Below are positions 1-64,000 of a stretch of 64,000 nt of DNA, piece after piece (the first letter of the stretch is position 1; each line of letters starts with the position of its first letter). Under the pieces are notes generated by a model. The model saw nothing but the letters and a program-made list of their open reading frames with translations. It had not been told where the DNA came from and did not search any database. The DNA is from Trichosphaerium sp. ATCC 40318 (taxonomy: Eukaryota; Protista; Tubulinea). Location of the stretch: positions 1 through 64,000 of the forward strand of contig JALMLS010000635.1 in the NCBI GenBank assembly GCA_038496445.1, in the 5' to 3' direction. The position numbers and the translations under genes were made by a program.

Positions 1-859
1 ATCTTTGGCTGATGCTTCTATGAACTTTATCTTCAATTTACATCCTTAATGCCTGAGTGAATATCAAGACCGTGAATTTTTCTTTAGAATACAACTTATT
101 GACTTTACCTTGGCAACAGCATAATCAATTTTACGGTCATATATAAGATCACTTTTTGTTCCAACAAGTATTATTGGAATATTGTGCATTGCATATCGTT
201 CAACCTCTCTTAGCCACAGTATTACATTATCAAAAGACTGATGGCATGTAATATCATAAAAAACCAAAACACCTTTAGCAGCTCTAAATGGACGTAGCAT
301 ATCTTGTGTGATGAATCGGTGCTGACCTATAGAAACATGTTTAAAACAAACCCTCATATAGCAACAAACACACTGAAAGTATCCCAAACGTTGAGTTTTA
401 CTTGGTGGCCGTCAACTTGAATTGTTTTAAACTTCTACGAAAACATGAGCTAGAATTTCTAACACGTGATGTTAAACTAAAATGTAAGCAGCGTATTGCT
501 GGGAGAACAACGTTTTGGGCATTGTTTGCATGTTGCACGTATTACGTAATAATGATCACCCAATGTGGCTTCACTTTCTGAAAATGTTATCAACGAATCT
601 CAGTACAAAGTTTGTCTTTCCAACGCCAGTATCACCAATAGTAATGACTTTGTACGATAGTTCTCTACAACTCAATGTAAGCTATGGTAACAAGCCTAAA
701 ACCGAATGTACTGTTCTACATTCGACGTCTTAGTATTCGCTGGAGGGTTTGAAGGGGCTACAAATGCGTAAGTCAATCAATTCATACGCTTTGATAACCG
801 CAAGGTTGGCATACTGACTTACCTTTAATTTTTGTATCTTTGCTGCTTTTACTTCCCAT
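1..859 (-). pseudogene. Rab1-like GTPase pseudogene, inverted twin of 15730-16705; runs off the window start
   Basis: Near-identical reverse complement of 15730-16592, with ATG at 859 (MGSKSSK). A 2-nt deletion after 'RFVDN' gives an early TGA, DTFG has become DTFS, and the exon near 40-55 is frameshifted again. Confidence 0.8.
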
Positions 860-2533
860 TTATTTGATTTTAGTAAATCTGCAGTTTTACGTTTCCAGTT
901 TAAGTTAATTGCTGGCTTGTTTAAGACAGGCTTCCAAAGAGTCCTCACTATTGGAGGCAAGAAGGCGCTGCCTGTACATACAGGACAGTTTTATGATTTT
1001 CTGATACAAATTGGAAAAGCAGTTTTGTCTTCTAGCCCAAAGGCTAGTTCAACACGTGATTCAGAGGCACGGTATTTTTTGCGCCATTTACCTTTGTAAA
1101 AATTGTTATCAAGGCTAGCGTGTGTATTGACATTTCTCTAGTCCGTTTTAATGTGCTGCTGTCGATTGTATCATCTATTTTGGATTGATATTTATTACGG
1201 AATAACGAAATTGTTTGATAACAATAGCATCCTTCCTTCTCAAAGTGCAAACAAAAAGGACTACCATTAAATTGCACTTATAATTTCCTGACAATGATCC
1301 TGATATATTCTTTTCAATGTGCACATCCAGATAAACAGTTCAATATCACTTCGACATTTGTTTGACTTTTTCTTCGACATTTTAGTATAACCCAGATAAA
1401 CTGAACAAAGTCAGAAAATGAAGTATTCCGTAATGTGAATCAAATGTATGTTATTAATAACCTGTAGTGCTACTCAGAAGCGTTGTGAACACCGCCCTGC
1501 TTATAAGTTAACTTTATTCCACGTGATACTTGTATCAACCACTAAACAAATTTTGACCAAGGCCATGTATGAGAACACTACCAACAGATGAAAAAAAAAT
1601 ACTGTGTGAACAAAAATGTAAGCCATTTGGCTGACTTTGTTTTGTTCCATTTGGCACGCAAATAGTTTTTGCTAAGCCATTAGCCGACAATCACAGGTAT
1701 AGAATTAAAATTTATTACAGTAACTACACCTTGATGTGATTGCTGACAAGCGCTGATGTTTGATGTGATGCAATAAACTAATTTGATGAGCATGTAAGTA
1801 CTACCAATGATGTACTTGGAACTCAGGTGAAATGAAGCAGACTATTTTTTTTTATACTATTGTATGGTAATACTTGTGACATTTTTAGGTTACAGGCGAT
1901 TCTGGTTTGCCTCTGGTAGTCGTTGAGTAGGCAGAGACGTAAAGGTTGGTAAGCTGGTTATTATAGGTAGTGTTACTGGAGGAGCTTGTGGCTTCAATCC
2001 GGGTTGTTTTGCCGATTCAATAAATCCTGCTTGTAGCAATTCTGTTTGGTTTCTGGTCAGAGAAGGTGCTGTTACGCTTGGTTTTAATCAGGAAGGAATT
2101 GTTGGAGTAACTATCTTTGATTTGTTAGTTGGTTTGTCCTGTATATACAGGGCTACTGTATCTATAGGTATTGAAACAAGCAGGTTTGGTGCATCAGCTA
2201 TTTTTCGGTGTTTCTTGTTCGTTGTGGGTTGAGTAGTTGTATTATCCACTCTTTTCCTTTTGAGTGTTGGAAGTGCGTATTGGGTGTCAATGGCAGATAG
2301 TTCGTTTCTAATACGTTTCAGTTCTTCTTGATCTTTCTTATACGCAGCCATGCGCTGAAAAATAGGACTACACTTGTGTTCTGTATGAACTCGAAATGTT
2401 TCTTTTGTTTCTTTGTCAACGCATTTGTCCTCACCGTCTTCATTGTGCTGGTTTAATGATTTTCTTTCATTGCCTATGGTATCAATTACTATGAGTGTTT
2501 GGAACAATGGTACAAATGAGAAAGGTTTCAAAG
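1..2533 (-). repeat. Inverted segmental duplication, copy A (matches 14089-16592)
   Basis: Continuous high-identity reverse-complement match. Positions 1-14 ATCTTTGGCTGATG match 16579-16592, and the ORF translations 2088-2531 and 14078-14740 are nearly identical. Confidence 0.95.
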
Positions 2534-3787
2534 AATTATAGGATTGAAGAAAAAATGTGAGAAAAATAAGTTAATTGTCATTATTATTGTTCGTCTCACC
2601 TTTTGCATAGTCTTCCTTGTGACTGTCTAGATTATTTTGTAGTTCTTTTATTATAGAATCAGCTACAGGTATTTTATTCTTGCGTCTAGCAGTTTTGAGT
2701 GCTTTTGAGTACAAGTTGGCCAGTTGCATTGCTATTATATGTTAGTCGTAAGAGGCACCCTTAAAATAAACTCACATACCCAAATCGAATCGTGTTGGGT
2801 ACATCTCTAAAAGCATTGCTTGAGCAGTGTACCCACAATGCATACAATTCCAATAGTATTTTGAGTAATTGATCTCCAGCCCATAGATGGTATCTTCAAA
2901 TACACCTTTATTGAATAAAAGATCATAATTAAAATTCATCACAGCGTTGTAAATGCTTAGATCTCCCACGTGATCAGGTTTTTTGAACTCAAGACCGTTC
3001 TTTGATAAAAACTGTTTCAGCTAATTTTTTTGTTAGAAGCATTGTTTGTTATTTTCCTTTACCTTTTCCTGTACTTTGTAGGCATTAGAAAACATAGAAA
3101 CGTGACTCTTTGCCCCAAAATTGTGCGAGAAAAAACGTTGGCGCATGGCCAAAAAGAGCTTGGAACAGGAACAATTATTCAAGAGAACAAGAAGATAATG
3201 AAAATAACATACTTGGTTTCTTGCCTTTTTGTTTTCTATGAAAACCATCGTACTATATATATACTTCAGTTCTGTGACCTAATACTTCACCCCCAACTCG
3301 TTCCATCTAATTTGTAATCAGTAAAAGATAGCAAGCCTCAGTAACACAACGCAGCATCACGCTCGTAGGAACTAGTAAAAAAAGCATACTTCCTTTATGG
3401 CTGACAAATGCTGTTTAAACGCATCCACATCTTTCTGTATTACAATGTATGTTTTAAAATACTCCTTGGCGTGTATATCAGAATGTACCTAGATTCCCCT
3501 TTATTACACTCAGTGGCGAGCTGCTTCCATTCAGTTGCGGATAAAAAAATCACGTGGAATGAACTTTGTAACAGACTTTAGATCAATCTTGTGCTGTCGC
3601 GGTTTTGAGTGGTGTAACTTTAAGGCTTTATGAGCAAACTCGGTGATCTCTTCTAAAAAGTCTACTTCATCTAAAACTCAAAATAAGACAGAAAGCACAA
3701 AAGAAAACCAAAAAGCTAGCCTGAAAGTTCGCGTGACGACCCATCCGAGGCACACAAACTTCCATTCGATTCTCTCTCAATATCCAT
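1886..3787 (-). pseudogene. Degenerate copy 1 of the unknown 'HCGY...EMYPTRFDL' protein family
   Basis: Homologous to 7401-9622, including upstream sequence (about 3840-4045 vs 7150-7345). An extra base in the homopolymer at 3543-3549 frameshifts the gene, there are internal deletions, and another frameshift lies near 2088. Motifs KALKLHHSKPRQHKIDL and HCGYTAQAMLLEMYPTRFDL are retained. Confidence 0.7.
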
Positions 3788-4606
3788 TGTGGCTTTACTG
3801 TTTTTTGTCTGAGAGCAAGTTTGGAACAGGTGTACTTGGTTTGTCTGTATCGTATTAATTCAAGTTGTTACGCCTGAATATGAGTGAGTCAGTTTAAAAT
3901 AGCGTACAATATCGAAATTACGTAAATCTCATTCGTACCTCTTTTGTTTGTTCCACAGTAGTTAATAAATTTAATGTGTGGTGCTGGTCGCAAAGATAAT
4001 TACATGGTTTTTCTTATTAAATATGAAATGTCGCTTAACAACTCACGTTTACAATTAAAACGTGTATCTACACCAGGCCATGCAATTGTACTTATTACCT
4101 ATAAAAACGAGGAGGTCATATGTGTGGTAGCAATCACGTGATTTATTTGACATGATTGGTCAACTTTTACTGCAGTGACACAATCTTTTTAGAAATGACA
4201 TTCTGGTATCTTTTTCTGAAAAACATTTTGTGTTTTGTAGCGTTGGCAGTAACGACAATAATCACGTGGTGCCTCTACCAATCAAAAAGGTTAAGTTTTT
4301 TCAAATCGGAGCTTGCAACAGTCGCTTTTTGCCGTGCCTATTTTATGATGACTTAGCCATATTGAGTAATAGTTGAACACTCTTGCAGGGCATGGATCGG
4401 TTGTTTAGTACAGGATGATTGCCTTTAAGTTGAGTTAAAATTTTTGCGTTTTTATAAAAACTACTATAATAACACGTGGTACCATCTCATCGCATCTAGC
4501 TACATAGTTTGCGTGTTCAGTAGAAACTAAACAATAAACGGTAGTAAGCAACAGATTCATTCAACGACGCTACTGTGCACTTACCTGGTACTAGGCCTAT
4601 TAAATA

Positions 4607-6975
4607 ATGGACAACAACAACAAAAACAGCAATAAAAACGTACACCAATCAGTTTTTTTTCTTTTTTTCTTCATATTAATGCTGTTCAGGATGTAGATCA
4701 CGTGATTCCAATTACCAAGCCGCCAGTGTTGGATGATCAAAGTGCGTTTTAAATTTTAAACGAGTACAGTTTCCCTGGACTAAGTGTTTGGCCTTCTGTT
4801 CGCGAAACTGGGCTACAGCGTGTTGTATTTCGTAGAAACACGTGTGTTTTGGCGCCATTTGTCCGACATTTCCATTAAACAGCTCCTTCAAGTTGAGCTA
4901 TAACTCTATAATTGTGAACGCTCAAAACAGTTCTAACCTTTTTTACAGGCAATGACCAGTTGTTTAACGAAGTTATGGCTTTTGCTAAAAAGGCCATAAA
5001 GATGCACAATTCGAAACCCAGGAATCCCCAGATTAACCTAAATGATGCCACACAATTCAAAGCATGTGAGTATTTATCAAAGGGAGAATGGAAAGAGCTT
5101 GTTAACAGTGATAACAAACTAAGTAAAAAAACTGAAAGACGAAGGTAAAATTTTTGATTTGTTTTGGTTTGGATTGTTCTTATTTAACCTTACACGAAAA
5201 TGAACTTAGTATACGAGATGCTGCAAATATGGTTAAAATGTATATCGTAATACAAAAAGATCTACAAGGGTTTAAAAAGCACCTGAAAGAACTGAATGCA
5301 GTACACTTTTTTTTTGTTATCACAGTGATATGGACACATTGCTTATGATTTTAGACTCGAACAAAAAGGGGAAACAAAGTACCAGGACACTTTTTGAGAA
5401 CCTATTCTGCAGCAGTCTTTATGAAAAATGATACAGCGAGAAAGCAGGTAGTGTTGGGTTTTTTTTTTAATGTTTTACAAATTTATTTGTTTTTTAAGTT
5501 ACTCGTTGCTCTCTGTAGATGCTTGTTCTCAGGGATAAATGCCCGCAATGGCGGAATGTTTTCCAATGCTCAAATGGCACAAGATAAGGTACAGATAAGG
5601 AGGTTTTAAGTAGTGTCTTCAAAGGTATTGACGAAAAAATTAGTTGAAAGAGTTTTTGCACATGAACGGCCTTGTATTCAAAGAGCCTGAACAATTCAAG
5701 CCAGATAGCATATACAAGGCTGTTACAAGCTTCGATTTAGATCTGTTATTCAATAGAGGTGGCTTTAAAGACACTGTGTATGCGTTGGAGATATACGACA
5801 CGAGAGTGTCTTGGAAGTCGTTACATTGTGGGTACATTGTTCAAGAAATGCTACTAGAAATGTACCCAACGCGATTTGATTTAGGTACTAGCCTCACGTG
5901 TTTTTTTCCCATCTTGTTTGCCTCATCTAAATAAACGTAGCAAAGCAGTTGCTTGAACATTACAAAAAAGCACTGAGTGTAACGGATTGCAACAAAATGA
6001 AGACAGCTATCTTAACAAAAGAAAAACTACTAGCGCATGCGAAACATCAAGCAGAAGACTATGCTCAAAGAGAAAAAATGTATATAGCGAAAAAATCAAT
6101 CAAACGAGAGAAGGAAATACAACAGGAGGGTAAGAACCGTGGTGACACAGAAGTTACACTAAATAGGAGATCATACATTGGTTTTTTTCCCTCTTTTCTT
6201 TCTTGATCCAGAAAACAAAACTAACAAGTTGTAGATCCTATGGACTGTGAAGATTCTAGAATAGGTGATCCAATATTGAGTCCTCCTGTTATTAAAGACA
6301 ATCAAACTGTTCATGCTTGTTTTGAGTGGCTTAAACAAAATACAGGTAGTTAGTTTTTTTTTGTTCTTAAATGACTTCTAATAATGGTTTGCAGTCATGG
6401 GTGAAATTTACAACTCTAAGAACCTGCAACAAAGTAATGAACAAGGAGAAGATCATGATGATTCAAGAATGAATGATTTGGAACCTGAGCAAAATGTCTC
6501 TGAAGAAAAAAATGCAGAAAAGTCAGACCAAGACATTGTGATAAGAAAAAGAAAATCAAGAGTTACGGCAACTACAAGTACCAAGAAACAGCGAAAAAAA
6601 CCACCATTGCGGTATACATTTGATGTAAATCACAAGGCCGCTGTACAAATTAAAACAGAAACGCCAGACACAGTACCAATTGCATTCCTCGCAAAAGAGC
6701 AGTTGCCATCAACTCAACCAACAAATAATGACTTTGGCAATGGTACCTGGGATATATTGTTATTCTTTATGAATAATATCTCTGTAGATGGTTTACCCGA
6801 CAATTTTGAAGAACTAGACACGGATTATATAATGGTAGTTCGTTTTAGTAAGTCATTCTTCTTTAATCACTGTTTTTTTATTAAAAAGTTGGATTAGGAG
6901 GCAAAAGCTATTTCAAGACACCAGCAACTAAGAAGTTTATTAAAGAAAAAGATCTACCGAATGTCAGGATCTAGA
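4607..6975 (+). CDS. Unknown multi-exon, probably nuclear protein (family copy 2, apparently intact)
   Basis: About 11 exons join in frame through GT-AG introns: MDNNNKNSNKN...LFNEVMAFAKKAIKMH...LHCGYIVQEMLLEMYPTRFDL...KRKSRVTATTSTKKQRKK (NLS-like)...LPDNFEELDTDYIMVVRF-GGKSYFKT...VRI*. Motifs are conserved with the paralogs. Confidence 0.75.
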
Positions 6976-7400
6976 GACAAAAAGATTTATCAGTGATAGC
7001 AATCGATCATGTCAAGTAAATCACGTGATTGTTATATATTGAACGTGGACTTCCCATCACTTTTCTTGAGCTTGCTATATCCGGTTATCACCTTGCGTAT
7101 GTTTGCTAATTTTTCCACTTTTGTCACGTGATCACTGTGTTTTAAATACAAGTTGTTAAGCGACAAATTGACAAGAATAAAACATTTCATAACGTTTACT
7201 CAGCGCATCACCTATTATTAAGCTATTATCTCTCTGCTGTAAGGTACACATGAGATTTATCTAATAGCAACACTGTACGCTATTATAACTCACTCACTCA
7301 GTCAAATTCAGGCGTTACAAGTTAATAATTAAGAGGATACAGCAAACTGTCATATAGGAAAAAACCGTTGGTGTGAATTCTCAAACAAAGTTAAAAGACA

Positions 7401-9622
7401 ATGGATACGGAAAGTTCGCGATCTCCTGATGAGTCGTCATGCGAATCTAAAGGCAAGTAACTGGTTTTTCTTTTGTGCGTGCTTAAGTGTTTGTGAGTGG
7501 TTTTAGGCGAAGCAGACTTTTTTGAGGACGTAATTGAGTTTGGTCGAAAAGCCATAAAGCTACACCACTCGAAACCGCGACAACATAAGATTGATCTAAA
7601 ATCCGCTACGATATTCCCAAGAGAATACTTGTCATCACGTGAGTGGAGGGACCTTGCCTCTGCATGTAATAAAAGAAAAAAATCCGGGTAAGTACAAACT
7701 GCTTGGGTTCTTACTTGCTAAATGGTTGCTAGTAAACCTAACAAGAACGACGCCAAGGAGTATTTTAAAACATATATTGTAATACAGAAAGATGTGGATG
7801 CGTTTAAACAGCATTTGTCCACCATAAAGGAGGTAGGCTTTTTTGTTAAGCCATTACCAAAAAATCTTGCTAGTTTTATGGAGCCACCCTCACTTCACGC
7901 TTACTGTTTTAGATGGAAAGTGATGGTAGTATATTTTACGGTCACAGTACTGAAGTTTATAGTAAGGCAGTTTTCTTGGCTAACAAGAAAGCAAGAAACC
8001 AAGTAAGTGCATTCTTTTATTTTTAGTGTTTTTGGGTATAATGTTTTATTAAAGTTGTTCTTGGCCATACGTCAAAGATTATTCTCAAAAGGTAATAGAC
8101 GATGCAATAGCTCAATGTTTACAAACGCCCAAAACATACAAGACAAGGTACTGAAAAGTCATATAGCAACCCAGTTTGTAATTGACAAAAAATTAGCTGA
8201 AACAGTTCTTAACTTCGAACGGTCTTGAATTCAAAAAACCTGATCACGTGGGAGATCTAAGCATTTACAACGCTGTCATGAACTTTGATTTAGATCTTTT
8301 ATTCAACAAAGGTGTATTTGAAGATACTATCTATGGGCTGGAGATCAATTACTCAAAATACTATTGGAAGTCGTTACATTGTGGGTACACTGTTCAAGCA
8401 ATGTTACTGGAAATGTATCCAACACGATTTGATTTAGGAACTTTGTATTTTTTCTTGTTCCTCGTTTGTTTTTTTTTGGCACTTACAAGTAATAGCAACG
8501 CAATTACTCGACATGTATACAGACGCATTGAAAACTGCCAAAACCAAGAATAAGTCAGCTGCTTTGATAATAAAAGAACTACAAGATAATCTGGAAAGTC
8601 ACAAGAAAGACTACACGCGAGGCAACGTGAAGAATACTGAACGAGCAATTACACCAAAAGGTAACTTGGTTTTTTCTCACTTTTTTCTTCATATACGCAT
8701 TTATAATATTTCCTAACACTCATAGTACCTTACTTCAGATATGAATCTGAATCATTAAGCCCACATGATGTTGAAGAAAGTGAGGACAAAAGTGTTGATA
8801 AGGATGCGAACGAAATCATTTGTATTCACACAGAACCCAACTGTAGTACTATTTCTGAGCGCATGGCTGCGTACAAGAAAGATCAAGAAGAATTGAAACG
8901 TATAAGAAACAAACTGTCTGCCATTGATACCCAAGACACACTTCCAAAACTCAAAAGGAAAAGAGTGGTTAATACAACTACTCAATCAACAATCAACAAG
9001 AAACAAAAAAGAGCACCGAAAATAGATATGCCTGCTACTTCAACGAATATTGTTGATTCAATGCAAGTTGATACAACACTAGCTCCTCACACAACTAACC
9101 AAGAGACCAACATAATAGACCTACCAGCAATGCCTCCCTTGATACAACCAAAAATTCCTCAAACAGTAAACAAATCAGCAAGATTTGAGCCAATGTTGCT
9201 TCCAAAATCACAAAATACGACACCATTGCCTCCACTCACATTGCCAACATTATCACCTCCGAGCATTCAACAAGTAATACCAGAACCAGAATCACGTGTG
9301 ACAGAAATACAACAAATGACAGAAGTACAACAAATTTCCTTAACAACCTTAAATGATGATAGCTCAAGTGAAGGTACAACATTTAGTATTACACGCTTAC
9401 TATACCTAAAAAGTCTATAAAGAATTACCTGAAGACTTTAAGGATATTGGAGAAGATTATGTGATGATTGTTAGTTTCAGTAAGCAGCTACTACTCTAGG
9501 ACTAATCCATTGAACCATATTTTGAAAAACTGAAACTAAAACTTTGTTCAGGAGGCAAGTACTATAAACAAACGTCAAAAACTGGAAAGTACATTGAAGA
9601 ATGCATTAACCTGGACAAATGA
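7401..9622 (+). CDS. Unknown protein (family copy 3); requires one GC donor and one GA donor
   Basis: Exons are open and homologous to copy 2, including the C-terminal LPEDFKDIGEDYVMIVSF-GGKYY motif. The first donor is GCAAGT (7453); the donor after YPTRFDL reads GAACTT (8438). Confidence 0.65.
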
Positions 9623-10060
9623 TGGTAAACCACTGGACATGTTGTATTTACATGGTACTTAATAAAGTATTGTGACTGTCACAAACAATTGCTCTTATAA
9701 ACCTTCAGTTTATATACTATCTCATTATGCAGTTACACAAACTGGTTGTTTAGTCTACAGAATTGACCCGGCTGAGGGTAAGTTGTTTTAACAGTAATCT
9801 CAATTTTTGGCACATTATGGCCACAACCGTAGCTTCAGAAGACTGTTTGTATATCGAGATGCAAATTGATGGTGTTCTTAATTTAGTAACACTATCTTCA
9901 GCGTGGCTGCGTTTAAAGTTTATCGTAAATCTTGGTCAAACAATACGAGCTAATATGATGCGTCGCATGTTTCGTATGGAACTTCCCTTTGTAGGCACTC
10001 AATGTAGGTCATGGAGTTGACCCGGATTAGATAGAGAAAGAAAAAGATGAGCAAAACAAT

Positions 10061-11045
10061 TTATTGTTTGTGAAGAGCTAATGAGCTATTCCTCCCATAC
10101 CACACCATTTCTCTCATAATAACAGGATCAATTTCCTGGGCGTTATCACAATAATCCGGTAATTTAAATATCTAAAGCATACAAGTCAGAGAAAAGACAT
10201 AAAAACAAAAACTCATACTTCTTTGACATCAAACGAAGGATTTTCGTCCACGTAATTTATCATGTGAGTAGAATCCTCATGTGGAACAATCATCACTGGG
10301 CGTCCGTTATTACTAGCAACGTTCCAATAGTAATGTTCTTCTTTTACCCATCCTGTGAACGTCTTAATACTATAACAACTGGAGTACGAAGTTTACCATT
10401 ACACAAAATATCGTTCACTATTTTTTGTCCAATGTATTCAGCGCCTTCAAGCCAATCTGGTCGGAGGGGCGTAATACCAATAGGAGCTACTTTACACTCT
10501 TTTTTGCTCTCTTGGAATATCCACATCTTGAGAAAAAAAGTTAAAAAGTAATCACGTGGCAAGAACAGAAAACAACATTTCTCTGCCGACAAAATTGTCT
10601 TCCGTACAGTTCTATCCAAGTGAATGATCTGGTACACCTTAGGTATGTTAGTAACCTGATTCAAGGTTGTGTAGCGTAAACGTACCTCTCCAAAACCGAT
10701 GGTTATTGCAGGATTGGTTTTAGGTCCTAAAGAGAAGTTACACTCAGGTGTGATTAATTACCAACAGAACCGTTTGTGCTTACCCAAAACATCTCCACGC
10801 AATGCGCGCAAAGGCCAGTGGTACCTTGAGAGAATTATTAAGCTTTTCACTATGTCATAGAGCGAAAAGGACGTTATTGAAGCCACGCACCAATATTTTC
10901 CTGCTGAATCCTCTCCTACGCTCTTTCCAAGGGTTGAGCGTTGTTGGTAGTATGTATCTGGGTATGTTGGAGGCTCAAGCTGAGATAAAACACAAGAACA
11001 AGTTAAAGATACAAGTATCAATACTACAGCTGCAGTAGGTGTCAT
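10061..11045 (-). CDS. Secreted ependymin-related (EPDR / At4g14100-like) protein
   Basis: Signal peptide MTPTAAVVLILVSLTCSCVLS, then PPTYPDTY, KECKVAPIGITPLRPDWLEGAEYIGQKIVNDILCNGW and a C-terminal FKLPDYC. These motifs are typical of EPDR-family proteins. Confidence 0.75.
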
Positions 11046-11910
11046 CGCGTGATATGGTTTGGTTAAAAGCCAAAAAAACGAACACGGGGAAAATCTTTGG
11101 CGGTAGCACTTGTTCGTGTGGCTCATATATCATCACTACAACGTGGCAGAACTTGTGAAGAAAATTGCTAGGAAAGTTATTTTTCCGCTTTATTGTTCAG
11201 TTAATCTGAGATACTGAACTGTTTGTAGAAGGTGAGGTAGCGTTACTGTTACAATCTCTGAAGGTTGGCATGAACGAGTCGAATGTGAGTAAAGACAACT
11301 CGTTAAAGTGAATGTCAGATCAATAAACGATGCCAGTCGTGAATAATATGGACAACTTTTTAAACCTCTCTAGCAGCACGCACGTGGCTTTCTATTATGC
11401 TCGCGTAAAGTACTCCATAAGGTACACTAATGTTATAGCTTGCAGAGCAAAAGGCTACCTATGTTCACAAACCGTCCGAAAAATCAGGTTTAGCGCATCA
11501 CAATTGCTTAATTTCAAGTCAAATTCAGTACACCGGCTGATGACCATACCTCGTAAAAAGGCTCTTTGTTTTGCACCTCAACCCTGTGATGTTTTCATGC
11601 AGTATGACATTGTACAAACGATTATTTGTCTTTCTTTTGCCACAATCAACTACGCTAATGTGTTAGCATGGGTATATCACATTTACAGTGCTCGCTTACA
11701 ATCTAACCAGCTTTTTAGGCTCTGATAAACAAAACATTCCACGAAATCATAAGCGACCACTCAGTCCACCGCTACTATTACTACAACCACTACATACCTG
11801 AAAACGACCTAATGCATTATGACATGGATAGAAAGGCAGCATCAGAAGACATACACATGTTCTTAAAGAACAGAGTCAAGTTCGATTTTAAAAACTCAAT
11901 TACAGTTACA

Positions 11911-14087
11911 GCAACATACACAGTAAGAGGTTTTATGATATCAAAAGACCTAGAGCAAGCGCAAAACTATCCCTGAGAATTCTAAACTAGAATCTGTTAC
12001 TCTTGGAATACTGTCTCCTTGGGTTTACTGTGTAAGCGATACAGTAAATGAAACAGCAAATGAAGATTATGAAAATACTGCTGGGCGCAGAGAGTGGAAT
12101 ATTTTTCCACGTGTTGTGCAACAAGGTGTAAAACCATTCAACCTTTCAATTTATGGATACTATGCAAAGGGTGTTGAAATAGCTGAAGAAGGATCTATGA
12201 ATGTGTGTATAAACGGTGAATGCATTCTAAAACAAGATTTGTTTTATTTGGTAAGCAAACTATTTTCATATTTTTTCCAACAATTTTAATCACGTGTTTT
12301 AGGACTATGGTGAAGTTTGCAATTTTCTTGATGTTTCAGCAGAAGATAAGATAGATAGAAATAGTTTTAATACCATATATGACATTGTTTGTGGAGAAGA
12401 AATAGAAGAAACTCCAATGGGCTGCCTATATAATCTATGTCTTCATATTGGTGGACAAATTGGAAAACTAGAGAGAATTTTATTAAGCAGTTCCACTTCT
12501 TGTATACACGCACACATGCGTGGGGATCATGTTTTAATTGTTTTTATTGTGCTTTTTTGACTTTGAACGTCAAAAAAAAATCAACTCTGATTCTGCGTAA
12601 AAAAAATTTATTTTTGCGGAGAAGATTTTAAAATACTATTTTCTCCTCCTGTTATGCCTTTTCAATGTTGATACCACTAACGTATGTCTCACTTGGAATG
12701 TTGTACCTGTTGTGAATACCTAAGGGCTGCTACAGGCTTTTGAGTCACAGTACAATTAAAAAATACCCAATAGCACATGGGAAGCTTTCTTTGCTTGTTA
12801 GACATGCATAGCACGCGGCTAAAAGCATTTGCGTGCAGTCATTGTGTGAATGAAAATGCAGTTGTGTTAAAGGTACGTTCAAAACCATTAAACGGCAGCC
12901 ATAATGCGTCAATTATTATAACACATTAATGACTACCCGTTCTGAGAGTATGGCTGCCGTTTTATGGTTTGTCTTTGAGATTTCGCCTAAATATCCCATC
13001 TCAACTATTTTTTTGTACTACAAAAAGTTATTAATACACTTTCTGAGGTATGCAGCGACAAATTCATGCCTAGTGAACCGTTTATAAACTCAAATTAAAA
13101 AATACCAAAAATAGTCCATCAAACCACTCAACAATCATGCCCACACAAGGACAGGCGTTTGGGGTTTGAGTGCAATGAACCAATTGAAGAAGTTGCCGCA
13201 GGTCAGCACAAAAAAAACAAAACATTGTCAAGAATATCAAAATACCGTCATATGCACGCTTTCATTCAAAAATGGTATGTGGGAGGGTACAAAGTTAAAG
13301 TAACAACGTTTAAAAGTAGTGAACAGCCAAAAAACTTAAAATTTTGGGCAATTGTATAGCGACTTTATTGCTAGCCAAACTCCTTCCAATGATACTACAG
13401 TGTACACGGCAATTGATTGGAGCTTTTTAGATTACTATTATGGAACAGGGGATGAGACTTTTTGCCTATAATTTGTAAAAATCACATGTAAAAACTTAAG
13501 CAACTCATGGAGATATTGCACAATAATTTTGAACGCTCTAATTATAACAGAATATGCCCGACATATAGTAGATAATGTACAAAAAATAAATTCACGTTTT
13601 TGTTTACTGCTAAGGACTTGGCGATTTTTTTTCCAAATGGGAACTACATAATAAAATTCTCTCTATTAGACGCATTTGAACACAAGCTTAAATATTTAGA
13701 AAAATAAACCTAGTGCTTCTACCAAATATTAAACATATTGACCAACTGACTTTGTCGTACGCCAGATGTGAAATGTAAGTAAAGAAGGAAAGCTTTTGGC
13801 ATCTATTGTTCCTGCTTACAGCGATGAGGTTCCAGCATGTTGACGTAATGTTACTATGGCACGAGTGGTTTTTCAACAAAAAACAAATGAGTAACAGCTT
13901 ATCTTTTAATGTCATGTATAGGCTTGACATACTCTACCAATTTTACTCGCACTTCAATTGGAAATTCTGTATCTAAATCATAAGCAAGGGTATCTAGAGA
14001 ACCACCTTCCATGAATGCCATTACAATTGCGTAATTGGGTAGAATAAGGCCAATAAGACTTAATATGTTCTCATGTTGTGGAAGTTT
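11911..14087 (+). repeat. Deleted and rearranged direct copy of 16865-18756 (unknown gene remnant plus kinase exon fragment)
   Basis: 11911-12468 matches 16865-17318 (the latter lacks about 105 bp), 13664-13920 matches 17319-17577, and 13932-14087 matches 18600-18756 (kinase LPQHENILSLIG...AFMEGGSL). Confidence 0.9.
12471..13663. mobile_element. Non-autonomous DNA transposon, 1193 bp, 24-bp TIRs, TA target-site duplication
   Basis: Left TIR GAGAGAATTTTATTAAGCAGTTCC (12471-12494) and right TIR GGAACTACATAATAAAATTCTCTC (13640-13663) differ by 2 mismatches. TA flanks both ends. The empty site GGAAAATTATTAGAC is present in the paralogous copy near 17313-17327. Confidence 0.9.
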
Positions 14088-14088
14088 T

Positions 14089-14740
14089 TTCTTTGAAACC
14101 TTTCTCATTTGTACCATTGTTCCAAACACTCATAGTACTTGATACCATAGGCAATGAAAGAAAATCATTAAACCAGCACAATGAAGACGGTGAGGACAAA
14201 TGCGTTGACAAAGAAACAAAAGAAACATTCCGAGTTCATACAGAACACGTGTCTAGTCCTATTTTTCAGCGCATGGCTGTGTACAAGAAAGATCAAGAAG
14301 AACTGAAACGTATTAGAAACGAACTATCTGCCATTGACACCCAAGATGCACTTCCAACACTCAAAAGGAAAAGAGTGGTTAATACAACTACTCAATCAAC
14401 AATCAACAAGAAACACCGAAAAATAGCTGATGCACCAAACCTGCTTGTTTCAATACCTATAGATACAGTAGCCCTCTCTATAAAGGACAAACCAACTAAC
14501 AAATCAAAGATAGATACTCCAACAATTTCTTCCCGATTACAACCAAGCGTAACAGCACCTTCTCCGACCAGAAACCAAACAGAATTGCTACAAGCAGGAT
14601 TTATTGAATCGGCAAACACAACCAGGATTGAAGCCACAAGCTCCTCCAGTAACACTACCTATAATAACCAGCTTGCCAAACTTTACGTTTCTGCCTACTC
14701 AACGACTACCAGAACCGAACCAGAATCGCCTGTAACCTAA
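14089..14740 (+). pseudogene. 5'-truncated fragment of the unknown family (copy 4) joined to a kinase fragment
   Basis: The ORF has RMAVYKKDQEELKRIRNELSAIDTQDALPTLKRKR, shared with copies 1 and 3. Its upstream exons are missing and replaced by kinase-derived DNA. Confidence 0.75.
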
Positions 14741-16592
14741 AAATGTCACAAGTATTACCATACAATAGTATAAGAAATAAATAGTCTGCTTCATTTCACC
14801 TGAGTAGTTCCAAGTACATCATTGGTAGTACTTACATGCTCATCAAATTAGTTTATTGCATCACATCAAACATCAGCGCTTGTCAGCAATCACATCAAGG
14901 TGTAGTTACTGTAGTAAATTTTAATTCTATACCTGTGATTGTCGGCTAATGGCTTAGCAAAAACTATTTGGGTGCCAAATGGAACAAAACAAAGTCAGCC
15001 AAATGGCTTACATTTTTGTTGTACAGTTTTTTGTTTTCATTTGTTAATCCCTTGCTGTTGGTAGTGTTCTCATACATGGCCTTGGTCAAAATTTGTTTGG
15101 TGGTTGATACAAGTATCACGTGGAATAAAGTTAACTTATAAGCAGGGCGGTGTTCACAACGCTTCTGAGTAGCACTACAGGTTATTAATAACATACATTT
15201 GATTCACATTACGGAATACTTCATTTTCTGACTTTGTTCAGTTTATCTCTGGATGTGCACATTGAAAAGAATACATCAGGATCATTGTCAGGAAATTATA
15301 AGTGCAATAAGTGCAATTTAATGGTAGTCCTTTTTTTTGCACACTTTGAGAAGGAAGGATGCTATTGTTATCAAACAATTTCGTTATTCCGTAATAAATA
15401 TCAATCCAAAATAGATGATACAATCGACAGCAGCACATTAAAACGGACGAGAGAAATGTCAATATACACGCTAGCCTTGATAACGATTTTTACAAAGGTA
15501 AATGGCGCAAAAAATACCAAGCCTCTGAATCACGTGTTGAACTAGCCTTTGGGCTAGAAGACAAAACTGCTTTTCCAATTTGTATCAGAAAATCATAAAA
15601 CTGTCCAGTATGTACAGGCAGCACCTTCTTGCCTCCAATAGTGAGGACTCTTTGGAAGCCTGTCTTAAACAAGCCAACAATTAACTTAAACTGGAAACGT
15701 AAAACTGCAGATTTACTAAAATCAAATAAATGGGAAGTAAAAGCAGCAAAGATACAAAAATTAAAGGTAAGTCAGTACACCACCCTTGCGGCTATCAAGT
15801 GTATGAATTGATCGACTTACGCATTTGTAGCCCCTTCAAACCCTCCAGCGAGTACTAAGACGTCGAATGTAGAAAAGTACATTAGGTTTTAGGCTTGTTA
15901 CCATAGCTTACATTGAGTTGTAGAGAACTTTCGTACAAAGTCATTACTATTGGTGATACTGGCGTTGGAAAGACAAACTTTGTACTGAGATTCGTTGATA
16001 ACACATTTTCAGTTTCTAGTGAAGCCACATTGGGTGATGATTATTACGTAATACGTGCAACATGCAAACAATGCCCAAAACGTTGTTCTCCCAGCAATAC
16101 GCTGCTTACATTTTAGTTTAACATCACATGTTAGAAATTCTAGCTCATGTTTTCGTAGAAGTTTAAAACAATTCAAGTTGATGGCCACCAAGTAAAACTC
16201 AACATTTGGGATACTTTCGGTGTGCTTGTTGCTATATGAGGGTTTGTTTTAAAGATGTTTCTATAGGTCAGAAACGAGTCACCACACATAATATGCAACG
16301 TCCATATAGAGCTGCTAAAGGTGTTTTGATTTTTTTATGATATTACATGCCAGAAGTCTTTTGATAATGTAATACTGTGGCTAAAAGAGGTTGAACGATA
16401 TGCAATGGATAATGTACGAATAATACTTGTTGGAACAAAAAGTGATCTAACAGATGACCGTGTTGTTGATACTGCTGTCGCCAAGGTAAAGTCAATAAGT
16501 TTTATTCTAAATAAAGTACTGTCTTTTGATATTCATCTTAGGAATTTGCTGATCAACTCAAGATAAAGTTCATTGAAACATCAGCCAAAGAT
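14089..16592 (+). repeat. Inverted segmental duplication, copy B (matches 1-2533)
   Basis: Reverse complement of 1-2533; contains a 3' fragment of the unknown family and the intact Rab gene. Confidence 0.95.
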
Positions 16593-16705
16593 TTCATAAA
16601 CGGTATGCTAGAACATAAGTACCAAGTAGTTTCTTACTTGTGTTTGTAGTAAACGAAGCTTTTGATGTACTAGTATCTACCATAATAGAAACAGAAAACA
16701 ATTGA
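15730..16705 (+). CDS. Rab1-like small GTPase with N-terminal myristoylation motif and no C-terminal cysteines
   Basis: Spliced product: MGSKSSKDTKIKAPSNPPASTKTSNVEKELSYKVITIGDTGVGKTNFVLRF...KLNIWDTFGQKR...YRAAKGVLIFYDIT...WLKEVERYA...VGTKSDL...FIETSAKD...VNEAFDVLVSTIIETENN*. Confidence 0.85.
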
Positions 16706-17922
16706 AGAACATTAAAGGAAGCTATAACAGGATGACGATATCTCCCATTAAAGCAAAAACCAAGCAGCTTAGACGACAAAAAATACAATCTTCTTTTACG
16801 ACAATTCACACTAGTGGATCAACACGTTTTTATTGTGAATCTGAAATTTTTCACCTAGCAGTGTAACATACACAGTTACAGGTTTTATGATATCAAAAAG
16901 ACCTAGAGAGCAAGCGTAAAACTGTCCCTGAGAATTCTAAACTAGAATCTGTTACTCTTGGAATACTGTCTCCTTGGGTTAAAACCATTCAACCTTTCAA
17001 TTTATGGATACTATGCAAAGGGTGTTGAAATAGCTGAAGAAGGATCTATGAATGTTTGTATAAACGGTGAATGCATTCTAAAACAAGATTTGTTTGATTT
17101 TGTAAGCAAACTATTTTCATATTTTTTCCAACAATTTTAATCACGTGTTTTAGGACTATGGTGAAGTTTGCAATTTTCTTGATGTTTCAGCAGAAGACAC
17201 AATAGATAGAAATAGTTTTAATACCATATATGGCATTGTTTGTGGAGGAGTAATAGGAGAAACTCCAATGGGCTGCCTATATAATCTATGTCTTCATATT
17301 GGTGGACAAATTGGAAAATTATTAGACGCATTTGAACACAAGCTTAAATATTTAGAAAAATAAACCTAGTGCTTACTACAAATATTAAACATATTGACCA
17401 ACTGACTTTGTCGTATGCCAGTCATGTGAAATGAGCAAAGAAGGAAAAATGTTGGCATCTACTGTTCCTGGTTACAGCGATGAGGTTCCAGCATGTTGAA
17501 CGTTACAAACTATAACACGAGTGGTTTTTCAACAAAAAACAAATGAGTAACAGCTTATCTTTTAATGTCATGTATAGTAGGCCTTCAAAAGGCAAATAGA
17601 ACAAACAGTAGAGGGTTTCTTCTACATGATTATCATTTTGCAACTTTTTCCATTCGTGGCTGCCGCTAGTACAAGTACAATCCATTGTCAACGAAGCATG
17701 GTGGTTAACGGTTTCATTGTTCCTGCTACAATTCAACCACAAATCAATAAGCAGCGTATTAATATGTATCCTTTATACTTGCTAACACTGAAACTAGCTT
17801 TGCATGTACACATATTAGCCATGAAACAATATAACAAACTCTAAGCCTTGTACATCGAAAACATGTGTATTCTATTCTTTTGGTACAAGTAAACTTACAA
17901 GTATTTGGGAATTGTTCGCTGT

Positions 17923-20900
17923 TTACAGTGAAAGAGATTTGTCTTCCCACTTGGCTATCATTTTACAAATAATTTTAAAATTAGGTCGTTCGTTTTCATC
18001 CTTTATAAAACAGGCATTCATTATTGTAGAAACATTATCTGGTGTGCACTCTGGAACACCAGGGTTAATCTTTTCTTTCAAAATCTTATATGCAATCTCA
18101 ACATCATTGACCTCTGAATATGGCCATTTTCTTGCGAATATCTCATACCTATAAAGTGTTAAATCAACAAACCGATATCGCTTGATTCAAGCCACTGACT
18201 TAAGAAAAAAAACAGAAAAAAAAAAGACTTGTAAGGAAGGTCGTACAATGTGATGCCATAAGACCAAACATCCGATTTAACACCGTATTGTCTTGTTGCT
18301 AGCGCTTCAGGTGACATCCATCTTATAGGAAAGCCATTATCCGCTTTAGTAGCTCCTTTCATCTCGTACTTATCGACAATTCTCGCAAGACCAAAGTCAG
18401 CAACCTTCGGATTCATATTACTATCCAATAAAATATTCCTAGCTGCCAAATCTCGGTGCTAGATACAGGTTAATACAACAGCTTTTGCTGAGAATAGTTT
18501 GACATACAATGATTTTAAACTTATGTAAATGCTTCATGCCTAAAGCAATACCCCTATTTGAGAAAAGAATGAGAACAGTATTTCGTAGACAGTGACGTAC
18601 TCTACCAATTTTACTCGCACTTCAATTGGAAATTCTGTATCTAAATCATAAGCAAGAGTATCTAGAGAACCACCTTCCATGAATGCCATTACAATTGCGT
18701 AATCGGGTAGAATAAGGCCAATAAGACTTAATACGTTCTCATGTTGTGGAAGTTTCATCATAATAGTCACTTCCTCCTATTTTCAAAACATTACCAATTT
18801 GTACTGACAATGACAACAACCAAAGAGAACCGTATTCTCTAGAGAACAAAAAAAATCGATTTCAGGTGCTTGATAAAACACAAAAGCAGTTTTCTCAAGT
18901 ACATCAAAAAAAAATACTATGGGTTGAGGTGTGTACCATAAAATTATCTTTGAATGCTTGTGAACTACCATTAGGTCGCTTTACAGCAACTTTCTGATTT
19001 TTCCAATACCCTACAAGAGTTATAAATACAAACTAAAGATATATAACACATACCGACTAAAACAACACCAGAAGCACCTGCACCTATCTCTTTTTCTACT
19101 TCTACTTCAGATGAAGGTATAATCATATACCCGGATGTTTTAGAAGCAGATTCGAGTCCTGTAATATTTATACCACTATATGTTTCATGATCTTCATGGT
19201 TAGCGGTTGTAAGTTCTATGCGATGATTAAAACACAAGGAAAGTGAAGAAAGATAAAATGGACAAAAAAAAATGCTAAGGAATAGTGCAGTTGTTGATAT
19301 CTTGCGCCTGCAAGTTGCTTATGTATGAAAATACACTATAGACAATAATCAACAAGCACAGGATCCTATTGGAATGGCAAATGCATCCAATACTTCTAAT
19401 TGAAAGAGAATAAAATCCATACCTGCCACAACGCCTCTTTCGGAGTTTTGAACTTCTAAATTATTTGAACGTTTCGTTCTTATGAAAACATAGCCAATAA
19501 CAACTGCAAGTATTACAATAACTATGAGTGCTACAGCGACAATAGCTGATATAATAACAGCAGGGTTAGAGTTTGATTCGGGTTCAACAGATTCAGCAGG
19601 TTCAACAGGACCAGGTGCTACAGGAAAAAAGTTACATTAAGTGTCAATGCACAAATACTATCCATTGATTTCTTAACGTACATCCGCTTGAAAAAGGTAT
19701 AGAGGTTTCAGGAAACTCAAACAATATCTAGATATGGTTAAGGGCTTATGTACATATACTTACAGAAGCGTAGGTACCTGAGAACTATCTGCTAATGTTA
19801 AAGTAAAATCAAGCACGTTTTGTTCTATGTTACGCTTTGTTGTTGTAACAGGTGATGCAACAAATGTAAAGGTTAATCCCTGAAGAAATATATTAGTATA
19901 AAACCACGTGACCTTCGATTAAATAGAATCGTTCAGACAATCTCAGTTTTACCATTAAAAAAAAAACTGCAACTGCTTTTGTTGGCGTACATTTGTGGAT
20001 GTCACTGTGGCACTAACATTTTGCCCGACATTGAACCACAACACTGTAATATTTTGCCTTTTATTTGCATTAGTATACACTTGTGAAAGAGAAAAAGGTT
20101 TTTAGGCTATTTTTTAGCACTAAATTTTGTGTTTGTGCATGCAATGCTATCACGAATAGCAAGCTACTTCATAGATGTATATGCACGCAACGCTTTGCGT
20201 GATGCTAGTTGTAAAAATGCACGTGCTTATTAAAATCACGTGTCTTGTCGTAAAATTTGTAAAAGCGTTTTCGGGTCAAATAAGTTTCATCGCGTACTCT
20301 ATAAAGTCAGAAAACGGTGTAACTTTAGCCTCTACTAAAATCTTAACTCTATCACCAATCTAATCCATTAGTTAAAAAAAATACAAGATGTACAATTATA
20401 CCATAAATGGTGTTGTTGTGTTATATTGAGTACAACTTGTACCATCAACACAAAATTGCACATCAAAATCTTCATTAGTAAGTGTAGATGGAGCTTTTGG
20501 TTCAGTTGGAGCCTCAATTGTTGGTGATACTGTTGTAGGAATTGTTGGTGGTTCAGTTGGTGCCCCGGTTGTTGGTGGTACTGTTGTCGGAATTGTTGGA
20601 GGCACAGTTGTTGGTGAAACAGTTGGAGGCTCAGTTGTTGGTGATACTGTTGTCGGAATTGTTGGTGCAACAGTTGGTGCTTCGGTCGTTGGTGGTAAGG
20701 TTGTCGGAATAGTTGGCGGCCCAGTCGTTGGTAGTGTAGGAGGTCCGGCACAGGGTTGCTAAATCATCTGGTTAACGTGATTGTAACAATTAGCGTTTAC
20801 CTTGGCAGTGTACTCAGGCACCTCAAAGCCTAGGAAGTAGCCTAGTCCACGTGTAACACTAGAGCCTCTAAATACATCATTATCGCCTCCGTCTATACGA

Positions 20901-23604
20901 ATATTATTAGCTCAAAAGAGACAAAAAAAGTGATTAAAACTGGAAGGAGCAAACAACTAAGAAAATTACCAGCTTTTCCAATAAGGAAATATATAATGCT
21001 TGTATTCTTAAAAGCTTGTGATGGTAATACAGAAGGTAGAGCAGAAACAGCCAAATATGATCCTAAGAAGTTATTAAATAAAATTGATAAAAAAACATCA
21101 CCAGAAAATTAACTACTTTCTTCATGTTCGCTTAACTACTCAAGGAAAAAAGAACTTAAAATGGATGTCGTACTTGCAAATTCCCAGTCTGTCTCCCCTC
21201 TACCCTCAAACATAAGCTGAACTCCAGTGGACAGTGTCCCATTTAAGTCGCTATCTACAGATACACACACAAGAGATTGCCCACCACTAACCTCTATAGG
21301 CAGAACTGAAACTACATTTGTTTTTTGTGTTCCCATAAGTATGGTTGTGGATACCCCTGCTCCTGTATTTTGCACAGAAGTTCTAAAATTAAAACGCTAA
21401 AGAGACATTAGTATAATAACTAAAGTAATGCGCTGCATTGCAAAGAAACAGGAAAAAGATGACAAAACAGTTTTTTTCAAAAAAAATAAGAATGGTAAAA
21501 AGACCACTAGATGTCTATGTTATTTTCTTTCGTACACGAAAGACTGGTGCTCCACATTGAGCTTGATCCCATAGATCTACACCAGGTTGGTTTATTGTTT
21601 CCATACGAGTAAAACTAGAAGAGAAATCGATATCTTCTTCTTCAACAAAAAACAAATCAGCATCTACTCCTGGGAGAGGGTTTGTAAGAGATACTACTGA
21701 TGCCGCCTCTACAAATTGTAAGCTTATTGTAAAGTATTCACACCATACACAAAACCTCCTACCTATATTATAAAACTCCTTTAAGTTAACTTTCAAGCTG
21801 GTAGTTAAGCAATTTTGAGAACATGTTGCGTGCATTTCTAACGTAAATTCAAATACCACTCCTCGACCCTAAAACAAATGTTACTATACTAGTTTAATAA
21901 ACCGCATACTTGTGTGCCACTATCTACAAAAATAGTTTGTAGTGGTTTAACTGTAGAGCCGTCATAATGAAAATAATCCAAAGTCTATTGTTAATGTTAG
22001 ACTTGAATTTTTTTTTTCTTGATTTAGCGATCATACAAAGGCAGATCCAGTTTGAGTGTATAATGTGGGTGCAACTTTAAATACACCATAGTTTCCTTTT
22101 TGTGAGACAATCTCTACACCTCTTATTCTTGTATCTAAACAATAGGATTAGTTTCTTTCTAAGAAAGAATAAAAAATGTATACCATCAGGCTTAGGTATC
22201 ATGATGTATATATTCTCTTCACCTCCCAATAGATTCACCACAAGTAAGTACTCGTAATCATTATTCGTTGGAGCTCGCGGAAAACCTATAAACAAAGGTA
22301 CATAAGACAAACACTCAGAGTTTTTTGATTTCGTACTGTGTCCATGAACTTGTAGAACATTTCCATCATTATTATTATGTGTTGGTTGAATAATCACATT
22401 TGGCCCATCAGATTTCATGAAAATACTTTTAGCATAATTGAAGCCTTCTACTTCTTCCAAGGCGCTGTCACTAGCATTAACTACTGTAGGAATAGATGGC
22501 AATCCTTTAAGATCCCATATTTTTGAAGCAGCAGCTGCCAAATTATCTGAAACATGCCAATAAAAGAAAAAATAACTCGGATCATCTGTATCAATTTCAA
22601 CAAGCTCTAGGTTCACCGAAGGAGTGGTAGAAGGATCATCAACTATGACATAAATTTTACAGCGTCCTCCTAGAAGACAAAAGATTGTTTAGAGTACACA
22701 AACACAACATCAAAAAAAAAAAGAAAAAAAATGTGAAAAAAAAAAAAAACCGAATCGATTTTTTCACTCAAAAAAAGAACGTACTCGATATACCACCAAG
22801 AACAAAATCAGGTTCAGAACTAAAAATACTACCTAAGATAACAAGTGTTTGTAATGCTATAAACACAATTTTCTTGCAAAAAACGAACCTGTATTGGCCA
22901 TTACATCGCTCACAGCTGTACTACCAGCAAAATAGCATTGATCACCAGCTGTCACTGGCGCTGCAACTATTAATGCTATAGGATCATTTGAACCGGTATT
23001 TGAGACTCTATCAAGCCTCGCCAAACCAACGTATTGAGTATCAGTTACAGAGGTATCAAAACCAAGCAAGGCAGATGCGAAAGGCGTCACAACGTTTGAT
23101 AGGGTGAGCGAACCTTTATCAACAAAGCTAGTCACTACAAAAAAAAAAGTCGTTAAAACAACGAACGCCAACGCTATTAAAGAATGTGACTATCGTTATC
23201 TAGCGTTTTTTGGATTGTTAATGATTAAAACAAACTTGAAAACAAACAAAAAGCGTAAAAATCCGATTTACTTATTGTAATCGTGTATTTCAAGCGTATC
23301 TTGCACTAAGGTGGTTGTTTGATCGGAAAAAACACAAAAAAGTTTTTATTAATTATGTGTAGTAAAAGAAGTATGTATGTACGCTAACCTAGTACGTAGT
23401 CATGATTGAGGGTTATAGGATCTAGTTTTACAGATATACTTGTAGGAATAGCGTGTTCGTAAGGCCCTTCGATATCTGGTAGTACAACAACGTTAGCGAA
23501 CCTATCAAATGCCAATAGAAGATGTACTGTGTACCGGTAGCAGTTACGAACAAAACCAAGACGTTAATAACACTCCATAGTAGTAATACTATTTGAACGC
23601 CCAT
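17923..23604 (-). CDS. Receptor tyrosine kinase-like protein (signal peptide, large ectodomain, Pro/Thr-rich stalk, TM, kinase)
   Basis: Starts with MGVQIVLLLWSVINVLVLFV; TM segment near 19490-19560. Kinase motifs are EIGAGASGVV, HRDLAARNILL, VADFGLAR, PIRWMSPE and KSDVWSYGITLYE; ends WEDKSLSL*. Many GT-AG introns; internal boundaries are approximate. Confidence 0.85.
20495..20750 (-). repeat. Coding Pro/Thr-rich tandem repeat (PPTIPTTV.PTT.AP units) in the kinase stalk
   Basis: Repeated GTTGTCGGAATTGTTGG / GTTGGTGG units encoding a mucin-like stalk. Confidence 0.85.
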
Positions 23605-24379
23605 GCGAGCGCCTTTAATTTAATTCACTCTATTTGAATCTAAGTCGGGATGATTTCTAGTAGTTTGAAGTATTTGGACAAATCAGTATACTTTAGTTGT
23701 TTGCATGCTAATACAGCTCGTATCAAAGAAACTAGAACAATTAATTGTGTTAGTGAACGGAAAAGGGTTATTTGGAAGTGTCGAATCTATTTTCGTTTTT
23801 TGGACTGTTTTTAACGTCTTAACCTCTTTTAACGTACTATGGTAATTGGCAAAACGCTTGTGCTTCTTTGTAAGGTTTGGGAAGCGAACAAATCGTTTGG
23901 CGGTTAGATATCACCCAAAAAACACAAGAAACGCCCTAAAACCTTGTTTAGATACCGTAAAAAATTATCCAACTCGAATAAAGCGCGTTTATTGGATACA
24001 ATTGAGATTGTCCACATTTTCAGTTCGGATTTTTTTTCCGGCGTGAATTTTGAGCGAAAGGTCGGGTTCTTGTCCCGAGCAAAGCGAAGGGCCCGACCGA
24101 GACCGAACCGAGACTACTACACTCTCATAATTTTCGAACTAATGCGGACACCGTGTATATAACTCTATTTTATTGTAAGTTGAGTGGACTGTTTAAAAGG
24201 CCACTCCTGATTTGTAGCACAAGTGATGTTATGCTCACATGATACTTTAAGGGATAGCACAGAGTTGTGAGGGCTACATATGTCAGAAACCATCCAGACA
24301 AATCGGGCTGCTATCACGCTATGTCAATAGATACTTGTAAACATAACCAGTTGGAGTATGAAGTTACTGGTAAACTCTG

Positions 24380-24830
24380 TGAGCCTTCATATCCTCTCTG
24401 GTTATGTTAACACATCCCTCCAAAAAGATAACTTGTACACCGGACATTGCGTTTAAGCTTCAGTAATTGTATGCCTGCTATTGCTTTTACACCTTCATCT
24501 GTTATCTCATCACAATGATCCATGTACACCAACCAAAGACTTCAGCTCTTCATCTGCACCAGATAAATTGATATTGTGTACGCCAGCCAAAGCTTTAATA
24601 CCTTCATCTGTCACATGTGGACTTCTCATATTTGTGCATGTACACTAGCCAAAAGCTGAATAGATAATTGAAATAGCCTCAAACTCGCCGGTTCATGTGC
24701 CACATTTTTACAATCCATCAAATTATCTGGAGAATGGACAACCGAGAGCATGAAGGTACTAAGATACAGGTTGACCACTTTGGTGTATAACCCCAATAGT
24801 AAATTCTCGTATTTGAAAAAAAGAAAATAA
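24380..24830 (-). pseudogene. Degenerate LRR remnant related to the F-box/LRR gene at 38125
   Basis: Contains VTDEGIKALAGVHNINLSG and CDEITDEGVK repeats interrupted by stops and frameshifts. Confidence 0.65.
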
Positions 24831-25159
24831 AGGTGTTGAGTCAACGTCTACGCAGCTTATACAGTATACTGACCCAAGGTAGCTTGTGCTTAAACTTTGG
24901 TACCAGGTAACCCATAAAACACTACAGTACAACAAATCAAACTCCATACACTGTACAAGTTTACCTATTTATTCAGGGTTTTTTTTTACAAAGTCCAAAA
25001 CAAAAAAAGATTGATTTTTTGCTAGCCTGAATATCGCCTAGTGTTCTTCTCAATAATATCACAGTATGAAATACATGTGTTTGTGATACTAAAAAGTCTC
25101 TTCCAGATAACTAGTTCTGTAGAGATACACAAACACGTTCTGTCTTTTTTTTTTTTTTT

Positions 25160-28100
25160 TTAACTTTCTTCAGCCTTCTTGACTTTTTTCTGAATAGCTT
25201 TTAAGCGCTGAGAAAGTGCTGCATTTTCCTCTCGTAACTCCTTAACTTTTTCATTAGCATCAGAGTACTCTGATGTTGAAATAAGAGAAGGATCCAATGA
25301 AATATCGGCAACACTGGAACCTTGTGTTGCATCAGTTTTGTCATTTTTAATCCTTATTGCTTTTTGTATAAACAAAACAAGCACAGTACCAACTACAATA
25401 AAAACGTTAGTTAACCACTCACAGAAAGAATCATGAACATTCTCAAGCAATTTCATATACACGTGGTATGCGATTGCAGCAAAATTCAACAAACCAAAAA
25501 AAAAGGACATACGTGCACTCAAGAGGATACACAGTGATCTTATGATAAACTGCTGCTCCCTAGCATTTGAGTCTGTGATTGTGAGTTCTACTATTGTAGC
25601 TATTATCACAAAAAACGTTGTATTATAGGTTGACACTCCAATAATCTAAAGCACAAAGTAAGGCAAAACAGCTTCACTCACCGAAAAAAAACCAATTATA
25701 ACAAAAACTGAAAAAATACCTTTGACTCATTGAATGTCTTGATTGGCACCTTTCTTACTCTTATACTTATAAACACACCGAACGCCATAAGTACTAGCTA
25801 AGAATAAAATAAGGATGATGTACAAAAACTTAGAAGTCGTACAAGGACGCCTGTTTGCATTCCAAGAACAATTCTACCTCCAACTCCAGATTCGCAAACA
25901 AAATAGTTTTTGATTGGCCTGTGAACATCAATGATCTCTATACGTGATTCTTTTAATAGAATACTGTATATTATACATAATAGAAGCTCCAAGGCAAGTA
26001 TAGCACCAACGTGGCTTGCTACTTGGAGATTTGAGATCTTGATAACTTCAAGTTTTTTCGCTCTGCTAAAAATAACAAAGACACGGAAAGACTTTGCAAA
26101 CAAGCACCTATAAATATATTCTTTAGAAAGAATAGCAAATAAATACAGTATAACATACCCAAAGAGTATACTCATACCAGCAAAAAGTACCCAATAACGG
26201 ATGTAACAAAATAATGTTTCATTGTTACTTGGCGTCCATAATAGAATGCTAGTGTACACTAGAATACTTCCAAACAAGATACCATACAGAAATACTGGAG
26301 CTATAAAAAGATAAAAGATAAGTACGATCCCAACTGCAAAAGATAAATCCTTAAAAAGATACGTACAAGAACCGATAATTATGTTATTATTTCTGTAAAT
26401 AAAAACAAATATACCAAAAACGACCGAAATCAAAATAGCAACAGAAACAAGTGCCAAGAAAACCCATTCTGACACAAAGTCACCATAAGCATGACTGAAT
26501 ATACGTTCGTCCCATGTAGGTATAGGAAGAACTATCTCGGCCGTTGCTCCGAGCAATGGTCCAACAACTTGTCTTGTACTGTTAATGTACTGAACTATTT
26601 CAGAATCTGCCAATTGAGAATGGTCTGAGGCGAATCTGATCTAAATTACAGAGTCAGTTCGATATGACAAGAAAGGTAACATACTCGTCCGTAAAAGGTG
26701 TTGAAGTCTAGGTTACCAACTTCCTTGGCTACCTCTTCATCAGACTTGCTTGATGCTTTCTAGTAAAAAAAAGTTAGAAAAAAACAGTTTTTGATGATTA
26801 TCGTCCACTTACAGCTACAGCTTTCTCTAAAATTTTTCCTGCTATAAACCCTAATGCCGGCCAATCATTGTTTGGTACAGTGTTATTTATAATTGCGTGA
26901 TAATCCTCTAATTCTGTGTAAAAGTCCGTTGAGTGGATAAATTCCTCTCCAACATATCTTGAAGTTTTGCTTGACTGCACGTTCAATAAGATAAGTAGTT
27001 TAGATAATAAGCAACGCACAGCAACCACACCAAGCATATATGCTGTAATATCGCTTTCAAAATTGTCCCAATCGGCACCTAGAGGTACATGTGCAAAAAA
27101 CTCTGGAGCCCAGTTTTTTTCTCGCATGTGATTAATCATGTACCTAACAACATGTGAGATACTACCAAGTTTACATGTGTTTAAAACAAAGAACGTACCC
27201 AATAGGTGTTCCTGGAGGACTTTTACATGTTAGAAGAGCTTCTGGGTTAAACTCCATTACTGCCTAACATATTTTGTTAGCAATCTCGTTTGATTTAAAA
27301 TAAGAATAAAATAAGAATTGCATACTAGTATTGTACTAGTCCAGTTTGCCATTGATTCTGGTGTTTGGCTTCCCGTTTGAGCGTAGAATTTTTTGATTTC
27401 AGTTATTCCATTTTCTTTGGCCTGTTAAAGTCAGTCAACACTCAACCAAGCACCCCAAGCACTCTTCATTTCAACAAAAAAAAACAGGTTAGAGCTTGTC
27501 GTACTTGAGCATCAAAACCGTTACAAGCAACGTCACCAAAACCATCTTGGAATATAATCTCTGCTACTGTTTTTATGCGAGTTACTCGCATAAACGGAAT
27601 TGTACCAAGGAGAAGCCTTGTTCAAATAATGTTACTTAACATGATTTTTTTATAGTTTGTTGGAAGAAGTGTTAATTGTTGTACCTAGATGCTGTCTTTG
27701 TAGCACTATAAGCGAACGTTTTACCTTCAAAAAATTTATCTGAAGATACAGAAGCACCAATAAGAAGCCTTCCACGTGGTTCTGTAATTGCAACAGCTCT
27801 GAGAGAGAACCCAGATCCTTTTGGTCCTAAAGTCAATTGTTAAGCAACGATATAGCACTTAACAGTCACTCAAAATTGAAAAAAAGTATTGGTATGCACA
27901 GTACATATCCTCTTACACGAGGATAGCATAATATAGTACTAAAAGCAAGAAGAGAGACGGTATTTTTGCCTTTGTTCGGTTTTTTGAAGAAAATTGGGTT
28001 TTTTTTTCCTATTTGTACCTATCATGTAGTCTACTTCTGTGTTGTTTACGAATGATATATAGTTTTCTTCACACTTTGTAATATTGTCATCATCGTAAAG

Positions 28101-28454
28101 CAATTCTAGTTTCACCTTTTTTTCAGAAAAAAAAAGTTAATATTCGTCAACCGATACTGTCTCCTAGAATGCTTACCATTCGCTGTATTCCTTCTACAAG
28201 CATACCTCCAGCTTGGTTAACGCGGTGTGCCCAGAATTGAAGGCCTCGAAGTTGTCCTATTGCAAAAGGAGCCTAAATCTGAATTATTCGTTAACGCATG
28301 TGTGGTATTAATAATACCCCGCCTCCAATGTTCGTAGTACTCATAGCAACTACTATTTCGCCATTTCCAGACAGCGATTCAATACGCGCGGTAAATACGA
28401 GCATTATGACTATTATTGTATGGATACGTTAGTATTACATTCAAGGAGTGTCAT
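25160..28454 (-). CDS. Class C (GABA-B/metabotropic glutamate-like) GPCR with periplasmic-binding ectodomain and 7tm_3 domain
   Basis: Ectodomain fragments GQLRGLQFWAHRVNQAGG and VKLELLYDDDN; 7TM hallmarks IIIGS-PVFL, CYIRYW, GCLFAKSFRVFVIF and FNESKIIGVSTYN; coiled-coil C-terminal tail. The start codon assignment relies on a 29-nt first intron. Confidence 0.85.
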
Positions 28455-28896
28455 GGTTAAATAAAAACGAAGAACCGTATCGTTTGAACAAAATGAAAAC
28501 GAAAGTCTATCGAGCAACGCACATATTATTATTGGAGCGCAATACCTGCGTTTTATTGTACAAGCGGTCTGTGTTGCCATGGCCGTATTTACTTTGAAAT
28601 AAATTTATTCTATGCAGTTTTTATTGTCTTAACTTCGAAAAATAGTTTTAAACCATCTTGTAAAGAGTACTAGTGCTAGTGGTTCATTCTATAGCAACTA
28701 TTATAAATAATAGCTACAGTGCCTATTTTGGACAGCCACCAATTAAATAGATCACTAAACTTGCTTTGCGGAGCAACAATGAATTAGGTTGTAAAGGGGC
28801 TGTTTAAAAGCGAAGAATAAAATAATTCGTAAAAATGTTTCTCGCTATCTTTGGTGGTCGCTAGGCATCACTTGCTATTTTATATTGAACCATTGT

Positions 28897-30021
28897 ATGT
28901 TTGCGCCAATACTACGCGTTTCGCACCAGAAACGTGTGATAGGCGCGAAAAGCTATTCAACAGCACTAACACCACATGAAAATGAACTAGCGGCGTTTCG
29001 TACTATGTTCAATGCGATCAGTAGAGAGACAGGCGTTAAAGAGATGGATGACTTTTATAGCGTTACAATTCAACAAATAACGGCACAAGGAGGATTATGT
29101 ATACTTCAAAAGTACATAATAAAGCCTTATACACACGTAGATTTATTTATTGTATTACCAGGTTCGAAACATCGCTTGTGAAAGCTCTCACGCATGTATA
29201 CCCTCACAAGGCATGGAAACCATGGAAATTCAGGTGAGGCGTTCTGTTTAATGTCGAAATACACTTAAATTCGGTCAAGAAATACGCCGCAAGGTTTTTG
29301 GAAGGATTTAAAGAACCAACAAATATTTCTTGATGACATGGCGATTAATTTGACATTGCACACTTTAAATGACTGGCACGCTATCACATCAAAGGACGTG
29401 GCGTGTCATGGCGGATTGGGTCTTCTTGACAGGTTTCATTGCTTTTTCCTCTTCTTTGGTCTCAAACACTTGTTAGATATAACAATTCCGTATATAAAAC
29501 GCTAGCCACCGTGTATCCAAACCATAAGTGGCAACCTGACAAGTTTACGCACGTTAACGATAAAAAGCAAACCATTTCGACTCACCTACGCTATTAGCAT
29601 AACGCCTAAGACATATTGGAGGAAGAACGATAACATTAAGTATTTTCTGAAAAGTATTAAAAGTCGTTTAAACGCGATGATAATATCTCTAACGCCGCTT
29701 CTAGGCGTAGAAAATAGCCTGGGTGTAACCAAACCAGAAGATTGGCACCGTGTATCCTCTCTACAATTAAAAGAAGTCGGGGGAAATAGCTTGCTTAGCA
29801 CCAAGCAATTTCCTAGTTGCTTAGGCCTGTTATACCCTGACTACGATTGGCATAAACACCAGCAACCATTACGTAAAAAGAAAACAGTCCAAAGGTCAGG
29901 ATTTCACTTTTTCTGTTTTTTTTGTATTTTTTCGGTTAATTCTTGTGTTTGTCGCTCGCATATTGATTTATATTCTAGGAGTTTGAAGTTACAAACTGGA
30001 AACATTTTCTCTGTTGCATGA
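28897..30021 (+). CDS. Hypothetical protein with repeated YP.H.W.PWKF...P.GFW....N motifs; possible mitochondrial targeting peptide
   Basis: The N-terminus MFAPILRVSHQKRVIGAKSYST is R/S-rich. Repeats include LTHVYPHKAWKPWKF..TPQGFWKDLKN, VYPNHKWQPDKF..TPKTYWRKNDN and LYPDYDW. The 3' end is uncertain. Confidence 0.6.
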
Positions 30022-30492
30022 GCTTCGAAGCCGTTTATGGAATTTGTGTCTGTGGTTACGTACATAAGCTACAGCTCGCGGTTATATCAACTGCGAACAA
30101 AGCGCCACTCCAGGTCTTATTGTTTTGGGGTAGAACTGGTACATGTCCTGTCCCGGACCCTGTATAAGTATCCATGACCTACCAGGCTGCCGAGAATCAG
30201 TGATATTATACGTAAGCCTCTTGATGGTTCGTTTGCAAACCGAAAGAAGGGAAACAAACGGAATCTTTTGGCGTAAACGGAAGACTTTTTTACGCCTAAT
30301 TTGAGCAATGTACGAAAAATATATTAAAGGTGGCAAGAGATCAAGCCACAATAAACATTCAATGCACAATTTTTGTGCAGTTAAGCGATAATACCCTTAA
30401 AAGTATTCTAAAGCACCTTTTTCAGCAGAGCGTACTCCGCTATAACTGCACTGCATAGTTTGTGTTGTTGCCACTGGCCGCAAGTAAACTTT

Positions 30493-32955
30493 ATGCGTAG
30501 AGAAGCTCTTTGGTATATAAAGCGATTGGTAGCCTGTTTATGTGCGTTTCGCTAGTTCTAGATATTGAACAAGACCACAAAATATTTCAATGGCCTTCTA
30601 TTACTTCCATTACGCCTTCTGACGCATATTTACTAGCTCTCGTATGCTTAATACCAATAATAAATGGTATGGAAGTTATTGACAAAAATGGGCAATCAAC
30701 GGTACGCTACAAGTACTTACGCAGCGATTACTGGTAGTATACTGCTAATCAAGGGCCTAACGCTCTACGAGCGCTTAACCCTTTTGATTTGCGGTATTTA
30801 CAAGCTAAACTAAACCATTTATGCAAACTTCCTTTTCTGGGGCGAAACCAAAACACCTCAAAACGTTTTTTGAGTTACTACGCTTTAACAACGTATACAA
30901 TACTCACTGTTAGGTTTATAGTACATTAAAGCAATCAAACTGGATTATGTATCACCTGATATATCATCAACGTTCAAAAATGTAACTCTTGTTGCGACAA
31001 CATCACAAAACATATCTGGAAAGTACGTCATTTTAGTTTGTGACATAAAAAGCAAGTCAAATTCGTACTTTTTTTTTTCTCCTCCCACCGCCGTACGGCC
31101 GGCGGTAGGTCTAAAATTTATTCTCCTGCTCAAAACCTGTTTTCATTGGGGTTAGTAAAACGACTTTAATAAATGAATGAAACTGTAGCTGATTTGCTCT
31201 CTAGCCTGTGCTCTTTTTTTTGTGTTTTTTTTATTTGAAATCTCTACCTTTCGCTAACCTTTTGTTGTGTAGCTTTGTTTTTGTACTTGAAGCAAAAGGT
31301 GCATGGGATGTAAATATTATAAGAGAATACTACAATAAGAATGCAACAGGTGTCATCATAAGAGTAACAAGTACGAGCAAAAGAACAAGATTTTGGGATT
31401 TTGCACTAATAGTCTTTTCCTGTCTCACTTTATTATCAGGTCGTGTCCCAGGGTCTTACTTATTACAACATCAAAATGTTTACTCTTCTGTAAGAGACCT
31501 TGGATTTCATGTATTTCATATTGGTATCAATGACGGACCTGTACTTAATGACTTGATAGAAGCCAATAATGGCTCTTTACAGTTATTTATTGATGGTGGA
31601 GGTACAAACGCATTTTCTTTGCTTTGAAGAAATAAATTTTATGAAAGCTAGCGATGCTTTGTGCTTCCTTAGGGCTCGTAATGCCTTTCTATTGAAATTT
31701 GTATATGTGTTTTAAACACTTCTAAGTCGTCATTGTAGAGAAAAATGAATGGAGTATTGCTGTTAGTGAAGCGCTTTTAGTTCCTCTATTCAATGTATTC
31801 TTGGGAGGATTTGCACTTATCACAACATTGTATGCAGCTTACAAGTTCTATGGGTACACCAGTCACCATGTACGACTTCGATTTGTTTGATTTACTTGAT
31901 GATCTTTTCCTTGTTAACTTTCTGACTTATAGGGATGGAGTTGGACCGTATGCCAAGTATGCCTTGCACTTGAAATCGTAGCAAATTTAGGTATGTTAGT
32001 TTGAATATTTACACGTGACTATTTATAAATAGAGGCACCTTACGTTTTTATTAGAGCGTGCTATTTTTATAAGCATTGATCCGTACTTCTTGCGTGATAT
32101 TTTCTCCGTTGTTATAGGGAATATTTTAGCAACAATATCCATACCGTTGACACTGCTCACAACATTACTCATTGCTTTTTATTGGTATGTGAATGCTTTA
32201 GTTGTATTAAATCTCTTCTTCCTCTTGATTTGCTAAAGACTGTTCTATTTATATACCGTTTGTTTTAATGTTGGATTATAGGAGAGAGCTAAGTTCTCGA
32301 CACTCGATACAAATCTTATCATTCATTGAAAGGTTAAAGATACCTTTTGTTCTCATTGCTTGTATCATGTTTATCTTTGAGATTACTGCATCAGTACTTC
32401 GTGTTGTATTACCAGATACAATCGCTATTATAGTGACAACAATTACTATTGGCATATATTTTACGCTGACTATACTGGTTGTTATATTTTTTATAGCAAC
32501 AGGTCATGCTGTACTCAAACGCCTATCAAAAGCAACTTCAAACAAAAAAATAAGTAAACTTCGAATGATAACATACTTAATCATGTCAAGTGCTATTTTC
32601 CAAATATCAGCTACACTCATTGTTATAGTGGGTAATCTAACTGGGTGGATGTGGTACGTGATAACTAGTAAAACAAGTTCAAACACAAAATATCTCACTT
32701 TTTTCTTATTTTAGGGATTACCCAAGTGGATACATTACCACGTGGGCAATAGCATTCTTTTGTATAACAATGACAAGCTTTATTCAAATCATGGCTTGGA
32801 GTGATGGAAGAGGTAGTTCTACACAGAAGTCAACATCTATGGCTCCTTCTGTTCCTACCAATCCTTCAACGCAAAGAGGAGGTATTGTAACACAGGAGGT
32901 AGAATCAGTCAAATCTTCATCAGATGATAGTGATGTTGAAGAGAGTGACTCATAA
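30493..32955 (+). CDS. Signal peptide plus small ectodomain plus multi-pass TM receptor-like protein (tandem copy 1)
   Basis: Spliced start MRREALWYIKRLVACLSLVCLIPIING-MEVID; ectodomain ATGVIIRVT/RVPGSY/FHVFHI; about 7 hydrophobic segments (IDPY, LIAFYW, LKRL); Ser-rich tail. Confidence 0.75.
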
Positions 32956-33674
32956 ATATCTAAGTCAAAAACAGTAACAATATCAGAGTGATATCTCTAA
33001 GGTTACTTTTGGTGTTGATGTATTAATACAAATTGTATTTCAGATTGCTCTTCATATTTATGTCATTGGTACGTTTGGAAGTTTACGAGTACTGGATTGT
33101 AGTCTTCGATTTAAAACTTACTTATATGAGATTGTCAAATTCAATACTAAAAGCACGCATACTAGAGCGTGTTATCTCACAGTCAGACTTATCCTTAGCA
33201 AACTGTTTCTCAAGAACGCGAGAACTATGTTATGCTCACTTTTGGAAACAACAAATGTCCGCATCCAGCTAAATGTGTCCCTGTCTGTATAGGTGTACTT
33301 GCATAGGAGAGCCAATTCCAAGTGTTTGTATGAGTGTCAGGGGCGTGAGAGAGTAAGTCAAAGCTGAAAGTGAAGGTTAACCTTTTAGCTCTTTTTGGTT
33401 TGCTAGTGGCAATATGTCCATATTACTAAATAGCTCTGGATGTTATGGTTTTCACGTTAGTCATTAACCACCCTTATAAGTGATTTTTTGTTATATTCTT
33501 AAGTGTGAAATGTAATCTGTTTTGACGCAAAGGTAAAAAGTTATTTTTAGAACCAATAATCTTCTTGAAACACCTTAAGTGTACCTTTTATATTTACAAT
33601 AAGATCAACCACTTGGTGTTGTTTTATACCGTGTGCACAAGTACTTATTTGGTCCTTTGGTGACTAATAACAAA

Positions 33675-36065
33675 ATGCGTTCTGTGCAACTGTTTTGGGA
33701 TCAAAGGCGTGTTTTAATGTGTTTCGGTGCGTATTAACGTATTTTCGTAACTCTACATTTAAAACTGGCTACACTTCTCAATCACTACTTCCAACTTATA
33801 CTTACGCTTCATTCATAGCGTTAGCGTGCTTTTTGCCAATAATAGATGGTATGGAAGTTATTGACATGAATGGGCAATCAACGGTACGCTACTGTACGCT
33901 AAAGTCACTCACTAGCAAAAATATTATATGAGGACATGTTTTAGCGGCCTTTTCCTTTTTCACCAAACGGCATTTGAGTAAAGAGATGTTTTGACGAAAC
34001 GTTTTTCTCACCACCAACTGTAAAAACCTAAATCTTGTTAAAGGAGAGTAGAAAGCTACAACTAAGTACTCTCTTGCCCAGGGAGATTACAGTTTTTTTG
34101 TAAAATATAAGAAACGTTTCTAACGTTTCCGTAAACATCTATTACTATTCTATTTGTGCTCTAACAGTGTACAATACTCACAGTTTTATAGTACATTAAA
34201 GCAATCAAAGTGAATTATATATCACGTTATGTACCATCAACGTTTACCAATGCAACTCTTGTACCAACAACATCACAAAACATATCTGGAAAGTACGTCA
34301 TCTTTTGGTCAAAAATAATTTGAAACAATTCAAGAACACTTGCTGTATTCCGCTTTTTTTGATAAATTTCTAGATACTTACCGGCCTCTTTTTTAGCTTT
34401 GTTTATGTGAATGAAGCAACACGATCATGGGACATACATGTAATTGTAGAATACTATAATTTGAATGCAACAGGTGTTATTATCAGGGTAACTAGTATGT
34501 GATGACCAAGTTTTAATGTGTGTTCAAATTTTATTATTAGGGGTTACTCCGGGTAGTTACATAGTACACAAAGAACGCTACTCTTCTGTAAGAGACCTTG
34601 GATTTCATGTATTTCATATTGGTAAGAAGGATGGTCCTGTACTTAATGACTTGATAGAAGCCAACAATGGCTCTTTACAGTTATCTATTGATGGTGGAGG
34701 TACAAACACATTTTCTTTGTTTTGAAGAAATAAACTATAAGAACGCTAGCAATGCTTTGTGCTTCCTTAGGGCTCACAATGCCTTTCTATTGAAATTTAT
34801 ATGTGTTTTACTTCTAAATCATCATTGTAGAGAAAAATGAATGGAGTATTGCTGTTAGTGAAGCGCTTCTAGTTCCTTTATTCAATGTATTCTTGGGAGG
34901 ATTTGCACTTATCACAACATTATATGCAGCTTACAAGTTCTATGGGTACACCAGTCACCATGTACGACTTCAGTTTATTTATATCTCACTTTTTTCCTTT
35001 TTGACTTCTCACTACTTCTAGGGATGGAGCTGGACTGTATGCCAAGTATGCCTTGCACTTGAAATCATGACAAATTTAGGTATGTTAGTTGAATATTTAC
35101 ACGTGACTATTTATAAATAGAGGCATCTTACGTTTTTATTAGAGCGTGCTATTTTTGTGAGCATTGATCCATACTTCCTTCGTACTCTTCTTCCTCAAAT
35201 GCTGGAACATGTTTTAGCATCGATATCTTTACCGCCTTCGTTACTCACAACATTGCTCATTGCTTTTTACTGGTACATGAACTACTTGTTGACAGGTTTT
35301 CGTGTCCTAATAACCAGCTGTTCTGCTACTTTTTTTTGTTTTATTTTTTAAACGTGTTGCTTATTTTAATTATAGGAGAGAGCTAAGTTCTCAACATTCG
35401 ATACAAATCTTATCATTCATTGAAAGGTTAAAGATACCTTTTGTTGCTATTGCTTGCATCTTGTTTATCTTTGAGGTTTCCTTAGCATTATTGCGCTTTG
35501 TATTAGATATTTACATTACTATCATTGCAGGCGTAACTTTCATTATATACTTCATAATTACTGTTACAATAATTGGGTTTTTTATTGTGACAGGTTGTTC
35601 TGTACTCAGGCGTCTATCAAAAGCAACTTCAAACAAAAAACTAAGTAAACTTCGCATGATAACATACTTGATCATGTCAAGTGCTATTTTCCAATTTTTG
35701 GGTATCCTTGTCAGTATAGTGGGTAGTTTAACACATTGGGCATGGTATGTTATGTGATTGCCAACATACATTTGACTATATTCTTATTTTTTTCTTTGTT
35801 TAGGGATTATCCAAGTGGATACATTACCACGTGGGCAATAACATTCTTTTGTTGGACAATGACAAGCTTTATTCAAATAATGGCTTGGAGCAATGGAGAT
35901 AGTGATAGTGGCTCTAAAAACCGACAAAGAAGATCTGTTGCTCCTACTGTTCAGGCTACTGATCCTTCAACGCAAAGAGGCACTACAACTATTGAAGGAT
36001 CACTCGCAATATTGGGTAACATTCTTGAGGAAGGTAACTTAGAAATACCTCGTTCAATGACATAA
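33675..36065 (+). CDS. Signal peptide plus multi-pass TM receptor-like protein (tandem copy 2)
   Basis: Same exon structure as copy 1 with high identity; spliced start MRSVQLFWDQRRVLMCFALACFLPIIDG. Confidence 0.75.
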
Positions 36066-36144
36066 ACCCTTATGGGCTTGTAGAGGTAGTAGTGTACAAA
36101 ATATATTTTCTACTGGTTTCCCGAGATTTATTTTTCTTACATCT

Positions 36145-37410
36145 TTATTTACTGTTCCCATCGTATATATCTGGTCTTCTATGACTGAATACTGGCATAT
36201 TTAGTCTCGTTCTTTCTAACATATCCAAGGCAATATCATAGGTTATAATACGAGGAGCATCATCATGACAACATGCCACTACAAGTATTAATACGAAAAC
36301 AAAAAAAAGAGCGATTTCATACCCTTTGTTCCCCATGGGTCTATTATTAAGCTACGACCGTAAGTTCGTCTTTTTGGATTGTGTTGACCATATTGAGCAG
36401 CAGCAATGACCCAACACTAACAATAAGTTATTATCACGTGTTTAAATGCAAAAACTTTAGCGACTTTTTGTAGATTTATAACTTACTTGGTTTTCTATCG
36501 CTCTTGCTTGCAACAGAGGATCCCATTGATCTTTACCAGTCATTAGAGTAAACGCTAAGAAAATAGTGAGTATGTGGAGTGGTTTATAACAATGGGATCA
36601 AAATTACCTGAAGGCACAAGCAATATTTCAGCTCCCTTTTCTCGAAGACGTTGATAAAGTTGTGGAAATCTCACCTAAACAATAAGTTGTTATAATTGTT
36701 TTTAACTTCACAACCACATACGTCATAGCACGTTGATAAACCTAAACGACCAATAGGAGTATCACATACTATTATTTCGTCACCTGCATCAGTACTTTTA
36801 CCTTCATCAAGGCATGGACCGTTCGGAATGTCAACCTGAATGGTTTTTTTTTAGTGTATTTTTTTTTGGTTTTTGCGGATTGTCTAGAGCTTCTGTACCT
36901 TGAATAAATGTATTTTACGATACACTGCTTTTATATCTCCCTTGTTGTCTATGATAAGATGCGTATTACGGACCTTCCCAGGAGTAATTTTAGATTTCTC
37001 ATGAAATCCGCCTAGACTTAACCAAACGTTATGACGCTTCGCTAAATCCTGTAATATTAGTTATTTAGCTCTTGGATATAGGTTCAAGGGTTTTTGAACG
37101 TAGTTAAACAGATTTTTCTTCGTGTCAGCTGTATTACCTTGTATTTGTTTATATAGACGCCAGATTCTATATCCTCTGCGTTGGCGATGCTTTCATCAGA
37201 GTTTGTGCCCATAAACGCAAAACACTCTAACGCCTAGTCAGTTATTGCTAGAACGTACTCATTAGACAATATACCTGGGAAAAAGATCATTTTGGCGCTT
37301 AACGCTACAGCACGTTCAACCAACTCGCTACAGACATCGAAATTCTTCTGTTTATCGTTTATAGATCGTAGTTGTGCCACTGCAACGATATTTGGTCCAT
37401 TCGACGCCAT
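36145..37410 (-). CDS. NIT1: Nitrilase-family deaminated glutathione amidase (Nit1-like)
   Basis: Motifs [86 protein letters not shown] and [12 protein letters not shown]. Confidence 0.92.
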
Positions 37411-38124
37411 TGATGGTGTGTTGTTGAAGTATTTTCCTTCGAATTTTCAGAATTTTCGGAAAAAGAAATGTTCTTTTTTTTGGGCAAAATACTAACAATA
37501 AGCAGTTGTACAAGTATACTTGCTTGAGGTGATGTTAAGCACCTGCTTTGTAACTGGTTCGCCTTTTGAAAACTTCTATTGTGCTACTCATATTGATTCA
37601 AGAACTCGCCTACAGCGCAACATAGCAAGTGCAAGTCGTGAAGCTGTTGTTTCTTAAAGTGCTTCTTTTTGCTCATGCACGGAATAGTTGACAAAGTTAA
37701 AAGGAGGGCTACCGTATAGCCAAGGTCTAATGAGACTGATATGCTTAAAATTAGTTTTGTATAGCTGCACTTCTCGAGTGTATCCACAGCAATCCTACCC
37801 ATGTGACCCGCTTCTAACATACACTCTGGATTCCATTTTCAATATTGTAGAATACTTAGATGTAGCTCTTTAGAATTGTGCGTTCATCTTGAGTTATTTA
37901 TGTTTATTAATAGGAAACTTGCTTGTACGCTGCAATAATTTTTGAGTAAGAAAATACTGAGAATTATTTTATTTCGGACAAAGTGCAAAAATTGGGTTGT
38001 TCATGATTTGGTGGACAATGTAATTAAGATGGCTACCAGGTTACTGTTTTAGTCGGTTATATCAGTTCAGACTTTTTTACATGATTAGTGCTCAGCCTTA
38101 AAGATAGCATCTTTTTACATGTTC

Positions 38125-39717
38125 TTAGTAATAGATATCCGCGTGTGAGTCTGGTACACTATGCAGCTGAGATTGGCCCATATGCCCTTTTACACTATTG
38201 CAAAGGCTCTGATTCATGCGTATATAAGGCACATCAGCTAAATATTTAACACCATCAGCAGTAGCCTTAATGCAAACTATATTGATGCTATGAATAAGAA
38301 AAGAATTCAAAAAAGATAAGCCCAAATCACCAACATTTGTATGAGCAATAGATATCACTCTCGCTTTCTGAATATACTTCATCCCTTCATCTGTAACCAA
38401 TGTCCTGTCAAGATATATATGAGAAGCATTTAGGTACTGTAACCCTTTATCAGTAATCTTGTTCCAACAAAGGTCAACGTTCTTGACACCTTTGAGATGT
38501 TGTAAACCATCATCAGTAATATTGTTACACTCCTTTAAAACCACAGTATGAGCACCTGAGATGTATTCAAGTTGATCATCTGTAACGTCAGTGAAGCTTA
38601 TATCGATTGTATGTACACATGAGAGATGCTTGATACCTGCTTCAGAAAAGTCTGCTCCAGGTACAATATACTCTTGTACACCAGCAATATAACTCAAACA
38701 CTCGTCAAATGGCATTTGTGGTTTTGCTGTACGTCTTGTTACCTCTATTTTATGGATACCAGACAGATACTTAAAGCAATCAGCTGTTAGAGAACCATCA
38801 AATATCATCCTGACCTCTTCAAGGCCAGGCAAGTGTTTAAACCCTTCAGAGGTGATATCCTTATTTGAGAAAAATCCAACACTTTTAAGATTATTCAAGC
38901 GCTTTAAGCCGTCATCAGTAACACTTGTAAGACAAAGAGATAGTGACTCTAAGTTTGGTGTATGTACGAGAAAAGCGTCTGTGAATATACTGCAACAGCT
39001 GACGGATAGTTCCTTTAAGTTCACTAAATGTTTAAACCCTTCTTTTGTGACTTTTGTTGAAAAACCACTAAACGATAAGCTGGTAAGATTTGAAAGATTC
39101 TTCATACCCCCCTCGCTCAGCGATACTGTGCAACCGCTTAATTCCAACCTCTTCAGTCTTGACAGATACTTGAGTGATTCATCAGATAAAGGACAGTTGC
39201 ATAATGTTAGATCTTGGAGATCTTTGAGATGAGCAAATCCAGATCCAGTTAAGTTAGGGCTTGCTATGATAAGTTTCTTAACGCCTGCAATGTGACGTAA
39301 CCCTTCATCTGTCACGACACATGTTCCAACAAACAGGTTAAGCTCTCTAACGCCTGATAATAACTTCAAGTGATCATCTGTTATTTCATGCCTGAATTCC
39401 TTTAAACAAAGTTTTTCGAAGCCAGAAAACGCTTCAAGAGGTACTTGTGTACTTGTTGCAAGTGGCTGGAAATAAGCTATCGTTGTTTTGTGTTTATACG
39501 CGTTATATTCTGTCATACGCTTAGCATCGTCACTGGAAAGCACTCTAGCGCGTTTAAGGCCAATTGTGTTTCTTAACATAGAAACAAAGAAAGAAGAGCA
39601 ACGAAACATCGTAAAGCGATCGCCGTCGCTTAGGTACGCGAATATTTCAATATTTATCTCATTTGGTATGCGTTCAAACCAACAAGTATCGTGGATGCTG
39701 GATTGTTGAACTTCCAT
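38125..39717 (-). CDS. Intronless F-box plus leucine-rich-repeat protein, 530 aa
   Basis: N-terminal F-box ERIPNEINIEIFAYLS followed by many 22-24 aa LRRs of the form ITDDGLQHLKGVKNVDL. Confidence 0.9.
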   Translation of the reverse strand: MEVQQSSIHDTCWFERIPNEINIEIFAYLSDGDRFTMFRCSSFFVSMLRNTIGLKRARVLSSDDAKRMTEYNAYKHKTTIAYFQPLATSTQVPLEAFSGFEKLCLKEFRHEITDDHLKLLSGVRELNLFVGTCVVTDEGLRHIAGVKKLIIASPNLTGSGFAHLKDLQDLTLCNCPLSDESLKYLSRLKRLELSGCTVSLSEGGMKNLSNLTSLSFSGFSTKVTKEGFKHLVNLKELSVSCCSIFTDAFLVHTPNLESLSLCLTSVTDDGLKRLNNLKSVGFFSNKDITSEGFKHLPGLEEVRMIFDGSLTADCFKYLSGIHKIEVTRRTAKPQMPFDECLSYIAGVQEYIVPGADFSEAGIKHLSCVHTIDISFTDVTDDQLEYISGAHTVVLKECNNITDDGLQHLKGVKNVDLCWNKITDKGLQYLNASHIYLDRTLVTDEGMKYIQKARVISIAHTNVGDLGLSFLNSFLIHSINIVCIKATADGVKYLADVPYIRMNQSLCNSVKGHMGQSQLHSVPDSHADIYY

Positions 39718-39974
39718 TGCAATGGTTGGTTGTAGCAGTGAAGCCTTCGCGTTTATAAATAGTCGCTGTTATTCTTCGCGAAACGGACAATTTTCTGCGA
39801 AAGACTGTATCAAAACGTTTGTTTACGCCACGCCTGGCAGCGTTGTTTGTTGAATAAATGACTGACGTTCCCGCTAAAAAATGTACGTATTAAATCAATG
39901 CCATTGTTAGCACTATCTTCGTGCTACAAACGCTGTTTATACGTTTATAACGCGATATCTGAACTAATTTAACG

Positions 39975-40886
39975 ATGCTAGCGTTTACAGGATCAAATAG
40001 TGCCAACGACGCCCAGACTTCATTCTTGGAGCTTCCTGATGACATACAACGTAGTTTGGCGGAGCTAGATGAGTACGTTTATAAGCGTTGGCCTTTACTT
40101 TCAAAAAGAGCCGCTGAAGCAACACGGTTCAATGACAAACAACAAAAACATGGCGGTTGGAAGCGTTGGAGCTTAGGAAAGCTGATTAAGCAAGAACACT
40201 TCAAAAACGGGTTAAAACATGGCGTACAAAGAGAGTGGTACAAGACGGGAACACAAAAGAGCGAGCATACTGAAAAAGAAGGTAAAAAGGATGGAGAGTC
40301 AAGAAAATGGCATAAGAATGGTCAAATACATCAATTGAGGTTCTTTAAAGATGATAATAGACACGGTGAAGCAAAAGACTGGCTAGAGAGTGGACAGTTG
40401 AAGATATTGACTTCATTTGACAATGATTATGAACAAGGATTATACCAAGAGTGGCATGCTAATGGTCAGCTCAGGTACATTGTTAATATTGAAAAAGATA
40501 TGGAACAAGGAGAAGGTAAAATATTTCATGATAATGGACAGTTAAAGACAAAGAGAGTATTTGTTGATGATTGTATACAAGGAGAACAAAAAGAATGGTA
40601 TCCTACAGGAGAGATTGAATCTATTTGTAATTATGTTGATGGTATGAAAGAAGGAGAGTTTAAGAGTTGGTATCCATCAGGTTCTTTAAAAGCTAAAGGA
40701 ACATACAGAAAAGGAGATAACGATGGTCTTTTTGAGTATTGGCATGAGAATGGTAATCCAAGACATAAAAGTAGCTATAAGAAAGGTAAAATGGATGGTG
40801 AGTATAAATATTGGAGACCTGATGGTTCATTGTTACGTGTTGCTCAGTATAAAGATGGAATTAAACTTAAGGAAGTAGAAACTTAA
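39975..40886 (+). CDS. Intronless MORN-variant (YwqK-like) repeat protein with an F-box-like start, 303 aa
   Basis: FLELPDDIQRSL followed by about 10 repeats of G..EW...GQL...Y.DG. Confidence 0.88.
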   Translation: MLAFTGSNSANDAQTSFLELPDDIQRSLAELDEYVYKRWPLLSKRAAEATRFNDKQQKHGGWKRWSLGKLIKQEHFKNGLKHGVQREWYKTGTQKSEHTEKEGKKDGESRKWHKNGQIHQLRFFKDDNRHGEAKDWLESGQLKILTSFDNDYEQGLYQEWHANGQLRYIVNIEKDMEQGEGKIFHDNGQLKTKRVFVDDCIQGEQKEWYPTGEIESICNYVDGMKEGEFKSWYPSGSLKAKGTYRKGDNDGLFEYWHENGNPRHKSSYKKGKMDGEYKYWRPDGSLLRVAQYKDGIKLKEVET

Positions 40887-41392
40887 GATGAAAGCCAATA
40901 ACCGCCGCACAATGAGATTAAAGCTTGTACACTTATCTTTACGATTAAATATTGTAGCCAGTGTTGGCTGACTTTTGAAACACGTGAGTTTTTTCCCTGT
41001 TACAAATATTGTAACGCTTTTGTAAGCTCCGGTTCTTGACATTGTTACTGGTTCCACAGACTGGATAAAGCAAAAGAATGCTCAAGCATCGCTTGACACC
41101 TCCCCAAAGAGACATACTCATTGCATAGAAAGTTATCTGGGTGTTTCTTAATATGCTCAATATTGAAGGCGAATTTTCCTTGCAAAGACATGTGGTGGTT
41201 GGACATTGTAGAGCAATACACAAGTAAAATAAAACATAGTAAGCATTGTATACAATACCGTACGTTACAAGTTTTCTATTGTGTATTGACAAACAACTCG
41301 CTAAATAAATAACAAGTAACGGTTGTGAATTACCCGAGTTACAGTCAAGTTTGGAGTATACACTTGGTCAACACTCCATAATCAAATACAAC

Positions 41393-43469
41393 ATGTATGT
41401 CGCTTTAGTGTTTGCTTTCTTGGCAGCGTTTACTACTTTCACGTGTTGTGAAACGGTTTATCCTTTATACACTATTAACTCGATAAATACTGGATTTACG
41501 GACTCAGACTACAATGTTATCGCTAGCAACTTTGGTTTCGCGCAAATGGCTGCATCTTTAGAGCAAATAAACGGTTTTCACAAAGTTAACCCCAATTTCA
41601 AAGTAGTACAATACTTTAATTCCGTTACAGGTCCAGCAAATACTATTGAACCTATTAACGTTAGAAAATCAGTAGCGTTTACTCCAAACGCTAGGTTATC
41701 TTTTGATATATCTACTACAGATACCACACTCGACTTTGAGTACTTGTCGAATACAGCAAAGTTCTTGGTAATGTTCGCATTATTTCATCTCTTTTTTGCT
41801 TTGTTTTTTTAACTCCTACCAAAGGCTAGTACAATACCTGGAGACATCAGCAAAAACGGCGCTGAGTATGTCACATTTATAAGAGTTGGAGATGAGATAA
41901 TGCGCATCAATAAAGTACTTGATAAAAAGTTGGTTGTAACACGTGGTTTGGATGATACAAAGCCAACAAAGCACAATGAAAATTCAACTATATTTTCTCC
42001 TTTGTACTCTGCAGAACGCGTTCCAGGATTTTCAAAGGACTCTCCTATTTATTATCAAAGAGACCCTGAAGCGATAGCATATACTCAAGTTCTTGTAAAT
42101 GCAACATCAACCTCAATATCGAAAGGCTATGACGGTTCTTGGTATGACGATTTTTCTTCAAGTACGGATTCTTCTCGGTTTTATGTACAACTTCATTTTA
42201 ACCATATTCTCGAATTGTGTACATCTATGATACGGTTTACATCGTCATCAAAGGTTTTCATCCTGATAGTTGCAATATCAGTAACACTTGGGCTCCCTAG
42301 TGTCAGAGTTTCTCCAAAACAATTCGTGTTTTCTAAAAAAAAACAACCAATTTTTTTGTGTTTAGGTATGTACAACACTGTAAGGATTGATAATGTAAAA
42401 GTTTCACTTGGTGACATCTGGAACTTCAAAACTGGATCCCCGTATACACCTGATGCACATTTAATTGCTCAGCAGAACGCATTAAAGAGTATTTGGAATC
42501 AATTACACCAGAAATTTGGTCATTACCCTACAATTCTCGCAAACAACGCTGAAGGTTTTGCCAAATACTACTACCTTTCCAATGATTAATCTTTGTTAGG
42601 ATGTTGGTTTCCTGAAAAAGGAAACTGCAGAATACTAGTAGAAGGCAGTACGGTGAGACCACTTGACGGATACAGGTAAACAAATACTTTTGCTTAAATA
42701 GCTTTTTTTTTCAAATGCTTTTTTTGTATTGCTAACTTTGGTTTAGTTTGGAAGTCTTCTCAGGTTCAGAGCAAAATACAGATCCGTTCCAAAGCGGGTG
42801 CAATATATCGAGTTTATCTTGGTCATTTCTACCGGTAACGACTTGGGTGAGGAACGTCCAAAACGCAATGGATGCAGCACAAAAAGATGTAGCAGCTTTT
42901 CCAATGATATCTCAAGCTGGTTGCAAATCACCTTTTCTTGAGATAGCAAAGGACAGGGATAGACTAGAAACATTTGGATATTCCACATTTCTTCTAGGTA
43001 ACCTTTATAACATGTCATTGAGTTATGTCTATCACTAGATCGTATTTAAACAACTTTTTTTTAGCATCCAGTCACCCAAAGCAAAAAATGAGATTCGGTC
43101 TTCCTTGCATGTACCGAAACGCTTCTGGTCACCGATATGCGCATGTACATGAAAGATATTCCTGGAATATAGGAACGCCTATCCATACAGAAACACCAGA
43201 CAACATATCTGGCTATCAACCTGAAGGTACAGTGATACTTGAAAACCTTACAGTTTTTCTCAGAAATAGATGAATTAATTATTACTTCAGGACACGTGTC
43301 ATACATGAGGCTATTCGATAATGGCGCTATTCTTGTAAATCCTACGAACAATACTGACACTCCCATTAAGCTACCTAGTGAGTTATATGATCCAGTTGAG
43401 AAACAATACGTTCAAAAGGTTACAATGCTTGCTCACACAGGGTTGATTTTACTCAAATCGCCACCTTAA
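41393..43469 (+). CDS. Secreted putative glycoside-hydrolase-like protein (GHL15-like; family assignment tentative), copy 1
   Basis: Signal peptide; motifs HKVNPNFKVVQYFN, GYDGSWYDDF, ILANN, PLDGYSLEVF and a C-terminal YMRLFDNGAILVNPT...HTGLILL; inserted EIMRI...VTRGLDDT.PT.H module. Confidence 0.65.
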
Positions 43470-43689
43470 ATACATCTCCTAATAAATTGATGACGTTTCC
43501 ATTCACAACCAGTGCTACTTATGAACAATATCGAATAGTAGCACTTCTGCTACAATAAGCACAATAACACCTATTGGCTATGGTAGAACAAGCATTACTA
43601 GAGAAAACGAAGTGAAAGTCTTGTCTTGGTCCATTACTTTAGAATACTATTGCTTTTTCTGTCCGGTTTATAGAACTGCACTAAATGAC

Positions 43690-43927
43690 AGCTACTTGCG
43701 TTACTTGCAGGTGTACACACTATAGGGTGGTTCTAAACTCATAACAGATGAGGGTTTGAAGGCATTGGCCATGTACACACTAACATAAGCGATTGTAAAT
43801 TAATAACTGATTAACCATCAAAGCAATGTCCAAAGATAAACTTGTCAAACCAATGTAACAGGCTAAAGTTTGAAGCCAAACCTTTGTTTTGACGTTGGCT
43901 GGTATGCATACTATATATTTGGCTGGT
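43690..43927 (+). pseudogene. LRR remnant
   Basis: Fragments AGVHTI, ITDEGLKAL and LAGMHTIYLAG with stops, ending at the foldback element. Confidence 0.55.
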
Positions 43928-43931
43928 GGGT

Positions 43932-44125
43932 TTTGCACTACATTTCGCGAAATTAGGCTTGTTCTATTTCTTCGCAGTCCGTTCTTTTGGAGGGCTTTTG
44001 TACAACATTTTCGCAGAAAACAACTCATTTTTTAGTCAATCGTGGCTCTAATGAACTAACATTTGATTTAAACAAAATATGTCACAAACGAAACAGTTTA
44101 TCAATTTCGCGAAAAGTAGTGCAAA
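43932..44125. mobile_element. MITE-like foldback of about 194 bp with 23-bp inverted repeats
   Basis: TTTGCACTACATTTCGCGAAATT (43932-43954) vs AATTTCGCGAAAAGTAGTGCAAA (44103-44125), 1 mismatch; no clear target-site duplication. Confidence 0.7.
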
Positions 44126-44866
44126 CACAGTGGTAACGTTTATAGATGTATTCTTCATTTGTACTTATTATTTCGTATAGAAAGTGGTTTGATTGTTGTA
44201 ACAAAGCTAGACCTTGCCAAGGATAGATTATTACCACGATAATATCCATTATTAGAGGCACCAGTATGATGTGTTACATTCAATGTCAACGGAGGTAATG
44301 GAGGCAAAGCAAATTCCAATAGCATCCCATCTTCAGGTGCAAACTCATCTTCAAACTTCTCTGATCTGACAAAGAGACCAGATTCACCTATGAGGGCGAT
44401 TGCTGTGGCTGTGATCATTTTCAGACAATATATTTATATTTGAAAGTGACTGAGAGTGTCTAATTCGTACATGTGTAGTCAAAAATTGTAAAACCTTTTT
44501 TATGTTTTGTTGTTCACCAATCCCAGAAGCTATTTTCTATGTTGCTCAGCACGTGTGGTTTGCTAAGAAACAATTGGTACTTACGAATATTATGTTATGC
44601 GAATTATTGCGTACCTGAACTCGGAAAATTGGCGCAGGTCCCGGCCTACATTCACCAGTTAGTGAATAGTAGGATGGGGCATGTGTGTCCAAAGCCATAG
44701 TTCTTGCATTAAGCTGTCGACAAGAACATAAAATTTTGAGTTTTCTACGTGCCTACAATCTCTTAAACCATTTTGCGCTAAAGCAGTGTTTTTCGAAAAT
44801 CATTTTCAAAAATTGTGGAATTTCTCAAAAGCGACGAAAGTTAAGTCAAACAAACGCTGTAAAATC

Positions 44867-46883
44867 ATGTCCCACGTGATAACAATATTTCTCGCATTAA
44901 TTGTTGCTACCAACGCACAGTGTGTACCGAAAGATCCAAGTCTTACCAGTTGGTGGCGATTTGAAGCAATTACTGCAAATAAAGCTTTCGACCTTTTCAA
45001 TTCGCGTGTTGGTACCTTTGGACCTGGTAATGGGTATTCCCAAACCACAGTAAGTACAATTTAAATTAGGGTAATTAATGATCGCAATAGGGTCGCGTTG
45101 GCGATGGGTTACAGTTCCAAAGTGAATCTACCTTTGTAGTTGAGAACGAGGGAATATTCGAACCTGATCAAGGTACTCAAACTATGACGCTGAATTATGA
45201 CGTTTAAATTACTAAATGGCGATGATTTCTAATGTTTAGGAATATCAGTAAATCCCTTTGTAAAAACTACTAATCGTTTTCCTTAAAGGAAGCTTTACAG
45301 TTGAGATGTGGATGAAGATAAGGTTATTCGGAAGAAAACAATATTTGATTCATCACGAAAATTCCAATTATGGGTTCAGTTTATTTCTAGGTGACAATAA
45401 TGTTTTGGCGTCTTATGGTGATTGTAAGTAAGGAATACCTTCATTACCTGTCCTAATAGTATTTAGTTGGAAGTATTACACAATCAAGTGGTATTCTTGA
45501 AGTTGGCTCTCAGGACGTTTGGCACCATGTTGGTATTGCATTCAAGAAGTAATGATTTTTTCTCAACAAATACTTTTTTGTTTTAATTCTATTTTTAGGA
45601 GTACTGAGCAACTTATTGTTTACTTTGGTGCGTTTAGTTGAATAAGCTATGTAGTATATTTAATCATAGTATAGACGGCGTCATGTATCCTAGAAATGCG
45701 GTTCCTGGCGCTAGCATTATCACAGATAGCAGCACACAGTTCTTTATCGGTTCAAATAATGAAGGTGATTATTACTTTAATGGCATTATGGATGAGGTAT
45801 TGTTTTGGGATGACTTATCATTTAATAAAGGAATCACATAGGTATCATTCTACCAAGGAGTTGCTCTGAATGAGACACAGATACAACAGATTTACAATGC
45901 GGGTAAGAACTGTTTATACTTTTGTTGCAAATACATGAATTAACTGTTTTGTTAAGGATTATCTGGATTAGGCAAATGTGTTGTAATGGCAGTTCCCACA
46001 ATAGCTCCTGTTGTACCAACTGAAGCTCCAAGAATGCCTACTGAACAACCGACAATACCTACTGAGGAGCCAATGGCACCAACTCAAGTTCCTATCACAA
46101 CTGAACCAACCGCACCTGCTGAAGCACCAATAGTACCTACAGAAGTACCTACGGACGCGCCAACAACGCCCACTGAGGTACCAGCGATATTGGACGTACC
46201 GACATCGATGAGTAAGTTAGAGCACCTTTGTTTTTTTTTGAGTGCTTTGGCTGAGTATGATTGTGTAATATTCTAATGATGGTAATAGCATGCAGCGGCG
46301 ATAAGCCTCCAGGTGCTGAGTGCAATCAAAGTCAAGGCGTTTGGGTTGTTACTGATGATGTTGTGATTCAACCATCAACTACGACTATTCTAATTGAGAC
46401 TTCAGTTGTATTTCAAGGTACATTAAATTACTTGCTTTGGTTTTACGTTATCTTTGAGAGAAGTGATGATTTTGTGTAGGAAACGTAAACTTGAAGGAAA
46501 ACTCAACAATACGAGTTTCTTCAATGGCAACACTGACATTTCAAAAGTGTCCAACTTTCAATGACACTCTCACTGTCGTTCTGACAGAAGTCAGCGAATC
46601 TGTTCATACAGTCCTTATAATACCTGCTAATTGTGATGAGTCGATCATTGACCAAACAACAGTGACAAGTGATGTTGAAGATGAATGTAGCGATTTTTCT
46701 GCAGTAGAAACGCAAACAAGACTTTCTGTGTTGTGGACAGTCAATGACAAATGTAATGATAGTGGTCTGAGTAATGGTGCGATTGCTGGTATTGCTGTCG
46801 CGGTTGTTTTGGTTGTTGTAGTTATAGCTGGGAGTTTGATTTACTATTTTACTTTTCATGGGAAGAGAACCTTTGTCATTTGA
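44867..46883 (+). CDS. Type I membrane protein: LamG/ConA-like domain, Pro/Thr stalk, TM, short tail
   Basis: Signal peptide MSHVITIFLALIVATNA; motifs SWWRFE, SFTVEMW, WHHVGI, IGSNNEGDYYFNGIMDEV and IQQIYN; PTE.P repeats; TM LSNGAIAGIAVAVVLVVVVIAGSLIYYF. Confidence 0.85.
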
Positions 46884-47074
46884 TGCTACATCTTCATACA
46901 TTATCTAAATAAAAATTCTGATTTGAACATGCCTCTGAAAGGTGGTAGAATGTAAGAGATAATTTTCCGAATGTCTTGCTTAGAACTTCGTATATAAGTC
47001 ACAGATTTAATCAACAACTTTCAGTTTTATTCGCACATTTTGACAGAGAACTGTAATTGTTTTTGAAAACAATG

Positions 47075-47350
47075 AGTTAACTGTTTGTTAAGGATATCTG
47101 GATTCTGGAAAATGTGTTCCTATATCTCCAACTGCAGTTCCCATAATGGCGCCTGTTGTACCAACTGAAGCACCAAGAATGCCTACTGAACAACCAATGA
47201 CGCCAACTCGAGTTCCTGTCACAACTGAGGCTCCATAAGTACCAACGCAAACTATGAGTACTTGAAGCTACGTCTATATTTTACTAGTATTGATGTTGAT
47301 AGTATGTAACGGCGATAAGCCTCCAGGTGCTGAGTGTAATCAAAGTCAAG
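47075..47350 (+). pseudogene. Partial tandem duplicate of LamG-gene exons (45935-46335)
   Basis: Matches the GK-C..VPIMAPVVPTEAPRMPTEQP and GDKPPGAECNQSQ DNA, with deletions. Confidence 0.8.
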
Positions 47351-47352
47351 TG

Positions 47353-47688
47353 TTAACAATACCAGTCGCTCCAAGTTGTAAAACTGTTTAAAGTCAAAAA
47401 TGTTTTATTCTCAAGAGTGTCGCTAGAAGAAACTGCATCGCTCAATTCAAACTTTTTTAAAATCTCTCTTTTAGCGTGGTGTATAAGCATCACTATATTA
47501 CAATCCTTCAAGTTTTTACAAGCAAGAGTCTCACATTTTTCCGCATTTAGGTGAGACATGCCAACACGGCCACTGTCTTTAAAAGTTTGTGTTTCTAAAC
47601 CAGAACTTCCATGGAAATCCTGTATTGCCAAAGTATCCACCTTTATTCGTCGTAGGTTTCCAAACAAATAAAGAACTACCTTGCTCAT
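47353..47688 (-). CDS. Small intronless hypothetical ORF, 111 aa
   Basis: ATG-initiated open frame with protein-like composition; no recognised motif. Confidence 0.3.
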   Translation of the reverse strand: MSKVVLYLFGNLRRIKVDTLAIQDFHGSSGLETQTFKDSGRVGMSHLNAEKCETLACKNLKDCNIVMLIHHAKREILKKFELSDAVSSSDTLENKTFLTLNSFTTWSDWYC

Positions 47689-47739
47689 TGTTGCGTATTG
47701 TGACTCTTTGAGCTACTTAACCCTCTAGCAACTGTTTTT

Positions 47740-48649
47740 TTACATCATAGCACAACGTCTCTTTTGTGTAATAGGTTTTGATGGGGTTAAATCTCTTTGC
47801 TTCTTTATCTCTCGTGCAACTTGATAAAAAGCTTCTCCAACATTTTCATTTGTTTTAGCTGATGTCTCATAAAAAGGAATGCCGTAATGCTTTCCAAGCT
47901 CTTCTCCTTCTTCTTTAGTAACTTGTCTGTCTTCTTCTAAATCAACTTTATTCCCAACTATTACTGAAGGGATAGAATCTACATCCTTGATCCTAAAAAC
48001 GAATATCAGCAAACTATTTTGTTTCAAAAAAAATGTGAAAAGTAAGTTTGATGTTTATTCCTAAACTCGAAGCTCCTTTGCTTTTGGATAGAGAGCTTGT
48101 TTTTCAGCACATGTTTGACTATTGGTAGTCTGGCTGTCGTAGATGGATGCTCCAATCCACAAGGTACATTGGAATATAGACTTGTAAAGTGTTCCGTACG
48201 CTCTAACTCTGTCGTATATACCTGCTACTTCCTCGAACGATACACGGCTTGTAATGGCGTAAACAAATAAAAACCCTTCGCATGCTTTTATGTACTGCAC
48301 GTTAACAAAAACGTTAGTTATATATACGTCACCTGACCAAAGTGCTTACTCTATCACGCATTGTAGCGTAATCTTCTCTTCCCGCTGTATCAAAAGCATC
48401 CAATACAAGCGTCTCACCGTCCACAATACATTGTTTACGATACCTACAGAAGAGTTATAACGCGTTTTAATAAAAACACAAGTAAAGAGTTAAAGCACAT
48501 AAAAAAGTGTTTTTAATTGATTAAAACGCTTACGTATATTCTATGGTAGGGTCATATTCATCAAGGAAGTAGTTTTGAAAAAATTGTATTGAAAGTGCTG
48601 ATTTACCGACACCCCAGTCGCCAATAACGTGTATCTTATAGTCGGACAT
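47740..48649 (-). CDS. Ras-family GTPase (CAAX = CAMM)
   Basis: Four exons: [23 protein letters not shown]...[13 protein letters not shown]...[13 protein letters not shown]...GNKVDL...ETSAK...RRCAMM*. Confidence 0.93.
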
Positions 48650-49363
48650 TCGAGTGCTTTCCCGTTGTAAAATGCTGTTTTTGTTGTGCACAACCGGACT
48701 TTGTCCCAGAAAAGAAATCATTGAATGGATATAAATAGAAAAACTCTCATTTTTTCAAGCCCGTATTTTGATCGGCTGCATTTACTATGTTGTTGTATTG
48801 CTGACAACGAGCAGTTTATATACCCTAGCAATTAGTTTTAAGGCGAATAAGTTGTGTTAATTTTGTCTCCTCAAAGTCTTCTAAATTGACCGTACGCATA
48901 CACATCAAATTCATTGTTTTGTTACTCGAAAGTGTTTGTGACTTAGCACTTTGGCTAAGTGGTGAGTCCGAATAAAATCATTATCGGAAAGTAGATAGAA
49001 AATGAAAACAAAATATGTTGCTATCTTCAATGGTTGAAACTGACTGATATCAAACACCTAGAACACTTTATAATAGAGGTTAACTGTAGACACTATTATA
49101 AAATAGAATTGAACATCAATCTGTAAAACCAAGCATTAACTCGTAAGTTTTAGATTTTCTGTTGGTCAATCATATCGCATTCTTGGCGCTTTATAATATC
49201 TTAAATAGTGAGTTCGTATTGAACTAAAAAAGATTATGTCAACGAACATAACAAGTTCGTCTACTTGTGGTGTACAATGTTTTTGTTATACTTAGTGAAG
49301 AGCACTGTTGAAGGTTCCTTAAGTTGAAATTCTGAGCTTTATTTTCTGTTGATGAGAACACTC

Positions 49364-51374
49364 TTACTCATCAACTTCTTCAGGCTTATAATGCTTGTAA
49401 CTTTCTCGAATTAAGGTCCTGTTTACAGGAGTTCTTCTGTTTGGTTCATGTTTACTCTGACCATATCCTGACTCTTGATAAAACTGCTCACAATCAAATT
49501 TCCAAAAAGTAAAAAACTGTTGAACATGTTGTTCAAAATAGTCAAGTTCAGCGTGTGAAAACCGTCGTATCTTTAGATGAAGATTCATTAAAGCAGTATC
49601 AGCATCCAATGGTGTAGAAAAATGGCAGAGAGTCTTTGTGTAAAAAGTGTATGCAGTAGAACGATTGTACGGAACACCATCCTAAAAAAAAAAAACAAAT
49701 CAGAAGAAGAAAAAATACATCACTTTTATATCGCTTCAAATCACGTTTTAGGTAAAATCTAATTCCTTACTTAATACTCCAACATAGCAAAAACACCAAG
49801 CGATGTAGCTTTATTCAAACAATATGCGTTCAAAAGTGGTGTTTTTGTTTGAAAGGAGTTTAAGAAAAAAACAAGAAAAAAAAAGAGGTCTATCGAAAAG
49901 TAGACTTGAACTCATGATAACTGTTTTTGATGTTGATTATACATACCATTTTTTGCATTGCTAGTACCTTACAAGCCAATAAAGGCTTGGGAGCATACCC
50001 AAGAAGTTTTGTAAATATGTTATACGTTGTACGACATTTATCACGTTTCATTTCTGGAATCACTTTTAGAGCTCTATGAAACTTACCTTTATTAAGGTAT
50101 ATCGTTATTTTATGACCATAATGTTCTGAGTCTCTAGGAACACCAAGTTTTTTCATTTCAGATAAAAGCTCATCAACACCTTCGACATTGTTGAGTTGTG
50201 AATAAAGTCTGAATAAAATCATAAAAAGTTTGCTGTTTGGAGCGACACCTTGCTTCCTCATGTAATCATAGAACTCCAATACATTACCAGTTTTACCAAG
50301 CTTAAATAATATGTCCATTATAAGTGAGTATGTTGTAGCATTTGGTTCAAAATTAGGTGTTTGTGTTTGTCCATTTATTTCTTTACTTCTGAAATGCTGT
50401 GAAAAAAACGTTACAGCTGTATCGAACTGTTCTGCTTTTATATATGCTTCGAGTACTAGATTTAATGTATAAACAGTTGGCTCTATACCTAGGATATATA
50501 CCATATTAATATCACAAACAGTAAGGGAGTACGAATGACGAAAATAGAAGAAGAAAAAAAAAAGTTTCCTTTGCTTGACACGTTTTTCTGTTGCCACATT
50601 TTTTTCATTCTTCGCCTACCTTCTTTTCTCATATTACTGTACTCTGTTAATACTGTAGTATACTGGCCAGCTTTTAATCTTTTCTTCATTTTTGTAGCGT
50701 ATGTCACAGAATCACCCTTTACGTTGTTTGCCTAATGTCAGTGTTAGCCTTTTTTTTTTTCCTTTTTTTTCAGAATTCGCCGTTAAACGACTTTAAAGCC
50801 AACATAAAAACGTTTCAATACGCAAACATTATGTATATACGTATTACGCCACCAGAGAGTGGTTTCGGTCGTATTTTTTTTTTTGAATTCAAAATGAAAA
50901 AAAAATGCTCTAACGTTTGCCTTCATTTCGTTTGATATCGCCAATAGCTCTTCAAATGATGGAGCAAGATTCATCAATACATTGTAAACTGGCAAATCAT
51001 GCGCCAGCCCTTTTGGCTTTAACCAAGATTCTCGCTCTTGTTTTGCTAGTGCGTAGTTCTTCGAGCCTGTCATGGACCATGTCCAGTGTTTTACTGGTTC
51101 GTACTCTGGATCGTCTTTGTTCTCATAATAACGTTTCAAAATGACATCTATATGTATTAGCATAACAACGGGCGCTTTTGTTAAATTAAAGCGTTTTAGA
51201 AAATGTATCACAAATACGCGTTTTAATAGGCGCTGTAAAGTAATATGATTGTCAGTTACCTGATAAGCGTTGTTTTTTCTTTCTATGCACCGCAAATGAG
51301 CGTATTTGGTACCTGAGTTGTTGTACCGTCTGATAATGAATTTGAAGGTGGTTAGAACACACCGAGCGGTGCAT
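49364..51374 (-). CDS. Pentatricopeptide-repeat protein, probably mitochondrial
   Basis: PPR motifs HDLPVYNVLM, EPTVYTLNLVL, EPNATTYSLIMDILFK.G and MRKQGVAPNSKLF; basic N-terminal presequence. The 3' end may extend further. Confidence 0.85.
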
Positions 51375-51455
51375 GCTACGCAATACTCAAATTATTTCAA
51401 ATGACTTAATTACTACGATTGTTTCATTGTAAAACACTAGACAACGCCATAAACC

Positions 51456-52862
51456 ATGAGTAGAAACAGACCAGAGCTAAAAGCACCTCCTGAGCTTGTA
51501 CTTGCAGAGAACACTTTTTCTAATTTCTATGCTAATTCTTATGTAGTATTATGATGAAATGGAGGCTAAACGCTATTCTAGAAAGTAAGGAAACAAGTTT
51601 TAACAAAATTTTGTAATTAACTTTTACCAGCAACCATATGGTAGATGTACAACGCGGTCTTGCAGCCCGCTGTCTCGAGTTATTACACTTACCAGAGGAT
51701 ACAGGGCCATTGATGATTTTAGACGTTGGGTATTACTTTACAAATCATTATGAGCATCACTAGAGCGTAAATAACGCGTTTAATAGTTGTGGAAGTGGTT
51801 TATCAGGTGAAGTAATAGAAGAAGCTGGACACTTCATGATAGGCATGGATATTAGCCCAGCTATGCTTGGTAGGTTCCTTGTTAGCTATTTTCAACAAGA
51901 GTATCGAATTCTAACGCCCTAAAACAGAAATTGCAAGGCATAAAGAGTTTGAAGGCGATCTATTCCTCTGGGATATGGGACATGGTGTTTCTTTTCGTCC
52001 TGGAACGTTTGATGGCGTAATCAGGTAGCTTACAAAAAAACTCAAAAAAAAAAGTTGTCAAACTGACTGTTATTTGAAGCGTATCAGCTGTACAATGGTT
52101 ATGTAACTCCGACACTAAACACAACAAGATATCAAGGCGAATGAAAGCTTTTTTTGACTCCCTCTACGCGGGTAAGGACAAGAAAAAAAAAGCGCTTGTA
52201 GTCAACGTACTGTACCTAATATTATGCATATAGCCTTGAAACGTGGTGGTCGTGCTGCTCTACAATTTTACCCCCAAAACGCTCAACAAATTGAACTATT
52301 AACGCGGTTCGCAATGCAATCTGGTTTTACGGGTGGTGTAGTTGTAGATTACCCAAACAGTACAAAAGCAAAGAAATATTATATGTGTCTATTCGCTGGT
52401 CAACAAATACACCAACAGGGTGTTGCTCTTCCTCCAAGACCAAACTTGAGCCATGTACAAGTAGAATTCGAGAGGTACGAAGAATTTTTTTTGATTTTCG
52501 CTTTAAAACCCGTCATGTACGCCTTCATTTACCCATACGCCCCGATATAGAATATATCAGTGTTTTTAAAGGCGTACAGTTAATATTTATACATATCGCC
52601 CTTCACAGGGAGTCCTAGCTTAAAATCTTTTTTTTCTTTTTTTCTTCTTGTTTTTTTCTTGTTTTCTTTTGATTTGTTTCTGTCTTTGTATTTATTCTTT
52701 ATAAGGAGGCGTAAAGAGAGGCATAGTAGAAATAATAGAGCTGTTAAAGGATCAAGACAATGGATTAAGAATAAAAAACAAAGTTTACGTGCACAAGGAA
52801 AAGATGTTCGTCCAACTACAAGAAGGACAGGAAGACTTCGTAACAACAAAAAATTCTTCTAA
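51456..52862 (+). CDS. BUD23: 18S rRNA m7G methyltransferase BUD23/WBSCR22
   Basis: [77 protein letters not shown] and a C-terminal WIKNKK...GKDVRPT. Confidence 0.96.
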
Positions 52863-53314
52863 CAAATTTCAATATTCATCTTTGTGGACAAGATTTATTT
52901 CCATTTGAAAGCCGTAACTGTAAAATAAAAAACCTATTCATCGTGTACAGCTTATTGACAACCACGTAGACGCAACCACCTATACCTTATGTCTACGGTT
53001 AGGTGGCCACGTAAGCTCTACTCGCCGTGTCTCAAACGGTTGGTACTCTGATGGTATTCGCAGTGGCGGAAAGCAACCGTTTAAAGTTGAATGGAGGGTA
53101 ATAAAAAACACAGGTATGCACACTCTACGCGTATACCTTTGTTGTACAATACATTTTGGCTCTCAAAGAATTGTTAAGCACTTTTATCGTAGTAATACAT
53201 CACACAAGAAGAACAGTGCCTACTGGGCAAGCCTAAGACTAACGCGGTTGGTTTTGGACGAATTGTTGCGTTTATTACAATTATCTGAAACGGAAATTGA
53301 GTAGTTTGAGTCTT

Positions 53315-53602
53315 CTATTCTATCTCCATGTCGTAGCGAACGGTATGAGAAAGGTCGTCGCCATGCCACAATAAAAGTTCAACTATGAAAGGAGTTGGAG
53401 GTACGGGTCGGAATTCTGCGTAGCGTTGGCTGGTGTTATCGTCAAATCTTTCTCTTTCTGCATTTTCGAGCAAGCGTTTCTTTAGCTTTCTTCCATTAAG
53501 TCTTACGTCGAAGTCACTGTCGCCTTGGTATACGAATATAAGACTATCATCGTCTCTGAAGTACTTAATAATTCGAGTAGGGCCGTTGTAATATGTTGCC
53601 AT
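53315..53602 (-). CDS. Small intronless hypothetical protein, 95 aa
   Basis: ATG in ACAATGG context; GC-richer coding-like composition; no recognised motif. Confidence 0.45.
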   Translation of the reverse strand: MATYYNGPTRIIKYFRDDDSLIFVYQGDSDFDVRLNGRKLKKRLLENAERERFDDNTSQRYAEFRPVPPTPFIVELLLWHGDDLSHTVRYDMEIE

Positions 53603-54049
53603 TGTTGTTTAGGATAGATATATGGTGAAAAAGAAGAATTTGCTAGCCAAATCAGTCAAACAATATTGATTTTTAAAACTTCACAGAATGAACGTAAAAA
53701 GTAACAACATTGCTGTTTCACTCCCAATATCAATGTCAAATACTCTTTAAGATTATTCTAGATGTATGGTCAAGCTAGTATTATAGCCAAAAGAAAAACT
53801 GAAGCTTCTGGCTCTACTTATGCGAGTTTTGGTAGATAACTAAACTGTAATTGTTTCTTGGCGTGCTTGGTTTTAAATCGCTCAATGACGGTATACGACT
53901 AGTGATGTATGTGCAGCAGAAGAAGAATAAAATTATTGGTACAAAGCAAACTAAACACATGAATAAAAAGCAAGTAGGGTAGTTATATTTCTACAGCTTT
54001 TTTGTTGTGGTCAGCGTAAACCTTTTGTGTTCAATTATCTGGATATCTT

Positions 54050-54710
54050 CTATTGTGTGATTGTTGATACTATATGAATACTTGTTATACCTGTGAACCA
54101 AATATGTAGTCTCCAATCACGTTGTCTTCTTGTTAAGTTCATCACCTCAGAAGATCCACTACACTTGTTCGTTAGAGTAAGTCTATGACAGGCCAGATTA
54201 AGCTCAAGCTCTATGATTTCATCGCCTCTAAAAAGCGAATCTCCAACACTAAAGTGTTCCACAATACCGTTGTTTATTTGAGCTCTAAAATCATACCACC
54301 CATAGGACGTTGGATGGGCCAGAGAATTGAGTTCCTCCTCAGGAAGATCTCCTATAATTCCAACAAATAACTTTTGTGTTTTCAGTATTTCTATTGTCCA
54401 CGTGATAACGCCTTTCGAGAACTTCGATTTACCAACAAGCCACTCAGTTTTACCCCGTTTTTCATATTTTGCGCATCTATGAGCGTCTGAAAAGACACAA
54501 TTGTTGCTGCGACCACAAAAACTATCAGTAGAAGACATTTACCTGTTAATCGTTAGCATCGCAAAGAAACATGTTCAAATGCTCATATTTAGTTGTGTAC
54601 TTACGTTCAATTGCCTCAAACGGATTCCCTTTTGTGTGGTGCTGTTTCTATCGCTTTTATAGAATTTTCTTACACAGTACTGCCTCTGTAAATACGGTAA
54701 TGCGTTGGAG
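54050..54710 (-). CDS. SPRY/B30.2-like domain protein (5' end uncertain, possibly truncated)
   Basis: FSKGVITWTIEI...FVGII...SYGWY...GDEIIELELNL...LTL; intron at about 54544-54604. Confidence 0.6.
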
Positions 54711-55029
54711 ATGTATGTGCACCTTCTTTTTGTTTGCTGCAGATTCTTAAGTCAGAAAAGTTCAAAATCACAAAATTATCTGTTCTTTATCTCTCAGAGA
54801 CGTTAAAGCTTACCAACTAGTTTAAGCGGCAGGTACGTGTATCAGTTAATTATGTTACCTTTGCTATCTTTGTAGTCTAGCACTTTGTAGCATATCTACT
54901 CTTTTATTTTGATGCCTTTTCTGCAGAAAGATATGTGAACTGCTTTGCTTGATGAGACACTAAGATGCTCAGTATTTTCAGTTACATGTCAATTGTTTAA
55001 CCATTACACTACGCTATCATCAACCACAG

Positions 55030-55350
55030 GTAGAGAATTTTTGAAACAATAGACACTTTTCCTTCAGTAATAGTTGGGAATAAAGTTGATTTAGAAGAAG
55101 CAAGAGAAGTTACTAAAGAAGAAGGGGAAGAGCTTGGAAAGCATTACGGCATTCCTTTTTATGAGACATCAGCTAAAACAAATGAAAATGTTAAAGAAGC
55201 TTTTTATCAACTTGCACGAGAGATAAAGAAGCAAAGAGATTTAACCCCATCAAAACCTATTAAACAAAAGAGACGTTGTGCTATGATGTAAAAAAACAGT
55301 TGCTAGAGGGTTAAGTAGCTCTTCAGCAAGGCGGACAAAGAGTCACAATT
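55030..55350 (+). pseudogene. Orphan last exon plus 3' flank of the Ras gene (inverted copy of about 47697-47966)
   Basis: [11 protein letters not shown]...[10 protein letters not shown]...RRCAMM*; no upstream Ras exons are present. Confidence 0.85.
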
Positions 55351-55699
55351 TTTTGCTGCCAAATGTGCAAATCCTTGTATTGCGGTGTCCATTGACTTAG
55401 AAGAGGGCCATAGACCTTCACATACTTAATATTGTGGTTTACAAGTTTGCTTAGTGTGGACTTCAGTATTGCAAAGTTATTTTTATGTTTTATATGACTT
55501 GAGTTGTATTGAAGAATAAATTGTCACGGTAATTGTAATGTAAGTAGATTTATAATAAAACACTTAACTACAACCTCACACCTTTTCTTGTAATGTAAAT
55601 AAGATAAGAGTTTGAGTTAAACTGTCTAAGAACACCAATACCTGTGTCACATTCATCTCGGGCCAAAAGCATTTATTGACGCAACAGTCTTTCAGTGTT

Positions 55700-56400
55700 C
55701 AGTTGGAGTCAGCTATTAAGGTAGACAAGAATTGGCATGTGTCAACAGCGGTCCTTATCAAAAGACTTATCTCAGTTTGCTTGAAATAACAGTGGAAAAA
55801 TGATTCATGGCAAAGATAGAATTCGGATTGAATAGAAGATGCTTGATATCAACCTTTGCACATCCCAAAGATAGCTCGCTGTCAACGTCACCATTCATAG
55901 CTCTTTTCAATAACAAAGACTTGTAAATGCCCTCAGGGTGTTTATTAGGAATTCATACTTTGTTGGTTGGTTAAAACTCACATCCAAGCCAATCAGCTGC
56001 AGCACAAGCTGACTTCAAATTTGTTGGATCAAAGCTTTGTGATGTTCGTTTTGCTTCTATCACATCAATGATATCTAGAAGTGATGTCAGTATAGATATA
56101 ACTTGTATGAGCACTGTCAAAGAGTTACAAGGGTACCTAAAACATCTTTGTCGTTGAAATCAAGGCCAGGTTTGAGTACAAGTTCAGTTGAGTTGTTTTG
56201 TAACACAGAAACTTGGTTTTGAAGGAGTGGTATCAATGAGACTGTTTTATCGGATACTATTCTTGATGTTTTGCTCTCACCCTCGAATGTAACTACTTAC
56301 AGTCAGTTCTATATAACGCCCCTACACCTTTACACTTACTTGTATACATTTGTGGCTAATGGTAATAGATTGGTAACGTACTAAGATTATTTGACGGTCA
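55700..56400 (-). pseudogene. Degenerate gene remnant with a BTB/Skp1-like 'AAADWLGC' motif
   Basis: Spliceable fragments VSLIPLLQN...DPTNLKSACAAADWLGCEF followed by stop codons. Confidence 0.35.
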
Positions 56401-56883
56401 GCATAAGTTGCTCCAAAAAATCACGTGACAAGCAAGCATTGTAATCAATGGCGAGTGGAGCGCAAGGAAATTATTGTAGGGCAAATATCGTTTTGGTGAC
56501 AAATACTAACATCATCAAGACCCTGAAGCAGACAGTGAACGAAATTCTCACTCTTGATGTGTCACACTTTCAATTAAAAGTCTTCAGTGCAATAAAGCAC
56601 ACTGTGTTTACCATACTTAAGGTGTGACTCTAGTGAGGGCATTCTTGACATTGGTCTAAGAAAGATATAGAACAAGTTCCGATACTACCTCCAAGTGTAC
56701 AAAAATGTAAGATCTCAATGCGGCGTTTGTCAAACTAACACCACCAAATAATAAAGGAAAAGGCAAGCCATGTGTCGGCAACAATATTCGAACTTGAGTG
56801 GATATTTAAATAGTTTTCATTGAACCAATAAAATAGAAATACACCAAACTAGTCATAAATTCCTAAACGCTACACAGCTTCTT

Positions 56884-57679
56884 ATGGCAACTGAATGTAT
56901 TATTTCCCTATTGGGCAAAGGAGGAGTTGGGAAAACAGCTACAACACAACAATTCATTAAAAACGTTTTTCAGGCCGAATATGACCCTACCCTAGAAGAT
57001 GTGTACGTGTAGAGCTGTTGTGTACAACACATTGTTCAAAAAGTTGTAAACAAGCGTCAAACCATTAATAAACATCCAGATATCGTAAAGAAATCAATGT
57101 AGATGATGTAAATACTGTAATCGATGTTATAGACACAGCAGGAGTTGAAGATTGCGAGACGTATCAATCGCAATATCTTTTTAGGAACATTAAACAGGGT
57201 AACGGGTTTATTATAATGTACAGCATTACAGATAGAACCTCGTTTGAGTACCTACCAATCTTTTTTGAGAGGATTAGCAGGTGCGCAAGAGGCTATGTTG
57301 AGTGTCTTTATAAACCAATGCAAAGGTTCCAGTTGACATGAAGAATGATGAACCAAAACGGTTTTTTCTGATTTGTCACGTGATTTTTTTTTTTGGTTGT
57401 GATGCGACTTTCTAATTGATACACAGGGTCAAAGATCTGGACCCAATTCCACCTTCATATCCTATTATACTTGTTGGAAATAAAGTAGACTTGGAAAACG
57501 AAAGACAAGTGACAACAAAAGAAGGAAAAGAAGAGGCTAAGAAGTACAATTGTGTATTTTTTGAATCATCTGCTAAAACACGTGTCAATGTGGATCAAGC
57601 CTTTTTTCAGGTGGTTAGACAAATTCGTAAATATAACAGCTTAAGTGCCAAACAACAACGTGCATGTATTGTAATGTGA
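56884..57679 (+). CDS. Ras-family GTPase (CAAX = CIVM)
   Basis: Three exons: LLGKGGVGKT, EYDPTLEDVYRK, DTAGVED, GNKVDL, ESSAK, RACIVM*. Confidence 0.92.
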
Positions 57680-57835
57680 AAACCTATAAATGCGATTGCA
57701 AGTTCATTTTATAGCTACAACATTTATTCCGAAAGACGAGATAGCAACGGTCACTGTAGGGTGTCTACTGAAAATCTAATATACTAAAACGAACACAGCG
57801 CATCTGCGTCAACAACTGTGAGGTCCACTACTAAT

Positions 57836-58462
57836 ATGTATCTTCGGGGAAATTGTTTCGCATTTTACTTTGTCAAACCATCGAGTTATCGTTGCTCATC
57901 AAATGGTCAACGCCATGGCGAGTTCAAGGAGTGGTATAATAATGGTCTTCTACGAACCCATAGTTACTATGTGAATGATAAGCTACAAGGATAAGCAAGG
58001 AGTTTTACAACGGACGGTTGATGTCTTGTCAATATTATGCCAATGGTAAACGAGAAGGGAGTGTAAGGAGTGGTATGCCAAAGGTGTTTTACAAAAGCAC
58101 TGCTATTATACCAATGACAAATTGGAAGGTCGTTACAAGAAATACCACCAGAGTGGTCAAATACAAACGGACTATTACTATGTTAATGACAAGGAAGAAG
58201 GAGAACATAAGGAATGGTACAACACTGGACAGTTGAAGAAAAAGACGTATTATATCAACGGTAAAGAAGAAGGAGATGTAAGGAATGGTATATCAACGGA
58301 CAGTTAAAGAGTCAGACTTATTTCATCAAAGGAAAAGAAGAAGGAGAGTGTAATGAGTGGTACAATAATGGACAATTAAAACGCCATACCCAAAGGGCCA
58401 ATGGCCTTGTCAACGGAGTTTGTAAAACTTGGAAAAGAGATGGCAAGTTACTTGTATTCTGA
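57836..58462 (+). pseudogene. Frameshifted MORN-variant repeat pseudogene
   Basis: The repeats HGEFKEWYNNG, EGRYKKYHQSGQ and EGEHKEWYNTGQL are spread over different frames with stops. Confidence 0.85.
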
Positions 58463-58941
58463 AGTAATGGATCCGGCTTCAGTTCGTTTTCTCTAGCAAT
58501 GCTTATTCTACTGTAACCAATATGGGTGTGGACGATTCTGCGGAGAATCATTCCCGTATGTTTGTACAGAACACAGTGTCAACCTTGCTTGTTTGAAGAT
58601 ATGAACTATTATTTGGACTGAAGTGCTACAAGGTGGAATATATGCTGTCAGGTACTTCTTTGTCTTATATTCCAGTGAAACAAAATAACCAATTCTCATT
58701 CGTAAACTGCAACATGTAGTGTTTTGATAAAGACAAGAAATATGACTGCTTTTTTTTTGTCAAACTGTTTCGTTTGCAACAGATTTTGTTTAAATCAAAT
58801 CTTAGTTGTGCAATTATTTGTGAGCAGGAGGTATACAATAGGTGCTCTTGTGCTTATTGTAGCAGAAGTGCTACTATTCGATATTGTTCATAAGTAGCAC
58901 TGATTGTGAATGGAAATGTGATCAATTTATTAGGAGATGTA

Positions 58942-61009
58942 TTAAGGTGGTGATTTGAGTAAAATCAAGCCTGTGTGAGCAAGCATTGTAACCTTTTGAA
59001 CGTATTGTTTCTCAACTGGATCATATAACTCACTAGGTAGCTTAATGGGAGTGTCAGTAGTGTTCGTAGGATTTACAAGAATAGCGCCATTATCGAATAG
59101 CCTCATGTATGACACGTGTCCTGAGGAAAAATTAATAGTTTATTTGTTTTCTGAGAAAAGTTGAAGGCTCTCAAGTATCACTGTACCTTTAGGTTGATAG
59201 CCAGATATGTTGTCTGGTGTTTCTGTATGCATAGGAGTTCCTATATTCCAGGAATATCTTTCGTGTACATGTGCATATCGGTGCCCAGAAGCGTTTCGGT
59301 ACATGCAAGGAAGACCGAATCTCATTTTTTGCTTTGGGTGACTGGATGCTAAAAAAAAGTTGTTTAAATACGATTGTAGTAGACATGACTCAATGACATG
59401 TTATAAAGGTTACCTAGAAGAAATGTGGAATATCCAAATGTTTCTAGTCTATCCCTGTCCTTTGCTATCTCAAGAAAAGGTGATTTGCAACCAGCTTGAG
59501 ATATCATTGGAAAAGCTGCTACATCTTTTTGTGCTGCATCCATTGCGTTTTGGACGTTCCTCACCCAAGTCGTTACCGGTAGAAATGACCAAGATAAACT
59601 CGATATATTGCACCCGTTATGGAACGGATCTGTATTTAGCTCTGTACCCGAGAAGGCTTCCAAACTAAACCAAAGGTAAGCATTTGAAAAAAAAAGCTAT
59701 TTAAGCAATAGTATTTGTTTACCTGTATCCGTCAAGTGGTCTCACCGTACTGCCTTCTACTAGTATTCTGCAGTTTCCTTTTTCAGGAAACCAACATCCT
59801 AACAAAGATTAATCATTGGAAAGGTAGTAGTATTTGGCAAAACCTTCAGCGTTGTTTGCGAGAATTGTAGGGTAATGACCAAATTTCTGGTATAGTTGAT
59901 TCCAAATACTCTTTAATGCGTTCTGCTCAGCAAGTAAATGTGCATCAGGTGTATACGGGGATCCAGTTTTGAAGTTCCAGATGTCATCAAGTTTAACTTT
60001 TACATTATCAATCCTTACAGTGTTGTACATACCTAAGAAAAACATGAAATTGGCTGTAATTTTTTTAGAAAACATGAATTGTTTTGGAGAAACTCTGACA
60101 CTTGGGAGCCCAAGTGTTACTGATATTGCAACTATCAGGATAAAAACCTTTGATAACGATGTAAACCGTATCATAGATGTACACAATTCGAGAATATGGT
60201 TAAAATGAAGTTGTACATAAAACCGAGAAGAATCCGTACTTGAAGAAAAATCGTCATACCAAGAACCGTCATAGCCTTTCGATATTGAGCTTGATGTTGC
60301 ATTTACAAGAACTTGAGTATATGCTATCGCTTCAGGGTCTCTTTGATAATAAATAGGAGAGTCCTTTGAAAATCCTGGAACGCGTTCTGCAAAGTACAAA
60401 GGAGAAAATATAGTTGAATTTTCATTGTGCTTTGTTGGCTTTGTATCATCCAAACCACGTGTTACAACCAACTTTTTATCAAGTACTTTATTGATGCGCA
60501 TTATCTCATCTCCAACTCGTACAAATGTGACATACTCAGCGCCGTTTTTGCTGATGTCTCCAGGTATTGTACTAGCCTTTGGTAGGAGTTAAAAAAAAAC
60601 AAAGCAAAAAAGAGATGAAATACTGCGAACTTACCAAAAACTTTGCTGTATTTGACAAGTACTCAAAGTCGAGTGTGGTATCTGTAGTAGATATATCAAA
60701 AGATAACCTAGCGTTTGGAGTAAACGCTACTGATTTTCTAACGTTAATAGGTTCAATAGTATTTGCTGGACCTGTAACGGAATTAAAGTATTGTACTACT
60801 TTGAAATTGGGGTTAACTTTGTGAAAACCGTTTATTTGCTCTAAAGATGCAGCCATTTGCGCGAAACCAAAGTTGCTAGCGATAACATTGTAGTCTGAGT
60901 CCGTAAATCCAGTATTTATCGAGTTAATAGTGTATAAAGGATAAACCGTTTCACAACACGTGAAAGTAGTAAACGCCGCCAAGATAGCAAACACTAAAGC
61001 GACAGACAT
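58942..61009 (-). CDS. Secreted glycoside-hydrolase-like protein, copy 2 (inverted duplicate of 41393-43469)
   Basis: Near-identical exons and introns; frames remain open. Confidence 0.7.
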
Positions 61010-61759
61010 GTTGTATATGCTTTTGGAGTGTTGACCAAGTGTGTACTCCAGACTTGACTGTGACTCGGGTAATTCACAACCGTTCCTTGTTATTTATTTA
61101 GTGAGTTGCGTCGTGTCTTGTTTGTCAGTACACAATAGAAAACTTGTAACCTACAATGCTTACTATGTTTTATTTTACTTGTGTATTGCTCTACAATGTC
61201 CAACCACCACATGTCTTTGCAAGGAAAATTCGCCTTCAATATTGATCATACTAAGAAACACCCAGATAACTTTCTATGCAATGAGTATGTCTCTTTGGGG
61301 AGGTGTCAAGCAATGCTTGAGCATTGTTGGTATCAAGTCTTTTAATTGTTTAGTAACTGTATGTTGCCCAAATTATATAATTTCTTTCAGTTGCATACGG
61401 ATCACCGTGGTGCAGTATCCAAAGTGATAGTTCATACAAGAACTACGCATGCTCCATCCTACTCACAACCGGTGAATGTAGGCCGGGACTGTCCTATTCC
61501 AGCACTGTTCATTAACCCTGAACACTGAGGGCACCCCATTGCACCCAGGGTGCTGTCCCAAACCGACAAGTTTGCCTGTTTGCTAGTACAGATAAAGTAC
61601 CAACGAAAAAGACAAACCAAATGTGAATGTATTTTTAGAATATAACAGATGATTCAAGCGTTTATTAGCATGTAAGTTTAAATGAAAGGTGCATGACAAA
61701 TAATTAAGTTTTTGCGATTTATTTTCACAAGTTGAACTACTATTGAACTGGCTGTAACT

Positions 61760-62540
61760 TTAATAAGAAAGGAGATCATTTACCACCAACATTAATAGTA
61801 TTGATAGCTGGATACACATACCTTCAAAAAAACCAATTAACCACTAAATTGTGACAAAAAAAGAAGCAACAAAAAAAAACACGTGGTACGGCTTACCTGA
61901 CTCTATTTTATAAGTCATATGTGATGCGCTGAGAGTAGAACTATCGAAATTGCCCTTAGCATTGCATTGGAACATTGTTGTATTTGGTGGACGCCATGCA
62001 ATCTGAAAGCGAAAAAAATAAGAAAACTATTCGAAAAAAAAAAAAGTCATGATGTTATTGATTGGCGTACTCTACTTATTCCACCTCCTTTACCAGGTGG
62101 AAAATAATTAACAGAACTGTGATTAAAAGTTAGTTTACAAATATAACAGCCACCACATGAAACAGTATAGTTCAATTGTTGTCCAAGCCTCTGTTTTTTA
62201 GCTGAAAAAGGTCCAATTTTCATGATACGTGAACCTAGAGATAAACAACTATTTGAGTATTTAATTCATCTATACAAGTATATTGTACCGTGCATATCAT
62301 TAATAGAAGGCCTTAATGAAGGAGTATGGTGCTATATAAAGTTAGATTGAACACAAGTAAAAAGAATGCAGTTTGTTCATTAAACATGTAAACAATTTTA
62401 AATAATGTATGTACAGTAATGTGGTCCATCCTTGAGATTGATATGTTGACATATCCATGGTTAAAAGATGGATTGAATGATCCTTTTATTTGTTCTGATC
62501 CAGCAAAGTGTATCTTCCCTGATGTATGTTTTGCTAGGTA
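61760..62540 (-). other. Spliceable exons of an unidentified protein ending in a hydrophobic (GPI-signal-like) tail
   Basis: Short GT-AG introns separate GSRIMKIGPF, IAWRPPNTTMFQCNAKGNF and CIQLSILLMLVVNDLLSY*; the link to upstream exons is unclear. Confidence 0.3.
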
Positions 62541-62568
62541 AAAGAAATAAGCCGGCTTGTATGTACGT

Positions 62569-64000
62569 TTATAAAAATAAAAAATACTCCAAAGGATAAG
62601 GATGAAACATACGCTTATGAGCAGTAATACACTCCAACTTAGGATGCCTGTTTACATAGAGATGTATTACAAGCGCTCCAACATTAATACCACAATCAAT
62701 AATATTCAGAGAAAGTAGTTCAGGAGATAATGTTAGAATCTCTGCAACAAGTTCGTCTGATATTACAGTGGCACGTAAATCAAGTGTAGTTATTGAATCG
62801 AGTATAGGCGAAATCAATGGAGGCTTGATGGCTAGTGATGAGCTAACAATACCAAAAAAATCCCGCTTGGTTTCTAATAATCACGTGATTAGCAACCAAT
62901 TCAAAGTGCGAAAAAAAAGAAGTAATTGATTACTTCTTAATACTTACTTGTAGCTGCAGCAGCTTCGAGGACTTCATCGTTTAGAGATTCAAACCCACCA
63001 AATGAAAGTGATGTTATGTTTTCTATTCAAAAAATTAATGAGTAAGAAGCTTATGGTATTAGTTTGTTCAAAGCGGAGATTTGATTTGGGTTTTTTTTTT
63101 ACCTTTTGACGCCAAGGACTTTAGGTGACTGGCATCAATATCACCGCAATCGCTTAAAATTATACTTGTTAAACCTTCATGCGCACATAGCACCTGTAAA
63201 GTGTATTAGTAATGATCTAAAACAAAAAGTACACGTGCATCTACTACTGTATCACTTAGTTCAATACCAGTGCACTTGAACGACTTCACTTGAGGATTTC
63301 CTGGTATATATTTCTCTATTGACTTTGATGTGACGTTCTCACCTTCAAATTCCACCTATATAAGATCAACACGTGCGGTTATTACAACAACAACTTACAG
63401 CTTTGAAAATATTACCAAAATCGATGGCGTTCAAGATAGTCTCATCTTTGACATATGTTTTATCGATAACGAGGGTACTGTATTGGTTTTCTGTTAGTTT
63501 AGTACTTATTGCTTCCAACAGAGGTTTCTTAAATCCAGGATGTAGAGAACAAACAACAAGAAGAATTTGCCAAGTTCTGCTACATGCTGCTACGTCATAC
63601 GCATTTCTATGACTAAGACATTACTGTTAATACAATATCTCTTGTATGATTATCGTACTCTTCACGTTTACTAAAAGGCTTGAATAGCAGTTTCCAGTCA
63701 AATCTATTCAGAGCATCAATGTCCAACTCAGTAGCGATCTGTGGAGGAAGAAAAATTGTTAGTTTTACGTTTGTTCTGAATTCTTGCTTCTGTCTGTTCG
63801 TTCACACGTACCTTAAGTTCTTCTGCGGCCTTTTCTGCGAGTGGAGGTACTAATGCTTCGGTATATAATGATACAGCAGCACAAATCAATGCTGTTGCAT
63901 AACTCACGTGTACTAAAGATTAAAACAAAATTAACACGTGTGGTATTTACTACAAGTGTCATCACACCTTTAGGATCTTTTGGTTCAATTTCAATGGCAC
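62569..64000 (-). CDS. Multi-exon F-box/LRR-like gene, possibly frameshifted; continues beyond the window
   Basis: F-box-like RDIVLTVM/LSHRNAYDVAACSRTW with a frame break near 63620; LRRs LTSIILSDCGDID and ITTLDLRATVISDELVAEILTLSPELLSLNIIDC. Confidence 0.5.

Follow-up and report, generated by a model that had tools for sequence, protein, structure and literature searches.

The window analysed here (the whole stretch of 64,000 nucleotides from Trichosphaerium sp. ATCC 40318) harbours genes with mostly tiny introns, along with a minority of considerably longer ones (Table 1). A sequence-only reading of this DNA had listed 13 such intervals as a distinct, highly folded class with a mode of 207 nt. 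RNA contigs from four public runs, covering positions 47500-53000, exactly skip 47993-48199, 49682-49946, 50732-50920 and 52475-52705; splicing is thus seen for all four RNA-testable long introns (207, 265, 189 and 231 nt), while the remaining nine of the 13 listed intervals are sequence-based. At 47993-48199, an unspliced RNA contig is also present at a depth similar to that of the spliced one. Three of the boundary pairs proposed earlier (at 47993, 50732 and 52475) proved exact, while the interval at 49682 spans 265 nt and not about 263. The proposed acceptors 30913 and 34183 are inconsistent in frame with the next intron, and an acceptor 8 nt further (30921 and 34191, respectively) fits. 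GT..AG ends and compatible flanking open frames are found for the candidates at 4742, 19216, 27827, 20058 and 31023.

Table 1. Long introns, related shorter introns and doubtful segments of the window.
Position	Strand	Feature	Support
4742-4948	+	207-nt candidate intron, donor GTGCGT, branch motif CTAAC; intron 2 of a predicted gene with ATG at 4607	frames read by hand
19216-19422	-	207-nt candidate intron; open frames on either side, 71 and 80 codons long	gene finder agrees
20058-20297	-	240-nt candidate intron, donor GTACGC; putative acceptor plausible, gene finder favoured 19967
27827-28018	-	192-nt candidate intron	gene finder agrees
30702-30921	+	220-nt intron, acceptor corrected; paralog of 33884-34191	frame consistency
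31023-31272	+	250-nt candidate intron, donor GTACGT; paralog of 34293-34396
33884-34191	+	308-nt intron, acceptor corrected; paralog of 30702-30921	frame consistency
34293-34396	+	104-nt predicted intron; paralog of 31023-31272
42162-42365	+	204-nt segment previously listed as an intron; open in frame, coding-like score
47993-48199	-	207-nt GT-AG intron, donor GTACGG	spliced in RNA contigs
48444-48533	-	90-nt intron folding as a single hairpin	RNA-verified
49682-49946	-	265-nt GT-AG intron in a PPR-repeat gene	spliced in RNA contigs
50732-50920	-	189-nt GC-AG intron in the same PPR-repeat gene	spliced in RNA contigs
52475-52705	+	231-nt GT-AG intron, donor GTACGA; last intron of a BUD23/WBSCR22-like methyltransferase gene	spliced in RNA contigs
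60033-60239	-	207-nt paralog of 42162-42365; 180 nt align at 97.8% identity

Two of the listed intervals, 42162-42365 and 60033-60239, form one recent paralog pair and look coding rather than intronic. Neither contains an in-frame stop, the length stays a multiple of three, and the in-frame coding log-odds of the pair are +3.5 and +3.8, versus -9 to -23 for four long-intron controls. A branch-like motif is missing near the 3' end of both. Homology search with the read-through open reading frame (41900-42586) and an exact-protein look-up of the single-exon LRR gene returned no match. The intron status of the pair is doubtful, and the segments may represent an exitron or plain coding sequence.

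The long introns appear to be ordinary U2-type spliceosomal introns; GT/GC...AG removal is observed in the four RNA-tested cases. Their donors (GTACG, GTATG, GTGCG, GTACA and GCAAAC) do not match the U12-type consensus RTATCCTT, and 11 of the 13 listed intervals carry, close to the 3' end, a branch-like YTRAY motif of the kind expected about 10-40 nt ahead of the acceptor. The earlier observation that many long introns start with GTACG holds (7/13 as listed); this pentamer starts about half of the long introns, versus about 10% of gene-finder-predicted short introns and none of 10 verified or hand-curated short introns. No regular internal set of donors and acceptors, as would be left by nested or recursive short-intron units, was found inside the long introns.

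Intron lengths in the window were approached with an ab initio gene finder of our own, based on dynamic programming; its coding model was either a codon or a periodic Markov one, combined with splice-site matrices, a branch-motif bonus, a length prior and strand masking. Depending on version and settings, it recovered 8-13 of 15-16 known introns; when self-trained it split long introns, and it also called false introns, among them 50489-50619, which is at odds with the RNA contigs. The gene finder was thus too unreliable to serve as more than a hint, and no unbiased length histogram of the window could be drawn from it. Sliding-window coding potential was useless for defining non-coding gaps, because the exons are approximately as short as the scoring window. 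The RNA-verified lengths, taken from the same contigs over 47500-53000, are 46-62, 90, 112/165, 189, 207, 231 and 265 nt. Introns of 190-310 bases are real as a minority in a genome of tiny introns, but their standing as a discrete class with a mode of 207 nt is not established: the long introns range from 189 to 308 nt, intermediates of 90-165 nt occur, and paralogous introns differ in length (220 nt against 308 in one pair, 250 against 104 in the other), the 104-nt paralog of the 250-nt intron showing that paralogs need not stay in one length class. The distribution may have a dip from about 130 to 185 nt. Exactly 207 nt is seen at 4742, 19216 and 47993 as well as at the doubtful 60033; four of 12 introns at this length correspond to p ~5e-4 under a smooth length distribution, and three of 11, once the doubtful pair is removed, to p ~0.015-0.02. 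Lengths divisible by three are also in excess (8/12, p=0.019). Both the recurrence of 207 nt and the divisibility count against an ordinary long tail, though the latter may reflect ascertainment bias, since exons sharing a genomic frame are easier to connect when reading unaided. With 11-13 cases, one pair of them doubtful, a discrete 207-nt class is not demonstrable from the window. A literature survey on Physarum intron length, bimodal intron lengths and nucleosome- or introner-related length peaks yielded no description of this genome or of a second intron peak near 200 nt.

Compared with dinucleotide shuffles, the mean folding z-score is -1.4 for long introns, -0.87 for mid-length introns and +0.09 for short introns, versus -0.07 for generic genome tiles and -0.20 for intergenic tiles (Mann-Whitney p=6e-5 and 7e-4). 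The description of the long introns as highly folded is thus weakly borne out; the excess is strand-symmetric (mean antisense z -1.75 vs sense -1.47 for the 13 listed intervals) and nearly vanishes with shuffles that preserve homopolymer runs, against which the long introns score -0.04 and the controls +0.32 and +0.50. The remaining shift of 0.4-0.5 SD relative to the controls (p=0.10 and 0.017) counts against an ordinary long tail. Runs of at least five A or T account for 22 bases per 207 nt of long intron, as compared to 9.6 in the window (2.3 times), and such A/T-tract-rich composition makes both strands appear more foldable than dinucleotide shuffles. Sense-specific excess stability beyond composition was not found in the long introns, the predicted stems of which measure 6-10 bp, and most of their heavy folding can be put down to A/T homopolymers.

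The earlier claim that these introns are closed near the splice sites likewise holds weakly. The ends of any long RNA lie close together in a predicted fold, so that every long intron seems closed near its splice sites, and shuffles give the same distances. In minimum free energy (MFE) structures, the end-to-end distance of the long introns (7-35) is no shorter than in shuffles, and the folded distance separating the 5' splice site from the 3' splice site or branch region is not reduced either; Fisher combination of the 13 tabulated fractions gives p ~0.05 for the branch-region distance and no trend for the 3' splice site distance. This general property does not account for a small, cognate-specific complementarity between the two ends. 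Among 23 introns of at least 90 nt, the first 12 nt gain about 1 kcal/mol when paired with the last 60 nt of their own intron instead of those of other introns (p=0.006), an advantage confined to the last 62 nt (p=0.026) when compared with the first (0.44) and middle (0.12) segments. Furthermore, in six of the 13 listed intervals the MFE structure joins positions 1-9 to a stretch that lies 5-45 nt from the 3' end (in 52475-52705, for example, positions 1-9 are predicted to pair with 209-217). The clearest closing stem of the window is predicted in the RNA-verified 48444-48533, where one hairpin over positions 1-77 (z -3.2) would pair the 5' splice site with the branch region. The proposal that structure shortens the effective splice-site distance is weakly supported by cognate pairing, but not by the MFE distances, and the predicted stems frequently bury the donor itself.

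With regard to origin, the earlier statement that the long introns share no primary sequence is borne out: blastn and global alignments within the window match only the recent 42162/60033 pair. In this alignable pair no compensatory changes occur, and one substitution disrupts an 8-bp stem. The interiors of 33884-34191 and 30702-30921 cannot be aligned (conservation is limited to about 10 nt at the 5' end and about 20 at the 3' end), and their stems differ. A multi-copy, sequence-similar family, as would be left by introners or MITEs, was sought within the window and not found; no terminal inverted repeats were detected at the ends of long introns, and direct repeats at intron boundaries measure 0-4 nt, except at 50732-50920. 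This intron, which also contains a T-run/A-run inverted repeat, is flanked by the 8-nt direct repeat AGGCAAAC, over which its junction can slide. Derivation from residual coding sequence (intronisation) was likewise rejected, as the 41 in-frame stops are not depleted in comparison to 52 and 46 in the other frames. Nearby intergenic DNA contains a MITE-like element of 194 bp, bounded by terminal inverted repeats of 23 bp.

As the folding is mostly a by-product of A/T tracts and a 207-nt class is not established, the long introns look like an ordinary long tail of the intron population. We consider such a tail, with weak yeast-like end pairing and with no dedicated compaction system, repeat family or demonstrated 207-nt ruler, to be the probable explanation. 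A selected, structure-based compaction, in which helices place the 5' splice site beside the branch/3' region and so keep long introns spliceable for an intron-definition spliceosome, appears unlikely. It would explain the different stems of paralogs, any helix-forming sequence being sufficient, and it draws support from the cognate duplexes, the six intervals with paired 5' ends, the hairpin of the 90-nt intron, the fall of z with rising intron length and the same behaviour in yeast (bioRxiv 10.1101/2022.07.22.501175) as well as in diplomonads and parabasalids (PMC6679479). Nevertheless, the effect is small and depends on a few introns, A/T tracts largely account for the overall stability, which is strand-symmetric, donors are often buried in stems, folded distances do not fall below those of shuffles, and the alignable paralogs carry a broken stem.

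Less credible is a discrete class of about 207 nt, the size of a short intron with about 150 bp added, whose length would come from a ruler or a fixed-size insertion, either of a nucleosome-sized unit or of an old, unrecognisable introner/MITE family. The repeated 207-nt length, the difference of 146 nt between the paralogs of 250 and 104 nt, the direct repeat at the GC-AG intron (as expected after insertion or break repair) and the vicinity of a MITE-like element are in its favour. Against it, the lengths in the other paralog pair are 88 nt apart, one of the 207-nt intervals (60033) is probably coding, two listed lengths were off by 8 nt, lengths form a spread with intermediates, the excess of multiples of three may be a bias, the long introns lack similarity to each other or to the rest of the window, most long inverted repeats of the window are located elsewhere, and a repeat resembling a target-site duplication occurs at one intron only; the earlier suggestion of nucleosome-sized insertions is not supported. 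The composite view that a class of about 200-210 nt, preferably a multiple of three, is set by a ruler or insertion and made spliceable by closing helices and GTACG is very doubtful; if true, it would constitute a second "minimal intron" mode without a sequence family. Finally, the long introns might host functional small RNAs (snoRNA, miRNA-like or other) to which the stems belong, as had also been suggested, but this is highly improbable: no Rfam family reaches gathering score anywhere in the window, a C box ... D box arrangement is absent from all 13 long introns scanned, paralogs have not retained each other's intron interiors and the stems are short.

Under the favoured explanation of an ordinary long tail, the long introns would make up about 6% of introns in a length distribution peaked at 45-65 nt, and they would probably have grown by accumulating fast-evolving, low-complexity sequence rich in A/T tracts. 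Judging from correlation, efficient removal of longer introns appears to rely on the stronger GTACG donor together with branch and 3' signals that are normal and sit close to the 3' end. In some of them, a short helix joining the 5' end to the region upstream of the 3' end may act as a yeast-like zipper stem, a function suggested by a weak statistical signal.

A comparable arrangement is known from Saccharomyces cerevisiae, the compact genome of which has intron modes at about 80 and 400-500 nt and zipper stems that join the 5' splice site region to the branch region in a minority of long introns (bioRxiv 10.1101/2022.07.22.501175). Such stems are not conserved in sequence, occur in different introns in related species or paralogs, start at least 10 nt from the donor and are backed by in vivo DMS probing and mutagenesis (bioRxiv 10.1101/2022.07.22.501175). 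The present window resembles yeast in its short-intron mode with a longer set and in the unconserved stems of some introns; it differs in the lengths (about 55 and 190-310 nt), in the computational nature of the evidence with an effect of ~1 kcal/mol, and in predicted helices that often include the donor. In Giardia, Spironucleus and Trichomonas, "long" introns fold to the spatial length of short ones (PMC6679479). The underlying idea is the same, i.e. internal pairing constrains the donor-acceptor distance; however, those organisms possess very few introns, which show extended, fused branch/3' motifs and stem-loops that are long and obvious, whereas this genome is intron-rich with ordinary signals, and its MFE end distances equal those of shuffles. 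If confirmed genome-wide, the weak 5'/3' pairing together with GTACG would carry over to an intron-rich protist what has been observed in yeast and diplomonads, namely that long introns are tolerated by compact spliceosomes with the aid of RNA structure and stronger signals. The main present value of the analysis is cautionary: A/T homopolymer tracts can mimic high folding against dinucleotide shuffles, and a predicted fold makes any 200-nt RNA seem closed at its ends. Introners, as in Micromonas, Aureococcus and others, occur as multi-copy families with recognisable sequence similarity. Unlike these, the long introns described here form no detectable family among themselves or with the rest of the window; the likeness lies in introns of ~200 nt within a small-intron genome and in 50732-50920, the 8-nt repeat of which supplies both junctions.

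Contigs from four public RNA runs, aligned to 47500-53000, skip exactly four long intervals, and all four of the long introns tested with RNA are thus real (see table). The boundaries proposed by the sequence-only reading were confirmed for the introns of 189, 207 and 231 nt, while the fourth, read as about 263 nt from 49682, is indeed an intron but has a length of 265 nt. At the 189-nt GC-AG intron the junction can slide across eight identical letters, and a usable 3' AG occurs only at the placement already proposed. An 8-nt direct repeat, AGGCAAAC, lies on both sides of this intron with one junction from each copy; this is the footprint expected of insertion or break repair, with the intron gain possibly recent, and 50732-50920 is the sole long intron in the window with such a flanking repeat. 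Short introns in the same contigs measure 46, 49, 55, 55, 57, 58 and 62 nt, along with one of 90 nt. The adaptor of SMART template switching was found at one transcript 5' end in one run and a poly(A) tail in another. Over 47963-48228, contigs keeping the 207-nt intron are about as deep as spliced contigs in two runs, which could reflect intron retention or DNA carry-over in the library.

Introns, genes, duplications and repeat features located in the window
Feature	Coordinates	Strand	Length	Remarks
Long intron	47993-48199	-	207 nt	Skipped exactly in RNA contigs
Long intron	49682-49946	-	265 nt	Skipped exactly in RNA contigs
Long intron	52475-52705	+	231 nt	Skipped exactly in RNA contigs
Long intron, GC-AG	50732-50920	-	189 nt	Skipped in RNA contigs
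Intron, RNA-verified	48444-48533	-	90 nt	Single predicted hairpin spanning positions 1-77, z -3.2
Intron with alternative donors	51148-51259 / 51148-51312		112 / 165 nt	One acceptor; forms in different RNA runs
BUD23-like gene	51426-52945			5' end at 51426 (template-switch adaptor adjoins); poly(A) tail after 52945
Doubtful intron	42162-42365	+	204 nt	Paralog of next row
Doubtful intron	60033-60239	-	207 nt	Paralog of previous row
Paralogous orphan genes	41900-42589 / 59809-60501		229-230 aa	Open frames; no homolog in protein search
Candidate intron (gene finder)	29752-29978		227 nt	Starts GTATCCTC; donor resembles minor (U12-type) consensus
Duplication	1-2535 / 14089-16592
Duplication	41074-43576 / 58836-61328
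Duplication	30645-32879 / 33827-35980
Duplication	2197-3940 / 7242-9014
Duplication	47710-47981 / 55050-55321
MITE-like element	43932-44125		~194 bp	Predicted intergenic DNA; 23-bp terminal inverted repeats, 96% complementary, 148 nt apart
Strong intergenic hairpin	12882-12970			Arms 22 nt, 95% complementary; loop 45 nt
Strong intergenic hairpin	24336-24412			Arms 28 nt, 79% complementary; loop 21 nt
F-box/LRR protein	38125-39717		530 aa	Single exon

The remaining nine intervals were assessed by reading-frame continuity. Frames fit introns at 4742, 19216, 27827 and 31023, and less surely at 20058. The intervals proposed as 30702-30913 and 33884-34183 do not fit introns with those acceptors, as the frame then closes ahead of the next donor; an AG 8 nt downstream gives a 101-nt exon whose phase matches the next intron, so the true lengths are 220 and 308 nt. 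The introns proposed at 42162 and 60033, copies inside a 95%-identical inverted duplication, became doubtful: both lengths are divisible by 3, in-frame stops are absent where about 3-5 are expected, and a coding model retrained without the genes of this pair scores them +3.8 and +3.5 in frame and -12 to -32 in the remaining frames. The same model gives -9 to -23 in the continuing frame for four control long introns, of which two are RNA-verified and two are candidates. The coding-like segment contains a hydrophobic stretch; indels scramble its final 27 nt between the copies, and the remainder is 97-99% identical.

We consider it rather probable that the long introns are the ordinary long tail of U2-type introns, with A/T tracts, stronger donors and some closing helices. 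On this mechanism, they would be enriched in A/T-tract sequence that evolves fast, longer introns would use stronger donors, and a subset would carry short closing helices resembling yeast zipper stems. In paralogous genes with exons 78-90% identical, the corresponding introns align only over their outermost bases, some 10 nt on the 5' side and some 20 nt on the 3' side, and their lengths diverge (220 vs 308 nt; 250 vs 104 nt). Short-word blastn of the long introns returned just low-complexity matches and the 42162/60033 pair, and global alignments against shuffled partners gave nothing above common end signals, in keeping with the earlier impression of no obvious shared primary sequence. The long introns showed no sign of nested intron units or residual coding sequence, and their branch-like motifs lie near the 3' end, in the normal position. 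The frequent GTACG start also proved correct. Among the long introns regarded as secure, 6 of 11 open with this donor, as do four predicted introns measuring 104-139 nt; of the short introns, none of the 10 that are verified or hand-curated does so, and about 10% of the predicted ones do. The gene-finder candidate with a U12-like donor has poorly scoring flanking exons, and a U12 branch motif is not evident.

Folding bears on the alternative of structure-based compaction. Against dinucleotide shuffles, the 13 listed intervals have a mean folding z of about -1.4 (range +0.5 to -2.9), as compared to -0.07 for 207-nt tiles over the window (n=154), -0.20 for predicted-intergenic tiles (n=52), +0.09 for verified or hand-curated short introns (n=10) and -0.87 for introns of 90-215 nt (n=12); Mann-Whitney tests against controls gave p=6e-5 and 7e-4. 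The antisense strand is as stable as the sense (mean z -1.75 vs -1.47), which indicates DNA-level composition or inverted repeats rather than RNA-specific selection. Predicted helices are of 6-10 bp, many of them A-U rich, and runs of at least five A or T occupy 22 bases per 207 nt in long introns vs 9.6 in the window. Shuffles preserving these runs give z of -0.04 for long introns, +0.32 for generic tiles and +0.50 for intergenic tiles, removing about two-thirds of the excess and leaving 0.4-0.5 SD (p=0.10 and 0.017). The description 'highly folded' is only weakly borne out: the excess seen against dinucleotide shuffles and intergenic DNA is strand-symmetric and mostly lost once homopolymer runs are kept. 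Most of the window's longest inverted repeats fall outside the long introns.

Closure near the splice sites, claimed from the sequence, survives only in part. The MFE graph distance between first and last nucleotides is 7-35 in long introns, with medians of 15-25 in shuffles (150 for each intron); the share of shuffles equalling or beating the real closeness ranges from 0.15 to 0.91. As shuffled RNA of the same size also looks closed, the apparent closure is uninformative. Pairing of the first 12 nt with the intron's own last 62 nt is nevertheless slightly stronger than with those of other introns (-6.2 vs -5.2 kcal/mol, 23 introns of at least 90 nt, permutation p=0.006); among the 13 long introns, cognate p values are 0.026 for the last segment, 0.44 for the first and 0.12 for the middle. 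The clearest closing stems predicted in single introns are those of the RNA-verified 90-nt intron, of 52475 (positions 1-9 with 209-217) and of 33884 (1-7 with 283-289). Four substitutions separate the sole alignable paralog pair (42162/60033); one of them disrupts a stem of 8 bp, and no compensatory change is among them. Compaction appears unlikely, and then as a weak, partial effect. Bimodal intron length with zipper stems has already been described in another eukaryote (bioRxiv 10.1101/2022.07.22.501175), and so has, in other eukaryotes, the folding of long introns to a spatial extent matching that of short introns (PMC6679479).

A separate length class, set at 207 nt or at nucleosome size, is a possible reading, yet unsupported and quite improbable. 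The lengths as listed include four exact 207s in 12 independent values (p ~5e-4) and an excess divisible by 3 (p ~0.004). Corrected independent lengths are 189, 192, 207, 207, 207, (207 doubtful), 220, 231, 240, 250, 265 and 308 nt; dropping the doubtful one leaves three identical values, with p ~0.015-0.02 taken from the 'three or more identical' outcome of a simulation run with 12 values. Divisibility by 3 falls to 8/12 (p=0.019), or 7/11 without the doubtful one (~0.04, hand arithmetic). A tool-free reader joins exons in the same genomic frame more readily, which favours such lengths; further gene-finder candidates (215, 218, 227 and 259 nt, predicted) include none divisible by 3. Intermediate lengths also occur: 90 and 112/165 nt (RNA-verified), 111 nt in a Rab-like gene (from protein logic), and 97-139 nt in predicted introns with good flanking exons. 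The hosting of small RNAs by the long introns is very unlikely here, given no Rfam match across the window and no snoRNA sign in these introns.

The window is gene-dense and intron-rich eukaryotic DNA (G+C 36%) in which no tRNA genes were found; recognised genes encode an F-box/LRR protein, a MORN-repeat protein, a 7tm_3 receptor, a PPR protein and a BUD23-like methyltransferase. Five segmental duplications (four inverted, one tandem) of 70-96% identity lie in the 64 kb, and one of them breaks off 12 nt before it would reach intron 47993-48199 (207 nt) at its 3' end. Several of the closest protein-atlas clusters to the F-box/LRR protein are giant-virus (Nucleocytoviricota) LRR families.
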